Numbered from the whole stretch's first letter, positions 1 to 62,499 are shown. The stretch is 62,499 bases of DNA, filler included, from Psammoneis japonica (GCA_008632985.1; 6 parts of 6 records of this genome joined end to end with filler, not necessarily neighbours in it); one strand, 5' to 3'. Notes: generated from the sequence alone by a model not told the origin. Numbers and translations are program-made.

Positions 1-125
1 TTGCAAATTCAAAGCCCAGCATTGCATGAATTTCCACATGCATCTGGATCACGTCCCCTTTGTGCTTTTGTGCCCTCCTCAGCCACCATTTTGTGCCCTC
101 TGCCACTTTTGGTCATTGTTGGTTT

Positions 126-590
126 GTGCAAAGTTGGCATGCCAAGTTTTGTGCAAAGTTGGCATGCCAAGTTTTGACCCAAATTCGACATGCCAAGTTT
201 TGCTCCAAAGTTGGCATGCCGACTTTTGACCCAAAGTTGACATGCCGACTTTTGCTCCAAAGTTGGCATGCCGACTTTTGACCGAAAGTTGGCATGTCGA
301 CTTTTGACCGAAAGTTGGCATGCCGACTTTTGACCGAAAGTCAGCATGCCAACTTTTGACCCAAAGTTGACAAGCCGACTTTTGATCCAAAGTTGGCGCG
401 CCGACTTTTGATCGAAAGTTGGCATGCCGACTTTTGACCGAAAGTTGGCATGCTGACTTTTGACCGAAAGTTGGCATGCTGACTTTTGACCGAAAGTTGG
501 CATGCCGACTTTTGACCCAAAGTTGGCATGCTGACTTTTGACCCAAAGTTGGCATGCCGACTTTTGACCCAAAGTTGGCATGCCGACTTT
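126..590. repeat. Tandem array of about 18 units of 25-26 bp with a 20-bp near-palindromic core AAAGTTGGCATGCC(G/A)ACTTT
   Basis: Directly visible unit gacttttgacc(c/g)aaagttggcatgcc; the 26-aa periodicity of the overlapping ORF translations equals 3x26 nt. Confidence 0.97.
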
Positions 591-602
591 TTCTTTTTTT
601 TT

Positions 603-880
603 AGCATGAGACTGAAGTTCCTTGGACCTTCCTCCTCCTCTGCCAATGGATTCCTTGTTGTTGCTTCACTCAACAATTGTGGCATCTGCCTTCTTCCTTT
701 TGCTGTCGACTGCCTTGGTGGCCTTGGATTCTTTGCGCACTGCCTTCTTTTCAGCTCTGCACTTTCTTCCATGTGTTCCCAACCCAAGCCTCCCTGGACC
801 TCCTCCTCTGATCTTCATCATTCTGATGCTTCCTGCTCTGCCTTCCTTTGTGCCACATCCTCTCTGTTGGCTCTTCTCGC
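603..880 (+). pseudogene. Fragment of the C-terminal restriction-like endonuclease region of a CRE-like non-LTR retrotransposon
   Basis: Translation SMRLKFLGPSSSSANGFLVVASLNNCGICLLPFAVDCLGGLGFF aligns with SMRSKFL*HAGSSSDGSPATQSLNDDGKVFLPFAIDHLGGIGFF from the minus strand at about 53490-53630. Confidence 0.7.
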
Positions 881-1879
881 ATTGGTCGCTTGGTTTGGTT
901 TTGCCATGTTTTTGAACAAAATTCACCAGGATTGCCACCTTTTACCCTGTTTTTCTACGGAAAGGGTGGATTCCCGGGGAATCGACACAAATTTTCCTTC
1001 GTTGTGTGTGCACTCAATGCACAAATAAAAAATTGTGCATTGGTGTTTCCCCGTGCTTCCCCTCTCGTACATTTCCATGTGTTCTGCGTGCCGGCATGCA
1101 CGGAACCACACATCAGAATTGAAAATCAACAATCACAACAGAAATGGGCAACACGCCATGGAGCGGCTTGCACCCCAGTTGTGACGGCTTTTGTCAAACA
1201 ATGATGACACCAGTCAATCTGGTGAACAACATCAGGATCGATGGCATAAAATGTGAAATGAAAAGAAGCTTGACAGATTGTGTTTGGAAAAAAATGGTGC
1301 GTTGATGGATCGTTGCACTTGTTCTTTTGTCGTGCGGTCACAAATGCAAGCCACACGGCGTCTGTGGTAAAGTCCAAGGCAAAAGTGGAGCTGTCCATGG
1401 TGAACAAAAACATGGCGGATTGAATGGTCTTGCTCATTTTTCCAGTCATCAGAGGCCGCAATGTGGTGTTGTTCACATTCCTTTGGAAATTTTGGCACAT
1501 TTAATTTGACAAAAGTGTGCCATCATTGGCGACAGTTCATTTTTGTTTTGATGGTCAATTTGCATTTGTTGTCACCGTTTTATGTTGGCAATTGTTGCTG
1601 TTTTGTTTTGCTTTTGAGCTGCCAAAGAATTTCAATGAGCCCTTTGTTGTTGAAAAATGCTTTTTGTTTTGACCAATTCATCACATGTTTGTGGAAACGT
1701 TGGCTTTGACAGTGCTTTTCAACAGCTTCACCGCAGCCTTGCATCGCCACAGACAATGGCATTTCTCCCTCGCCCCAGTCGGCCATGCAATTGCCTGGGA
1801 ACACTGGCTCATCATTTCCACCTGCTTGCTCCAGTTGTCCAGTCAATGGGTCCCTGCCTGCATTTTGGTGCCTTTTCTG

Positions 1880-2709
1880 CATTGCAAGGAAAACCCTTGG
1901 CTGTCCCGACATTTGGTCCTGCATCATGACTTGTGGTTGGTCCATTGGGAAATCCTGCCGTGCAAAAAGGCGAACATGTCCTGTGACACAAAAATCTCGA
2001 GGAGGCTCTGCATTTCTCCAAAATGTCTGGAGAGACAGTTGAAGAACAGCAGAACCGCGTGTGCTTCTTCACCGCAACATCCAGGCAATGGCAGAATTTG
2101 TTCACACGATCATTGCCGGAGACGACCCAAACGATCCTTTATCCGGCAAGCCTTGTTTCCGATTTTTGCTGTGCAAAAGTCTCCAAAGTTTGATCAACGA
2201 TTGAGCCCAAGACCTCCACAGTGCTCATTTTGTCACTGACATCATCATGCGTTGTGTTCAGTGCAAGCCCAAGGACATGGACCATTGGTTCTTGAAGATT
2301 TTCTGTCACGTCAAAACCCAAAAGGAATGGCACCTCTTTGTCAATGGCTTTCTGGTCACATGCGATGCCAATGATCCTGGTGCCCAGGCGGATGAGATCA
2401 AGGGGTTCCTTGCCAACTCAACCGGTGACATGAAGAACATGGTGACGATGCAAGGCGATTCCCTTGCACGCCGTGAGGCTCATGAAGAAAAAATCAATTC
2501 CATGTTGAATCACGAATTTGGGAAGCGTTGTCCCAAGGAGCAAATTGGCATCCGACCTGGGCACAGCAAGCAGCTCACAATGCTCCGTTGCAGAATGCGT
2601 GATCAGAGGGCCGACTGCTTGGAAGACAACAACAAACGAATCTACAACTCTGGAACCAAACGCAAAATTAGGAGGACCCGCAAGGATGGCACCTGTTTGT
2701 GCGATGGCA
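1880..2709 (+). pseudogene. Decayed gene fragment of an unknown repeated family (second copy at 50520-51348)
   Basis: Peptides RKTLGCPDIWSCI, KINSMLNHEFGKRCP and KIRRTRKDGTCLCDG are shared with 50520-51348; several frameshifts. Confidence 0.8.
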
Positions 2710-4400
2710 AGAAACCCCAATCTGTTGACCTTGCTTCTCATGGAGTTTGTCATGCTGTCGACAAAAACACCAACCTCTCTTTTTAAAGTTCCGTTTTCAA
2801 ACAGGTGCATCATGTCACTTGCCGTGGAAAGGGTCACTCTGAAAGGCTGTTCTCCAAAATCTGCATTGAGCAAGCTGTTGGTGGGCACATTGTGCTGCTT
2901 CATGCAATGAAGCTGCTGCAGCCAGTGGTTCCTTTCTTGCTCGTCAAGACTGAGATCATTTGCGTGGTTCTGGACTGACAAAATGTCACCAGCCCTGACG
3001 AGTTCGCACTCCTTCCAAGGGTCGTCAAGCTCATTGCATCCGGTCATGCAAAACCTGGAACAACATTGGTGACAGTTCTTGGCGCCATGCCTGCCCACAA
3101 GGCAGTCACCACTCTTTGCATCTCCGTTGATTGGGGTTGTTGTTGGAATGACATGAAGGAAACGCATCTCATCACCGCATTGAACGCAGCAGCGAAAGCC
3201 ACTGTTTTCCATCATGTCCAGCAGAGGCTGGAGCATTGTTGCCAACACCTTGTGACAATCCTGGATGCTTTGGCCCTTCTCCGACTTTTGAGCGTTAGAT
3301 TGCTGTTTGGCGGCGGAGGAGGACATTTTTTCCAGGCCGGGAATGTAACCAAGGACACGCCACTTTGCTCTGTCATGCCATTGGTTGCAGGCAACATGAG
3401 CCAACGTAACTGTGACGGGTTCTCCACAGGAAGACAACATGGAAGCCGTCTTCCCAGTCTTGTCAACATAAATTGTCAAACATTCGAGGAACTTTTTAGA
3501 GGATCCGAGACCCTGGCTGTGCATGTGCTTCTGCACCACTCTCCTGCCAAAACACACTTGTCGTGCTTTCCCATTGAGACATGCATTCCGCATGGATGGG
3601 CAGTGTCGGCAAGATCACTGGGGTTGGCCCATGTGTGAGCATCCAGCATGAACGATTCCCACACATCTTTGAAATTCCATCGCGGAACTCTTGCTGTTGT
3701 CTCACCGCGTTCCCCATTGAGGCTTTCTAGGTTGACTGGAATCATCTCGCATTCCGGACCTGCAAAAGACTCACGTGGGTTATCCATCAGTTTGGTCCAG
3801 CGAGGGATTTGCATTCCAAGATGGAAGGTGCTGCCACAGTGTCTTTTGATGAACTTGGCGATCTTGTCACACAGGTGAAGCGGTGCTCTGCAGTCGTCTA
3901 AGAGCTCACACAGCTCCACACAAGCACCGTTGAGGTTGCCAAGAGATGGCATGCGCGCAAATGCATCTTTGGCTGGGCTGCGGCACACCTCACCCAATCG
4001 GCTGTCTTCACTCCACAAATCATCTTCGTCTGAGATGTTTGATTTGTCAGGATTTGCAACTTCGGAGCCCTCCATTGTGACATCTGGCAATGCATCAAAC
4101 GAGTTGTCTGGTGACAAGCTTGCTTCGGAAGACAAGTCCAGGGACATGCAATGAATTTCCTTGTGATGGGATTGCGACCCAAGAGCGGAAATGTCATCAT
4201 CAAATGGTGGTGACCATGGTTCATTGCTTCTGTCATTTTCATTGTCAGTGGACCCAAGCCCAATGTTTGCTGTGGACGCACCTCGTCTGGACTGCCTCAG
4301 CCCTGGCTGTGACGAGTCATCTGATGAGGAGGAAATGTCAAGATCAACCGACCCACGTCTGTGAGAGAATTTGTTGCTGACGTTGGAAGTTTTAGCCACA
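2710..4400 (-). mobile_element. Plavaka-like (CACTA/EnSpm-related) transposase pseudogene, 3' truncated at about 2710
   Basis: Ordered motifs YVDKT, EPVTVTL, WRVLGYIP, CHKVL (family YH..L), INGDAKSGDCLVGR, SRFC, DMMHLFENG in ORF 2418-3593; upstream APLHLCDKI in frameshifted ORF 3476-4399. Family recognised from memory, no HMM run. Confidence 0.75.
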
Positions 4401-5159
4401 ACCCAAGGGGAGGCACATGCGGACTTGCAATGGACAAGAAGGGAATTGTTTGCGATGCATTAAAACTGGCGAAGTGGTTCCAGCGTGACATCGTGCAAGA
4501 CAACCATGAAAGACTTTGGTTCTGTGAGCAAATGGAGTTCTTCAGGTTCTCTCCAGGGACAGTCAATGAATGGATGCTGGACATTGTCCGGAAGGAGGAT
4601 GGTGAGTGGGAGAAATTTCAAAGCAGGAGAAAGGGAAGGTGTTGGGTGGAGAGACGTTGTCGTGTTGAAGTTAACGAATTTGTGAGAATGGTCGGAGCGG
4701 AGACAAGGGCTGTCACCCAAATGACTGACTGTTCCAACATCGGGCGATGCATCAGGTTGAGAGTTACGAAGTTAGAGGGTGATGACAAATTGGACTGGAA
4801 AAAACGATTTGGTGCCAAAAAGGATGGATGTGCTTGGGCCCCAACAGCGAACCGGAACAACGTTAAAGCAGGAGAGGGGTGTGTTCATTGCAGCAAAAAC
4901 AACTTTTACAGGTGCACGTTTCACAAAGAGAGGTTTGAACTGGAATTCGCAATGATTCAAAATTTTCACAAGACAACAAGGAGTGGTGAAATGGACAAAT
5001 TGTGTGCACATTAAAAGATTTGGTCAATTGTCAATTGTGCTGCATTTGAGAAAAAGGAATCATTGGTGGCAACTGTGAGATTTTTGGCATTAAAGAGAGG
5101 TTTGAAAGTTTCCCAACGACAAAAATGACTGGGGACACAAGGCATGGAGACAACCACAA

Positions 5160-6420
5160 TTGGCAACAGTGGCACAGGCAATGGCGCAGAAGAGGAAGAA
5201 AGAAACTGCGGGGGTGGCTGGAGATCAACCAACAAGCCCAAGGCTGGCCACAGCGTTGGTGCGGGTGGGAGCCACTGAGGATCACCAGTCTACAAAGAGA
5301 GAGGTAGAAGAGGTGGTGTGGAAGGAACTTTTCCCAAAGGCAAAATTCCTTGTCAAGGCAGACATGGCAAGCAGTGGCAAAGTGTCGCGGCTCATCAGGA
5401 AAAAGACAGCCGGAGGAAATTACAGCAAGCAAGACTGGGCGGGAGCGTGGGAAGACTGGGCAAAGAAGTGCATCATGCACGCAATTAATGCAAAAAGGAG
5501 CATGGTCACTCAGGCAATCAAGAACAATGCAACGGCTGGCAAGTGTTTTGTGGTGCACGGCATGTTGAGTGCAGCTGCACTTGACACAGCTGCACCTTCA
5601 TTTGCTGAAGTCATGTTGACAGAGAATGAAGCAGAGGAGATGCGCAGTCAGAAGAAGCCGGCAGCAAAGGGCAGAGGTGGGAAGAAGAGCAAGAAGAGGA
5701 AGAGGAATGATCGTGCAGAAGAGGAAGAGCCGTTCCTGGCAACTTGGGGGGAGGAGACAGTGACAACGATTGTGGAGGACAAGCGCAAGAACAAGGAAGC
5801 ATGTGCATGGTTCTACGAAAACATCCTGAAATTCACAAAGAGCACCACCACATGGAGAAGGAAGGCAGAGTCGGGTGAGACGAAGGCAACTGGTCTGGCT
5901 GCAGCAAGCAACGAGGCTCTGGTGCTGTTGACATTTGAAAACTGCTGGAAGAGTTGGGAGCACAAGGCACGTCATGACAAGACTGTTGCAGCAGGGGGAG
6001 GTTCGGACGAAGAAGATGAGGAAAAGTTTTGAACCAACACCCAAGTGCACGGACCCGTCGAGGCAACGAGACTTGTGGAAGGATGCAGGGATTGAGCAAT
6101 TCAACAAACTGCTTGCGGCAGTGAAGAAAGACAGGTTGAGTGAGGAGGGCATGCAGTTTGACACATGGTGCAGCGAAGGCAAGAAAAGGAAGAGTGATGA
6201 AAGAGGCAAGGGATCAAAAAGAAAGAAAAAGCAGGTGGAGGAGGCAAGAACACAGGCAACAACAGAGCTTTCAAGTGACAACGAGGAGAAGGAGGAAGAG
6301 GCAACGGACGAGAACAGAGGAGACGAGGACAGCGAGGAAGGGGAGGAGGACAGTGATGCGGAAAGCGATGCGAATGTAGATGCAGATGCTGAGCGAGCTG
6401 CGGCAGACGTGTTCCAGTCC
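5160..6420 (+). pseudogene. Transposon accessory ORF, divergent from the transposase, with basic and acidic low-complexity tracts; frameshift near 6030
   Basis: Motifs WKELFPKAKF, INAKRS, SNEALVLLTFEN.W..W, then PKCT...WKDAGIEQFNKLLAAVKKDR in the next frame resemble the SDEA..L..EN / W...G...FN.L...V..DR ORFs I recall next to diatom Plavaka transposases. Confidence 0.55.
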
Positions 6421-7529
6421 CAGGTGACACACAAAACGACAATCGATTTTGAACATAAATTGTGTGTCTGTCAGTGCATGGAGCATGTTCACATAAAATG
6501 CTCAACTCTTTGTTTGCCACTGCGGATTGCTGCGGATTTTTTCACGCGGTCGTGCGGACGTGCGGACGCTCATTTTTTTCACACCACACCACACACCACG
6601 TTGATGCAAACAGCCTTCATGGATGTGATTGTCTTCGCCGTTGTGACAGAATCACCACAGTGGGTGATGTCTTCTGTCGTCCAATTGCATTTTTGACATT
6701 TGACAATGTGCTTCCTGGCGTTGCCGCTTCTTCTGCTGCAGCAATTTGACTGCATTCAAAGCATTGCTGTTGTTCCACTGTTTGAGACATTGCCACTGTG
6801 AATTGTGCTTTGAATTGTAGAAGGGGGGCGAAAGAGATGCAGGTGATCTTTTGTTTCAGCACCAAAGCAAGCTGCATTGCTGTCTCTTGCGTTGTTGTCA
6901 TTTGTCACTCGACACATTTCATGCAATGTCTTGGCATTACACACCAACACGTGTTTCTGGCTGCGCTCATTCATTGCATCAGAATTGACAGAGAGTGCAG
7001 TGCCGTTGATGGCGTGGCAGCAGACTGTCAAAGCAATGCCTGTCACTTGGACTCAGGTGTCAGTGCTGATGCCACAGGAATGGCAAGGATGCCTGGCACT
7101 TTTCAAGAAGTCGCTCTTCCTTTGGAAACAACATTTTTGGAAACGGTTGTCGTGTTGATGCTGTTGGATTTGAAACATTGACGGGGGGCGAAAGCGACAG
7201 ATGCAGGCAAGCTTTTGTTTGCTTTTTTTCAAAGCAAGTTTGTGTTGTCGTCTCTTCCGTTGTTGTTTGTTGCTCAATGCATTTCATGTTGCACCTTGGC
7301 ATCACGCGCTAAAGCATGTTTTTTCAACAACAACAAACAGCACACAGCAACAGGTCTTTAATTTTTAGCTGCTTGGAGTTGTCATTTCACAGTCATGTGC
7401 AAGCTTTCTTCTTTCAAGCTGGCTCCAGGACTCGAGTCTCCAAAGTCAAAGACAGGGCACTCTGGGCGACGGATTGCTTTCAAATCCTAAACTGCAGCAA
7501 GCCAATGTTTCCTTGTTGAGTTTCACAAT

Positions 7530-8570
7530 CAACAGAACAACAGCATTGTGCTGTGGGCTCACCCATTTGTTGACATTCCATTAGATTTTGTCAGTGGGAT
7601 GCCAAAAACAACAACACCGATTCTGTCAGCCTCGGTCGGTCGCACCTGTCACGATGCAAGAAATGCCAATGAGAGCCGGTGAGAAACCACGAATTGAAAA
7701 CTCATCAAAAACACAACAACAACCCAATCCAAGCCATCACAATGCACCTTGCCATGTTGACAATCACCCAGTGTGGTGTCGGGGTGCACTTGATTGCAAT
7801 GACTCCGAAAGTCAATGTGCCTTTCTGTTGTCTTTGTGAAGAGCAAGAAACAGCAGCACAAAAAGCAAGGGTTAGCTGAGGGAATGTGAAATGTGAAAAA
7901 GGACAATCTGACAAATTAGAACAATTGCATTGTGATGTGTGCTTGCCTGTTTGTTTGAAATTCCACCAGATTCCGTCCTGCTTTGTTTTCTTTGATCGGA
8001 TTGGCGCAAGAAGCGACGGGTGAAACAGTCGCAAAATTTTGTAAACTGGCGGCTGCAGGAGCCACCCAGGACTCCAAATCAGCATCCTCCATGGCAGTGT
8101 CGAGAGAACCAAAGGCAAGTGTGGAGACACGCTTGCCAATGTCCACGTCCATCATGCCCATGCCATCAACGACCGTGATTTCGCACTGAAAGCAAAAAAC
8201 AGCAGCACGAAAAGCAAGGGTCAGCTGAGGGAATGTGAAATGCTAAAAAGGACAATCTGACACTGCAGAACAACAGCATTGTGATGCATGCTCACCTGTT
8301 TGTTTGCCATTCCACCAGATTCCGTCCTGCAGATGACGAAACAACAACACCGATTCTGTTGGTTTTGGTCAGTGCGCATGACACAATGCAAGAAATGCCG
8401 ATGCGACATCCGGCAAGTGAAGACGTGAAAAAACAACGCCAACGCAACAACAAACCAAACCAAGCTGTCATGACACACTTTGCCATGTCAACAATCACCC
8501 CGCATGACATGGGGGTGCTGTCTGTTGCAATGACTTGGAACGGCAACGTGCCATGTTGGTTGTCTTTTTT
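7530..8570 (-). repeat. Internally duplicated exon-intron module of a decayed gene
   Basis: 7533-7836 resembles 8267-8566 and 7840-7981 resembles 8188-8330. On the minus strand, 8296-8187 reads GTGAGC...GCTGAC...TTTGCTTTCAG (donor, branch point, acceptor). Confidence 0.7.
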
Positions 8571-10086
8571 GGTTGGGTGCTGCGTTGCGCGGCACGAAAA
8601 AAAAAAGCGCGCGTGTCGCTGTGGTGAACAAAGAGTCAAGCGGATTGGCTTTTGTGGGTGTCTGGAGCATGCACAATCATGAAGAACCAAACAGTTTTTT
8701 GTGGGGCATTGAAGTCCTCATGGAGTGTGCATCATGAACTTCCTCAGCAGACTCAGTGCTGATTGTGCGTCAGTGCTCTTCATGCTGAGATTTCTTTGCA
8801 ACTGGAAAACACACTAAGAAGCATTGCAGAAAGACACGTTTGGTCAACATCCAAACAACGGCAACAATTTCGCCGAAAATCATCCGTTGTGTTGCGACTC
8901 GTTTGTGGCAATGAAAAACATTGATGGCACGACAACAATGATTTTGCAACACTCACAAGAGTCTTGCCAGTGTTGCAAAACATTAGAATTTGAACAAATC
9001 TGCATTTTTGGTGGTGAAAAACCGTTCGCAAGTCAGAGACCGCGCAAAAATCGCGCAAATGTCGTTTTTGTGCACGATTTGGGTCACCTGCGGCTGGAAC
9101 ACGTCGGCATGAAAAGGCAGTGGAGGCTTTTGTCAGTGTGATGATGGAAAGAGGATGAGCAACGCAGTGGGTTTCAATGTCAACAGTTAAAAGGTTTGAC
9201 AAAGCATTTTGGGGATCATTGTTTTGTGATCTAACCTTTCGTTTGACAACCAGTGCATGCAACAGAAGGTCACTTAAACCAATGAAACGCAACGATTGGC
9301 ATCAACTTGTCATCAAACAAAACGTTTTGAACATCTCTTTCAAAAGGTAAAAAGTGACGGAATTCTGACAGTTGAGGGAGGGGTCCCACAGGCAAAGGAG
9401 GGGTCCCATGGTGAAAAATGTCACACCATGACACACAATGAAAAATCACGTTCTACACAACTCACTCAATGTGAAAGCATTGTGTTTGCACCTGTGACAG
9501 TGTTAAAAATTGCCTGTGAGAAGGGTGGTCAGGATCACCATGTTTTGCGCTCTGATGGTCGACACATCTTGTGCTCAGAATGAAGCGGATCGTTTGGAAT
9601 CACTGTCGTGCAGAAGCTACAAATGCAAACCATGAGGCATCTAGAACAAAGGCCAAGGCAAAAGTGGAACCTCACAAGGCCAATGAAAATGTGTCGGATT
9701 GAGTGGTCATGCTTGTTCTTTCCTTTGACCCATCCTGTGTGCAGAATGCAGTGTGTCATGCATTCCTTCTTGTGTCGCGTGGTCACAAATGCAAACCACA
9801 AGGGCTCCAGAGCAAAGGGCAAGGCAAAAACAGAACCTCACATGAGCAACATTGACGTGGCTGATTTGATGGTAAAGTTTCTTTTTTCCTCACTCTGCCA
9901 CAAGAGGCCGCTTTGTGTCGATGTGTCGATCGATGCATTGCACAGTGCAGCACTCATTTGCCAAACAATCATGGGGACAAAGCACACCCACCTGAATGCA
10001 AACACCGCACATGCTGGTTGATGCTCTTGAACAAGTGACAAGACAGGTGCCAGGTTGGGGTTGCCACATTGGGGACAATCTGCAGC

Positions 10087-10875
10087 TTGCAAATTCAAAG
10101 CCCAGCATTGCATGAATTTCCACATGCATCTGGATCACGTCCCCTTTGTGCTTTTGTGCCCTCCTCAGCCACCATTTTGTGCCCTCTGCCACTTTTGGTC
10201 ATTGTTGGTTTGTGCAAAGTTGGCATGCCAAGTTTTGTGCAAAGTTGGCATGCCAAATTTTGACCCAAAGTTGGCATGCCGACTTTTGAGCCAAAGTTGG
10301 CATGCCGACTTTTGACCCAAAGTTGGCGTGCCGACTTTTGACCGAAAGTTGGCATGCCGACTTTTGACCCAAAGTTGGCATGCCGACTTTTGACCCAAAG
10401 TTGGCATGCCGACTTTTGATCGAAAGATGGCATGCAGACTTTTGACCCAATGTTGGCATGCAGACTTTTTCTTTTTTTTTTTTAGCGCGAGACTGAAGTT
10501 CCTTGGACCTTCCTCCTCCTCTGCCAATGGATTCCTTGTTGTTGCTTCGCTCAACAATGATGGCATCTGCCTTCTTCCTTTTGTTGTCCACCACCTTGGT
10601 GGACTTGGATTCTTTGCGCACTGCCTTCTTTTCAGCTCTGCACTTTCTTCCATGTGTTCCCAACCCAAGCCTCCCTGGACCTCCTCCTCTGATCTTCATC
10701 ATTCTGATGCTTCCTGCTCTGCCTTCCTCTGTGCCACATCCTCTCTGTTGGCTCTTCTCACATTGGTCACTTGGTTTGGTTTTGCCATGTTTTTGAACAA
10801 AATTCCCCGGGATTGCCACCTTTTGCTCTGTTTTTCTACGGAAAGGGTGGATTCCCGGGGAATCGACACGAATTT
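10087..10875 (+). repeat. Long direct repeat, copy 2 (truncated by contig end); includes the second CRE endonuclease fragment at about 10484-10770
   Basis: Collinear with 1-994. Confidence 0.95.
10212..10468. repeat. Second 26-bp palindromic-core tandem array, about 10 units
   Basis: Same unit as 126-590, fewer copies. Confidence 0.97.
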
Positions 10876-10975
10876 NNNNNNNNNNNNNNNNNNNNNNNNN
10901 NNNNNNNNNNNNNNNNNNNTTAATTAATTAANNNNNNNNNNNNNNNNNNNNNNNNNNNNNNNNNNNNNNNNNNNN
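10876..10975. other. Artificial contig linker N44-TTAATTAATTAA-N44
   Basis: The same 100-nt cassette occurs five times; TTAATTAATTAA puts stops in all six frames. Confidence 0.98.
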
Positions 10976-13900
10976 GCAGTGAAATCAGTGCTTTGCTCAG
11001 AGGCTCCAAAGAAAGCAGAGCCAGGTGCGCGCCTGTGGTCAGACTGTGCTTCAAGAATTTTTTTAGCCACCATTGCCTGCTGGTGCTTTTTGTGATCTTG
11101 CTGCACTTTTTCCTTGAAGAGCAAATGATGAGACTGGGTGGGACCTTGGCAAGGGAGCATTGAGGTGCAATCCAATGAGAGCACAAATGTGTCAAAATGA
11201 TCTGCAAAGACCAACCAAGCATCCTGTCAGCACAAAATCACAAGCAGTGTTATAAAAAAAACAAGACATGCCAAAAGGTTGTGCCTGCTTCTTGTGAAGT
11301 GCCTCCACAGCAGCTCTGAACAAACCAGCTGCTTGTGTTCAGATTGCTCACAAGTGAAACAAAAACAGCAGGACAAGTCACATGCCAGCCAGTCAGAACC
11401 TGCTTGCCTCCAATGTCAATGCCCTGGCTGTGTCACTGCTTTTGTCATGCTGTTCTTGTTGACTCCATTGCAGAAAAGATGTGTCAGGAATGGACACGCT
11501 TGAGCAGTGGTGGTGGCAGAGAGCATTGAGACCAACACCCCCCTGAGACAATGATTGAAGACAGTGCTTGCGATGCAAAGCTGTTGGGATGGCACAGCAC
11601 AAACATTTTGACAGCCACTCATCTTGCATCCCAGAGCACTCTGTCTTTCACACAACCAAGACTCTGTCTGAGAAACTGTGCGACACTCACATTGTCTGCA
11701 ACCATCCAACAAACTGCCATTCCTCCGTGTGCATCTCTTGCAAATGCTTTGCTGAAGCCAAGAAAAAGGCCAAGACTCAACTCTTCATTGCTTGATCCAC
11801 TGAAAGCACTGAAAGTCTGGCTCACATGCAGAGCAAGTGGACAAGCCCCCTGGGCTGGGCAGCAGGTTGACACTGGATTTTCACACAAATCTCAACAATG
11901 AGCATGGTGGAAGAATGTGATCCACAGGGAAAGGAGCTGTTTCAGCTCTTGCTGTGCCAATGCAGGTGTGAAACCATGTGTTTTGCAGAAATGGCTGTCA
12001 ATTTTGGGGCCAATGCTGCCACTGCACTGGGTCACTCAAGAAGTTTCTTGATGTGCGCCAGTCTAAATGGACCAGACTCTGTGACAAAAGACACCTCTCT
12101 CTGTTTCAAAAACAAAGGATCCCATTGCAGAATTTTGACTTTGCACTAGTTGGCAAAAGATTGCCAAGATCATTGAGGAGATGAAGCTGCCAAATGCAAT
12201 GGCAAAACTCTGGGCCACCCAACATTCAGTGGGTTTGAGGATGATCCAATGGTGAGAAGGGCCCTCAGCTCTCCCTTGCAGCTCTCCTTTTGGGACATGA
12301 CATGTGTTCACACAAGGAGTTGGCAGATGCAGTCAAAAAAGCAGGGGGTTTGCTTGCAAGGAACTTGCAGAAGACTGGGAAAGAGCTGCACACTGCACAA
12401 AGCTCTTCAAGAAGACTTTTTGGGTGTGGAAGGAGCAGCCTTCAATTCCAGCAATGTGGCGCCATGCCTGACAAAGGGCTTTTGCACTAAAAATGATTGA
12501 TGATGGGTGCCAAAAGTGCTCAAGTGAGTCTTCCATTTCTCACTTTACCACATCAAAGACGAGAGTCATTGCAGGAACCAGAAATTAATTGTGGCATGTG
12601 AAGGGTCCTCAGGACATGCTCAGGACATGACAGTTGCAATTTTCAGGGGGCAGAGCATGCACAGATGCATGCTGTGTGCAACAGCAAGCTGTTTCTGAAT
12701 TGTTGTGTTGACAACAAGGAGGAGCTGTCCAATGGAGCAGAGCACAGGCTGCACACCTGAACTGCTTCAGAGGCACCACATTTGGTGCTGGTGAAAGCAG
12801 TGGAGGAAAAGGAGCCAGCAACCTTGATGAACAGGAAATGCACAACAACAACATTGCAGTGAAAGACAACCCAGCCTGTGCTGGGGGAGGGGTGAGGGGG
12901 GCATCACACCTTGAAGCATTGTTGCTCCACAAGGATGCCAAGGCTGGTTTGTTTCTTGATTTTAAGGATGAAGTCAAAGGGTCAGCACATCCTCTGTTGC
13001 CAACACCCACACCTTCATGCTTCTGAGCCTCAGCTTGTTTGATTAAAAACTGTCAATGTGGGCAAGCTGGTGGAGCTCATTGCAGATGAAGACACACTGC
13101 TTGCTTTCCACAACTGTCCATTGATGCTCTGACATCTCTGGCTAAACTCAAAATGCAAAAGTCAGGGGAGAAGCTTTGGCTGCACAAGCACACTCTTCCA
13201 CAAAGTGCAATGGTCATGGCTGAAAAAGCCAGAGTTCTCACATGGATGATTGACTGTGTGTGCAAGAAAGGCACTCAACATGCAACTGACACTGGCACTC
13301 CCAACATTTTGCTTGTTGGTGGAACCATGACTCTTGCTGCTCACAAGGGCATTAAGAATGCAGTCTGATTTTAAGCAACAAAATTCTTGCTTTGATGAAA
13401 TCAATGAAGCAGCGCTGGGGAGCCACAAAATTCACAAAGCTGCTAAGCTGGTTGCAACATCATGTCACTGTCAGACTGAGTGTGTGGGTGAGAGTCTGCT
13501 TTGAATTTGGGAGATGACTGTTTTGCCTCTGTGTGCACTGCTTTGGTCATCATCCAGCCCAGAGAAGCCAGTTTCCATTTCAAATTGGTGGAACAATGTC
13601 ATCTTTTGTCATTGCAAGCCTTCACAGCAGTTGCCTCAAAAAGAGAGAAGACACCAGCAGTCAAACAAGTGGTGTTGGAGACCAACTGGTGCCGATGGAA
13701 GTTGTCCAGAGATGTGACAGAGGATTGTCAGTGGTGTCATGCAGAAACAATGCCAGATCTTGTGCAGGAAAACCAATGGGATCAGCAAACAGTTGGTGAT
13801 CAAATGACACCAAAAAGGATGACTTGTGTTCTTGCTGGAAAGGGACACAGCAACAGAGGCAGCACTTGCACCCCAAAGAGTGAAGGACTTGATTGAACAG

Positions 13901-16330
13901 CAGAGAAAAGAAGCAGCATTCTTAAAGACCAATTGGCAAGGACAGAAGCAGTCCAGAGATGGGACATGCAGATTGTCAGCAGTTTCTGCTGAACCACACA
14001 GAATTTGCACTGGAACCTGTGCAGAAAATTTTGAGATGACAGAAAATCACAAGAAATGACAACCAGCATGCAAACCATGCCAGCAAGGCTTCAACACCCA
14101 TCATTTTCCAGCCACCAAAGAATGTTTTGCATCATGCTGAAACAAGGTTGCACCATTTGCAACTGTGGACGAAAGGGGCTTGTTGGAACCGACAAGACAC
14201 CATCTGAGAAGGGCAACATCAGCACGAGAAGTTGCATGGAAATCCACTCATAATGCGCTGTGGGTGTGCAGAGCTGACATTGAAAAATGGGTGCTCCAGT
14301 GTCCAAAACATTTGTGAGCAATGTTGCTCAATTGATGAAGGCTTCAGGGCAGGTTCTGAGAACTTGACAAAAAAATGAAAGCACCCCTGAATCTTGCCCC
14401 AAGTCCCCCTTTTGGCACTGTCATTCCTGGCATGCCCAAAGGGATGGCGCCACCATGTCACACTCAACAACAGCCTTGTCTTGGTGATCAAAACAACATC
14501 TGTGTCATTTGGCAAAGACTGTTTGAAGGGTCTGCACTCAGAAAAGTGGACAGCAACAGTCAACACTGTGGATGGATGCTCTAGTCAGAACAAGCTTGTG
14601 CATGCGCAATCTCCATGAGCAAATGACCCCACAGTGGATTGCAGCTCCCCAAGTGCCAGTGGGTGCAACACATGGCAGATGCACCTAAAAACGCCATGTT
14701 GCAGCATCTGTCAAGGCAAGGACAGAAATGGACAGCAGCACCTTGCTTTTGTGCCAGAGCTGTCATCAAAAGAGGAGCTTGGTTGCTGCTGATGGGTTCA
14801 GTTGGGCATCAGCAGAAGTGCTGCCAGCTCTTGTTTGTGTCAAGGGTGGGTGCTTGCTGTCATGACCAATCTTTTGAGTTCTGCAGCCAAACACCTGCGT
14901 TCTCCTGCAACTGTGCAACCCATTCCCAAAAAGAAACAGAGAAAGTGCAAACAAAGCCACTTCAATGTTGCTCAAAGGGGATGAAAAAATGCTCCAGAAT
15001 TTTTCACAAAACTCCAAACCAGCCATCTGAAGGAACTTTCATCCAGCTCAAGCAACCAACAACAAAAATTGCACCAAATCCAACTGTTCAAGCATCATGA
15101 TTGCATGGGCCCAGGAAGCACACACAGTGCCAAAAGAGCCCAGGCACTGTGATGAAGAACACCCAGTGGAAACAAAAAAAGGAAATCCAAAGTCAACAAA
15201 GTGGTGGGGTAAAAAGCACATGCCTGTCAAAGGATTTGAAGCACCAAAACCAAATGTGTCTCAGAAAAGGTTTTGCTCACTTCCAGAAACTGATTCTGAA
15301 AGACCATCATGAAATGCTCTGCCATGATGCAGTCAATGCAAGTGTTTCAAAATCTGTCAAACAGCAGCCTGCGCAGCTTTTGTCATTGAACAGCATCTCT
15401 TGTTCATGCACAAATTCTCATTTGGCCATGCAATGGCATGCCAAGAGGACTGAAAGAGGGAGCACATGGCGCAGATTGTAAGATGTTGCAAAAGGTGTCA
15501 AAATGCTGGTTGAAGAAGGGGACGGGGTGCTGTTGTGAGCCACTGACCCGGTGCCCGGTGCTGTGTGCGCGTCATGTGATGATGATGCAAAGTTCCAGAA
15601 GAAGTGGCCGCTGACCAGCAATGTGCAACACATCTGGCACACACACGGGAGACCTGAACACTGGGGATGTGAATCAATCACTGCACAGTGTGTGTTGTGA
15701 CCTTTGCTGGACCAAAGCTGGAGTTGCAGCACAGCTCTGCTCTGCAGCTGGATGTTTTTGGCCTTCATCTCGTCACTGACCATTTTGGCATTGACCAGCA
15801 GACTCAATTTACAAAGATGCTTGAGCCACAAAATTGTTTTGCTGAGAGTGACACACCTTTGCTGGAGGAGAGGGCACATCTGTGAAGCACATTTTGAGCA
15901 CATTTGACAGAGGACATGCTGCTGCCGCTGTTTTGGAAGCAAAAAGCATGAGCAGGAGAGCAGCTGTGTCGCCAACCTGACAGAGGAGTTGACAAGCTTT
16001 CAGGGGTCAAAGTGCATCATTCAGCATGTTGTGTTGCTGCAACAAGATCAGGCAATGAGTGAGCTGTGAAGAAACAGTGCAAGCTGCCCTGGTCGGTTTC
16101 TCCGTCACGGCACACGAGAAACCAGCAGCGGAGCGTTGACTCAGCTGCCAACATCTGGGAGGCACGGACTTTCCGAGTGAACTTCATGTGTGATGCATTT
16201 CAGCAAAGGCTTGCAGTGTGTCATGTCAAAATGGCACACAGATCTGTGCCACAGTTGAGTGGCTTATGTGCCATTGACAAACAATGTTTGAGTGGTTGCC
16301 TGCGCAGTGGCTGCAATGGGGATGGTTAGC
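10976..16330. mobile_element. Heavily decayed, unclassified repeat/transposon-derived DNA depleted of both TpA and CpG
   Basis: About 22 TpA in 5340 bp by manual count; only short Cys/His-rich, Tyr-free ORFs; no family motif recognised. Confidence 0.55.
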
Positions 16331-16699
16331 AAGCGATGTAAAAATCTCTGCAGAAATGAGAATTTGCATCGCCGGCCGGGTGCAAAAATTTTTCTGAAGA
16401 CAGTTTGTTATTGTAAGCTAAAATAATCGCATTTCATCGGTCTTTTGCAAAAAATTCGGCCTCAGCTTCAACCAGAAATTTCAGCAGCGCATCGATGCAA
16501 AAAAAAATTTGGAGTCGCATCGATCCTATCTCCCTGCGCCGCAGTCGTTGACTGCTGATAACAAAGCTCCAGAACCTCATCATATGGCTCATACATCAAA
16601 CTCCACTTCCACTTCTGTTGCTTCTGAAGTTATGCCCAATTCATTGAATACCTGGGAGAATTTGGCGCAAGATCCAGCCGACGACTGGATGCATCGACG

Positions 16700-18420
16700 C
16701 TGATTCAGACATGCTCAAGGTGTGAAAACAAAGTTACCTCCTTAGAATGCTCTCATTCTGTAGATGTTGTTATTGCCATTGATTGTGTCATAATTCCGAG
16801 TCATTGTAAAGCAACGGCTACTTGAGCAAACGCACCATGATTTTGGTGCGGAAACCAGCTGGCTAGAGAGTAGTTGCGAGGAGCCGCAGTTCTAGATCTA
16901 CTCAATGTATGAAAACAAAACTAACATCATTAGAAACCTCTCGTTCTGTAGATGATTTATTGCTATTGATTGTGTCATAATTCCAAGTAGTTCTAAAGCA
17001 ATGCACACTAGAGCAAAACGCACTGGGATTTGGGCGCGCAAATGCGGGGTTGGCATGATGTCTGGATGACAACACGGATCTGCTAGATGTATGGAAATAA
17101 AAGTATCATCATTAGAAAGCTTTCATTCTGTAGATGATGTTATTGCCATTGATTGTGTCATAAATCCGAGTTATTCTAAAGCAACGCCCACCTGAGCAAA
17201 ACGCACTACGATTTTGGCGCGGAAACCAGCTAGCCACAGCAGTTGCGGGTAGCCGCAGATCTGGATCTACTCAAGGTATGAAAACAAAACTAACACCATT
17301 AGAAAGCTCTCAATCTGTAGATGATGTTATTGCCATTGATTGTGTCATAAATCCGAGTTATACTAAAGCAACGCCTGCCTGAGCAAAATGCACTCATGTG
17401 ATTTGGGCGCGGAAACCAGCTAGCTAGCAGTTGCGGGTAGCCACAGATCTGGATCTACTCAAGGTATGAAAACAAAAATAACACCATTAGAAAGCTTTCG
17501 TTCTGTAGATGATGTTATTGCTATTGATTGTGTCATAAATCCGAGTCACACTAAAGCAACGCCTACTTGAGCAAAACGCATTGGGATTTTGGCGCGCAAG
17601 GGCATGTGCGGGTTACGGGTAGCCGCAGATCTGGATCTACTCAAGGTATGAAAACAAAACTAACACCATTAGAAAGCTCTCAATCTGTAGATGATGTTAT
17701 TGCTATTGATTGTGTCATAAATCCGAGTTATACTAAAGCAACGCCTGCCTGAGCAAAATGCACTCATGTGATTTGGGCGCGGAAACCAGCTAGCTAGCAG
17801 TTGCGGGTAGCCACAGATCTGGATCTACTCAAGGTATGAAAACAAAAACAACACCATTAGAAAGCTTTCGTTCTGTAGATGATGTTATTGCGTTGATTGT
17901 GTCATAATTCTGAGTTGTTCTAAAGCAACGCCTACTTGAGCAAAACGCATTGTGGGATTTGGGCGTGCAAGGGCATGTGCGGGGTTACGGGCAGCCGCAG
18001 ATCTGGATCTATTCAAGGCATGAAAACAAAACTAACACCATTAAAAAGCTCTTGTTCTGTAGATGATGTTATTGCCATTGATTGTGTCATAATTCCAAGT
18101 TGTTCTAAAGCAACGCCTGTTTGAGCAAAACCCATTGGGATTTGGGCGCACAGTCGCAAGTGGGGGGTTACGGGCATCCTCAGATCTGGATCTACTCAAG
18201 GCATGAAAACAAAACTAACACCATTAGAAAGCTCTTGATCTCTAGAGGATGTTATTGCCATTGATTGTGTCATAATTCCAAGTTGTTCTAAAGCAACGCC
18301 TGTTTGAGCAAAACCCATTGGGATTTGGGCGCAAGGTCGCAAGTGGGGGGTTGCAGGTAGCCGCGGATCTGGATCTACTCAAGGTATGAAAACAAAAGTA
18401 ATGTCACTAGAAAGCCCTAA
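16700..18420. repeat. Satellite-like tandem array, about 9.5 units of 182-188 bp
   Basis: Anchor ctggatcta(c/t)tcaagg(t/c)atgaaaacaaaa at 17261, 17449, 17631, 17819, 18003, 18186 and 18369, with diverged copies near 16705, 16892 and 17074. Confidence 0.97.
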
Positions 18421-19146
18421 TTCCGCTTAATGAATCTACACTGCAAATATCACCAACAAACGCAAAAACGAATTCATTCGGCATCACGCTATTTGCTGCA
18501 AAATAACACCCAAGCAAAAGGGATGAGAATGACAAGAACATGGCAGGACACAACAACACTTTCACAGCATTCAATCAAGCATACAAGAATACATCATATT
18601 GCAGGTTTGTACCTTATGCAATGGAGTATATCCAAAACTGTATTGGCACGACACGTGCAGCAACACGTCCGTGTTGTTTGTTGTGCTTCATGCCGCATCC
18701 CGCATCGAAGGTCGGAGGAGCGATCTACACGATTTTTGTACGTGGTCGTCGTACTGGAGATTTGTCTTTTTCAGCTGGAAAATTGCAGCGGCGTTGACGC
18801 TGCCACGCTTGCTAACACGTGGCTGCAACATAAATTTTCGCATCATCGCGCGCCGGCCGGCTGCGGAAAATTTCAACAAAAGGAATTTCTGCAGAGCGCT
18901 GCTAACCATCTCTAATGTCGCAGGGTGCGATTGCGGTAACGCGCAGTGTGACCTCCACTTCCTTCTACAGTACCGGTACACACACGAGGATCACTTAACA
19001 CTTGCGTAGCGCATGCAAGGTCACTCTATTATCTAGAGACCTGGACCACCGCGGCCATCATATCGGTACTTTGAATGTGTTGCCGCATGCGCCGGTACCT
19101 TGATCATTCAGCTGTTGTTGATTAGCAGAATACAACCCCTATCGAG

Positions 19147-20487
19147 ATGGCGAATGACGGAATAGTAGTAGGAGTGATTGCAGGCCCGACTTGGGGAGAG
19201 CAAAGGATGCAGAACCATGACAGTGATTCGGGTGGGAGCAGACAACAATGGGTTGCATGCCCTTCCATGATCTTGTTCGTTGTTGGTTTCTTCCTTGCTT
19301 ATTTAAGCTTCATCGTTGGGGCTCTCTTTCTTGCTTTGGGAATTTTACGGAATAGAGCTTTTGTTTTATAATGCGCAATGGCAAGAACACCTTTCGGAAT
19401 ACGCTGACAAATTGGAGACGGCGCAAGGGAAAATTGTCGCCCGCAGTAGTACCANAGGACCCACGCACCGACGCTATGAGCTATAGCGTCATTATTGAAT
19501 ATTGCTACGACGCATCCAAGGCCAACAGGAAGATGCCGTTTCAGTAATTCACAAACGTTTGACGTCTTGTCTGTCGCTGCAGCCGACCTTTATGCCTGCT
19601 CGTCGCCAGAGATTGAGATAAAGGTTTCTCCGAACTTACCAGAATCTGGTATTCCACCGATTCTGCTACATCGCAAGCTAGGCGATTTGAAACGCCGGGA
19701 TATTTACCTTTTAAAAGCATTTGCGCTTGCCGGAATCCCAATATATCTATTTTTGGCATACGTTTATGGAAGGCTGATTGGCGCTGTTGTCATCATTGTG
19801 GATCTCGCAGCGTTGGCTGCGTTCCTCATGTTGCCGTATGCACTTATCTTATGCAAAAGCAATCAGCAACAGCGTCTGGAGCTCTTGCAAGTGGACATGT
19901 GCAAAGTTGTGACGCGAATGGATCGCTTTCGGAGCATGTGGGAAAAGCTCGGCCCCACCCCCGGCCGCAAATTCAGCATGGCCCTCTTTCCCGTAGGGGC
20001 ATTCTTTGTCATGGTGCAAGGTGCAATCTTTGGTGGCTTTATGGGTCTCTTGGGGCTGCCCATGCTGATTTTTTCAATTGCTGCCTTTGTTGTATTGTGG
20101 CGTTACCCCCTATCAAGAGAAGAGCGCAACAAACTGAGTTATCAGGCCTCGGTGTCATTTTTGATCGGATCCGTACTTGTCGGCATTTACTTTGTGTTTG
20201 GCTATCTATTGTACACAGACGGAGAAAAGGGTGCCGGTTCCGTATCTACTGTTTTCTTATCGGCCATAGTTTTACCAATACCGGCTCCACAATTCTACGT
20301 CTGGGTGGAACGACTACTCCGAGAGTACAAGTCAGTGTTGGTTGCAGATTCTGAAGAAGAACTACACGTGGGAGCTTGGACTGAAGACTCGCTCGGAACA
20401 ACGCCAAGAAGTAGCTCGACAAACGCTCATATTGAGAATTTAAAATCCAAAGAGAGCATTGAACTACAATCCATCTCTCGAGAATGA
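19147..20487 (+). CDS. Hypothetical multi-pass membrane protein; 5' part broken by frameshifts and an N
   Basis: ORF 19495-20487 has about 6 hydrophobic helices and normal Tyr/TpA content; ORF 19147-19371 supplies an ATG and hydrophobic segments. Confidence 0.6.
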
Positions 20488-20879
20488 TTTGCGAGTCAAG
20501 CTAACCCGTACCGGTACTATACCAGAGAGAGAGAGATTCAAAAAGATATTCTGCCCTCTGCTCATTGTCGCGCTTCAACAATTGACAAAGTCGGTTGCAG
20601 ATAGTCATAATCTGCTTGCAATAGCACGCTGCATTGAAACGGTAAGTCCATAATACAACGGAAGGCAATTGCTAAATGCTCACTTATTTGTTTTTTTCCT
20701 TCCCGTTTTATGTATTAGTATTGCAAAATGACAGTCGATATACGATTTGTCCAAGCCGACTTCGTATGTTAACTTGCACTGCTAACGACTTACCTGTTTC
20801 AGTAACTTCCCCGTCACTACAATCGATGAAGATCCAATTCTGACAAAGCTCATCGCATCCTAAAGTTCCATGATTCTTT

Positions 20880-21609
20880 CTACCACCTCCTGGGCTTACA
20901 AGTAGTGACGGCTCCTGCAGAGAAACCAGACTTGGTCGACAAGCCCAGGACAATCCTGCCAGAGATTGGGTCGCGGGCAAATCTTGCTTGCACTCCAAAT
21001 GTCACTTCGAGGTCTGCCCATGAAGACGCCGCAGCCCTTGAAATGGCCATGGCGACCTCGCCGGAAGATGCTTTTGCGTGTGAGTGTGCATCCTTGCAAA
21101 GGTCACCCGAATTCCAGGAGCAAAACTTGGGATGATTCCTACGGCAATACCAACTGTGCCACTCCATGCAGCTACTAACCCAATCTTTATCAATCGCGAT
21201 GGTGGTCACATTGGCGTAAGCATCGGCAATAGTTTCGGCTCGACTGAAGTTTGACGCCCCTTCAAGCACTACAGCTTTGACGCTGTCGACGCTCAAGCCC
21301 CTGGACTCGACATCTAAATAATGATTCCATGTGCTGTTAAGTGCCCTGGTAAAACTTGAAGCGTTGGAAGCAGCGTATGCAGTGCCGTATGCATCCACTT
21401 CACCGTCGGCACAGATAACCCTGTGAAGCGGATGTCTGGGACTGAATGTTCTGCACATCTCCTTTGGATCCGTCGAAGCACCAGCTGTCCCTTTTATATA
21501 GGGAGGAAAAAAATCGACGAAAGATCGGCTGTATGCCACAGACAGCTGACACTGTCGTAGACGCCCTCTGAACTGGACTTGTTGGCTTCGTCCGATCTGT
21601 CGTTGTTTG
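20880..21609 (-). CDS. Hypothetical protein, 5' truncated at the contig end
   Basis: 219-aa open frame with normal composition running towards the contig end; no recognised domain. Confidence 0.5.
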
Positions 21610-21709
21610 NNNNNNNNNNNNNNNNNNNNNNNNNNNNNNNNNNNNNNNNNNNNTTAATTAATTAANNNNNNNNNNNNNNNNNNNNNNNNNNNNNNNNNNN
21701 NNNNNNNNN
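21610..21709. other. Artificial contig linker
   Basis: N44-TTAATTAATTAA-N44. Confidence 0.98.
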
Positions 21710-22719
21710 ATCTACTTAATCTTTTTCTCCTTACCTGAAAGCTACTTATTTGTAAGAAAACGAGCTCCCAGTGCAAGAAAATCATGGTGGTCATGCGCGC
21801 TGTCGCGCGAGTAAGACCCCATGCAGAACAGGTTGTTCGTGCTTTTCTGCATTCTTCGGAGCGACGTGCAGACTATACTGAGATTACCCGTAGAAAGCCA
21901 GTAGAAACAAGTAAAAAATCTACTTCATTTTTCTCGTAAAAGGGCCAAAATTTACTTTACTTACCCGACATGATGTCAGTTTTTGAGTTTTTCGTGGCAC
22001 TTGTCCAAACATCCAATCTGCAACGTCGTCGTCTCGATGTGTCACGGATGCGTCCCTCCGAGAGATTGGCCCAACACCTCATCCCCAACAAATTGTCCAT
22101 GGCCCACGAATGACTGAAAGATCTGACAACATGTTGTCCAAAACAAGAGCACATTTTTTGGAAACATGGCGGGAAAGCATTGTGAGAAAATTTGAATGGA
22201 AAGAATCACAGACAGCACTCAGAAAAGCATGAGAACATTGGAGCTTGTCATTTGGGCTCGCGTGTGGCAGAATGCAGTGCATGCTCATGCAACGGCTTCA
22301 TAAAACACGGCAAATGCCAGGACGTCCTCCTTCTTTTTCCCCTCTAAACTCATCACAAATTGCAAAAAGTCCTCACCCTCCTCCTGGCTTTTGCCTGTGC
22401 TGAGACAGACAAAGTTTGCCGTCTCGTGAGCATTTGTCATGATGTGGGGCTCCAGAGATCAGAGATGCTCTTGTGTTTTGTGCAGAGGTGTGACAGTGGC
22501 AGGTTTGCCTTTTTGCTGATTGCCAGGTTCTTCGTCTGCTGATTTGCAGTTGGTCTTTCTCTGGCTGGCAATCGACTCGCATTTGTGCCAGTGCTTGCGC
22601 GCCAAATGTCTTCTTAGTTTCCACGTCCGCTTTGCTGATGACTCTGGTGCTGTGCCACAATTTTCTGTTTTGGCTGCTGCTTGGAAACTGCCCAATCCCA
22701 GTCCAGCAAATCCAGCCCA

Positions 22720-22930
22720 GCCGATCCAAGTCTGGTGGCGGTGGCCGCAGCATGGCTGTCAGGTCACAGTCAAAATCCGGTGGCAGCGGCGGAGGAGGAA
22801 GCAAGAGCAAACCCGGCGGTGGTGGAGGAGGAGGCAGCAAGAGCAAATCCGGAGGCAGCAGCAGAGGAGGAGGAAGCAAGAGCAAATCCGGAGGCGGCGG
22901 AGGAGGAGGAGGAAGCAAGAGCAAGTCCGC
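22720..22930 (+). repeat. 36-39 bp minisatellite reading SKSKSGGGGGGG, inside a TpA-depleted block (about 21965-23215)
   Basis: Repeated gcaagagcaaa(t/c)ccgg(a/c)ggc...ggaggaggaa. Confidence 0.85.
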
Positions 22931-23563
22931 GAGGCTGTCACCTTGAGCGACAGCTGGGTTTCCTTTGCTGTGGCGGGCCTTGTTTCAGCATAAATTGTTG
23001 TTTTGTTTTCACTGACATTGTTGCTTTGGTCTGTTTCTTTTTTGCAGGAAGAGTGAGCCACACTTGTGTGGCAGCCAGGCTTTGGTCAAGTGTTGCAACA
23101 AGAAGGGCGGTGGTTGGAGCAGCACCTCAGCTGGTGCACTGGACACACAGGTTGCAAATGCATGTGGAAATGGCAACTTTTAGATGTTTGGGTGTCATTG
23201 TTTTCTTTCTTGACCATAGCTAGGTCATCGCATGGGCACTGATGACAGGAAGCAAGGAGGGCGGGATAGTCTCTAGAGTAGAGTGGACTCAGAGTGGAGG
23301 GGTCGCAGTCAGAGCATTCAACATGAGAAACAACCGGCTGACCGGCCGATGGATGGACAGTTTTTGGGCGTACCGGTATTGTAGTAGGCAGGCGGCGGGC
23401 CGCGGCATGCAACAATGCACGCACGATAGATTTCACATTTCACAGAAGCGCCACACGCAATGGCGAATTTTGGCCGTCGCCACCGTAGCCGCAGCGGACT
23501 CGTTTCGGGAACTTCAATCACTCGACTCAATACTATTCTTCTATTCTTTAACAAAGATCCCCA

Positions 23564-24901
23564 ATGCTAAGTAGATTGGTTTCTTTGCCGCTTCGATTCT
23601 TACTCGTCCCCTCAAGCACAGAACCGATCTTTTCTGTGGCGCTCCATCAACAACAGGCGAGCAGCATGTCAACCGCGGCCGCCACAGCTTACCCTTGGGG
23701 CTGTACAGCCTTGGTTGATCCTGATTCGCATGAGGTTCAGATTGAACGACTAGTGGGTTACAAAGACACTGACGCAGACGCTGTTCGAAGGCTAGATGGC
23801 CTGACGAAGCTCCTCGACATGACAAAGAGTCCAGACTGGATGGAGTACATTGAAGTGGCGGAAGATCGAATCAACGATGAGGGTGGAGCGGGCGCTTACG
23901 ACACAATGCGTTGTGACATGCTTGTTAATCCAGACCAGAAAGGTTCTAGATGGAACATTTGGGGAGAAGAGTTTCATTTGAATCGACTGAGGAACTCGTT
24001 TCGATACCTGCTCCATGAGAATGATCCAGAATCGCACGGAACTGTTTCGGAAAGTGCCATTGGGATGGCCATGGAAGACTCCCATAAGATGCTCAAGCAT
24101 TTACTTGGCGAGGCAGAAAAGGCAGACATATTTAAAGAAACCCAAGCGGAAGCTTCTAATCAGCAGTTGGAGGACGTTCTCGTCCAACCAGTTCGTCTAT
24201 CCTTGCTGTGGTCCCTTCCCAAGACGTTGAAAGGCCGGGTGGTCGTACGGGGCCATGCTTGCAGCACCACAAAGCCAGTTTTCATCCATCGACCATCCAA
24301 GCCGATTACTGTGACAATTGCTGCCGTTGGTCACAACACAACAACCATGGAGGTTGATGAATCCATGCCAACAAGGCTCCGTGACCCCCAACACAAGGTT
24401 GCTTCGTGGACACGCCTCCGACAGAAAATGGAGAACCCTGAAACGTACATGCCAGAGGGCGTATCCGAAGTACTCATGGTGCGACAACGCAAACAAGATG
24501 GTGCGTTGGAAGTGCTAGAGGGCCTTACGAGCAACTTTTTTGTCATTTACAAGGACGGAACCATTCGTACTGCGGAGGAAGGAGTGCTGCATGGATATGC
24601 AAGGCACCTTGTTCTTGAATGTGCAGAATTTTGTGGCCTAGTCGTGGATAAGGATAGGCCTATTCTCATGAAAGACTGCACAGATGGCCTTTGGGAGGAA
24701 GCCTTCATTACTTCCTCGTCTCGACTGATCTTTCCAATATCGAAGATTCTCGTTCACACGGACGACAAGACGGACTTTACGGAGTTTTGGTGCGATCCGG
24801 TCCTGACAGAGGCATCCCAAAACCCTGTCAGGAAAGAAAAACAAAAGTGGAGGCAACTGTTGGACGAAATACTGAATCGAGCAGGATACCCGGTCTTGTA
24901 A
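23564..24901 (+). CDS. Aminotransferase class IV family protein (PLP-dependent; D-amino-acid aminotransferase/aminodeoxychorismate lyase-like)
   Basis: Intact 445-aa ORF with GAYDTMR, HLNRLRNS, LEGLTSNFFVI, GVLHGYAR and EEAFITSSSR motifs. Confidence 0.88.
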   Translation: MLSRLVSLPLRFLLVPSSTEPIFSVALHQQQASSMSTAAATAYPWGCTALVDPDSHEVQIERLVGYKDTDADAVRRLDGLTKLLDMTKSPDWMEYIEVAEDRINDEGGAGAYDTMRCDMLVNPDQKGSRWNIWGEEFHLNRLRNSFRYLLHENDPESHGTVSESAIGMAMEDSHKMLKHLLGEAEKADIFKETQAEASNQQLEDVLVQPVRLSLLWSLPKTLKGRVVVRGHACSTTKPVFIHRPSKPITVTIAAVGHNTTTMEVDESMPTRLRDPQHKVASWTRLRQKMENPETYMPEGVSEVLMVRQRKQDGALEVLEGLTSNFFVIYKDGTIRTAEEGVLHGYARHLVLECAEFCGLVVDKDRPILMKDCTDGLWEEAFITSSSRLIFPISKILVHTDDKTDFTEFWCDPVLTEASQNPVRKEKQKWRQLLDEILNRAGYPVL

Positions 24902-25174
24902 CAATCTGTCGGCAGAAAGAGGCGTGGAAATTAATGTAAACATCTAAAATCTATGTGAATCTACTTCTTATCTACAATAGACATGATAATGCCTCCCAGC
25001 TCAGCTGTGGATTCGTAAGGCCAATTCGACGTCGCAGCTTTCATTTTTTTTTATGGAATTGAATAACTGGTTTTCCATAAAAATGATGGTCACCACGAAT
25101 AGATCCGCGGCTACCGGTAAATGAAAAGATGGGCCGAGCGGGACAGGAATCGGGACATTGATGCCAACCTGACC
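24782..25174 (+). repeat. 393-bp direct duplication, copy A (live aminotransferase 3' end plus decayed MMSDH 3' end)
   Basis: Collinear with 27318-27710; the MMSDH part here is frameshifted. Confidence 0.95.
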
Positions 25175-26460
25175 GAGACCAGAAGATGGAACATTGAGGA
25201 GAAGGTGCAGATGTGGTAAAAGGCACTCTCGGTCTGGGTGTCATGCAGGTGTGTGGGCAGGCAGTTGAGGTTGGTGCGGAACAAAGAGAAGCCTTTTGCA
25301 TGAGGCAGGTGTCGGTGAAAGCCAATGCTGCCAACAGGCTGACCACGGAAGCGGAGGCCAGTTGTGATTTCTGGCCCAAGCAGAGAGTTGGCAGCAGGGC
25401 TGAAAAAGGCAAAAGCTTGACACAAGGCATCTGCAGGGGAAATTCTTGGGAGTGGGAGCTGGAGCTGATGAGACACTGGGGAGGCAAGGATGCACATCTT
25501 TTGGTGGCTGAGTTTGTGCCATGCTGTGCTGGACTGGCAAATCTGGGTGAGCCACTCAAGAAACCACAGCAGCTAGCATGTGGCAACCAGTTGTCAGTGT
25601 TGTCCAGCAGGGAAGTTGCAGAAGTTGCATTGGATGGATGAAGACAGGAGTGTGCAGCTCGGCATTGAGAGTGGCTTTTGAGGAGACAACACTGAAAAGG
25701 CCAGAGCATTGGAGAACGGCGGGCCAAGTGGACAATCTTGGGTGCAAAGCCTTCCAGCAGCAAAAAGGAGTGCCATCTGCTGGAAGCATTGCAATGCCAG
25801 CAGATGTTGGAAGAAGCACAGCAGAGATTGATGAGTGGGAGGGTGGGGCATGGCAAAAAGCTGGGCCAGCATCAGGGAGAGTGCTTCCGGGCATGCAAGG
25901 TGCTGGGGGAGCACTGTTTGCCAAAAAATGTGGTGGCTGAGGTTGATGGCAAGAAGAGATGGGTTGGGGTGTCTGCACCCTGATGGTGCTCAATGTTGGT
26001 GTGAGTGGCATGGATGAGGCAGTTGAGGCCTCCTTTGGCCCCTGCCCCGAGTTGCGCCAAGGAACGGCAGACATGCCAGCTGTCTTGGCAAGGGAGCCCG
26101 CCCGCAACACACACCAGACAGTGGCGCCACAGCTGATGGGGTGCAGTTTGTTGGTGTGCAGCTTGTCAAGGTTTGTTTGGTTCTCATGCAAGGCAATGAA
26201 GCAACAGGCTGGTGGGAGTGGGCAGCAGATCTCATTGAAAGCCAAGCTGGCTTGGACGAGGAGGAGTTGTCGAGACGAGAGTTGCGAGGCTGGGCCTTGT
26301 TTGGGTTTTGAGGGATGCAGAGACTTGAAGAGGGTGCAGGCCTTGAGCTGGTCAGTGGAGTCAGCAAAGGGGGCGTTGGCGGTGCCTGGTTTGCATTTGC
26401 TGAGAGCCGGCAGGAATTGTTCACATCTCTGGAGGGGATTTCAAAAGCGAGAGTCCATGC
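25175..26460 (-). mobile_element. Decayed reverse transcriptase fragment of a CRE-like non-LTR retrotransposon
   Basis: Ordered, frameshifted motifs FIALHE...KLHPISCGAT (LRPI..G), QLGAGAKGG (Q.GVG..GG), EGFA/QDCPLGPPFS (QGCPLGP.F), LLDNT (YLDD) and GLRFRGQPVGS (G...LG.PVG). Confidence 0.75.
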
Positions 26461-26582
26461 GCGTCTTGCGCGCGACGAGTGAAGGACGGCGCGCCGAAAT
26501 TTTTCAACCACAAAAGAAACAACAATTCGGTGCGCTCACACTTTTCACGACGCCAATTCTTGTTTGCTCCATCCACATCATC

Positions 26583-27278
26583 ATGTCGCACCGCCGTCAA
26601 TTCGAGACCGAAACGGACCCGTTCCAGTTTGACAGAAACACTGTCAAGGGTTTCATCATTGCGTCGGATCCTTCTTCACCGGCGTGCGTGTCTCAATTCA
26701 ATCGCCCACGCGCTGCTCTGGACATTGAGCAAATTGAGGGCGCCGCGGCACGCAGGATTGCAGATATCACGCGAGCCATGCTCCACAATGTCTGCGGAAA
26801 GGCACTTGTTGTAATGGAGCATAGCAAGCGCGTGACATTGACACCACGCGCTCTGACGTTTGCTCTGAGAGTTTTCGCCGTCGAAGAAAGCCGCGTGCTT
26901 CCCGCGGCCTTGAATCTTCCGCCCCAGGACGAAGCAGCCCAAGATGGAGATGAGGACGAACAGTGGCAGAAGGTGGCAGATGATCTTCAGGACTATGACG
27001 CCAATGAAGATGTTGTGGGTGAAACCATGCACGAAGAAGACGATCCAGAGGAGGAGGCGTTCTCAGGCAAAAAACACGGCATTTCGCCCAAGAAAGCCGA
27101 GAAATTGTGGATCTGGACGATGATCAAGGAGTACCGCGTCGACTTTTCTGNAAAAAGAAAGAATTTACTCTATCTTGGCGAATGCCATGAACGGTTACAT
27201 TCGCATGAAGTTCCTCCGTTGAGCCAACTCATGAAGCAGTTTCCGGTGGCATTTAGTTCATACATAACAATGCTATAG
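26583..27278 (+). CDS. Divergent histone H4-fold protein with acidic C-terminal tail (3' end uncertain, N at 27151)
   Basis: LHNVCGKALVVMEHSKRVTLTPRALTFALR aligns without gaps to H4 [30 protein letters not shown]; ATG at 26583 is in the frame of ORF 25959-27278. Confidence 0.6.
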   Translation: MSHRRQFETETDPFQFDRNTVKGFIIASDPSSPACVSQFNRPRAALDIEQIEGAAARRIADITRAMLHNVCGKALVVMEHSKRVTLTPRALTFALRVFAVEESRVLPAALNLPPQDEAAQDGDEDEQWQKVADDLQDYDANEDVVGETMHEEDDPEEEAFSGKKHGISPKKAEKLWIWTMIKEYRVDFSXKRKNLLYLGECHERLHSHEVPPLSQLMKQFPVAFSSYITML

Positions 27279-27317
27279 TTCCTTTTTCCAATGTCACTAG
27301 GATTTATATGTGTCAAA

Positions 27318-27710
27318 GAGTTGTAGTGCGATTCGGTCCTGACAAACGCATCCCAAAACCCAGCCAGGAAAGAAAAACAAAAGTGGAGGCAACCGTTGGA
27401 CGAAATACTGAATCGAACAGGATACCCGGTCGTGTAACGATGTGTCGGCAGAAATACGCGAGCAAATAATAATGTACACATCATATATAATCTATGTGAT
27501 CTACTTCTTACCTACAATAGGCATGGTAACGCCTCCCAGCTCAGCCGTGGATTCGTATGGCCAATTCGACGTCACAGTTTTCATTTGTGTATAGAATTGA
27601 ACACCTTGTTTTCCATAAAAATGAACGTCACCACGAATGGATCCGCGGCTACCGGTAAATGAAAACATGGGAAGCGGGACAGGAATCGGGACATTGATAC
27701 CAACCTGACC
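27318..27710 (+). repeat. 393-bp direct duplication, copy B (orphan aminotransferase 3' end plus live MMSDH 3' end)
   Basis: Collinear with 24782-25174. Confidence 0.95.
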
Positions 27711-29330
27711 AACATTTATTTCATGTTGAAATTTGCGTGCAGCTGCTCCGCTCTGCGTAAATATGGCACACCCATTGCCGTAGGGGTTTGCATTGATAAT
27801 GTCCATAGCTTCCTCCAATGAATCGGCTCCCAGGCATACCAACACCGGACCGAATATCTCGGTCGTGTACGCAACATTGTCAGTCTTCACTTGTGAGAGA
27901 ACACAAGGGCTGACAAAATTCCCGTCCTGATATCCATCCACCACTGTGTTTCGACCGTCCAAATCCAAGACCGCACCCTGTTCCACTGCCTCCCCTACAA
28001 TGCGCTCAACTCGTTCTTTGGATTCGGCGGAAATGAGGGGTCCAATATCCACTCCATCCTCTAAACCCGAGCCAACACGCAACTTGCTTGCCTCTGCTAC
28101 CAAGTCCTGAACCCACTCGCGGGTGGATCCCACGAACACCACTGCGCTCAATGCCATGCAACGTTGTCCAGCAGCTCCAAAGCCCGCTCCGACCAAGGCC
28201 TTGATGGTGGATTCGCGATTTGCGTCCGGCATGATTACAGCTGAACAACGAATCAAATGAAAAGCAGTACACAAGTCAAATAAATAATGGCATTTCCAAA
28301 ACGTAGATAGCAAAGTAGGACATTCCTTACCGTGGTTCTTGGCACCGAGATTGGCCTGAACTCGCTTTCCATTCGCACTTCCACGTGCGTGAATGTAGTT
28401 ACCAACACCACAAGAGCCCTGCAAGATATGAACACATGTATGAGAGACAAGCAAATCATAAATCCCACAATTCAGTATCCCAAGCAGTAGCAATGAGTTT
28501 ACGCACCACGAAGGAAATGGCTCGAATATCATCATGATCACAAATGGCATCCACCGTTTCTTTACCGCCATGTACAATGTTCAATACTCCGGGTGGTAAA
28601 CCGGCGTCTTGAGCGAGTTGTGCAAGGAGCATGGATGCTCCAGGTGTCTTTTCACTTGGCTTGAGGACAAATGTGTTTCCACTCGTGCAGGCAAGAGGAA
28701 ACATCCACAAAGGAATCATGGCTGGAAAGTTAAAGGGACAAACACCGGCACACACCCCCAAGGGTTGTCGATACGAAACACAGTCCATCCCAGAAGCAGA
28801 GATCCAGGCATTGCGTCTCCTAATAGCTTGTCTGCCACGTTGCAGGCCGTCTCGACAATTTCCAATCCACGAAACACGTCGCCACGAGAGTCTTCCAGCG
28901 TCTTGCCGTTTTCAAGTGACACAAGGTACGCGAGCTCGTCGGTGTTTTGACGAATCAACGATTGATACTCCAACATCACGCGCTGTCGCTGTTGGACCGG
29001 CACGTGCTTCCAATCCGCAAAGGCTTCTTTTGCAGCTTGGACGGCGGTATGGAATTCATCAGGGGTCGTCTGTGGAACTTGGGCGAGAACTTTTTTCGAA
29101 TTGGTGGGATCATGTACATTGAACCATTCGCTCGCCGTAGACGACGTAAATTCCCCATTGATCCAATTCTTGTAGAGCACCGGATCTGCAGAACTGTCAA
29201 CCCAATCTCCTGAATTCGCAGTCGAAGCAAACGAACGACGTGGGGCAGAGCTAAGAAGAGCTGTAGGTTTCCAACGGACGGCGAGTCCAAGGACACGGTA
29301 CATATGGGTTCTCGACAGTTCAGATAGCAT
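27501..29330 (-). CDS. ALDH6A1: Methylmalonate-semialdehyde dehydrogenase (acylating), mitochondrial; introns 28506-28419 and 28330-28241; apparent frameshift near 28795
   Basis: Motifs [52 protein letters not shown] and [18 protein letters not shown]; Arg/Ser-rich N-terminus; both introns are GT-AG and restore the frame. Confidence 0.96.
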
Positions 29331-30138
29331 ATTGTTAGACTACTACTTCTTCTATCTCTGAAGGGCGAAGGTAGTGTATCGTGCATTGTGTGAAGATCTG
29401 AATGTCAGAATTGGCAAGCTTCCGAAACGAGTCAAGCGCGCTGCTTGCGCGCGATACGTGATGCCAATGATGGCCGGTAACTCCATCCAGCGGCACCAAC
29501 TTCTTTCTGGTCCCTTGTTGAGACTGCATTTTAGAGTATTGTAAGTGCAGAGAAGAGAGGTCGTCCAACAATTTTGGTTGCGTGTACTAACTGTAGCGAC
29601 AAAAATTCTTTTGCACTACCAACGTGCCACACTGTGCACTAGAAGTACAAAATCATATCCATCGCTACATACAGGCCTGATGATGAATACCGTGCATGAA
29701 AAGATGGGTCCCATTTTTAGGCTTTTTGGGGGGGGGCAACCACCCTTTGAGATTCTTCTCGCCTTCCTTTCTGTTCCGTTGCATGATCAAACAACATCCT
29801 TTGCTCTTGACCAAAGACCTCCCTTGGGACCAAAATCTTCGAAATAGTCCGATTAGGACGGTGCCTAAGTAACGTTTCGCAATTGCTACTGTCGATCGTT
29901 AAATGACATAATTTTATTTATCTCATCTATACAAACCGAAAAAGTCGTAGGGCAGTATTACTATTTTGTCCATATCTAATCTCTCACTTTTTCTTGCTCG
30001 GCTCTTCCTGTTTTCAACACTCTGTGGTGCCGAGTCAGTCTGGAAAAAGTCGAAAGTACGACTATGCTCGAAACGCGTTGCTTCACTTTTTAATTCCTGT
30101 TCCTCCATTTTGATCATTACGTTCTTTATTGCACAAGG

Positions 30139-32225
30139 ATGATGGTCACGAGACTTTTCCCTTGTTGCGTTGGCACTCTTTTTGCCTTGTGTTGCTGCGA
30201 ACGATGTTGGAGATGTACAATTGACAAACCGGACCCTTGTAACGCAGTCGTCAGAAAGGCCTTTTCTTTTTGTGAGACCACGTACAACTGATCCTCTCGG
30301 TTTGTGTGAAGGCCCTTGTTCTGAGCATGACGACTGTGGGCTCGGAATGAATTGCTACAAGGTGCGCAAAGGGCAAAAGCAAACCGGTCGAATCCCTGGG
30401 TGCAGAGGTCAAGACCCATGGCATCGAAGGTTTTGTTTTAAACCTGATAAAGGTGTTTTGGTAACCAAAGGACAGGAAGGAAAGGCCCGAAAACGCATAT
30501 CCATTGGGGCTCTGTCAAGGTATTGTACTACGATGCGAATTGTTTTATGGATGTTGTTGACAGAAAGAATATGTTCTCACCTCATCACGTGTTTATAGGT
30601 AACTGTCGCGGAGATTCAGATTGCGCTCTGGGGCTCGTTTGTGATGCAAAGTCACTAGTTCCAGGCTGTCAAGGCTTTGGCGTTGCGAGTGAAAAATACT
30701 GTGCTTTCCCTCCTGAACCAAACACTTTGGTAAAGAAGGTGGAAAGGTTCAAGAGACCAAACAAAGCCCTCGGAAAGTGCGAAGGTGAATGCATAGGAAA
30801 TCGTTGTAGAGGAGGACTCAAATGCTTCGTTCGTGCAGGAAGTGAACGCATCCCAGGTTGCCAGGGGCTAGGAATCAATCAAGGCTCGTACTGCTACAAG
30901 CCAAAACCAAACAGTCAGCCACGCGACGAAGGCACAGGGTCAAAACCAAACAGTCCGCCGCGCGACGAAGACACAAAACCTGAGCCTCATGGCGGCAATC
31001 ACTCCCCCAATAGCCACAACAAAGGCAACGAGGAAAAGGAAGAAGGAAAACAAGTTGGCGACTCGACCAATGTTCTTAGACACACCCAGGCGTGCACCGT
31101 TTTGTCGCCATGCTCGCGTTGCGAAGGCAATTGTGGAGGCAACAATGATAAATGCGAGGGTGACTTGATATGCTTTTCCAAGACGACATACAGCAAGATT
31201 CCCTTATGTAACGGCAAGGGTCAGCCAGGTATTGACTATTGCTCGTTGCCACACGAGACCAGACCTATAACATATTCGCCTGGTGAATTGTCCGTATACG
31301 AGGCCGGACTATTGCTCTCCACCGGATTAACAGCTCGTGTTATTGCGGTTCAGCATGAGAAGGTGCTGCTCGAGCACATTAACAAGAGATCCAATGAGCA
31401 CATGCATGTGGATCCAGATGGTGCGGCAGTGTTTGCAAATGAGGAGACTGGTGGATGGAAGTACGTTTCTAACGCGGAGAGCGCTTCACAAGGTGGCGTT
31501 GGTGCGATTGAATTCAATTCTCGGGGAAAGTAGTAGGCTACGAGCGACTCCTGTCCGGAACTCGGAGAAATTGCGGCGGTGGTGCCACTTTCTGGTCTAC
31601 TTGGATATCGTGTGAAGAAATTGAAGGAGGACAGATATGGGAGATTGATCCATTCGGCAAGCAGCCACCAAGGCAAACAATTATTGGAATCGAAGGTGGA
31701 GACTTGTACGAGAGTGCTGCTTATGATAATCGCGACCCAGAAAATCCTGTATTTTACGTGACTACGGATGCCGAGGATGGCCCTTTGCTCAAGTTTACAC
31801 CCGACAAAAGCGCTACCTTGCAGGCCTTGAAAACACAAGACTTTTCTCGACTCTTGCATTCCAACGAAACTGGTACAGCAAAGACAGAGTTTCTTGTGCT
31901 TGAGCCCAGCACACCGTCCAAGGATAAAGGAACCTTCTTCTGGACCGAAGACTTGACATTGGGTCGAACGAGCGCCTCTAATCTATACCAGAACTGCGAA
32001 GGTATCGATCACAGAAATGGCAAGGTATTTTTTACTTGCAAACGGAATGAAGATTTGTTCATCTTGGATACCAAACGAGGGACCTACACAAGGGAGTCGA
32101 CAAGAAGTGGAGCGTTCAACGGAAACCCTGACCAGGTGGCGAGAGTGCTGGGCGGCAACGAGTCGGATTCGATTCTGTACTTTTGTGAAGCAAAAGGTTC
32201 TACAGCACAAGACTGCGGAGTTCAT
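30139..32225 (+). CDS. Secreted protein with four frustulin-type Cys-rich repeats fused to a PhoX/DUF839-type phosphatase domain; intron 30520-30598; frameshifts; 3' truncated
   Basis: Hydrophobic N-terminus; repeats LGLCEGPC...DC..G..C...IPGC.G, LGLCQGNC, LGKCEGEC and CSRCEGNC; then PDGAAVF, YVSNAE, GGVGAIEF, RNCGGG, WISCEE, YESAAYD, NCEGID and NPDQV. Confidence 0.8.
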
Positions 32226-32325
32226 NNNNNNNNNNNNNNNNNNNNNNNNNNNNNNNNNNNNNNNNNNNNTTAATTAATTAANNNNNNNNNNNNNNNNNNN
32301 NNNNNNNNNNNNNNNNNNNNNNNNN
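32226..32325. other. Artificial contig linker
   Basis: N44-TTAATTAATTAA-N44. Confidence 0.98.
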
Positions 32326-34793
32326 TCATTGTTGGCAATGCTGCCATCACTCCCTCCATTGCTCCCACCAACCAAACTCCTGTTAACCTGAACACCCCTC
32401 CACAGAAGGCCCCACTTGTTGTGAAGGATTGTTCTTTCCAAGGCAACCCGCCCCCTCCCGAATCAATGCCGAAGGAGTGGCAGCCACTCCCTTTAACCTT
32501 GCCTCTGACAATGCCACAGCCACTCCCTCCACTGCTTCTGCCAGCCAAACTCCTGTGAATCTGAACCCCTCCACAGAGCGCCCCACCTGCATGCAATCAT
32601 CCAAACGCCTTTGATGCAACCTGCAAAGATCCCCAGCAAGTGGGGTTGGCACACAATCCAAACCACACAAAGCTGTTGGACCTGGGCTGGGACTCTGATT
32701 GGTGCATGGAGACAGCAAATTGGTGTGCAAGTGCTGCCGTTTTTTCTCTCAGTCCAGATGGAAAGCCTGCTTCTAGTCTGTCTTTGAACAGGCATGTTGT
32801 TGCAGATTCTGCCACAGATGGCTGCTTGGCTGAAATTGATTGTCAGCTCCAACATGCCAAGCACACAGGTGACCACTTTGAAAACACTGAATTGTGGCAG
32901 TGCAAATGGAAAAGAGTGCCCAACCACAGCCTTTTGTTTTCCCAGATGGCAATGGGCTGGTTCCTTCTGCCCGACTTGTCGTTCGAAGACCGACACCCAG
33001 AATCATTTTTCATGCACCACATGGCTGCTTTGGCTTGTGACGATTCACTTGATTGTGGTTGCTCCGTGTGTTGTTCATTTGACATGCATTTTCTTCTGGC
33101 AACTCCCTTTGTGTGTTGTTGTGCCCATTGGCGATGCTTGTTTTGTCTCTCTTGACAACTCTCATGTTGTCTTGCTTGCTTCTCCATCCCCATCCAGCGA
33201 CATGCACAAAAGGAAGCACCTGTGCAACCTGAGCTGTTGTTGGTCTTGTGTCACCCCGAAAGAAGGATTGGAGGTGTCCCCATTTGCTGGCACAGAGAAT
33301 TTTAAGGATTGGTTGAAACACCTCAGCTGTGAATCTTTTTCTCATTGCTTTCCCTGGGAAGCCACGTGTGGTGATGTTGCAAAGGCGCGGGCCAATCCCA
33401 AAAACAACTGTCCATCTTCAGACATGTGGCAGCATCTCTCTTCCTCAGAGCACCTGTCTGACATCTGGTTCATGAAACTTTGCCGGAAATGTCCTGCCAT
33501 GATCACCTTGAAAACACAAAAAATGTGTTCTCGTCCAAAGAGAAGCCATCCGCTTGATCGTGCAGGATTTGGTTTTGTTGCTGAACATGCTTCCCAAGGG
33601 ACATTGCATGTGCAGGAGACACAAGACGGTGACACCTTCCAATTTGGATTCTTGCCCTCAATGCAGATTTTCCAAATTGTGCCTGTTGTGCCAATCTTTG
33701 CTCCACAAAAGGAAGTGTGCAGACACAGACGATTCAGCCATGCAAGTGCATGTGTTGTTCAACAACAGAAAATCCAAGGATGATCCCACCGAGCTGGAAC
33801 CCGGTGTGCAGCCTCCATGCTCTCCCCAAGGAAATGCAACCAACCTCTTCAGGTGCACCGATTTTGATGACGCTCATGCTTTGGTCAAGGAAAGGACTGC
33901 TCTCGCTTTGCACAAATCCCAGCTGCACCTCCAGGTGACCTCTCAGATGAACAAACAGCAAAAGAAAAGAACTGCGAGTTCTGGAACAGCTTTGGTTTTG
34001 GAGGGGTTGCTGACCAAGACACATGACACGGATGCGTCCCTGGGTGGGCTTGCCCCCATTGTGCCTGAGAATTTGGACAGCGCAAGCACTGCTTGCATCA
34101 AACGTCACCTTCTTTCTTTGGAACATCCTCCGGAGTCTGTGAAAATGTGGCAGCACAAGTTGTCCATTTGGAGAAACCTGAAACAAGCACGTGCGTGGGT
34201 TGGTGGCTGAAGAAAAGCAATCCACGGCCACCAGACCGATGCTGCATTCGAGTCGAGCGCCTCCTCACTCACAAGAGCTTCCGCGGGATGCCTGTCACGT
34301 GCCATCAAAGGGACAATGACTGCATGCCCAGCGCATTCGACCACATCTCTCTGTTTTGGTCCATGCTCCAGTGTTCCATGATGGCAAACAAACAACTTCA
34401 TCTCCTCCAATTCTTTGCAAAAAGGTGACACTTCATGCCCAAACACAACCAGCCTCACACATCTGCTTCACCTGTCAAGGCAGAAAAAATCACCTGTTCA
34501 CAAAAAATTGCAGGAGATAAAGTTGGTTGCGTGTCACTGTGCAACACTGGAGCATGAAGCAAAACAGAGAGCCATGATCGAATGCCGGTTGCCATCAATG
34601 ATGCCTCAACACGTTGCTTCGTGTTGCCTCCGCACGGTGTTGTTGTGTGGCGCTGCTCGCACCGCGGGCAAGTCCTTCTACACATGCAGATTGCTGCTGC
34701 TCACGGACGTGGAATTTTTGGTCAGATTGTTTGGAAAAAACTGGCCTTGCGCTCTGCTCGTGATCCGAGACACCACAAGGACTGAGGCGAGCG

Positions 34794-35020
34794 TCGGAGC
34801 CAAGACGGCAGGCCCAGCACAAGGAGAGGACATCTCTTGGGTGGCCGTGCTCTTGGAGGAGTCACCGCATGACAGCAGCGCGCAGCAGAAGGCAGACAGA
34901 CAGACAGACAGACGGACGACAACGAGAGGCCACCCCAGTTTCCCTCATTGTGTTTGGCGGACTGCCGGTGACGATGGGATCAGTTGCGTCGACCCGACAT
35001 GGGCCGACAACGCTGAAAAC
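34794..35020 (+). repeat. About 225-bp dispersed repeat containing (CAGA)n; second copy at 41289-41510
   Basis: cggagccaagacgg...gacaacgctgaaaa is near-identical at both places. Confidence 0.95.
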
Positions 35021-35119
35021 ATTGCTTCTGCTGAATGGCATGCCTTGCACAATTGCCCACAAGCTGCACACATGGTGCCAACGAACAGTGGATGGGCTTG
35101 GTCATCTTGATCAGCCTGT

Positions 35120-36010
35120 GGTGCCATGATGAGTCAGCCGTCGACTCGGATCCGGAGAGATTCCGCAAGCTGAGTCAATTGTGCATGACGCCTGCACTGC
35201 TCTCGCTGCTTCTGACTTGTCCTGTCAGAGTGCGAACAATGCAGTTCGGTGTTTTGTTTTGGCAGATCGGAGTGTTCCCGATCGCCGCAAATGCCCTCTT
35301 GATCATGCTGGATCCGGACAGCCTCCACAAGCCACTTGATCTGATCGCAGTGCGATCCTCCTCGTTTTGTCTGATCTGAGTGTCAGAACGCGAGCATGCC
35401 ATCTGAATGGCCCAAGGGTGTCTTTGTTTTTGGCAAGCTTGGAACACATCCTGCTGCTGCAAACGCCCTCTCTGATCACCAATTGATCCATGGACTGGCT
35501 TGACTGTCTTTAGAGCCTGTGAAACCATGATGAATCAGCTGTCGTTCTTGGATCCGGACATGTTCCACAAGCCAAGCTGATTGTGCATGATGCCTGCATT
35601 GTCTTCATTGACTTCAATGGATTTTGTTGAGGCGCGAGCATTGCAGTTAGGTTTTGCTGTTGGTGTTGTTTGGGATCATGTTCCCGCCACCTCAGACGCC
35701 TCTCAGATCGCACTGGATCCGGAAACTCTCCGCAAGCCAGTTGATGTGGATTGTAGTTCGATCCAGCCTCGTTTTGTCTGATCTGAACATCAGAACGCGA
35801 GCATCCCATCAATGTGGCCTGATGTTGTTTAGGTCTGCTGTCCTGAAACTGTCAGGTCATTCTAAAAATCGGCCGATGCCCTCTTGGATCATGCTGGATC
35901 CGGATGATCTCCACCAGCCAGTTGATCGGGATTGTCATCTCAATCCACCTCTTTTTTTGTCTGATCTCAATGTCAGAACACGAGCATTCCATCAATGCAG
36001 CCCAACACTG
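35120..36010 (-). repeat. Five degenerate coding-type repeat units anchored on GGATCCGGA
   Basis: ggatccgga near 35148, 35310, 35550, 35716 and 35896; shared tgtctgatct..gtcagaacgcgagcat block in three of the units. Confidence 0.8.
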
Positions 36011-38379
36011 TTTGGGTCTGCTGCCCTGCAATTGTCAGGTTGCTCCACAATGTCAGCCTTTGTGTCGTCCTCAATCATCTCTGTTGATGCTGCCCGATTC
36101 ACGTGATCGGTGCTTGTTCTCTTTGCACGTCTCTATCCTTGAATCCTTTTCATGTGATGTCAGATGATGCCAATCACTGTGCCAAGACTGACAGAGATTT
36201 TCTGTTTTTTCTTTATTCTGGCGCTGTCATGCCGTTCTTTTTCACCATGGTGATGATCGTTTGATCATCAAAATTTTCCGAAATGTTTGTCGACAAATCA
36301 ACTCTGCATGTTCACATTAAGATCCGTTGGGATCTTTCTGTCCTCTGTGTGTCACATGATCCCGTAAGGTTTTTATCTTGCTTTGTCTCATCACATTCCT
36401 GAAGATCAACAAAACAGCTTCCCGCCAAAAATTCTCTAATTTTCTGATGTCCTCTCTCATGCATGTGTTCACATGAAAAATTTGTGTGTTCTATCCATTC
36501 AAGACTCTCTTTCAAAATCGCGCCAAAATCGGCAGAAATTTCGTGCCACTCTCGCCCTCTGGAGTGCTCTCTACCAGCAGCTGCCGGCAGGTGCCTGCAG
36601 CTAGTAGAGAGCCCACTCTACCGCAACACAGCATCCAGTCTTGTGAACGGCTGTCTGGTCGGAGTGGCGATCTTGTTTTATCGTGCAAGCGAAAATCGTG
36701 TACGGTGCAAATCCACTGCATTTGCAGTGCACAGGTTTTTTTAGCTGCACTTGTCAACGCTCACAATTTCGAGTTTTGTGCTCTGTGTGTGTGTTTTTCC
36801 TTCGTTGGCTGCCAGCTCATTGGCGTGGCTACGTCACCAAGCGTTTCTCCTGAACAACTCTTGTGCCACGCGTTTCTTTCCTTTTCTCTCTCACACTCCT
36901 CAAGAACCAGAATCAACACCTTTGGTCATGATTGCGGTCACACGGACCAATTTCTCATGGTCTGGTGTGGTGACATTTTCCGGATGAAGCCCTCAAGTCC
37001 AATTCGTGCGGCTTGTGACCTGTCCGAGCTCATCGACTGCACTCTTGCTGGTTGGTTCGGTCGCTTGGGACCATGTCCCTTGTCCAAGACTTTGCTCTTC
37101 ATCCGGCTGTTGTCACAAAGCTGGTCATGTTTGCTGTCAGCCAGACCAATTCCTTGTGGTCTACGGTTGTAAGATTGTGCCGATGATGAAGTCCCAAGTC
37201 CGGCTCATGCGGCTCGCGACTTGTCCGAGGTAATCGACTGTGATGATCTTTGACCAAGTGTTGACACTTCGTTCGGCTGTTGTTAAAAAGGCATTCTCGG
37301 AATGTCTTTGCGGTCTGTTTTGCTGCTTGGCCCCAGGGTGCCTCTGTCATCTCACTGCAATCAAGGATCAACATTGTGAACCTGCTTGGTCTGACCGTCT
37401 GTGATGATCTTTGACCAAGTTTTGACTCTTCGACTCCGGCTGTGCCACCTCATCTTGGCGGTTTTGCTGCCAGCTTCTGAATGTCTCTGTTGGTGCGTTG
37501 CCATCCTGGATCAATGTTCCGAATTTTTTAAATCTCGATTGTGATGTTCAAAAGGTCCTGCAGGCACAACTTGGCTCCGTTCATCAGTTGACCAGACAGT
37601 GTCTTTGCTCTTGGGAGAATGTCCCTTTCTGTCTTTTGTTTCACTTGTCCTTTTATGGCATTCATTCCAGCCTGTGACTTTTGGCTCCTGCGGCTCACGA
37701 GAACCGACTGGACACACACGCTGGCTCAATCCCCTTTTTCCGTTTGGAGAATGCAATTTCTCTTTAGAGTGCAGATGTCGTTTTACAGTCATTGTTGCAC
37801 TCAACTGAGTCACTGGCATTTGTTGCTTTTTGGAATGACATCCTTTCCTGCTGCATTGTTCACTTCACTCATCTCTTTTGTTGTTCAGTCTAGACCATGC
37901 TCCACCGGCTCTCACGGCTCGCATTGTCGACATGAGCACAGAATGCACTCCTTCTTCACCCCCTTTTTTCCTTTTTGGATGACAGACTGTGGTTTTTTCA
38001 TTTTGCCACTGTGCTGGTCGCGGATGACCCCTTTGTGCAACCGGGACTCGTGATGGTTGGCACCTCACTGGGGATGTCTTGGCGGTTGTCGTCTTCGGGA
38101 TGCTGGCATTCTTGGTGGCCTTTGTGCCACTGGCACTTGTGGTGGTTGGAGCCTTGGTGCCATTGGTGTTCATGGCATTGGAGCCTCAGTGACACTTGCA
38201 CTTGATGCAGTTGAGGCCTTTGCAATGCTGCTGGCAGTGGGAACGTGAGTCCCGACCTTGTGGATGCCATCCGCGAGGTCGATCCTGCGACAAATCGTCA
38301 AGCATTTTTCCAGGGTTCAAACGCGGCTGTGTTCTTGCCTTTGACAACCTCTTCAACCTGCTTTTGCTTGACATGCAAT

Positions 38380-38640
38380 GTCTCCATGAAACTTGTTGGG
38401 ACATTGACAAACTTTACAAGGACAACTGCGCCACATGGCTGACAGCACCACGCACCTGGAGCTTCGGCGCGTGATGACCAACTCATCTTGGTCGCCAAAT
38501 AGAGAACCTCAGCATTCGTCATGGTGACCTCTTTGTTTTGTTTTTTGTGCTGAACACGCATCATCTCCACGAAGCTTGTTGGGACATTGATGAACTTTAC
38601 AAGGAAAAACCGCGCCCGATGGCCAACAGCACCACGTGAT
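38380..38640 (+). repeat. About 182-bp tandem duplication
   Basis: tctcca(t/c)gaa.cttgttgggacattga..aactttacaagga at 38381 and 38564. Confidence 0.85.
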
Positions 38641-40614
38641 TGGTGACTGGAGCTCTCTGGCTCATGACACGCCCAACTGGTTTTTGTCGCTCGATGGAGA
38701 ACCTCCACATTCATCTGCTCACCCAACGAAATGGACACGATCATTTCGATGTGCAATTGTTGAGTCGCAGCCTGGTGTCTTTTAGAACGAGGTGAGGATC
38801 CCTCCACCGACAAGCACCTTTCTGACAACAATTTGCGGGCACGGCCAAATTCGCAGCATTCCGCAGGTGCAAACGCACACGATTTGCGTTCTTTGTTTTC
38901 TGAGGCATGAAATTGTCGAGCATGGTGAAGCTCACAACCTCGTGCTGGCTCTGCTGTTCCCGACATTGTTGGCACACAAGCCGTGTTTTGTCGTCAGGAT
39001 GTTGGAATGGGGTGGAACAATTTTTTTGCAATTCTCCGGGATTCGGCACACTGGATCCACTGCATTGTTCTCGGGCCCGCATCCCTTCTTTCTTGACACT
39101 GTTGAGAATCATGATGGCTTTTGCTTGAGATGTTTGTGTTCCAGATTGCTGTGCTCTGATGACAGATTCATTGGGTGGTCGGGTGTCGGGCAGCGCTTTG
39201 GTTGTTGCTGATCGGATCCCAGCCAGGTTGGCGAATCTTGTTTCTGGAGAAAAGGTGAACTTCAGCTGCCATTCGCGGCCCTGCATCAGTGGCCGATCAC
39301 TGGTCTAGCATGATGCATTCCTTGCAATTTGTTGCCTTTTGTGGAAAATGTGTCGATGACCCGTGGTCAGCGGCAACGTGCGGTGCAAACTGCAACTCAG
39401 CTCACGCGCGGGATTGGTTTTTTTTTGCATCACTGTCATGAGATCAGCTTTTCGTCTCTCCTTTTCTGGAGAGATCCAGCTCTCTAGGGACTTCAATCAG
39501 AGGCCAAAATGATGCGCTTTTTCAAGCTTGGCACTTCCATCTTTTTGCAAATGCCGGCAGTTTGGCATGGTTGGCAACTCCTCGATCACTGCTGGGCATC
39601 TGAGATTTCCTTGCTTCCACTTGGGAACTCAAGAACTTGGTCGTGCTCATGCAAACCGACACTGCTTTTGTTTCATTGGCATCATGTCCTTGCCATTTGT
39701 CACTCATTTCCCACTTTTGGAGTTGTTGCAGCCAATGCACCGTCAACTGCTTGCAACACATTTGTGACAATCAATTGAAAGCAAACACATTCAATGTCAT
39801 TTTTTGCTCTGATGGCTGGAGTGGCTAGACTTGCAGTGTGTCAAGCTGTCTCACGAATTGTCACTGCCATTGTCCCTCTTAAATCAAGGTGGAAAATTGT
39901 TCCCATCAATCTTGCAGGAATGCCGCTGGTGCGACTCGCTCCCTTTCGTCAGGAGTCATTCACTCCATGGTCTAGAGTGATGTTGTTGAACTTGGCAAGC
40001 ATGCGTTCCGGTGGCTCGTGTTGCTTGTCTTGATTGCCTGCTGTAGTTCTTGTGGCCTGGCATTAATTGGATGCCATGTGCGCGAGCATTCTGCTTGGTT
40101 GTGCGGCTCAAATCACAACCCCTGCACCGCTGTCTCGCTCTCAGCTGTCAGGGACTTCTGTCCAGATGATTGTGCCTACAAAAACTCGGGTGCATCCATT
40201 TTCCCTTCTTGATCTGTCTGCATGCACTGCCCATTTCTTGCCGAAACAGCGACATTGTGCCCTTGATCGATTGGGTGGTCTGCCTTCCTGCGACTGAAAA
40301 ATTTCGAATTCTGTTCTCGCATCGATTCATGCAGATGCCGCTGGTGACAGCACACATGGACAATGGTCTTGTTGTGCCCGCTTCTATTTTGGTTGGAGCT
40401 TGTGATTGATTCACCACATTGCCTTGAGCATGGAGTCCATCCGCTGGCTCACAGCGGAGGTTTGCCGCCTTCATGGCCCACTGCGAACTGCATTCCGGAG
40501 ACAGGTCTCCTTGATTTTGAAAATTTCATTTTGTTGTTGTGTTCAAATGTTGATGTTCTGATTGGCATTTGGATTACCTCTGTTGGTGATGCCACCATCC
40601 GTTGGAAAATTAGC

Positions 40615-41019
40615 TCATTTTAGCACGCGTGCCCATGCAGCATATATTTTGGGGCACGCTATCCGCCCGTTGGGATGTCGGTCTGCCGCCCGTTGGTGCG
40701 GTACGGGCGGCACTGAGGCTGATTGCGCTTCCGGCCGTACAGTTAGCACTGTTTTTACTTGAGTATCGGGGCAATTTGCATTGTCATAAATGTGCAGAAA
40801 CCTTCGTGAGACGCCCAAACCCGACGATTGGATGGGTTCACTCATGTTATGTTCATTCATGAAGATGTACATATCATCACGACTTAATCCGAGTAGCATG
40901 GGCGCGGCCCACCATCTCTTGTAGCTGGGGGTTCTAGTTCCGGTTGCAATTCCGTTTTTTTCTTTTTTCTTTTTTTTTCGGGCTGGCGCTGCTGCCTCCG
41001 ATGACATGGGCGCGTACAT
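40615..41019 (-). CDS. Small hypothetical protein (134 aa) with a basic NLS-like tract, in a TpA-preserved island
   Basis: Open frame MYAPMSSEAAAPARKKKKKEK...WARVLK keeps five Tyr codons while the flanks have essentially none. Confidence 0.4.
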   Translation of the reverse strand: MYAPMSSEAAAPARKKKKKEKNGIATGTRTPSYKRWWAAPMLLGLSRDDMYIFMNEHNMSEPIQSSGLGVSRRFLHIYDNANCPDTQVKTVLTVRPEAQSASVPPVPHQRAADRHPNGRIACPKIYAAWARVLK

Positions 41020-41052
41020 TGCACTTTGTACAATGCGTCGGCAGCCAGATGG

Positions 41053-41760
41053 TCTGTTCACACAGTGTTGGGGAACAAAATGGACGGAGTTAGATCCTTG
41101 GATCCGCAGATTTGTTCCCTGTTTTCTGGCTGCTGTCTCAGCAGCACCACACGAATGTGTGTGCTCGTGTGTGTTTCCATGCATTAGATGTGTTCATGTG
41201 TTGATTGTTGCATCCATTCGGCAGCTTGCACTGTGCATGTCATCGGGGTTGCAGCCAAGCCGAGGCGGTGGCAGGGAATCTGCGATTCTCGGAGCCAAGA
41301 CGGTGGGCCCAGCACAAGGAGAGGACATCTCTTGGGTGGCCGTGCTCTTGGAGGAGTCACCGTGAGACAGCAGCGCGCAGTAGAAGGCAGACAGACAGAC
41401 AGACGGACAACAACGAGAGGCCACCCCAGTTTCCCTCATTGTGTTTGGCGGACTGCCGGTGACGATGGGGTCAGTTGCATCGACCCGACATGGGCCGACA
41501 ACGCTGAAAATTCCCACCCAGCCCAGCCCTCTGTTCACACAGTGTTGGGGAACAAAATGGACGGAATTGGATCCATAGATTTGTTCCCTGTTTTCTAGCT
41601 GCCATCTCAGCAGCACCGCACGAACATGTGTGCTTGTGTGTGTTTCCATGCATTGGGCACATTCGTGCATTGATTGTTGCTTCCATTCGGCAGCTTGCAC
41701 TGTGCATGTCATCGGGGTTGTTGCAGCCAAGCCGAGGCGGTGGCAGGGAATCTGCGATTC
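41053..41760 (+). repeat. About 235-bp direct repeat pair (41053-41288 and 41530-41760) flanking the 225-bp (CAGA)n repeat copy
   Basis: tctgttcacacagtgttgggg...gggaatctgcgattc occurs twice. Confidence 0.95.
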
Positions 41761-42537
41761 CGCGGCTGCATGAAGTCAGGCGGGACTCATTCAGTCACGC
41801 ATGCACACACACCCTCCGAATGCCACTCACCATGAGAATCGGAGCGGCATTTCATGCCATTGCCAAACCTTTTCAACAACAGCAGTGCTTTAGAACAGTT
41901 TCCACCATCATGTGGAAACCATTTTCATCACTTGTTTGAAGGCAATTGCTCAATCAAAAGGTCAAAAAATGGATTTTGCAATTGCACCACCATCTGCTGC
42001 TCTTTTTCGTGTGCTGTCGCGATGCAATCGCACTGCGCTTTCATGTCACTGACTCGTTCTTTTTATTTGATGCGCTCGTTTCATGCACTCACACAGGGAG
42101 CATTTCGACCATGTTAAAAGCCCTGACGAGGAACACCGGCTCTTAGTTTCATGTCGACATTTGAGCCATTTGTCTGCGGCGGACATTTCTGCATCAATCA
42201 AAATGGGGCTGTTGCGTGTCATGCACTGTCTTTTGGATCAAGCCAAGCAACGGATGGTCAATTTCATTGACAATGTGGATTGTGGTGTGCGTCATTTGAT
42301 GGCAGACAACGGCAAGTGCATGATTTGTGGAGCTCACAACTTGCTGCCGTGAAAAATGATGACATTCACCTCAAACGCAAGCAACTGACGACACTTTCTT
42401 GCCATTTTGCATTTTTCTTACTCATTGTTGAAAGCTTTAGGCACTTGTCGCTTTGTTGCGGTTCTGCACTGCATTTTTAGCCGTCAATGTCCAATCTGTC
42501 GTCTCGACTTCTTGCGGCAAAAATCGGGATGGATGAC

Positions 42538-42637
42538 NNNNNNNNNNNNNNNNNNNNNNNNNNNNNNNNNNNNNNNNNNNNTTAATTAATTAANNNNNNN
42601 NNNNNNNNNNNNNNNNNNNNNNNNNNNNNNNNNNNNN
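42538..42637. other. Artificial contig linker
   Basis: N44-TTAATTAATTAA-N44. Confidence 0.98.
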
Positions 42638-43760
42638 GCCAAGTCTTCTTGCCGAGTAAAACAGTCCGGGCACGACCCGACAAGTTTCCTTCTTTTTGTT
42701 TTGCAATTCTCAAACGTCTTCATCATGGGTCCGTCCAAACAGTGCGCCATCATCACATCCAAAGGAAACTCACCCTCGCAATGTGCACAGTCAGCACACC
42801 CCACGGACAACGACAAATGGGGCACAATTTCCCACCCAGTGCATCAGCCAACACTCCCAGCCGCAGTTCCTCTGCTGGAACCGTCAAATCACGGTGCCAC
42901 AAAGTCATCTCATGAACAAATGAAGAAGGTCGATTTGTGGCACAATCGCGGTGGCCCCAACCTGCATTTCTCACCGACGCCACCCACCAATGTCGCCACT
43001 CTTGAGGAATTGGACACCACACATTCGAAGCTCCGTTGGCAGCTGCAACTCGTTCATCAGAAAGTGTCATCCAGCAAAAAGCCGGCCATGTCCATTTCCA
43101 TTGTTTCGACACCGCCGGCAGCAGCTGAGCTCCATCATGTGGCACTTCCAGATGGTTGCAACACTCATCACACATCCCACACAATCCTCCAACGTCAGCG
43201 GGCACGAAACAAAACTTCTTGTTGTGCGTGCCCCTCGGAAAGTTGGTGGCAGAAACTTCCCGCACTCGAAAACTGTCAACATGAGCCAAGCCCGCATTGG
43301 CGCCATTTGTCATTTCTTCCCAATGACAATTGACACAGAAACGACCACTCCCGTTGACAGATTCATTGTTCGATGTGTCTGTGTCATCAAAATCCGCACC
43401 CCAATCAACGGACAAATGCTGGCTAATGTCAAGTGCATTGTCAAGCATGTCGTCGACGACACCAAGACCACTGCCAGAATCAGATGGTTCCACACTGCCC
43501 CAATCACTGCCCACACTCTCTCGTGACAACGAAACACCATCGTCAGCGGTGTGCGGTGCACCAAGGGTGCCACAACCAACACTCGCCTTTTTGCAAAGAC
43601 GACAATGCCCGTCATTGCAAATGAATCTGTTCTTGTGAACAAGACAAAGCTTTTTTCTGACAGCGGTCTCACGATGGCTTCTCGCCTTTTCAAACGGCAT
43701 GCACCACGCCAAAATTGTGACAATTGCCTGGCAAGAAACTTGTTGTTTTCCACATTGACA
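42638..43760 (-). mobile_element. Decayed N-terminal region of a probable diatom Helitron-associated protein, truncated at the contig start
   Basis: Motifs CVNC, C..C..HL, WKWTWPAFCW..L, W.PIPQEWRHWW and CPWG resemble the N-terminal part of long diatom proteins that I recall carrying Helitron Rep/PIF1 domains downstream; those domains are not in the window. Confidence 0.45.
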
Positions 43761-44899
43761 TGAAAACCGTTCCGGGACTTAAACTGAACAAGACTCGCAT
43801 CGGTTGCTTGTCAGATTTTCCCCAAAATTTGGCAGTGGTGGAAAAATCGAACAACCAGCAACCAGTCGACAGCAATCCACATTGCTCAGAATCGCACCTC
43901 CATCAGGGTTGCCATGCATTGTCCTCCATTGCTCACACATCACACCCGCTGTCAACTTGTCACATGCATGACATCACTGTCCACAACACGAACAACCTTT
44001 AAAAACACTTTCTCAGAATCGCTCAGCAGTTGATGTCAGAATCAACAGTGCCCAAAGTGGTGCGATGTGTTTGGCCATTTTACGAAGACCCGAACACCCC
44101 AACGATTCATGCGACCGCAGTGACGTCAAATCATGACCGCAAAAAACAGCCGAAAATCCCCAAAACGACAACATGCCTCGAAAACGAGATCATGAAGGTG
44201 TGCTTTTCTCTTTGCCAAAAAAACCGCCACGAACCATTTGCAACGAACTGGGAGTGTCATAAAAAGTCGCTGCACGATTCTTTTTTATGGTCGAAAAACC
44301 ATGTTTTTCGTTCAGGGTCAGGCATTCATTGGCCCGCCATTCCGGTGTGTAGAGAGTTGCCATCAGATTTCAGACCGACTCCGGGTCCCTCCCTGGCGTC
44401 GACCTGTCACACGGCTGACCCACAGAAGCGCAGCCAACGGACCAAGGCTGTGTGGCATGTGCGCTGTTTGTTTCATCGTCACGAGTCTCATCTTCTGTCA
44501 CAACTTCCTTCTTCGTTTTTTTGTTGTTTTGGTGGGAGCGACGACAGAGTTGGCATTGTTCAACATCATTCCTCCCATTCATTGCGGCTGGTGCAACAAA
44601 CTGATGGTGGCTGTGCCACTCTACATGCGCACTGCGAAACGCGCGCGGAACATCGCGCACCCCCTGAAATTCAAACATTTGTCAATTTGTCGCGTGGCTG
44701 CTGGAAAAGTGGAGGTTGGGACAGGGTTGCAACATTTTGTGGGAGGTTTCTGAAAAGTGGATTCTTCGTGGTGCTTGACGTTGATTCCTGCAAGGATCAG
44801 TGTTCTCTTCTTGTTTAAAACAAAATGTTGCTCAAATGTCAAAGTGTTTGAGGATCTGACTCCTTGATTTAGTGACGACTTTGTCCGAGTGATTTATGA

Positions 44900-47800
44900 A
44901 GTTCCATTGCATCGGTCATTTGGAAATGTCTTGGTCATCCAAAGTGAATTACAACCGCATTCGTGCACTCAGATGTTTGCTCACATGACAGTGTTTGGCG
45001 ACGATGACTCAACGAAATTTGCTTGAATGTTGAGCAATGTTTAAGGGTGACTGTCTTTCTCTGAACAAACCCGTTGTCCGTCCCCCGTGTGGGGTGAACA
45101 ACCCGTGCAATGTGAGCCAAGCAAACCTTTGGTGTTGCAGTGCCCAGGTGCTTTGTTTTCTTTTTTTTGAAGCAACTGCAGCAGCTTTGTGGTGCCAGCC
45201 AAGGCACGAGCACCAACAAAGCAGGAGGGGGTGCAGCACCCTGCTTGCTGTGTTGCCCATTTTTGGGTCCAGCACCCAGCGCCAAGAGGCAAGCTGAAAC
45301 GGGGCAACACACAGCTGCAAGGGGGCAGCTGCAGGCTGGAGAACAGAGCGCATTTGTGAAGTGCGTCCTGAGCTGCTCTCAGCCCTCAGGTCACAAACTT
45401 TTGGCCCTGCGGCCAGATTTTGGCCCTCATCAGAGCTGCAAAACACTCAAAATGCGGGCACTGGTGGTTTTTTGCTCTCTCCAAGCCAGCATCTTGCAGG
45501 AGAGCAGAGCAAATGTGGCAAAACACACGTGGAAAATGATGACTTTGGGTGGACTCAGCATCCCAAATTTTTGGCTTGCTTCAATTCAGTGGGCGACATT
45601 TGTGCGATGCACAACAAAAACAACAGCCGCGCACAGTGCAGCAAACATGGCAATGGCATTCAAAGTTGATGGGAGAAGCCAATCACCCATTGTCACAGCA
45701 GGCCATGACAGTGGCACGCTGCTGCTGGCACTCTGATGACTCACGATGCTTTGTTGGTGCATTGCGGGAATGCGGGCCAGTCTCTTTTTACCTTGTTGTT
45801 GTCATCCTTTGTCGCTGGCATTTTTTTGCCTTTCTCTTTTGTTCTGCAGCGGGCTTCTGACTCTGTTGGCTCTTTGTGAATTTGTTTGCAGTTTCATTTC
45901 CTTCTGAACAGTGGCCCCAAGTCTCCAAGCCTTGCACATTGCACGTTGCTGCTCCTCAAAAATTTGACATCCAGGCAAACCTTGTTGCTGCTGCTTCCAA
46001 ATCTGGCGACCCTTCCCGACCACAGCACCGCTTTTGTTCACCAATCCACCAACCCCAGCTTCTGTTGTGATTCTTCCATTGATGTCCAAGAGTGTCTTCC
46101 TTGGAATGATGTGTTGTTTGGCAAGCACAAACCGTTCCCATCATTTTGGCTTTGTGTTCTCCATTGCAACACGAGTGGTTTTTCCTCCTCTCACGACCGC
46201 AGTGTTGCCTTTGTCCACAAATGTGCTGTGAGAAGTTAGAAAAAGCATGTGCTGTCAGCCGGCAAGCAGTTGAACAAATTGACCTTGTTGTCAAGCAGGC
46301 AGAATCCACTCCAAAGATTTGTGCAAGATTTTGAGTCATTTTGGACTCACAATCAGTGCAAGATGTTTGGTGGTGGTGATGAGGAGCTTCTTTGTCCTCT
46401 GGATGTTTTCGCGCAGTGTCTTTTCAAACAGCATCAACGACATGCGTGTTGGTGCCATCATTCAGAGGCAGCTCAGCATTTTTTCCTTTTGTTTTGGGTG
46501 CTGCTGCTGACCTTGCATCTTTTTTTGCTTTCAGAGCAGTTGCTCTGTCTTTCTTTCCAATTGATCTGGAACCAGTGCCATGTGTGCAACCCTTTTCTCC
46601 ATTGTGGCTGGTTCTGACTCGTGAAGACCATTGTTGACAGTTGCTCAGAAAAACCAAAATTTGTGGGAGAAACAGCGGCGCCACATTTTATGATGTGCAA
46701 GGGATCGCACACAGAACAGTGCCAGGTGCTCAAGGACATGCTTCATCAATTTTGGACATCTTGCTCAACAGCGCCTGACAAAGTTCTCATTTCATGACAG
46801 CAAACACCGCCCCACCGAAGCACAAAGTGTGTGTGCACTTCTTGGTTCTTCCTCTCAGCTCTCCACATCACATCTGTGCAGCACACTCATCTGACTTGTT
46901 CCCACCGAGTGATCATGGCTGTGCACAAGGAAGAGCCTCATCACAAAGAATTTTTGAGACACTTAAAAAAATCCTTGAGTAAATTGTTGTTGTTTTGTTG
47001 CTTCTTTGTGGTCATTTTGAGTCTTGTTTGTGCCAAAAACTCAAAAAAGTGAGATGACAGATCCTCAGAAAATGCAAAGAAGCATTGATTTGCACCTGGA
47101 ATCTTGCAAAAATTGCAAATGTTTGTTGAGATTTCTTGTGCACAAGCAAAGCAAAAAAAAAAAAGCAACCGTGTGGGTCTCAGCAGCACAGGTTCTGCAT
47201 GCAAGGCATTCCATCAATTGGCAGAGGGCTTTTGCCATGTGGCAGGACGGCACTGCTCATGGTGCCAGCTGTTTGGTGTTTGAGGGCAGAGCTGGCTCTT
47301 TTCACTGAGCACCTTTTGACATCATTTTTGTTTCTGTCCACAACAAAAGCAACCTTCTTCCAAGCAGGAAATGATGGCAAGTGGAGCTTGTGGCTTGCAG
47401 TTGTTTCTTTCTCAACAACTGTGCAACTGTGACAACTTTCTGGTGTTGTTCATTTCTGACAAGAACAGCGATGCTCTCATTTGTCTCACTGACCAGATTG
47501 CACATCGGGCTGTGTGTTGCTTCATTGTCTGATTTGCACCTGTTTTGTCTTGTCATTTCTGCGCTGAATGACATGCTTTTGCTGCCTGTTTCCTGCCCTT
47601 TGTTTTTTCCATGCGTCCCACCAGCTCCTGTTGTTTTTTGCAGTCCCCACATGAGAGTGCCCCAAGCGCTTGCCAGAAACACACCCCGGCATGGATTGCC
47701 AGGCAGATGCAGAGCTGATCAGATGGAGAGCAATGACAAGTGCCTCTCACAAAGCACCCAGGGTCACAAGCCCAAAAATGTTGCTTGTCGTTTGCAATCC

Positions 47801-50500
47801 AGATGGCCAACAACCTGCAAGGAAAAATGCTTGCTGCAACTGCCAGGCCCACTTGACGGGCTCCAGTTCTGGGCGGGACTCCATGCGGCATTGGGCCCAC
47901 AAAATTCTGCACACAAGCTCTGCAGCACAAGAGCTCAATTGACGGAAGCACTCATCTTCAACATGTCAAACAAAAGAGCAAGTTTGCAGTGCATTCACAC
48001 CTTTCCATGCTCAAAGTTTTTGAACATCCACCTGCCTCGCACCATTCCCAAGACATTTGAGAATGGCACAGAAGCAAAAAACATGTTGTGCTGAAAGTTG
48101 GCAAATGGACAGCCCAACAAAAATTGTGAAACAAAAGGACACAAAATTCCACCACAAAGTCATGCAGAAATGAATGTGTGCAACATGCAGCACAATCCAA
48201 AAAACTGTTGACATCACAGTTCAGCAGTGTGAGGTCCCACCCAGAGCTGGAACTTGTCACTTTTGGCATGTCACCTCCATTGACAAAAATGTGTCAACCA
48301 AGGAGGAAGGAAATGGAGCAAAGTTCCAAATGGTGTCATTGGGTCCCGTGATGAAGTGTTGGAATTTCTGAGACTTGAGTGCGCACAAACCAGCAGTGGT
48401 TTTTGCAAACACAGGGGCTGGAGCTGCCTCCATTGGCAAAACAAAGCATTTGCACCATGCTGCCAGAAGGCATGGCCCAACTGCCAGCTGTGCCATCAGA
48501 TCTGCAGAGGTGCACATTGATGGTGTCAGTCAAGGTGCCATTTGGCAAGCCAGTTTGCAGAAGTTGGGGCACAATTCACTGAGACAAATCAAGGGAGAGA
48601 GACTCATGTTCTGGGGATCATGGTTGTGTGCTTTTTGACTTGCACAGGAGATGGCAAACTTGATGACTCACTCACCTTGGCACACAGATGATGCAGCCAT
48701 CCTCTTCAGAGAAACACCAACCAACTCAAGTCAGCTGTTTTGGAGCGACACACAAAATCACACTTGTTGGCTGGCAAGCCCATGTTTGATCTTGTTGTGG
48801 TCTCCTTGACAAAAAAGGTCCTTGCATTCAAAGACAACCCAACCCTGAAGGAAGAGGATCCAAGATGAGGCGTCAAAACCCAAGCACAAATGGGCAACCC
48901 TGACTGTGAATGTGTGAGGGCATCAAGCCAAGATTGTGCACTTGGAAGCCACAAGATGACACCATGGTTGAGAGACGAGCAATGTCTCAAGACTGGGCAG
49001 CCACACAAAGTTCAAAAGTGCTTGGATTGGATGGAACTTTTCACAGGCACACATGTCCTCAAGGAGCAGTGGACTGTGGCAACAAAGAAAAGTGAGCAAA
49101 TCATCAGAAGCTCGGCACTCAAAGTTTCAACAAAGATTGGCGTGAATGTGCCTGAATGAAATTTAAAAATGGAAAACCAGGCTGGCTGACAAGAGCTGAG
49201 AAGCTTGTCTTGTGCCTCACAAAAGCAACACTGCAACCACCTGTCTCTGGGCTGCCAACTGCAGGCACCATGTGTGGACAAACTGGCTTGCACTCCCTCC
49301 TTGGATTGGCAGGTTTCTCTTGGAGTTCATCACTGAATTTCCTGATGTGACTGCATCCCTGCCTTCCTGATGAACAGGCCTTTTTTAAGTCAACAATGGA
49401 GGTCAGTGCATTTTCCACTGAGCGGAGCAGTCTGATTCAGGCCGCCACCTTTCACCTGGACAACTTGTCCAATGTTTCTCTTGTTGGCAGAAATGACTTC
49501 AACGAAGTTTTCTTTTGCATCAAAAAAGGTTTTGACCCAAGCAAGCTGTGTCACATTGGCAGTCGCCAGAGCTGGTGCACACAACAATGCATGGCTGTTG
49601 CAGATTCAGTTTTTGCCACCATGGGGACTGACATTTTCTCCTGAGCAATTTGCAAGAGCAGCACAAATGTTTTTCATTGCACTTTGCTTGCAACGCAGTG
49701 GTGCTCAATTCTCTTCACACAATTTCTGCCAATCAACGTTGTGCATGTTGATCTTTCATTTGGGGTTTTTGCATGCAAAAGTGAGCGGCACACTGCCTTT
49801 GTCAGATGCGTTTTGTGTGGACGTTTGTCACCTGTTTGTTTTCGTTTGTTCTCAGCAATCAATCCAAACGTGTCCTTTGCTTGATTTTGATGCATGGCAA
49901 TTTGACAACAACATTGCATTTGTTTTGAAACGTTGTCTTTGACAGTTGTTTTCAACAGCTCCACCTTGCACATGCCTCGCTGCAGTGGCTGGTGTGCCCT
50001 CTGCACCCAAGTCACCCCCCATGTGCACTTCCTGCCTCATTTTTCCAGCACTTCCCAGAATTTCAGTGCACAGCTCTCTGCCCAGTTTCAAGTGCACATT
50101 CCACATGTGCGGTTGTCTGTGCACTTCACAACAGTGCGTCCTCTCTCCAAATTGCATTTGACCAGAGCATGTGCTGTTGTGATTCATGCACGTTCTACGT
50201 GAATCACAACTGACTTCTTGCCATGGTGGTCAGCAACTTTGCCCCACCCCATGATGAGGTTGGCCCCAACCCTTCCTTCCAATTTCCCAATGAGGTTGAT
50301 TTTGATGACATGGAATGTTTTGCCAACGGCTTTGGAATGGAGTTGTTTGGTCTCAAGCTCAAAAGCATGGTTTCAACGCATGCATCCAAAAAGCAGCTCT
50401 TCTTGGAGAGGATGAAATGGACTCCCTCTCCACAATTTCTTGCTCTTCCCTTCCTTTGCCACAAGCCAAAGTTGCATTGAATTCCACATGTTGTGGAAGT
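44900..50500. mobile_element. Heavily decayed, unclassified repeat-derived DNA, TpA-depleted and increasingly CpG-depleted
   Basis: Same composition as 10976-16330; only Cys/His-rich spurious ORFs. Confidence 0.5.
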
Positions 50501-50519
50501 CATCCACGCCAACAATGTT

Positions 50520-51348
50520 GTCAGGAAAACTCTTGGATGCCCTGACATTTGGTCTTGCATCAAGACTCGTGGTTGGCCCCTGAAGAAATCCTGCATGCTG
50601 AAAGGTCAGTGCATTCTTTGTCATCAAAATTTGGAGGAAGCTCTCTGTTTCTCCAAACTGCCTGGAGAGACTTTTAAAGAAGAGGAGCACCATGTGCAAC
50701 TTCACCGCAACATCAAAGCGATGGCAGAGTTGTTCATGCAGTCATCACCGGCGACAACCCAAATGATCCTGTTTCTGGCAAGCCTTGTTTCCATTTTTTT
50801 TTCGGTGCAAAAATCTCCAAGCATTGATCAACAACCGTGCACAAGACCTTCAAGGAGCATTTTTTGTCACCAAAATCGTCATGCATCACATCCACTGCAA
50901 AGCAAATGACTTTGGCTGTTGGTTCGCGCAGATTTTTTGCCATGTCAATGCCCAAAAGGAGTGGTGCATGTTTGTTGGCAGCTTTCCAGTCACATGCAAT
51001 TCTGATGACCTGGGATCCCAGATGGGTGAGATCAAGGAATTCCTCACAACGGACAAAATTGGTGACACAAAGACAACTCTGTGATGATGGCAGGTGACTC
51101 CCTTGCCCATCGGGAGGTGTGCAAAGAAAAAATCAATTGCATGTTGAATCATGAATTTGGGAAGCGCTGTCCTGAGGAGAAACCTGGCACACAACCCAGG
51201 CATGGCAAGTTGCTCACAATTTTTTGTTGCAGAGCACGTGGTCAGAGGGCTGGCTGCATTGATGATGACAACAAACAACAGCATCAATCCAAAACCAAAT
51301 GCAAAATCAGGAGGACCCACAAAGATGGCACCTGTTTGTGTGACGGCA
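50520..51348 (+). pseudogene. Second decayed copy of the unknown gene family seen at 1880-2709
   Basis: RKTLGCPDIWSCI, QKEW, KINCMLNHEFGKRCP and KIRRTHKDGTCLCDG. Confidence 0.8.
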
Positions 51349-52731
51349 TGTCCCCCCCCTGTTTTTCCTTCACCTCCTGTGTGCATTTGTTGTCTCATGC
51401 ATCCTTTGTCCCTGTTGTCTTGGCGCGCCCCACAAGAGCCTTGACCGTCCCCAACAAGAAGTCAAGGACCTCATCACGCTGGAACACGGCATGTCCTCCA
51501 TTGTCTGGTGACGTGCCATCACCCAGGGAGGCATGCCGCACTCTCGCCACTGACCTTCCCACTTTGTTGGAAACCATGGATCATGCAAAATCCTGTTCTT
51601 CCCCAAAAGGTCCTCCCTCCAAGCTGCCCACCTCTTGGCCGGTTGTTGCCACAAATCTCCTGGCTGTTTTGTCTCCTCCACTGGACCCCAATGACATGTC
51701 GTGGCTGGACATGTCTGCCCTCTGCCAGTGCTTTGACCACCCAAGTGCTGATCTGTTGCATCAGAGGAAGTTGCTGCCCATGTGTCATGCCTTTGCATCA
51801 TTGACAAGGCCGCTGACACTGAGCATGTGCTGCACCATTCCACTGCTGACTTTCACCCTGCAGACAACCTGAGGGAAAACTGGCACATGTTTTCCAACAA
51901 AACTCCCACAAGCAATCCCGCCACTGCCTCCCATGTCAAAGCTGAGTGCCCTCCTCACCTGGATCACTGCTTGGAGAAACTCTCTGTTGCTTGACAAGCA
52001 AACTCTCTCCACAAGGGCACTTTGGTTGCCCTCGTGTGTGAATTCCCACCCTTTTGCTTTTCATTTTGTTGAAGGGTGAGTCAAATCTAAAACACGACGG
52101 ATTGCTTGCAGCTGAGAAAGAAGACAGACAAAGGACCAAGTTTTGCTGTGCTGGGCAGTTGCATCATCCAAAGGAGCCCGGCTCCACCAAATCAGCCTTG
52201 ATGTTTTTGATCCTGACAAAAATTGGACGCCAACAAGTCACCCAAAATCAAGGCCATGGTGGCAGAAATTCTCAGCTTAGCTCAGCTTTGCAAAAATGAG
52301 GTCGAGCTTTGGAAGCTCAGCAACCCTCCACCAGTCAACTGGTTGCTTCGACACAACAAGAGTTCAAAAGCACTGTGTGACGAAATGGGTTGTCTGCATT
52401 TCCAACAGGAGGACATCACCATGCAGGCATTGTGCATGTCCCAGACACATGTCAGTGTTGCAATGTCATTGTTTTTGCACAGTCAATGTTTTTTCATTGC
52501 GACAAACAAGTTGCAATGCAACGGATGATTTTCGCAAAAAAAAATTGAAGATTTGCATGCTGCTGCTGTTTGAAGGCCAGCACAAAACATTTGTGTGTGC
52601 ATTTTGTGGTGTTGGTCCACTTGCACAAAAATTTCTGTGAACACATCATGAAGACTTCAGTGCCAACAAAAAGAATCATTCAAATGTTCATGCTCCAATC
52701 AAACACAAAAGCCAGAGTGCACAAGTGTTGA

Positions 52732-52831
52732 NNNNNNNNNNNNNNNNNNNNNNNNNNNNNNNNNNNNNNNNNNNNTTAATTAATTAANNNNNNNNNNNNN
52801 NNNNNNNNNNNNNNNNNNNNNNNNNNNNNNN
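52732..52831. other. Artificial contig linker
   Basis: N44-TTAATTAATTAA-N44. Confidence 0.98.
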
Positions 52832-52899
52832 AGTGCACTCACAGCTGTGCCCTCTGTGTTGTGCTTGCCAGCCCAGAACCACCCTGGTGTGGCCCACTG

Positions 52900-54500
52900 A
52901 AAAATGCATTTTTCAATCACCGCACTGCATCATCATGAACCATCAATGGAGAACTGCAAACAGATTTTGCAGATGGAATTCCATTGATTCTGAATGTTTT
53001 TGTCAAGTTTTGCATCATGGCACTGGTTGTTGCTTTGCTGATTTAAAGTGGAGGGTTAAAGAGCCCAGTCAGCAAACAAAGAGGAAGCAGCAAGAGAAGG
53101 CACGGAAAGAGCTGCAGGGGTGGGAGCAAAGAAGGGGTGCACAAGACAGCATGTGGGGTGTTTTAAAGAAGGGACCAGAGATGCATCAGTGCAAAGTTTG
53201 GACAGGAATTGCAGAGCATGGGCTGAAAGGTGATGAACAATGTTTTGTGGCCAAGAGTTTGGGTGGCCCTCTGAGATGGGGCAGAGGAGTGGCAGGAGGA
53301 GCCAAAATGGTGAGCAGCAATTTGGCACCAGCCAAAGTCAGCAGAGGACAAGAGCACAGCAGATGGCAAAGCAAGAGTGTGACAGAAGGTGATGCAGGAG
53401 CAATGAGAGCCTTGGACAGCAGCAAAATTGGACCAGAGAGGCTTTGGCTGGGAGCAAAGAGCAGAGGGGAGGAAGAGCCAAAGAGAAAGTGGTGAAAGAA
53501 AAAACCAATGCCACCAAGGTGATCAATGGCAAAAGGAAGGAAGACTTTTCCATCATCATTGAGAGACTGAGTGGCTGGGGAGCCATCAGAAGAGGAGCCA
53601 GCATGTCAAAGAAACTTTGACCTCATGCTCATGTGGTGTGCTTCAGGCAGAAGAGCTGATGAGGAAGGAGCGGGTGGACTGGGGGGAGGGCAAGGGGGAG
53701 CTTTGGGGATGGTTGCATCAACAGCAGAATGCAATGGTGTTGGGAGGGAGTGATGACAGAGGTGGNAGGGGCGGCAATGCCAACATCAGCCTGGCAAAAG
53801 AGGGGGTGGTTTGGGAGGAGAGAGGACCCAAGGTTTGGGCGACAAAAAAAGACTGTGTTTCAGATGGCATTGGACAGCCCAGATTTGTGATTGCCTTTGC
53901 AGGTGAAGGCATGATCGCTGCCATTGGCATCTGGGGCAGTGTGGCCACAGGAGCACAGAGAGTGCCGACAAGAGATTGAGGCAGCACGGGAAGGCAAAGC
54001 TTGCGTTGGGTGGCAATGGCGTGTTTGTCGAAGGAAAGGAAAGTGGCGTCAGAGCAGCAGGAAAAAGAGCAAAGCAACAGACTGGCAAGAGGAGAGAGAA
54101 GGGAGGGTGGGGTGATTTGGATGTCCAGGAGAGCATCAGCAAGGGTTTGATTGACAATCCTCTGTTGACAAGCACGGCAGAGCTGACGCTCAAGTCCAGG
54201 GAGCACAGCCCAAGGGATTTGACAAGATCAGGGAGAGAGGGCAGAGAGAGTTGGAGAAAGCCAGAGAGTCAGAGACAAGGATTGGAGAGCAGCAGTGGAA
54301 GAGGGTGCACAGGCAGAGGCTGGAGTCAGGATTGTTTGAATCTCTGGTGGGGCGAGGAGACCCAGATGGGAGGTGAGCACCGTGCGCGGCAAAGCGGAAA
54401 AAGGAGCGGAGACGGGGCATGAGAAAGGAAGGGATGGCAGCAGCAGTGGTTCTTGAAGATCAAAGCCACCAGGGAGCAGGGAGGAAGGCAAGGGCAAGGG
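52900..54500 (-). mobile_element. Decayed 3' part (Zn knuckle plus restriction-like endonuclease) of a CRE-like non-LTR retrotransposon
   Basis: Frameshifted motifs PDANGSDHAFTCKGNHKSGLSNAI (D..GDH..C...HN.IR), CQADVGI (RPAD) and FLPFAIDHLGGIG (PF..D..G..G). Confidence 0.65.
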
Positions 54501-54855
54501 AGTCATTGGTGGGGTTGAGATGAGAGAGGGCGCTCGAAGCGAGTCGGCTTTGCAGGAGGAAGGGCAGAGAGGCGGCTCGCTCGTGCGTGCCCAACAGAAC
54601 GAGGACCACGCGCAAGCGAACTCACGCACGTCGTCGACGACGACTCCTCTGACTTCAAGTGCGTGGTCCCTCATCATGATCCCTTTAAAATTTATATGTT
54701 CCCGAATACATTTCGATGATCATGGTCCTCGAAAAAGGCAAACAAGCGACAACACGTCAGTCCGTCATCGCACCCACTGTCGCACNGACACTCGAATGTC
54801 AGGCCAGGATCAAGAACATAATTCAAAGTCAACAAGGCACGAAAGAACAGAGACC

Positions 54856-55976
54856 ATGGCCGAGATATCAGTTCCGCTCAACGATGAGAGAGATGCAGAG
54901 AACCCAAGATCCTGCAAAAGTCGGGCTCCCTAGGACAGATAAAGATCTAGATCTTCATATGACGGAGAAGAAGAGACGCTCGAGTATCGCATTCGCGTGA
55001 AAGACAACAGCGGGAAGAAAATCTCGCTCTGGCATGACATTAGTCTGACCCATATTGATCCGGAGACAAACAAACCAACGCCTCATTTAAATTTCGTCTG
55101 CGAAATTCCCAAGTTCACAAGGTGCGTCGGAATCCTTGTCATGTTTGGTCATTTTGTCAGTTCCGTTTCACTAACTGATGTTTGTTGTCTTGCAGAAAGA
55201 AGTACGAAATTGCTACAGATGAAGATGGAACCCCGATCAAGCAAGATGAAAAAAAGGGGAAACTGCGCGAATTCAAGAAAGGTGACATTTTTTTCAACTA
55301 CGGCTGCTTTCCACAGACTTGGGAAGACCCAACATTCATCCATCCGGATGCTGATGGGTGTCGGGCGACAATGACCCTCTCGACGTTTGCGAAATTGGAG
55401 CCCGGATCATCAAACCTGGTGTAAGTGTTTCGGACGTTGTTCGCAAAATTTGAGAGTTGCGGAAGTCTTGTTAGTTCTCACTTTATTTCTTTCTGTGTGT
55501 TACTTCCTTGGTCTCTGCCACAGGCTGTCCGCGCGGTGAAGGTGCTAGGCATTTTGTGCATGATTGATGAAGGCGAATGCGACTGGAAGGTAGTCGTTAT
55601 TGATGCTGAAGACAAGTGGGCGCCATTCATCAACGACATTCAGGACGTCGAGGATCAGCTCCCAGGTATGCTGGATGCTATTCGTGAGTGGTACGCACCT
55701 ACAAGATTCCTGATGGAAAACCTCCCAACGTATTCGGACTGGAGGAGCGTTTTATGGACAAAGCATATGCGGATGCGGTAATTGAGGAGTGCCATCATGC
55801 ATGGGAGGAACTCATTACGGAGAGAAAGAACNCGCGAACAAGATGATGATGTGAAGGGTCTCGTGCGAAAGCTTTCGAAGAATAGTCTTTTCGAACTTGC
55901 CCCGAACTTCGACGAGCACCCCGAGGCTCACTTGGAAGATTACAAAGACGACGATGAAGGCGCCCTATCGTTTTAG
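54856..55976 (+). CDS. PPA: Soluble inorganic pyrophosphatase (family I); introns 55122-55195 and 55421-55523; several apparent frameshifts
   Basis: ISLWHDI, VCEIPKFTR|KKYEIAT, PIKQD.KKGKLR, NYGCFPQTWEDP, DNDPLDVCEIG, VKVLGILCMIDEGECDWKV and YKIPDGKP. Confidence 0.95.
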
Positions 55977-56171
55977 ATAGAAGCATGATTTGTTATCCTA
56001 TGCTTCAGCAGAGAATAAGTACACGTACGTCTACAATAGTTCAATTTATAAAATCAAGCAAAATGGAAGCGCGTACAGAAAAGAATCGTATGAACGAACT
56101 ATTTCTATTTCCTCACCCCTGTAGGGCACTTTGGCGAGCACGGTTACCAGACAAAGTCTCCGGAGTAGCAC

Positions 56172-57346
56172 CTAGTTCTTCTTCCCTGAACTGAGAAAGC
56201 CCTTCTTCATGCCTCCACTGTTGAATGCCTTTTTGCTCGCCTTCTCTCTTTCCTCCGCCTTGATGAGTTCTTCTGCTGCCTTTTCTGCAGCCAACTCCTT
56301 GGCTTTCGCATCGTCAACCTTTTGCTGAGCCGCCGATTTCTTTTTGGCCTCCGTTTTCTGCTTCTGCGCTTGTTCACTGGCAGCCTTAGCTTCCATCTCG
56401 TGCCTTTGTTTGAGCATATTGTGGTATTGCATTGCTTGCCTCCAGATCACATTACTCCAACCAGGTTCAATCCGTCTGCTTCTCCCGTACCTCGTCAACC
56501 TCTGCTGATACCAAAGCTTCGGCGGCCTGATAGGAGCGCCACTGTTTGACCGAGCACATGGACTGCGAATAAAGCTTGTTCATTCCCGCAGATTCCTTTT
56601 GAATATGCGTAACAATTGGGATGTCCGCAATGCATCTTTTCATTAGCGCCTGAGCCATAACTCGATGATGAGGACTTGGCTGTCCACCAGGTTGGGCGGC
56701 AGGACCCTTATGTATCGAATGGAGGGAAACCAATGAGAAACATCAACGTCATAAAAGACACAGTTTGAATCATCGTCGGAAGCGCTTACCTTGCCCGGTT
56801 CCCATCCAGCTGCTTCACACTACGAGATACACGTTGTAGAACAAGCAAGATGCTTCGTAAGCCTTGATAGCGGAGAGTCAAGTTCAATTTTCGCACAAGC
56901 CACAACTAACCTACCTTTGCTTTCACAGTGTAATACTCGTCACCGCGTCAGGAAGTTTGATGTGAACTGCATGTCACAGACGAAGAGGCGACTCAGTGAG
57001 TAAAAACTATCTAGAACACCAACACACGAGCCACTTGCCGACCCAGGTTTACAGAGAGCAAAATGACCATCAAACGCACGCAACTGACCTTTTCTCCGTC
57101 CAATTCGTCAAAGAAAATATCTCCGCTGGACTTTTTACGACGGTAGTACATGAGGAAATATACGGCCGCCAGAAGCAACACGATCAACCCTAAGTAAATA
57201 GCAGGGTCCGTTCCCGCTGGGCCTGCTTCGCCCTCGGAATCGAAAGCATCCCCGTCAGTGTCATTGAATGTCTCGTCCTCGCCTGGTGGTGTGTCGAAGT
57301 TTGTACTTCCGTCAGGGTTTACCGTCGCTTCTTCTGTTTCGCCCAT
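56172..57346 (-). CDS. Sec66/Sec71-like ER translocon subunit, multi-exon, with apparent frameshifts
   Basis: Single N-terminal TM helix followed by RRKK; ALMKRCIADI...AAEALVSAEVDEVR...IEPGWSNVIWRQA resembles the Sec66 core (AL..RA..DI ... E...V..EA....PGW...IF..A); coiled-coil tail. Confidence 0.7.
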
Positions 57347-57907
57347 TTTCTCTGAATTATTTGCAACTTTTCAACTCGCCTCTTTGCAGGGAATGCAGTA
57401 CTCGTAGCAGCGACACAATCGAAACGTCGCAACGAAAACACCGTCCTCACAACAACCCCGACACCGAACTCTCCTCGCTCCGCGTTCCGCTCCGTGTGGC
57501 TCATCGTCAAGTCGCGAAGACGCGCAAGACCGCGACGCGTGGCACCACGAGTACTGTACGTCGTACGTCAATCACGCACCGACGTACAGGCGTGTGACGT
57601 ACGCGCGTTGCGTGCGTTGCCTTCGTACAAATTGTACATACGGCTGCTCGTACTGATTCAGGACCATTCGAATGTAAAAACCCGGATTTAGACGGAGTGA
57701 TTACGGCTTCAATCAAAAAGCGCGGTAAATCTAACCACATCTTGTTGTCACCCTTGGACCGAGTCAGCATACAACAGCTTTCAAGCTACTTCTATCATTC
57801 ATCCCGTCATCGTCGGCTTGCTTTCCTTCCCATTGAGAGCAGTGTCTTCATTTAATAACAGAAATTGCTTTTAAATTTGTGTTGGAGATTTTGGAAATTG
57901 AGAAAAA
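57347..57907. promoter_or_regulatory. Divergent promoter region between the Sec66-like gene and ALB3, CpG-rich with a GTAC cluster
   Basis: Head-to-head gene starts; eight GTAC in 57550-57655. Confidence 0.55.
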
Positions 57908-59504
57908 ATGAAGCTATCCGTTGCGAGCGTGATTTTAGTTTCGTTGGCCAGCGCCGCTGCTTTTGCTCCTGCTGGGCGTAGTCCATTTGTTGCGCGCAAC
58001 AACGTGGAAACAACTCAGCTATCGGCAGTAGATCCGTCGTTCTTTCACGACATGCCCCTACACGTTGACACGTTGCGGGAGGCCTTCTCGTCGATCAGTC
58101 TGGCTGATGTTGACACCGACGCCATCACGTCTTCTGTGGATGGTGCTGTAAGTGCGGCTTCAGACGCGGTCAGTACCACCGGAGCTGCTGATGCTGTGGC
58201 AGATGCTAGTGCTTCTACAGGTAATGGCTGGTTTGGCTTTCTTACTGGACCTATCGAGGGTCTGTTGGGACTTATCCATAGCGCCTTGGTTGGGCTCGGA
58301 ATGCCCGCCAACGCTTGGGGTGTGAGCATCATTGCGATGACAGTCATAATCAAGATTGCTACTTTTCCCTTGACAAAGACACAGCTGGAGAGCACCAATA
58401 AAATGCAGGTAGGACAAAACTTTGGTATCTTTCTTACACATTTCTTTGAACGAAATGGCTTGAATATCTAACTGATTCCTCGGTGCATTCAATCACAGGC
58501 CTTGCAACCCACTATTAAAGACATTCAATCCAGGTACCAAAGCAATCCCGACGTCATGAATCAGAAGATAGCTGAGGTTTATCAAGCTAATGAGGTCAAT
58601 CCATTGGCTGGATGTTTTCCAAGTTTGGTTCAGATTCCAGTTTTCATTGGCCTCTATCGCGCAGTCTTGGCTCTTGCCAAGGAAAACAAGCTGGACGAAC
58701 CCTTTCTCTGGTTGCCAAACCTCGAAGGCCCCACCTACGGCGCAGATCCAACTCATGGATCTGATTGGATCTTGAAGGGATGGTACGTATGCCGATTCGT
58801 GCACTGATTGCTCGATAGGAATCCATCCTCATACTTCCGTTTTGTATCTTTTTGCGGACGACACAGGGTCGATGGAGCTCCATCCTTGGGGTGGCCTGAT
58901 ACTATTGCGTTTTTGACTCTCCCCGTATTTTTGGTCGTTTCGCAGTTTGTTTCCATGGAGCTAATGCAGACTAAAGAACAGCAACAGCAGGGGAACTTTG
59001 TTCTCAAGTTACTGCCTCTCATGATTGGTTGGTTCTCGCTGAATGTCCCAGCGGCACTTGGAATCTATTGGGTCGCGAACAATATCATCACTACGTCGAC
59101 TACTCTTCTAGTCCGGAGTCAAATGCAGATGGATCCAGTCACTCCCACTTCTGGTGGTGCGACTGGTGCAACGGCGGCCCAGCCAGCCATCTTTACCCCT
59201 CCTCGTGAAAAACCGTCGGGTTTTGGAGGAGCTGAGTCCGCGGAAGGCGTGAAGCCAATTACTCCTGTTGTAGATGCCGAAGTTATGTCTGTGTCGAAAG
59301 AGGTTGTCGACAATGAAGCTCCTGTTGACGACGTTGCTACAGAGGGTACAGGGATGGAGGCACCCAAACCGAAAAAGGTAAGATTTGAATTGCTTTAGTC
59401 TGGCTGTGTGATGTGCTTTTGGATTGATCAAGATGCTTACTCGCATTGTGGTTGTTTTTAACTTGTAGAACCGAAGTAAGAAGAAGAAGAAGCGCAGGAA
59501 CTAG
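57908..59504 (+). CDS. ALB3: Plastid thylakoid membrane insertase ALB3 (YidC/Oxa1 family); introns 58409-58498, 58783-58866 and 59378-59468
   Basis: Bipartite presequence MKLSVASVILVSLASAAA-FAP; motifs WGVSIIAMT..IK..TFPLTK.Q.EST, VNPLAGC.PSLVQIPVFIGLYRA, FLWLPNLEGP and LPLMIGWFSLNVPAALGIYW; introns restore the frame. Confidence 0.96.
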
Positions 59505-59940
59505 AGAATGCAACGGATTTTTCTCAAGTCTCGCTCTAGTTAGTGCAACGGATGCGGACAAGTCTCACCACACTTTATTGCAGCGACTTCAGCTCCTCAT
59601 AGATAAAATTTACTTTAATGAAGAGTCGCATGGTTCACAAATACAATACATATGAATCAGTTTAAACAAAACTTAAAATCTATTTTTAAGGTGCTATTAC
59701 ACTCCCGCCCTGCAACTCCGGCAACAAGGTTAGAGAGTGCGGTCGGTAGTGACATACACCGGTACATTTAGCCTTACCGTTATCAGGTACCGACTAATCG
59801 AGTTAATCGTGCGTCGACACGGGAAACATCGCATCAAACAGTGTTCATGAATTATTGAAGATCGCAACGAGCCTGCACAAAGATGATGTTGAAGGTTCGC
59901 GGTTGCAACGTTGAATTAGTTGTCAAGTAGTTCTCACCAC

Positions 59941-61426
59941 ATGTCTCAAGCTGAAGAGCCAGTTTTGGGGGAGAGCCGACGTGAAGTAGATGAAGATAGA
60001 ACGATCGCACCGCTTTTCGTCCTTAAGGTGCCTCTCCACTCTTCAGACGTGAAAACGCTTGTTCTCGGCGCTGGTGGGAACCGTTCGGGTATCTCTTCCG
60101 TTTGCTTCCTTCCGTCTCGAACAAAAAATCATGATTGGTTTCGAGATGTAGATGGATCGGAGCATGACACTTCCGATGATGATGAACCCGAGTTTCGTTG
60201 CAACTCACGAACGAACTCTGAGAAGAAGATCGATCGCAATGAATTATCTGGAGCACGCGACGCCACTGCGACTTTGTCACTCGGCGGGATGTTCTTGGCC
60301 TCCAGTCACTCCATGGCGAGTCATTCTTGTGGGATTTGGGTCGGAGACGTATCGTTGCCGAATTTTCTGGTATACGAGGCCCAGGACTTGTGCTGAGGCG
60401 AATGGGGCAAGACAACAACCTGCTGTACCAAACGCGAGACGAAAAGGGAACGGTTTCCATTCATTCTGTTGAGACCCAATTAAGAACAAATAATCGATTG
60501 TCCGTCTGCCCTTCTTGCCCAGTTGTCGCGAAGTTCGAGACGAACTCTCGTACCTTTTGCGCAGCCGCCCCGTGCTTCGGCAACGCTAACCTGGTAGCAC
60601 TGCCTGCTGAAGACGAAACCATGGTTGTCGTTCGCGATTTGAGGGTTCCTTCAACGATGTCACCAGTAACAAGATTCCGCGGAGGTAGTCATTCTGGAGG
60701 AGGAGCGGAACGGGGTCATGGGATGTTAACGTCGTTGGCAATGTCGGAAGCTTGTAGTGCTCGAGGTTGGCCCGTCGTTTCCTGTGGCATGGAGGACGGA
60801 TCAGTGTTTTTTCACGATCTCAGAAAGCCTGGGCATCTCTTGGAGAAGAAAACATCTCTTGCTGATCAAAGTCGACAGGAGCCAACCTTCCAGAAGTTGC
60901 CGTCGCTCCCTTGTGCTTGTATAAAGCTTGGAAGTAGCCCTGTTCTTGGCTTGGATGTTGTGTCATCGTCGTCAACGTCCACCGGTGCAAAATCCGTAGT
61001 CGCGATTGCTGGGATGGCAGGCGATGCAGCTGATATTAGCGAGCTTCCAGAGAGAGAACGTGGTACGGTTACAATCATAAAGGCATTCTTTCCATCGGAA
61101 GAAGATAGCGCTGTTCCTGTCGCTAGGCTTCGAGCTCGCCTCCCTACTTGCAGGCTAGGGGCGGACGTAGCCTCGGTGGAAAACCTGGTGTTTCAGTGTG
61201 TCGGTTTCGCCCAGATGGACGCATATTTGCTGTTGGTGGGTGGGATAAGCGATTGAGAATCTTTGATCGAACGTGCAAAGCCTCTCCTCTCGCCATCCTG
61301 AAGGCTCATGCTGATTCTGTAGCCGCTGTTGACTGGGCTTCAGATTCGGCGATGTCTGGTATTGTGGCGACTGGGGCTGGAGATGGTAGGATATGTTTAT
61401 GGCGGTGTTTTCCTTCATACAAATAA
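59941..61426 (+). CDS. WD40-repeat protein of the GNB1L/Asa1 type; frameshifts near 60310 and 61165
   Basis: C-terminal KPGVSVCRFRPDGRIFAVGGWDKRLRIF...LAILKAHADSVAAVDW...ATGAGDGRICLW; internal GMEDGSVFFHDLR. Confidence 0.8.
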
Positions 61427-61889
61427 ATCGAGCAAGTCGCGTTGGACGCATGTGTAAGGACGTTGTAGGGTGGCGGTGGCATCAGTCGCTCAAATCATCA
61501 TCGCATTCGAAAGTTTGAGTTTCGCGCCAAAATTGAAATACTACGATACTCTCTAGTAGTACCGATAGTATTCGTACATCGACCCGAAAAATAGACATCG
61601 TCCTTAGGTTCAGATTCAGATGGTTGGAGCTGTAGCAATAACAACAGAACCGAAAAAAACGATGGGATACTTATGGCGGTGCTTTCCTTCTCACAAGCAC
61701 TCTAGGTATGCACCGAGGAAATCGCTTTGCATACTGGTGTTGAAATGCGTGACGCGCACACGCAGGGTCGGAACTTTCATTCCAGTATTCTAAACCAGCG
61801 CGAACATGAGAGTCGAATCATTTAACGCTTGACTGCACTACTAATGAACCAAGAAACCCACCCTTCCCAAAAATGTATCAAACCGCAGG

Positions 61890-62499
61890 TCAGGTCTCGT
61901 CGAGAATCGCGTCCCAAAACATTATCTCGTAATCTTGGAGCAGTCTCACCGGTTCTATTAACTCGTCATAAGTAACACCTTCCTTTTCGATTATTACCGC
62001 TGCCATTTCATCCAACTTTTCAATGGGCGTGGCAAAAATTTAACGAAACTGAGAGCTTCGTCTTCAACACCAGAATATCCGTACACTTTGTTTGCAGCAA
62101 GTGCGTGGTGCAGTCTGCGACACATTCTGCCCCATGCAGGAAAGTTGACTGCGCACGCCGCTGCTGCTGGGCCTTGCGATTATCTCTAGCCAGTCTAGCC
62201 CAGTAAGATGGGTATGCCTGCGCACCTGCGGACAGCATTTTGTGGGAGGTAATGGACTGCTCATCATTGAGGCCCAGCGATTTCGCGTGCTCCAGCAAGA
62301 GCCCCGCGGCATGAACCTCGCCACTGAGTAAGAAGTGAAATAAGTTTTTTGGATCTCCATCATCTTGGACCGGTTCAGGAACAATCGATTCAGTTAGAGA
62401 AGGAGGCGTGAACTCTTTGTGATCGGCGAGGACGGCAAAGGAAACCGCGTCGGCTTGCTGGATTGCGAACTGTTCACACACAAATGCTCGCCGTTGTTT
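61890..62499 (-). CDS. TenA/heme-oxygenase-like superfamily protein, 5' end outside the window; frameshifts
   Basis: F.FLLSGE, AQAYPSYWARLA, AVNFPAWGRMC, FATP and C-terminal RLLQDYEIMFWDAI; stop TGA at 61892-61890. Confidence 0.7.

Follow-up and report, generated by a model that had tools for sequence, protein, structure and literature searches.

Within a 62,499-nucleotide stretch of Psammoneis japonica DNA (the window), silent stretches of diatom DNA have probably been altered by a local process that acts on both strands and converts TpA to TpG/CpA (A:T>G:C at TpA only), close to completion and beside a decay of CpG. An earlier sequence-only reading of the window had proposed such a change and knew of no description of it. 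The process is not undescribed, because a study of mutation-accumulation lines in Bigelowiella natans measured the same TpA hypermutation. Two viral regions there had gathered 231 mutations, of which 230 were A>G/T>C, each at a TpA (bioRxiv 10.64898/2026.01.13.699255). Our literature search found no report of TpA>TpG/CpA hypermutation in a diatom.

All counts refer to this one window of ~62 kb, and two of its host genes identify the source as a diatom. It is a chain of ~10-kb contigs, connected by linkers of the form N44-TTAATTAATTAA-N44 at 10876, 21610, 32226, 42538 and 52732.

Composition of the TpA-poor blocks

Pooled over the TpA-poor blocks, 173 TpA were counted in 39,797 bp (TA o/e 0.07), compared with 698 in 17,834 bp of gene-bearing (host) DNA (TA o/e 0.59, ~39 per kb). 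The blocks, none of which has a strand, are the following:

1-10875, TpA-poor block of contig 1, TA o/e 0.08, CG o/e 0.56; Plavaka-type DNA transposon relic with repeated ends
10976-16330, TpA-poor block in which CpG loss is strongest, TA o/e 0.06, CG o/e 0.13; no Pfam family; inner boundary at 16327-16339
21963-23216, TpA-poor island 1, within a gene-bearing contig; TpA and CpG polymorphic between window and sequencing run X1
25179-26764, TpA-poor island 2, 2 TpA in 1,586 bp; left-hand portion of an insert of 2.15 kb (25179-27325)
32326-40574, TpA-poor block of contig 4, TA o/e about 0.09
41031-42537, TpA-poor block closing contig 4; contains the duplicated segments quoted by the sequence-only reading
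42638-52731, contig 5, TpA-poor throughout, TA o/e 0.04, CG o/e 0.42
52832-54685, first part of contig 6, TpA-poor, TA o/e 0.03; host-gene boundary at ~54686

The sequence-only reading had described a near-absence of TpA, and this was found in each block that it listed, with 5.7 TpA per kb in 1-10875, 4.3 in 10976-16330, 4.0 in 21965-23215, 1.3 in 25175-26760, 5.3 in 32326-52731 and 1.6 in 52832-54660. A recount returned exactly its 22 TpA in 10981-16320 and 19 in 19501-19860. The stretch 32326-52731, which it took as one block, is split by a TpA-normal patch at 40575-41030. Across blocks, TA o/e ranged from 0.00 to 0.10, extending over tens of kb.

CpG depletion, on which the earlier reading had laid no stress, occurs in the same blocks. 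CG o/e was 0.46 compared with 0.98 in host DNA, so that CpG is roughly halved. The CpG loss was uneven between blocks (CG o/e 0.04 to 0.99), whereas TpA loss was uniform there. TG o/e was 1.63 in the blocks and 1.16 in host DNA, and CA o/e was 1.68 and 1.15. Since the excess of TG is about that of CA, both strands are affected. No depletion of AA, TT, AT or GA was found in the pooled blocks; AA and TT were slightly raised (o/e 1.28 and 1.33, compared with 1.16 and 1.19 in host DNA).

Of the abrupt boundaries claimed earlier, those at linkers are assembly joins, but sharp ones exist within contigs at about 16327-16339, 21962/22301, 25118/25217, 26764/26765 and 54686. Inside contigs, the transition between TpA-poor and host DNA takes place within tens of bases.

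Translations had been called poor in Tyr and rich in Cys and His, and they are. Seven long ORFs of the TpA-poor blocks contain 0.2% Tyr, 5.3% Cys and 4.5% His, compared with 2.4, 3.0 and 2.5% in five host ORFs. Of the 144 ORFs in these blocks that reach 100 aa, none matched a mobile-element Pfam family, and for one further ORF no homolog was found. The description of the blocks as transposon-like was borne out for contig 1 only (see below); the other blocks are unclassified. As had been noted from the sequence, no deaminase gene was found within the window.

Mass balance, flanking bases and the attacked base

The balance of losses and gains was calculated per kb with both strands pooled, assuming a host-like ancestral composition and strand-symmetric CpG decay, as does the flank analysis below. 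Losses of 34.8 TA and 29.8 CG add up to 64.6, and the gain of TG+CA is 62.2; lost TA and CG are matched by gained TG+CA. Loss of CpG to TpG/CpA is expected in diatom repeats from cytosine methylation. CpG decay driven by 5mC alone was considered and rejected, as the CpG loss equals only about half of the TG+CA gain. The TA loss needs another cause.

TG/CA differences between duplicated copies had been offered as evidence for TpA conversion. Those quoted are all present at their places, but in the copy pairs ~40.6 such differences are expected from ancestral CpG (summed per pair) and 50 were seen. Ancestral CpG decay can explain most of them.

Survival of TpA depended on its context. Relative to host density, no residual TpA was found in ATAT (0 vs 47) or ATAC (0 vs 97), and GTAC was at 0.013; CTAA was at 0.36 and TTAA at 0.52. 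This survival order of tetranucleotides was replicated in four contigs. The product gain assignable to TA was 12.8 per kb with a pyrimidine after the edited A and 3.4 with a purine, and the base at -2 had no effect on it. From these values we infer a preference of C>T>G>A for the base after the edited A. The polarity of the change is likewise deduced from comparison rather than seen as new mutations; a search for a sufficiently close outgroup copy found none, the best homolog being 44% identical.

Our leading guess, offered tentatively, is that adenine in DNA is deaminated by a TadA/ADAT-like enzyme. The natural target of TadA and ADAT2-ADAT3, A34, comes after U33, and the next base in bacterial tRNA-Arg is C. 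This UAC context agrees with the order TAC>TAT>TAG>TAA, and DNA base editors derived from TadA exist. No TadA or ADAT gene lies in the window. In such a mechanism, particular silent stretches (the Plavaka relic, the 2-kb insert and others) would be marked as targets, by chromatin or small RNAs rather than by sequence duplication. The enzyme would then deaminate the adenines, favouring those followed by C>T>G>A. TpA would be converted on both strands almost to completion, alongside a methylation-linked decay that turns CpG into TpG/CpA; conversion would halt at the borders of the targeted DNA, within a distance of tens of bases. Its role may be the disabling of foreign or mobile DNA.

Because TA is palindromic, the counts alone do not decide between attack on A and attack on T. 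All of them fit T>C as well as A>G, and a pyrimidine after A reads as a purine before T on the other strand. An enzyme of the TET/JBP kind might modify T at TpA, for example to 5-hydroxymethyluracil, which would mispair with G and give T>C; hydroxylated thymine is a mark of silent DNA in other protists. We consider attack on thymine unlikely. The sole published reading of the signature favours adenine deamination, also without proof (bioRxiv 10.64898/2026.01.13.699255).

Repeats, the Plavaka relic and a second sequencing run

The window was compared with run X1, a deep public run of unrecorded library type (contigs at word depth ~59), which may be related to the source sample. An X1 contig of 6,625 bp spans island 2 with 2 letter differences, 0 of them inside the island. 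Across 21978-23343 (island 1), an X1 contig showed 18 differences in ~1,366 letters (98.7% same), compared with 2 in ~6,616 letters of flank. At island 1, 14 of the 16 listed differences sit at TA or CG steps. Four of the 10 window TpA of this island are TG/CA in X1, compared with 0 of 195 in the flank. Island 1 is polymorphic at TpA and CpG between window and X1, and the process is probably ongoing or recent. Both islands are single-copy by word depth in X1. Relative to X1, the window assembly contains single Ns and 1-bp deletions and is unpolished.

The sequence-only reading had spoken of a repeat-targeted "reverse RIP". Conversion of TpA to TpG/CpA, confined to regions and on both strands, was upheld, but the label "repeat-induced" is unsupported, because three repeats retain normal TpA. 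Two of them are given by these features, and the third is an element at ~ninefold word depth (527 vs 59 in X1):

24788-25178, plus strand, left copy of the 390-bp duplicated target flanking the insert; normal TpA; aligned to 27326-27715
27326-27715, plus strand, right copy of the 390-bp duplicated target flanking the insert; normal TpA
16714-18415, no strand, control tandem array, 183-bp x 9.2 (82% matches); ordinary TpA o/e of 0.7-0.8; adjoins a TpA-poor block

The 390-bp copies have a mean column identity of 91%. The insert (25179-27325) is situated between two genes; it begins at 25179, and its left flank keeps TpA up to 25118.

Duplication-triggered targeting found no support in the three kinds of repeats that keep TpA and the single-copy islands, which are weak tests, with repeat lengths and identities near the limits of RIP. 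A RIP-like system, which would recognise repeats by their homology and mutate them afterwards, is doubtful in our view. Some TpA-poor segments are indeed repeated in the window: the contig 1 ends 1-994 and 10087-10875 are ~93% alike, and 50523-51348 of contig 5 resembles 1887-2709 of contig 1 at 74%. The contigs that carry the blocks are also short, which is usual for repeats in draft assemblies. Against this stand the ordinary TpA of the 183-bp x 9 array, the 390-bp duplication and the ~ninefold element, and the single-copy state of both islands. In B. natans, too, the main hypermutation target is single-copy (Mettrop et al., bioRxiv 10.64898/2026.01.13.699255).

By the homologs of its transposase, contig 1 is most probably the relic of a Plavaka DNA transposon; only this one of about seven blocks was shown to be mobile. 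Arrays of a 26-bp subrepeat are present at both of its ends, and it contains two conserved regions:

2421-4459, minus strand, remains of a Plavaka-family transposase gene, spread over two frames that overlap (2421-3614, 3479-4459)
5106-6693, plus strand, second conserved reading frame of the Plavaka element, divergent from the transposase

With phmmer, the transposase relic gave 349 matches at E<=1e-3, the best being 44% identical (E 1e-60), and tblastn places the similarity at 2652-4081. The relic ORFs (2421-4459, minus strand) had no match in Pfam even at E<=5; Pfam PF18759 was found in 8 of the 10 top homologs (E<=1e-3), in two of the 8 below the gathering cut-off. By tblastx, 5238-5573 and 5712-6464 match DNA that lies upstream of the transposase at related loci from metagenomes.

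Tyr makes up 0.7% of the transposase relic and 2.1-4.8% of 12 homologs. Cys120 of the relic occupies a position with Tyr in at least 90% of ten aligned sequences. At 12 Tyr of the best homolog (44% identity), the relic has 1 Cys, 1 His, 2 Tyr and 3 Arg, and the remaining positions are taken by Ser, Phe, Gln, Trp and Asn, one each. TpA o/e was 0.42-0.82 in 37 of 37 related Plavaka metagenome loci. It had been asked whether the ancestors of such elements were already TpA-free; the ordinary TpA of all 37 relatives and the Tyr loss in the relic indicate that the Plavaka ancestors were not.

No special process would be needed if source elements or viruses had been TpA- and CpG-poor from the start, or if selection on RNA had removed these steps, as in many RNA viruses. 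Joint under-representation of CpG and UpA with an excess of TG/CA is known in viruses, and most blocks are without a classified source. This explanation is very unlikely. The TA o/e of 0.00-0.10 over tens of kb far exceeds viral biases, including in DNA without mobile-element Pfam ORFs, and a coding element would be unworkable at 0.2-0.7% Tyr. Moreover, TpA is normal in all 37 relatives of the Plavaka relic, the one element that could be classified, and TpA sites are polymorphic between window and X1.

Error-prone patch repair of the Pol-eta type (WA>WG) had been among the candidates of the sequence-only reading. Brought to methylated DNA once 5mC is deaminated, it would tie CpG and TpA loss together in the same blocks. 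It has very little probability, because Pol eta attacks AA as well and AA/TT are undepleted, even slightly raised; TpA loss is also uniform where CG o/e runs from 0.04 to 0.99. A sequencing or assembly artefact, with modified bases miscalled in a long-read draft, is highly improbable, even for an unpolished assembly, since the X1 contigs reproduce the letters across island 2 and 98.7% of island 1. This speaks for the letters against a doubt raised earlier; in addition, only targeted DNA is affected, and the relic protein shows the matching Tyr loss. ADAR-like A>I editing of dsRNA, fixed via reverse transcription, is the least credible of all: the one target that could be classified is a DNA transposon, which does not pass through reverse transcription, TG about equals CA and Cys about equals His on the coding strand (no sense-strand bias), and non-genic DNA is equally affected, although ADAR does prefer U before the edited A (bioRxiv 10.64898/2026.01.13.699255).

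Relation to known systems

Like fungal RIP, the diatom process shows a strong local bias towards transitions that destroys mobile DNA, has sharp edges and targets a dinucleotide. RIP turns CpA into TpA, whereas here TpA is destroyed (TpA o/e 0.07, CpA 1.68); RIP creates TAA/TAG stops, and here such stops are removed. RIP also depends on duplication, a dependence of which there is no sign here. Deamination of 5mC accounts for the CpG loss, for about half of the TG/CA gain and for most TG/CA differences between copies, but it cannot remove TpA, the loss of which is uniform where CG o/e varies between blocks. That neither RIP nor 5mC decay explains the pattern, as argued from the outset, is supported.

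By analogy, the diatom process is probably of the same kind as the TpA hypermutation in B. natans. In each case TpA>TpG/CpA changes strike the two strands within particular regions only, and clustered TpA loss is paired with a gain of CpA+TpG. Diversity between reference and later culture is raised 27-fold in the B. natans target, and that between window and X1 about 40-fold in diatom island 1. Mobile-element Pfam domains are enriched among TpA-poor genes in B. natans; in the diatom, contig 1 is a transposon relic, and 0 of 144 ORFs in the TpA-poor blocks match a mobile-element Pfam family. The hosts belong to different supergroups, a diatom here and a rhizarian there, and the one diatom target with a classification is the relic of a Plavaka DNA transposon rather than a giant virus or virophage. 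Depletion is much deeper in the diatom blocks (o/e 0.07, compared with 0.45 in the B. natans giant-virus region). CpG decay accompanies TpA loss in the diatom, and the words "CpG", "diatom", "flanking" and "trinucleotide" are absent from the B. natans text; a preference for the base after A is seen in the diatom window, unlike in that account. The B. natans case is built on mutation-accumulation lines, the diatom case on sequence comparison. Near-saturation, joint CpG decay and the flank preference appear to be new in the diatom blocks.

The same rare signature in ~40 kb of silent, partly transposon-derived diatom DNA, reported elsewhere so far in one unrelated alga only, hints that editing of DNA as a defence against mobile DNA is more widespread. 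It is possible, if speculative, that stramenopiles and rhizarians have such a defence in common, in which a TadA/ADAT-like adenine deaminase, guided to silenced DNA of mobile or foreign origin, turns TAY into TGY on both strands until TpA is exhausted, in concert with cytosine methylation in diatoms. If true, this shared and perhaps wider defence would stand beside fungal RIP and animal APOBEC editing as a second counterpart with the opposite chemistry, and would constitute a natural DNA adenine base editor.

Composition and edges of the TpA-poor blocks

The window is made up of six or more contigs, falling in size from ~10.9 to 10.1 kb, and is not one continuous locus. The linkers between them carry a stop in all six frames:

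10876-10975, 21610-21709, 32226-32325, 42538-42637, 52732-52831: N44-TTAATTAATTAA-N44 linkers, joins between contigs

Features that apparently end at linkers 10876, 21610, 32226, 42538 and 52732 stop at assembly joins.

The depletion of TpA was confirmed. The hand counts of the sequence-only reading (22 TpA in 10981-16320 and 19 in 19501-19860) were exact, and the differences that it quoted between duplicated copies are all present. Observed/expected (o/e) ratios were compared between the TpA-poor blocks (39,797 bp) and gene-bearing host DNA (17,834 bp).

Table. Dinucleotide o/e in TpA-poor blocks and in host DNA.
Dinucleotide; TpA-poor; host
TA; 0.07 (173 sites); 0.59 (698 sites)
CG; 0.46; 0.98
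TG; 1.63; 1.16
CA; 1.68; 1.15
AA; 1.28; 1.16
TT; 1.33; 1.19

AT and GA showed no depletion in dinucleotide o/e over the 39,797 bp of TpA-poor blocks, where many 1-kb windows held 0-2 TpA. Edges within contigs are sharp. At the left edge of island 1 (21963-23216), one of two TpA-poor islands inside a gene-bearing contig, TpA occurs every ~5-60 bases until 21962 and next at 22301. At island 2 (25179-26764) regular TpA runs until 25118, followed by a single one at 25217 and then none before 26765. Separately, a ~450-bp patch in TpA-poor contig 4 (40575-41030) holds ~20 TpA, an ordinary density; it may have been inserted later or been protected.

Assuming ancestors of host-like composition, the blocks lost 34.8 TA and 29.8 CG per kb (together 64.6) and gained 62.2 TG+CA (16 flank contexts, strands pooled). 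As loss and gain nearly match, the missing TA and CG turned into TG/CA and nothing else. G+C is nearly the same in TpA-poor and host DNA (0.489 vs 0.483) because A:T>G:C at TpA is balanced by G:C>A:T at CpG.

Comparison with public runs and the surrounding genes

An artefact was a fair worry, since the window assembly is rough and has 1-bp deletions relative to reads. At least 10 single bases of 22131-31522 are missing compared with the public run X1, several of them outside homopolymers, and 4 bases are missing at the N at 27151. Further single Ns stand at 19455, 53766, 54786 and 55832. Host-gene frames may be artificially broken by this unpolished assembly. Run X1, whose library type is not on record, has a word depth of ~59 and contains 88% of sampled words of 21800-31700. 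An X1 contig of 6,625 bp spans 23541-30156 including all of island 2 and differs from the window at two letters (24781, 27756). Within island 2 there was no difference, so that a base-calling artefact, which the sequence-only reading had listed as a refutation, is unlikely. Differences in island 1 show that the assembly was not simply built from X1. The run may still derive from a related culture, which limits its independence from the assembly.

In island 1 (X1 contig over 21978-23343) 18 letters differ, ~1.3%, against 2 (~0.03%) in the adjoining 6.6 kb. Sixteen of these differences are listed: ten are CG vs CA/TG, with CG in the window at four and in X1 at six; four are TA in the window and TG or CA in X1 (22302, 22991, 23217, 23280); the remaining two are other changes. 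Thus 4 of 10 TpA changed between window and X1 in the island-1 stretch and 0 of 195 in the flank contig, in a pair that is unpolarised. These are signs of an active or recent process, from a comparison that gives no direction of change. The pattern matches that between the 2012 reference and the 2021 culture described for the chlorarachniophyte B. natans in a preprint by Mettrop et al. (bioRxiv 10.64898/2026.01.13.699255).

Two genes flank island 2:

23552-24901, + strand: class IV aminotransferase, by homology
27501-29339, - strand: aldehyde dehydrogenase gene, by homology

The only named relatives of the aminotransferase were from Fistulifera (47-48%), Mayamaea (47%), Seminavis (43%), Cylindrotheca (41%) and a Bacillariaceae MAG (42%). 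Those of the aldehyde dehydrogenase were from Minutocellus (70%), Mayamaea (69%), Epithemia (69%), Nitzschia (67-68%) and Cylindrotheca (67%), with one further relative, labelled Patescibacteria, at 66%. The window was placed among the diatoms on these relatives. Inorganic pyrophosphatase, Sec66, an Oxa1/Alb3-type insertase and a WD40 protein are further host genes; a deaminase is absent among the window's genes, and as the sequence-only reading had said, no enzyme gene for the process is visible. Contigs of a second public run, X2, skip 28241-28330 and 28418-28505, and the CT..AC ends of these segments correspond to GT..AG on the gene's - strand. With its spliced look X2 is probably RNA, and the two segments are introns in the gene for aldehyde dehydrogenase. 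Both host genes are covered by X2; it touches islands 1 and 2 only by two ~40-letter pieces at 22786-22822, a gap that carries no weight on expression.

Ancestry of the blocks and the role of repeats

None of the 144 ORFs of the TpA-poor blocks (19 + 125, stop-to-stop, at least 100 aa) matched a mobile-element Pfam family; four stray matches were all under their cut-offs. The longest ORFs, of 398, 341 and 331 aa, slightly exceed the 95th percentiles (307-323) simulated under a dinucleotide-preserving model, as is expected because TAA and TAG are absent from these blocks. The 398-aa ORF (2421-3614, - strand) gave 349 relatives in an exhaustive phmmer search. The best, a protein of 1,154 aa, is 44% identical over 272 residues, and 8 of the 10 top relatives carry a Plavaka transposase domain at E<=1e-3. 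The adjoining ORF 3479-4459 (- strand) matches the stretch just upstream in the same 1,154-aa protein, and for a second frame (5238-6464, + strand) the matches lie in related loci, in the DNA upstream of their transposase. The ends of contig 1 are 93% alike and contain subrepeat arrays:

129-591 (17.8 copies) and 10215-10469 (9.8 copies): arrays of a 26-bp unit with internal palindrome, at both ends of the Plavaka relic

On these relatives, the adjoining ORF, the second frame and the alike ends, contig 1 is assigned to a decayed Plavaka-type DNA transposon, and the arrays are probably its subterminal binding sites. Part of contig 5 is 74% alike to contig 1. A tblastn search of the window with 16 Plavaka homologs found only 2652-4081, and the 341-aa ORF 42756-43778 (- strand) had no homolog in a word-indexed search restricted to proteins of 187-597 aa. 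Blocks other than contig 1 and the contig-5 part remain unclassified.

The sequence-only reading had allowed that the elements descend from TpA-free ancestors. For the one classified element at least, this was not so as judged from its relatives: related transposase-encoding metagenome loci have a TpA o/e of 0.42-0.82 in 37 of 37 cases, in a set biased towards intact copies by the conserved peptides used to find it. In the aligned region tyrosine makes up 2.1-4.8% of twelve homologs and 0.7% of the relic, in which Cys reaches 5.3% and His 4.3%. Cys120 of the relic stands at a Tyr that at least 90% of the ten aligned sequences share, and relic-Cys columns hold 9.0% Tyr in homologs against a background of 3.5%. 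At the seven majority-Tyr columns among 30 homologs the relic has Tyr twice and Cys, Val, Met, Ser and Arg once each; homologs this distant polarise single sites only weakly. As a side observation, 3 of the 12 Tyr positions of the best homolog are Arg in ORF 2421-3614 (- strand). TAY to CGY requires both transitions at one TA step, a possible sign of secondary A>G change at CpA, by which CpG would be created.

The sequence-only reading had called the process repeat-targeted, a 'reverse RIP'. Induction by repeats was not borne out, since three repeats keep ordinary TpA:

16714-18415: 9.2 tandem copies of a 183-bp unit with 82% matches, for which a period of 370 bp also fits; a TpA-poor block ends ~400 bp away
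24788-25178 and 27326-27715: 390-bp direct duplication, 91% alike; both copies keep TpA
21800-21990: multi-copy element abutting island 1, X1 word depth 527 vs ~59 in its neighbours

Many variant X1 contigs end at 21971-22003. Islands 1 and 2 are single-copy by X1 word depth, although old mutated copies would look single-copy too. The evidence on repeat-induction points the other way. A 2.15-kb insert (25179-27325), of which island 2 forms the left part, separates the two 390-bp copies; the copied stretch belonged to the original tail-to-tail junction of the aminotransferase and aldehyde dehydrogenase genes. In each copy one gene end is genuine and the other a pseudo-end. Where island 2 ends on the right, ORF 25947-27149 contains a weak histone-fold match (26721-26870, + strand; Pfam Histone E 3.8e-4, under cut-off, with TAF and CBFD_NFYB_HMF weaker) followed by an acidic tail, and may be a gene carried by the insert.

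Duplicated copies do differ at TG/CA as had been claimed, but CpG decay alone predicts most of this, which leaves the argument ambiguous. The apparent excess of CA/TG double differences (pooled: 13 expected, 50 seen) was mostly removed by a per-pair calculation from CG/CG and CG/TG or CG/CA counts, which expects ~40.6 of the 50. Between copies, 12 sites are TA in one and TG/CA in the other, and only 2 TA sites are shared.

Flank preference, chemistry and known systems

CpG o/e ranges from 0.04 to 0.99 between blocks, whereas TpA loss is uniform; two processes are thus separable. The CpG decay fits the cytosine methylation of diatom repeats that PMC6604790 mentions. Residual TpA density was then expressed as the TpA-poor/host ratio per tetranucleotide.

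Table. Residual TpA by flank context.
ATAT; 0 (0 vs 47 sites)
ATAC; 0 (0 vs 97 sites)
GTAC; 0.013
ATAG; 0.023
CTAC; 0.09
ATAA; 0.11
GTAA; 0.13
CTAG; 0.22
CTAA; 0.36
TTAA; 0.52

The flank distribution differs between TpA-poor and host DNA (chi-square P 6e-31), an additive two-strand model fits the residual values, and the order of survival recurs in four separate contigs. To assign products to TA, half of the matching CpG loss was first taken off. Per kb, the gain was then 12.8 with a pyrimidine and 3.4 with a purine after the edited A (C 8.4, T 4.4, G 2.7, A 0.7), and the base at -2 had no effect on it (7.0 vs 9.2). TG and CA are about equal, as are Cys and His on the relic's coding strand, so both strands were hit equally. 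Strand-coordinated patches of TG vs CA between copies gave no signal (29 runs vs 27.0 +/- 2.9 by permutation); in one copy pair 5 of 5 TG/CA differences run in one direction, which is not significant.

Local hypermutation of TpA to TpG/CpA in this diatom is, in our judgement, the probable process. Its chemistry would, tentatively, be adenine deamination. Bacterial TadA acts in the context U33-A34-C35, which the order TAC>TAT>TAG>TAA recalls by analogy. Read on the other strand, the same flank rule is 'T preceded by purine', so that attack on A and attack on T are not told apart. Mutation of the Pol-eta type at WA>WG would likewise remove TpA, but AA/TT are not depleted, which argues against it. 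RNA editing followed by reverse transcription is out, as the classified target is a DNA transposon.

The sequence-only reading knew of no description of such a process in diatoms; the signature itself is already in the B. natans preprint. According to its main text, 231 of 302 nuclear mutations in the mutation-accumulation lines lay in an integrated giant-virus region and a virophage region. A>G or T>C made up 230 of the 231, and every one of these GC-biased changes hit TpA, at rates of ~6e-7 per site per generation and in only some lines (bioRxiv 10.64898/2026.01.13.699255). It also describes 124 TpA-poor, CpA+TpG-rich clusters, an enrichment of reverse transcriptase and DDE endonuclease domains in TpA-poor genes, and a proposed ADAT2-like DNA adenine deaminase. 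The TpA signature and its confinement are the same here, whereas lineage, depletion depth, classified target, joint CpG decay and flank preference differ. In that main text the words 'flanking', 'trinucleotide', 'CpG' and 'diatom' are absent; tables S2 and S6-S12 may carry flank context. RIP is a functional analogue, although its chemistry runs the opposite way and it needs duplication. Our literature search found no diatom report of the TpA signature, and the part of PMC6604790 used here gives a GC>AT bias for Phaeodactylum mutation accumulation with no TpA effect noted. The earlier interpretation holds in part: hypermutation stands, and repeat-induction is not supported. For a phenomenon that only one recent preprint has described, the diatom is a new lineage.

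The one report so far of TpA-specific hypermutation of invading DNA is that 2026 preprint on a chlorarachniophyte (bioRxiv 10.64898/2026.01.13.699255). The same signature in a diatom, near saturation, would mean that the system is no curiosity of one alga. Some diatom model species can be transformed, and methylation and histone marks have been mapped in diatoms, so the target mark, the enzyme and A- versus T-attack become testable, and the TAC>TAT>TAG>TAA preference narrows the enzyme search. A natural enzyme editing adenine in double-stranded genomic DNA, if true, would be of interest to the base-editing field. TpA-poor DNA lacks TAA/TAG stops and nearly all Tyr codons. In such DNA long ORFs arise that are spurious, and mobile elements escape domain searches, with consequences for how genomes of this kind are annotated. 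SAR lineages dominate marine primary production, and TpA hypermutation may be widespread among them.

What the first reader, a model, noticed from the sequence alone, without database searches (positions are those of the whole stretch)
10981..16320. The mutator has a readable motif: surviving TpA sites are YTAR, implying a TAY target
SEEN (manual tally of the about 22 surviving TpA): 14 are YTAR (TTAA, CTAA, TTAG, CTAG), 8 are TTAY or its reverse complement RTAA, and none is RTAY, CTAY or RTAG. YTAR is the only context with no 5'-TAY-3' on either strand. INFERENCE: the edited base is the A in TAY, with partial protection when another T precedes it. This points to an enzymatic, strand-symmetric process rather than GC-biased gene conversion or selection. 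KNOWN: bacterial TadA recognises UACG and TadA-derived base editors favour a 5' T, so a natural DNA adenine-editing activity is one testable explanation.
Basis: partly seen in the sequence, partly recalled or inferred. Interest (0 to 1): 0.78.

Follow-up and report, generated by a model that had tools for sequence, protein, structure and literature searches.

The report
Context-biased TpA hypermutation in a protist genome
Large tracts of this protist DNA have had almost every TA step mutated to TG or CA, and the few TA steps left sit in one flanking context, which gives a recently discovered kind of genome-defence-like mutator a readable sequence motif.

Summary
The tally is exact. Window 10981-16320 has 22 TpA (o/e about 0.06): 14 YTAR, 4 TTAY, 4 RTAA, 0 RTAY.

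It replicates in the other TpA-depleted tracts of the window (34.9 kb): 79 YTAR, 70 mixed and 2 RTAY of 151. Normal tracts give 162/473/240 of 875 (p=1e-22).

CTAY and RTAG do survive elsewhere (27 of 151), so their absence here is probably a small-sample effect. The bias also reaches the next base out.

Survivor counts cannot tell "A in TAY" from "T in RTA", because the two models fit identically. Three tests lean towards TAY without proving it:
- k-mer product budgets
- Tyr-to-Cys over Tyr-to-His in a hypermutated transposase, 6:2
- excess Cys over excess His

AA/TT is untouched. Per kb, 36.5 TA and 26.7 CG are lost and 59.6 TG+CA are gained. This argues against biased gene conversion and a WA-type polymerase signature.

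TpA-to-TpG/CpA hypermutation was shown experimentally in Bigelowiella natans in a 2026 preprint, whose main text gives no flanking context. This organism is not B. natans; its nearest named relatives are diatoms.

Verdict: real; a new member of a very recently described kind, with a new motif.

The parts
10976..16340 (.). TpA-depleted, CpG-depleted tract holding the finding. It runs from the contig start to a sharp right edge.
   Evidence: 22 TpA in 10981-16320. TA o/e 0.04-0.09, CG o/e 0.04-0.21 and TG/CA 1.7-2.1 per kb. The last sparse TpA are at 16327 and 16339, and dense TpA begin at 16409. Contigs of run X1 cover it at about 99.3% identity and at the same depth (about 55) as the flanking normal DNA.
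13461..14525 (.). Repeated sub-segment inside the tract
   Evidence: Summed word depth 171-838 against about 55 around it, with many joints and loose ends. A 41-nt direct repeat lies at 13679 and 13926.
1..10850 (.). TpA-depleted tract (whole first contig)
   Evidence: 62 TpA in 10,850 bp; TA o/e 0.05-0.14.
2718..4132 (-). Hypermutated remnant of a Plavaka-type transposase, used for the Tyr codon test
   Evidence: Homologues P0130 (40% identity, E 8e-51), P0131, P0132 and P0133. P0133 scores 51.7 bits on PF18759 Plavaka against a cut-off of 26.3. tblastn places the match at 4132-2718. Tyr count is 2 against 16.8 expected from homologues; Cys 25 against 9.8; His 18 against 10.0.
22051..23150 (.). 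TpA-depleted island in a gene-bearing contig
   Evidence: 4 TpA in 1,100 bp. Edges lie at 21962/22301 and 22991/23181.
25251..27000 (.). TpA-depleted island flanked by 390-bp direct repeats
   Evidence: 5 TpA in 1,750 bp. The repeats 24782-25174 and 27318-27710 are 88% identical. Edges lie at 25217/25574 and 26994/27132.
32351..42537 (.). TpA-depleted tract with two short normal islands (about 36437-36742 and 40575-41091)
42651..54650 (.). TpA-depleted tracts of contigs 5 and 6 (a linker lies at 52732-52831)
   Evidence: 25 TpA in 10,081 bp, then 3 and 0 in 915 and 884 bp. The edge is at about 54686.
42640..43550 (-). Hypermutated remnant of a domain found at the N-terminus of large PIF1-helicase/GIY-YIG proteins; probably a mobile element
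   Evidence: 128 homologues at E<=1e-3, best P0134 at E 3e-41. P0144 (2,655 aa) carries PIF1 and GIY-YIG domains. Placed by tblastn. Tyr 0 against 7.5 expected.
16409..21609 (.). Normal (undepleted) DNA used as comparator, with a 183-bp tandem array at 16714-18415
   Evidence: TA o/e 0.62-0.80; array found by TRF.

Best explanation
The interval is the near-saturated product of a region-restricted, TpA-specific A:T-to-G:C hypermutation. This is the same kind of process shown experimentally in Bigelowiella natans, here in a different, diatom-like protist.

Shown:
- Almost every TpA has become TpG or CpA, on both strands.
- CpG decay has added further TG/CA.
- Conversion speed depends on the flanks. 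RTAY goes fastest and TTAA slowest. An additive model with one rate per strand fits all ten NTAN classes.

Inferred (about 0.7): the determinant lies 3' of the mutated A.
- Relative rates at +1 are T 2.2, C 1.9, G 0.9, A 0.3.
- An A at +2 also slows the process.
- The preferred target is therefore 5'-TAY-3' not followed by A. TTAA in T/A-rich flanks is what survives.

Inferred, not shown: the agent is an enzyme acting on nuclear DNA within silenced or foreign chromatin domains with sharp edges. Sequence alone cannot say whether it deaminates the A or modifies the paired T.
For: Domain structure:
- TA o/e is 0.00-0.15 in depleted tracts and 0.6-0.8 elsewhere.
- Edges are 50-350 bp wide.

Budget:
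- Per kb against normal tracts, TA falls 36.5 and CG 26.7, and TG+CA rises 59.6.
- By class, the RTAY-type loss is 17.78 against a gain of 17.76, and the YTAR-type loss 11.96 against 12.44.

Context of survivors:
- 94 YTAR, 79 mixed and 2 RTAY of 175 in depleted DNA, against 162/473/240 of 875 in normal DNA.
- Survival runs from TTAA 0.55, CTAA/TTAG 0.28 and CTAG 0.16 down to ATAT 0.01, GTAC 0.007 and ATAC/GTAT 0.
- The four-parameter additive model has deviance 11.5 on 6 df, against 189.8 for the null.
- A at +2 is 51% against 28% (p=7e-9). The likelihood-ratio test for a +2 term gives p=1.4e-10.

Direction:
- TAy to TGy fractions are A 0.08 [-0.12, 0.26], G 0.34, C 0.64 [0.42, 0.86] and T 0.46. 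A is lowest and C highest in all four subsets.
- The TTAT product TTGT gains 6.39, against 0.31 for ATGA.
- AT falls 11.3 and GC rises 9.2 per kb, while AA/TT is not lost.
- At columns where >=2 homologues have Tyr, the transposase has Cys 6, His 2, and Tyr 2 (both TTAY).
- Excess Cys is 18.2 and excess His 12.2 over two proteins.

Reality of the sequence: an independent contig set reproduces it.

Precedent: de novo TpA-to-TpG/CpA mutations at about 6e-7 per site per generation in integrated viral DNA of B. natans, plus 124 TpA-depleted clusters.
Against: - Survivors cannot separate a +1 effect from a -2 effect; the likelihoods are identical.
- The product budgets use the window's genic DNA as a stand-in for the ancestor. 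Unaffected trinucleotides differ between the two classes by 2.3 per kb rms (r=0.86), so the Y-over-R signal is only about 2 sigma once this is counted.
- At GTAR sites about 45% of conversions appear on the TAR strand. That is more than the +1 model predicts (my arithmetic).
- In the second protein, the 5 columns with Tyr in >=25% of homologues carry His 3, Trp 1, Asn 1 and no Cys.
- The regression of TG-CA on strand skew shows no extra slope in depleted DNA: 13.1+-2.0 against 14.3+-3.7.
- One polarisable difference to run X1 is ATAA/ATGA, which is the disfavoured product.
- Two of the 22 'survivors' (11253, 12488) read A instead of T in X1, so some TpA may be new T/A changes in A-runs rather than survivors.
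- No enzyme, intermediate or ongoing mutation was observed here.
Confidence: 0.75

Rival explanations
1. It is the same TpA hypermutation, but the determinant lies 5' of the T (purine at -2 and -3) rather than 3' of the A. Put another way, the enzyme reads the other strand in the other direction.
For: This model fits the survivors exactly as well. ATAA/ATGA is one of only two informative differences to X1. In the second protein, the 5 Tyr-rich columns carry His 3, Trp 1, Asn 1 and no Cys. GTGA and GTGG gains are larger than the +1 model predicts.
Against: This model predicts that TAA is the context most often turned into TGA. The observed fraction is 0.08 [-0.12, 0.26], the lowest of the four in all four subsets. 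TTGT gains 6.39 against ATGA 0.31, and CTGT 3.65 against ATGG 0.68. AA/TT is not lost. Conserved Tyr columns of the transposase give Cys 6, His 2.
Confidence: 0.2
2. The chemistry is on thymine, not adenine. A TpA-directed thymine modification, such as oxidation by a TET/JBP-type enzyme to a form that mispairs with G, gives T-to-C. The motif then reads 5'-RTA-3' on the modified strand.
For: Sequence cannot tell which base of the pair was altered, and every count above is symmetric in this respect. Two points are recalled and come from no call: some protists replace thymine by 5-hydroxymethyluracil preferentially at TpA, and 5-formyluracil mispairs with G.
Against: There is no evidence here for such a modification or enzyme. 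The only published hypothesis for this signature is adenine deamination by an ADAT2 homologue, which is also untested.
Confidence: 0.2
3. The remaining TpA are mostly not survivors. They are new TpA made by ordinary mutation after saturation, so their context reflects how they were created (A/T runs, TG/CA donors) rather than how they are removed.
For: Two of the 22 sites (11253 TAAAAA, 12488 TAAAAA) read A for T in X1. Survivors are rich in A at +1 and +2. AAA/TTT is 5.4 per kb higher in depleted DNA.
Against: Creation from TG/CA predicts 24.5% RTAY and 23.5% YTAR. Observed shares are 1.1% and 53.7% (p=1e-23). By my reasoning, creation from AA/TT should also give RTAY from RAAY donors; this was not counted. 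RTAY at 2 of 175 needs context-dependent removal whatever the source.
Confidence: 0.12
4. ADAR-type A-to-I editing of double-stranded RNA from retroelements, fixed by reverse transcription and reinsertion.
For: ADAR favours a 5' U, as the preprint notes.
Against: - Both TG and CA are enriched and interleaved in the same tract. The runs test gives |Z|<1.5 in 10 of 10 depleted tracts. Fixing one RNA strand would give TG only.
- Most of the tract is at single-copy depth and abuts normal DNA at a sharp edge.
- The two identified elements are DNA-transposon-like.
- The preferred 3' neighbour is a pyrimidine, and TAG is slower than TAC and TAT. ADAR prefers 3' G (recalled).
- In B. natans the mutations arise in situ in a single-copy insert.
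Confidence: 0.03
5. Error-prone repair synthesis with a WA-type spectrum (Pol eta), biased gene conversion, or selection against TpA.
For: Pol eta makes A-to-G changes at WA, with TA the hotter motif (recalled). Gene conversion raises GC.
Against: - AA/TT is not depleted (+4.4 per kb) and AG/CT hardly changes (+1.0), while TA falls by 89%.
- GC content is 0.49 in depleted DNA and 0.48 in normal DNA.
- Non-coding DNA at TA o/e 0.00-0.1 with sharp domain edges is not what selection on RNA or codons gives.
Confidence: 0.04
6. It is a sequencing or assembly artefact.
For: The assembly is fragmentary: the window is six short contigs. Run X1 may be the assembly's own source.
Against: - Logan contigs of X1 reproduce the depleted sequence at about 99.3% identity.
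- The depletion stops at sharp edges beside normal genes on the same contig.
- It changes Tyr codons to Cys/His codons in recognisable transposase remnants.
Confidence: 0.02

Closest known systems
TpA hypermutation of integrated viral DNA in Bigelowiella natans (Mettrop et al., bioRxiv 10.64898/2026.01.13.699255; I read the abstract, Results and Discussion, and searched the whole main text by term; supplements are closed)
   Same: TpA to TpG/CpA only, on both strands. It is confined to discrete regions of foreign or mobile origin. There is a long-term signature of TpA loss with CpA+TpG gain, and reverse transcriptase and DDE endonuclease domains are enriched in TpA-depleted genes.
   Different: - The organism differs. 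Here the nearest named relatives are diatoms at 64-67% identity for one enzyme, and no B. natans protein is among the best 120 hits.
- Depletion is far deeper here: o/e 0.07 over 40 kb, against Rho 0.45 for their viral insert.
- CpG loss accompanies it here. The words CpG, context, trinucleotide, flanking and logo do not occur in their main text.
- No real-time mutation data exist here.
Repeat-induced point mutation (RIP) of Neurospora and other fungi
   Same: A dinucleotide-specific transition hypermutation that hits both strands, acts within bounded tracts and ruins mobile elements.
   Different: RIP turns C into T, at CpA (the context is recalled), and so creates TpA. Here TpA is destroyed and GC content is kept. 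RIP needs duplicated sequence. Most of this tract is at single-copy depth, and a 9-copy tandem array next to it is untouched.
TadA / ADAT2-ADAT3 tRNA adenosine deaminases and TadA-derived base editors
   Same: The target A is preceded by U/T. The bacterial TadA site is UACG (recalled), which is a TAC context like the one favoured here.
   Different: The natural substrates are tRNA loops. The only ADAT2 tested on DNA, from amphioxus, prefers GAA for A and TCG for C (PMC10354150, passages read). Here +2 favours C rather than G. No deaminase gene was seen in this window.
ADAR hyper-editing of repeat-derived double-stranded RNA
   Same: A-to-G change with a 5' U/T preference, acting on repeats.
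   Different: ADAR works on RNA and prefers a 3' G (recalled). Here the preference is for a 3' pyrimidine, both DNA strands are changed, and the tract is single-copy and mutated in place.
Polymerase eta WA mutation signature (somatic hypermutation phase 2)
   Same: A-to-G at TA.
   Different: WA includes AA, and AA/TT shows no loss here. The WA motif itself is recalled.

Membership tests
TpA-specific hypermutation as described in B. natans | Loss of TpA matched by gain of TpG+CpA, with other dinucleotides spared | tested here: met
   Per kb, TA falls 36.5, CG falls 26.7 and TG+CA rises 59.6. AA/TT rises 4.4 and AG/CT rises 1.0. The class-wise budgets close.
TpA-specific hypermutation as described in B. 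natans | Both strands affected (TpG and CpA products) | tested here: met
   TG o/e is 1.7-2.1 and CA o/e 1.7-1.8 in the interval. There are 598 TG and 622 CA, interleaved, with runs-test Z=1.22.
TpA-specific hypermutation as described in B. natans | Confined to discrete regions | tested here: met
   1-kb windows are bimodal. Those below TA o/e 0.2 have 0-3% RTAY, and those above have 25-29%. Edges are 50-350 bp wide.
TpA-specific hypermutation as described in B. natans | Targets are foreign or mobile DNA | tested here: inconclusive
   Two depleted tracts hold remnants of mobile-element proteins. However, 0 of 141 ORFs of >=100 aa in depleted DNA pass a Pfam cut-off. The finding's own interval has no recognisable protein and mostly single-copy depth.
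TpA-specific hypermutation as described in B. natans | Arises de novo in situ at a very high rate | not testable with these tools
   TpA is nearly exhausted here. Only 2 TG/TA differences to run X1 lie in the tract. Divergence to X1 is 33 differences in 4,982 bp in depleted DNA against 4 in 3,341 bp in normal DNA, but these are mostly CpG transitions.
RIP (fungal repeat-induced point mutation) | C-to-T at CpA, giving a TpA excess and AT enrichment | tested here: not met
   TpA o/e is 0.07, CA/TG o/e is 1.65, and GC is unchanged.
ADAR-type RNA editing fixed in DNA | Changes on one strand of a retro-copied element, with a 3' G preference (recalled) | tested here: not met
   Both TG and CA are enriched. 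The context order is TAT, TAC > TAG > TAA.
Pol eta WA signature | AA mutated as well as TA | tested here: not met
   AA/TT is +4.4 per kb in depleted DNA against normal DNA.
TadA/ADAT-type deaminase action on DNA | A deaminase with the HxE-PCxxC motif acting on these tracts, with inosine as intermediate | not testable with these tools
   No genome is held and no deaminase was seen in the window. The TAC/TAT preference is compatible with the UAC site of TadA (recalled) but differs from the GAA preference of amphioxus ADAT2 on DNA.
Plavaka transposase (PF18759), for the remnant at 2718-4132 | Score above the Pfam gathering cut-off | tested here: not met
   The window ORFs give no Pfam hit at E<=0.01. 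Membership is only by chain: P0133 scores 51.7 bits (cut-off 26.3) and aligns to the window at 27% identity. P0130 is 40% identical to the window but scores only 15.6 bits.

The most novel reading that the evidence does not exclude
A TpA-directed DNA base-editing defence is shared by distant protist lineages (Rhizaria and a diatom-like stramenopile). It works domain-wise alongside CpG methylation, and it has a readable motif: 5'-TAY-3', disfavoured by A at +1 and +2. The motif points to a TadA/ADAT-like deaminase recruited to nuclear DNA, which would make it a natural adenine base editor serving as an inverse counterpart of RIP.
Probability: 0.3. Interest if true: 0.88.

Novelty: new member of a known kind. 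Interest (0 to 1): 0.62.

Why it matters
TpA hypermutation of foreign DNA has so far been reported once, in one alga, with no known enzyme and no context beyond the dinucleotide. That statement rests on searches of the held library.

This window adds three things:
- The same signature occurs, far closer to saturation, in an unrelated diatom-like protist. The process may therefore be widespread and old.
- There is a graded flank motif that any candidate enzyme must reproduce: RTAY is lost first, TTAA last, and the effect reaches two bases out. It can be tested at once on the published de novo mutations.
- The signature co-occurs with CpG decay inside sharply bounded domains, which suggests chromatin-level targeting.

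If the agent is a DNA adenine deaminase, it would be a natural counterpart of engineered adenine base editors.

Tried and rejected
- **Whole-genome test:** no genome is held for this window.
- **Copies for polarising changes:** the interval has no second copy in the window. The 26-bp arrays at 129-591 and 10215-10469 show no TA/TG/CA variation.
- **Six-frame Pfam scan of the interval:** I scanned 141 stop-to-stop ORFs of >=100 aa in depleted DNA instead. None passed a cut-off.
- **Homologue search with ORF 5106-6029:** no hit.
- **Relatives in metagenome contigs via the MMSDH protein:** 5 loci at 25-55% identity. Their whole-locus TA o/e is 0.42-0.71, and the lowest 1-kb value is 0.18, in a 67% GC locus. 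None resembles the tracts here.
- **Sequencing runs:** 3 runs of one sample were listed, and no RNA holder was listed.
- **Laying X1-X3:** this gave too few TA-related differences to settle direction. There are 2 in depleted DNA and 3 in normal DNA, plus 2 CA/TG double differences whose ancestor could be TA or CG. 14 further differences were not shown by the tool.
- **Strand-skew regression of TG-CA:** no difference between depleted and normal DNA, so inconclusive.
- **Runs test for strand-coherent editing tracts:** negative in 10 of 10 depleted tracts. Saturation may hide small clusters.
- **Rfam scan of the window:** 0 matches.
- **Inverted repeats in the interval:** none.
- **Earlier notes of this scan:** none found.
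- **Supplementary Table S2 of the B. natans preprint:** this is the list of de novo mutations. It could not be seen because bioRxiv supplements are closed, and it may already contain the answer on context.

Full report
**What the window is.** The 62,499 bases are six contigs of about 10.5 kb. They are joined by linkers of 44 N, a 12-base stop-in-all-frames motif, and 44 N. No genome is held for the window.

It is eukaryotic. It holds split pieces of a methylmalonate-semialdehyde dehydrogenase, a class IV aminotransferase, an Oxa1-type insertase and a weak histone-fold match.
- The best named relatives of the dehydrogenase are diatoms, Synedropsis and Minutocellus, at 64-67% identity. Unnamed hits reach 70%, and no Bigelowiella protein is among the best 120.
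- The nearest Atlas clusters of the aminotransferase are also mostly Bacillariophyta.
- I take the organism to be a diatom-like stramenopile, with moderate confidence, and not B. natans.

**The observation.** One search lists all 22 TpA of 10981-16320: TTAA 6, CTAA 5, CTAG 2, TTAG 1, TTAT 2, TTAC 2, ATAA 2, GTAA 2. That is 14 YTAR, 8 TTAY or RTAA, and no RTAY, CTAY or RTAG, exactly as reported. Against base composition, 14 or more YTAR has p=1.3e-4 and zero RTAY has p=1.9e-3.

The interval is part of a much larger phenomenon.
- About 40.3 kb of the window has TA o/e 0.00-0.15 with TG and CA at 1.4-2.1. The other 21.4 kb, where the recognisable genes lie, has TA o/e 0.6-0.8.
- The two states are bimodal. 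They change over within 50-350 bp, for example between 16339 and 16409.

**Replication.**
- In the depleted DNA outside the finding (34,917 bp, 151 TpA) the classes are 79 YTAR, 70 mixed and 2 RTAY.
- Normal DNA gives 162, 473 and 240 of 875. The contexts of the depleted tracts' own TG+CA give 23.4%, 52.2% and 24.4%.
- The difference has p=1e-22 and 2.7e-19.
- CTAY and RTAG are present there (27 of 151). Their absence in the finding (nominal p=0.013, post hoc) is probably a small-sample effect, or reflects this tract being further along.

**Survival by context.** Scaled to normal DNA, survival falls in this order:

| NTAN class | Survival |
|---|---|
| TTAA | 0.55 |
| CTAA/TTAG | 0.28 |
| CTAG | 0.16 |
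| GTAA/TTAC | 0.13 |
| ATAA/TTAT | 0.10 |
| CTAC/GTAG | 0.075 |
| ATAG/CTAT | 0.04 |
| ATAT | 0.01 |
| GTAC | 0.007 |
| ATAC/GTAT | 0 |

- A model in which each strand's A is lost at a rate set by one neighbouring base, with the two strands adding, fits all ten classes. Its deviance is 11.5 on 6 df, against 189.8 for a single rate.
- The rates are 0.28, 0.92, 1.88 and 2.24 for A, G, C and T.
- The bias reaches one base further. A at +2 (equivalently T at -3) is 51% among survivors against 28% in normal DNA (p=7e-9). Adding a +2 term improves the hexamer model (p=1.4e-10).
- What survives is, in short, TTAA in T-rich 5' and A-rich 3' flanks.

**What happened to the lost TpA.**
- Per kb, depleted DNA has 36.5 fewer TA and 26.7 fewer CG than normal DNA, and 59.6 more TG+CA.
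- The budget closes class by class. RTAY plus RCGY lose 17.78 while RTGY plus RCAY gain 17.76. The YTAR-type loss is 11.96 against a gain of 12.44, and the mixed loss is 33.6 against 29.5.
- AA/TT is not lost (+4.4) and AG/CT barely moves (+1.0). GC content is 0.49 against 0.48.
- So the change is TA to TG/CA plus ordinary CpG decay. This is not a general AT-to-GC drive, so biased gene conversion fails. It is not a WA spectrum, so a Pol eta signature fails.
- TG and CA are interleaved, with runs-test |Z|<1.5 in 10 of 10 tracts. Both strands were therefore hit throughout, which argues against fixation of one edited RNA strand.

Survivors cannot show this. The model on the base 3' of the A and the model on the base 5' of the T have identical likelihood, because each TpA is seen from both strands. 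I used three tests that can tell them apart.

1. *Product budgets.* I subtracted half of the matching CpG loss. The fraction of strand-specific TAy that became TGy is then:
   - A 0.08 [-0.12, 0.26], G 0.34 [0.14, 0.55], C 0.64 [0.42, 0.86], T 0.46 [0.24, 0.68].
   - Pyrimidine minus purine is 0.34 [0.12, 0.58]. A is lowest and C highest in each of four subsets.
   - At tetramer level, TTAT gives TTGT (+6.39) rather than ATGA (+0.31). CTAT gives CTGT (+3.65) rather than ATGG (+0.68). For C at +1 the contrast is weaker: CTGC 4.98 against GTGG 3.70, and TTGC 5.38 against GTGA 4.42.
   - The rival model predicts the opposite, with TAA as the most converted context.
   - The caveat is the ancestor proxy. 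Trinucleotides that the process cannot touch differ by 2.3 per kb rms between the two classes. The purine/pyrimidine contrast is therefore about 2 sigma.
2. *Tyrosine codons.* Both Tyr codons are TAY. An edit of the coding-strand A gives Cys, and an edit on the other strand gives His.
   - ORFs at 2718-4132 (minus strand) are a hypermutated relative of Plavaka-type transposases.
   - At columns where at least two homologues have Tyr, the window has Cys 6, His 2 and Tyr 2, both of them TTAY.
   - A second remnant at 42640-43550 is a domain of large PIF1/GIY-YIG proteins. It has only weakly conserved Tyr columns. There the window has His 3, Trp 1, Asn 1 and no Cys.
3. *Composition.* Over both proteins, Tyr is 2 against about 24 expected. 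Cys is in excess by 18.2 and His by 12.2.

A fourth test, the dependence of TG-CA on strand skew, was inconclusive. Together I put the TAY reading at about 0.7. Even then, sequence cannot say whether the A was deaminated or the paired T was modified.

**The interval itself.**
- Its CpG is almost gone (o/e 0.04-0.21).
- Contigs of run X1 cover it at about 99.3% identity and depth about 55, the same depth as the neighbouring normal DNA. The exception is 13461-14525, where depth rises to 838. It is therefore mostly single-copy, and none of its 12 ORFs of at least 100 aa matches Pfam. Calling it a TE is not justified.
- Differences to X1 number 33 in 4,982 bp here and 4 in 3,341 bp in normal DNA. 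About 14 of the 32 listed are CpG transitions, as expected for methylated DNA.
- Two of the 22 TpA (11253, 12488) read A for T in X1. Some 'survivors' may therefore be new or erroneous TpA in A-runs. This cannot explain the near-absence of RTAY.

**What is known.**
- A 2026 preprint reports that B. natans mutation-accumulation lines gain A-to-G and T-to-C changes only at TpA, at about 6e-7 per site per generation. This happens in an integrated giant-virus region and a virophage region.
- That genome also has 124 TpA-depleted, CpA+TpG-enriched clusters. An ADAT2 homologue is proposed as the agent.
- Its main text has none of the words context, trinucleotide, tetranucleotide, flanking, logo, CpG, diatom or stramenopile. 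Its supplements could not be read.
- Five further searches of the held library found no other report of this signature.
- Amphioxus ADAT2, the DNA-active enzyme cited as precedent, prefers GAA for adenine. That is not the motif seen here.
- The TadA site UACG, the ADAR 3' G preference and the Pol eta WA motif are recalled, not taken from a call.

**Verdict.** It reflects context-dependent removal of TpA by a region-restricted TpA-to-TpG/CpA hypermutation of the kind just described in B. natans, here in another lineage and near saturation. The TAY reading is favoured but not proven. The absolute form of the claim, and the sub-claim about CTAY and RTAG, do not hold.

Noticed in passing
window 10876-10975, 21610-21709, 32226-32325, 42538-42637, 52732-52831: The window is six contigs joined by linkers of N44, TTAATTAATTAA and N44. 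The linker TpA must be left out of any count. Single Ns also occur at 19455, 27151, 53766, 54786 and 55832.
   Followed up: yes
window 10981-16320; also 47001-49000 and 53001-54000: CpG is almost gone (o/e 0.04-0.23) in some TpA-depleted tracts but near normal (0.8-0.95) in others, such as 42638-45000. The two decays are therefore separable. Differences to run X1 in the finding's tract are mostly CpG transitions, which suggests the tract is methylated.
   Followed up: partly
window 2718-4132 (-): Remnant of a Plavaka-type transposase. Nearly all Tyr codons have become Cys or His codons, and the homology stops abruptly at 2718.
   Followed up: yes
window 42640-43550 (-): Remnant of a domain with no Pfam family. 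It occurs at the N-terminus of 2,400-2,800-aa proteins, of which the one scanned (P0144) carries PIF1 helicase and GIY-YIG nuclease domains. It is probably an undescribed mobile-element protein family (128 homologues).
   Followed up: partly
window 16714-18415: A 183-bp tandem array of about 9 copies at depth 360-740 lies right beside the depleted tract but has normal TpA. Repetition as such does not trigger the process.
   Followed up: partly
window 1-994 and 10087-10875: The two ends of the first contig are 93% identical direct repeats. Each holds a 26-bp tandem array (129-591, 10215-10469). The contig may be a unit of a larger repeat or an element with long terminal repeats.
   Followed up: no
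window 24782-25174 and 27318-27710: 390-bp direct repeats (88% identical) with normal TpA flank a TpA-depleted island (25251-27000). The island overlaps an ORF with a weak histone-fold match.
   Followed up: no
window 36437-36742 and 40575-41091: Short islands of normal TpA density lie inside a long depleted tract. They could be later insertions or protected segments. ORF 40615-41184 has no Pfam match.
   Followed up: partly
window 1887-2709 and 50523-51348: Two copies, 74% identical, of one repeat lie in different contigs, both TpA-depleted. With more copies from a whole genome they could be used for consensus-based polarisation.
   Followed up: no
window 16593, 18482, 19447: All three TA/TG or TA/CA differences between the window and run X1 in normal DNA lie at TAC contexts (ATAC, GTAT, CTAC on the relevant strand). 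The number is far too small to interpret.
   Followed up: no
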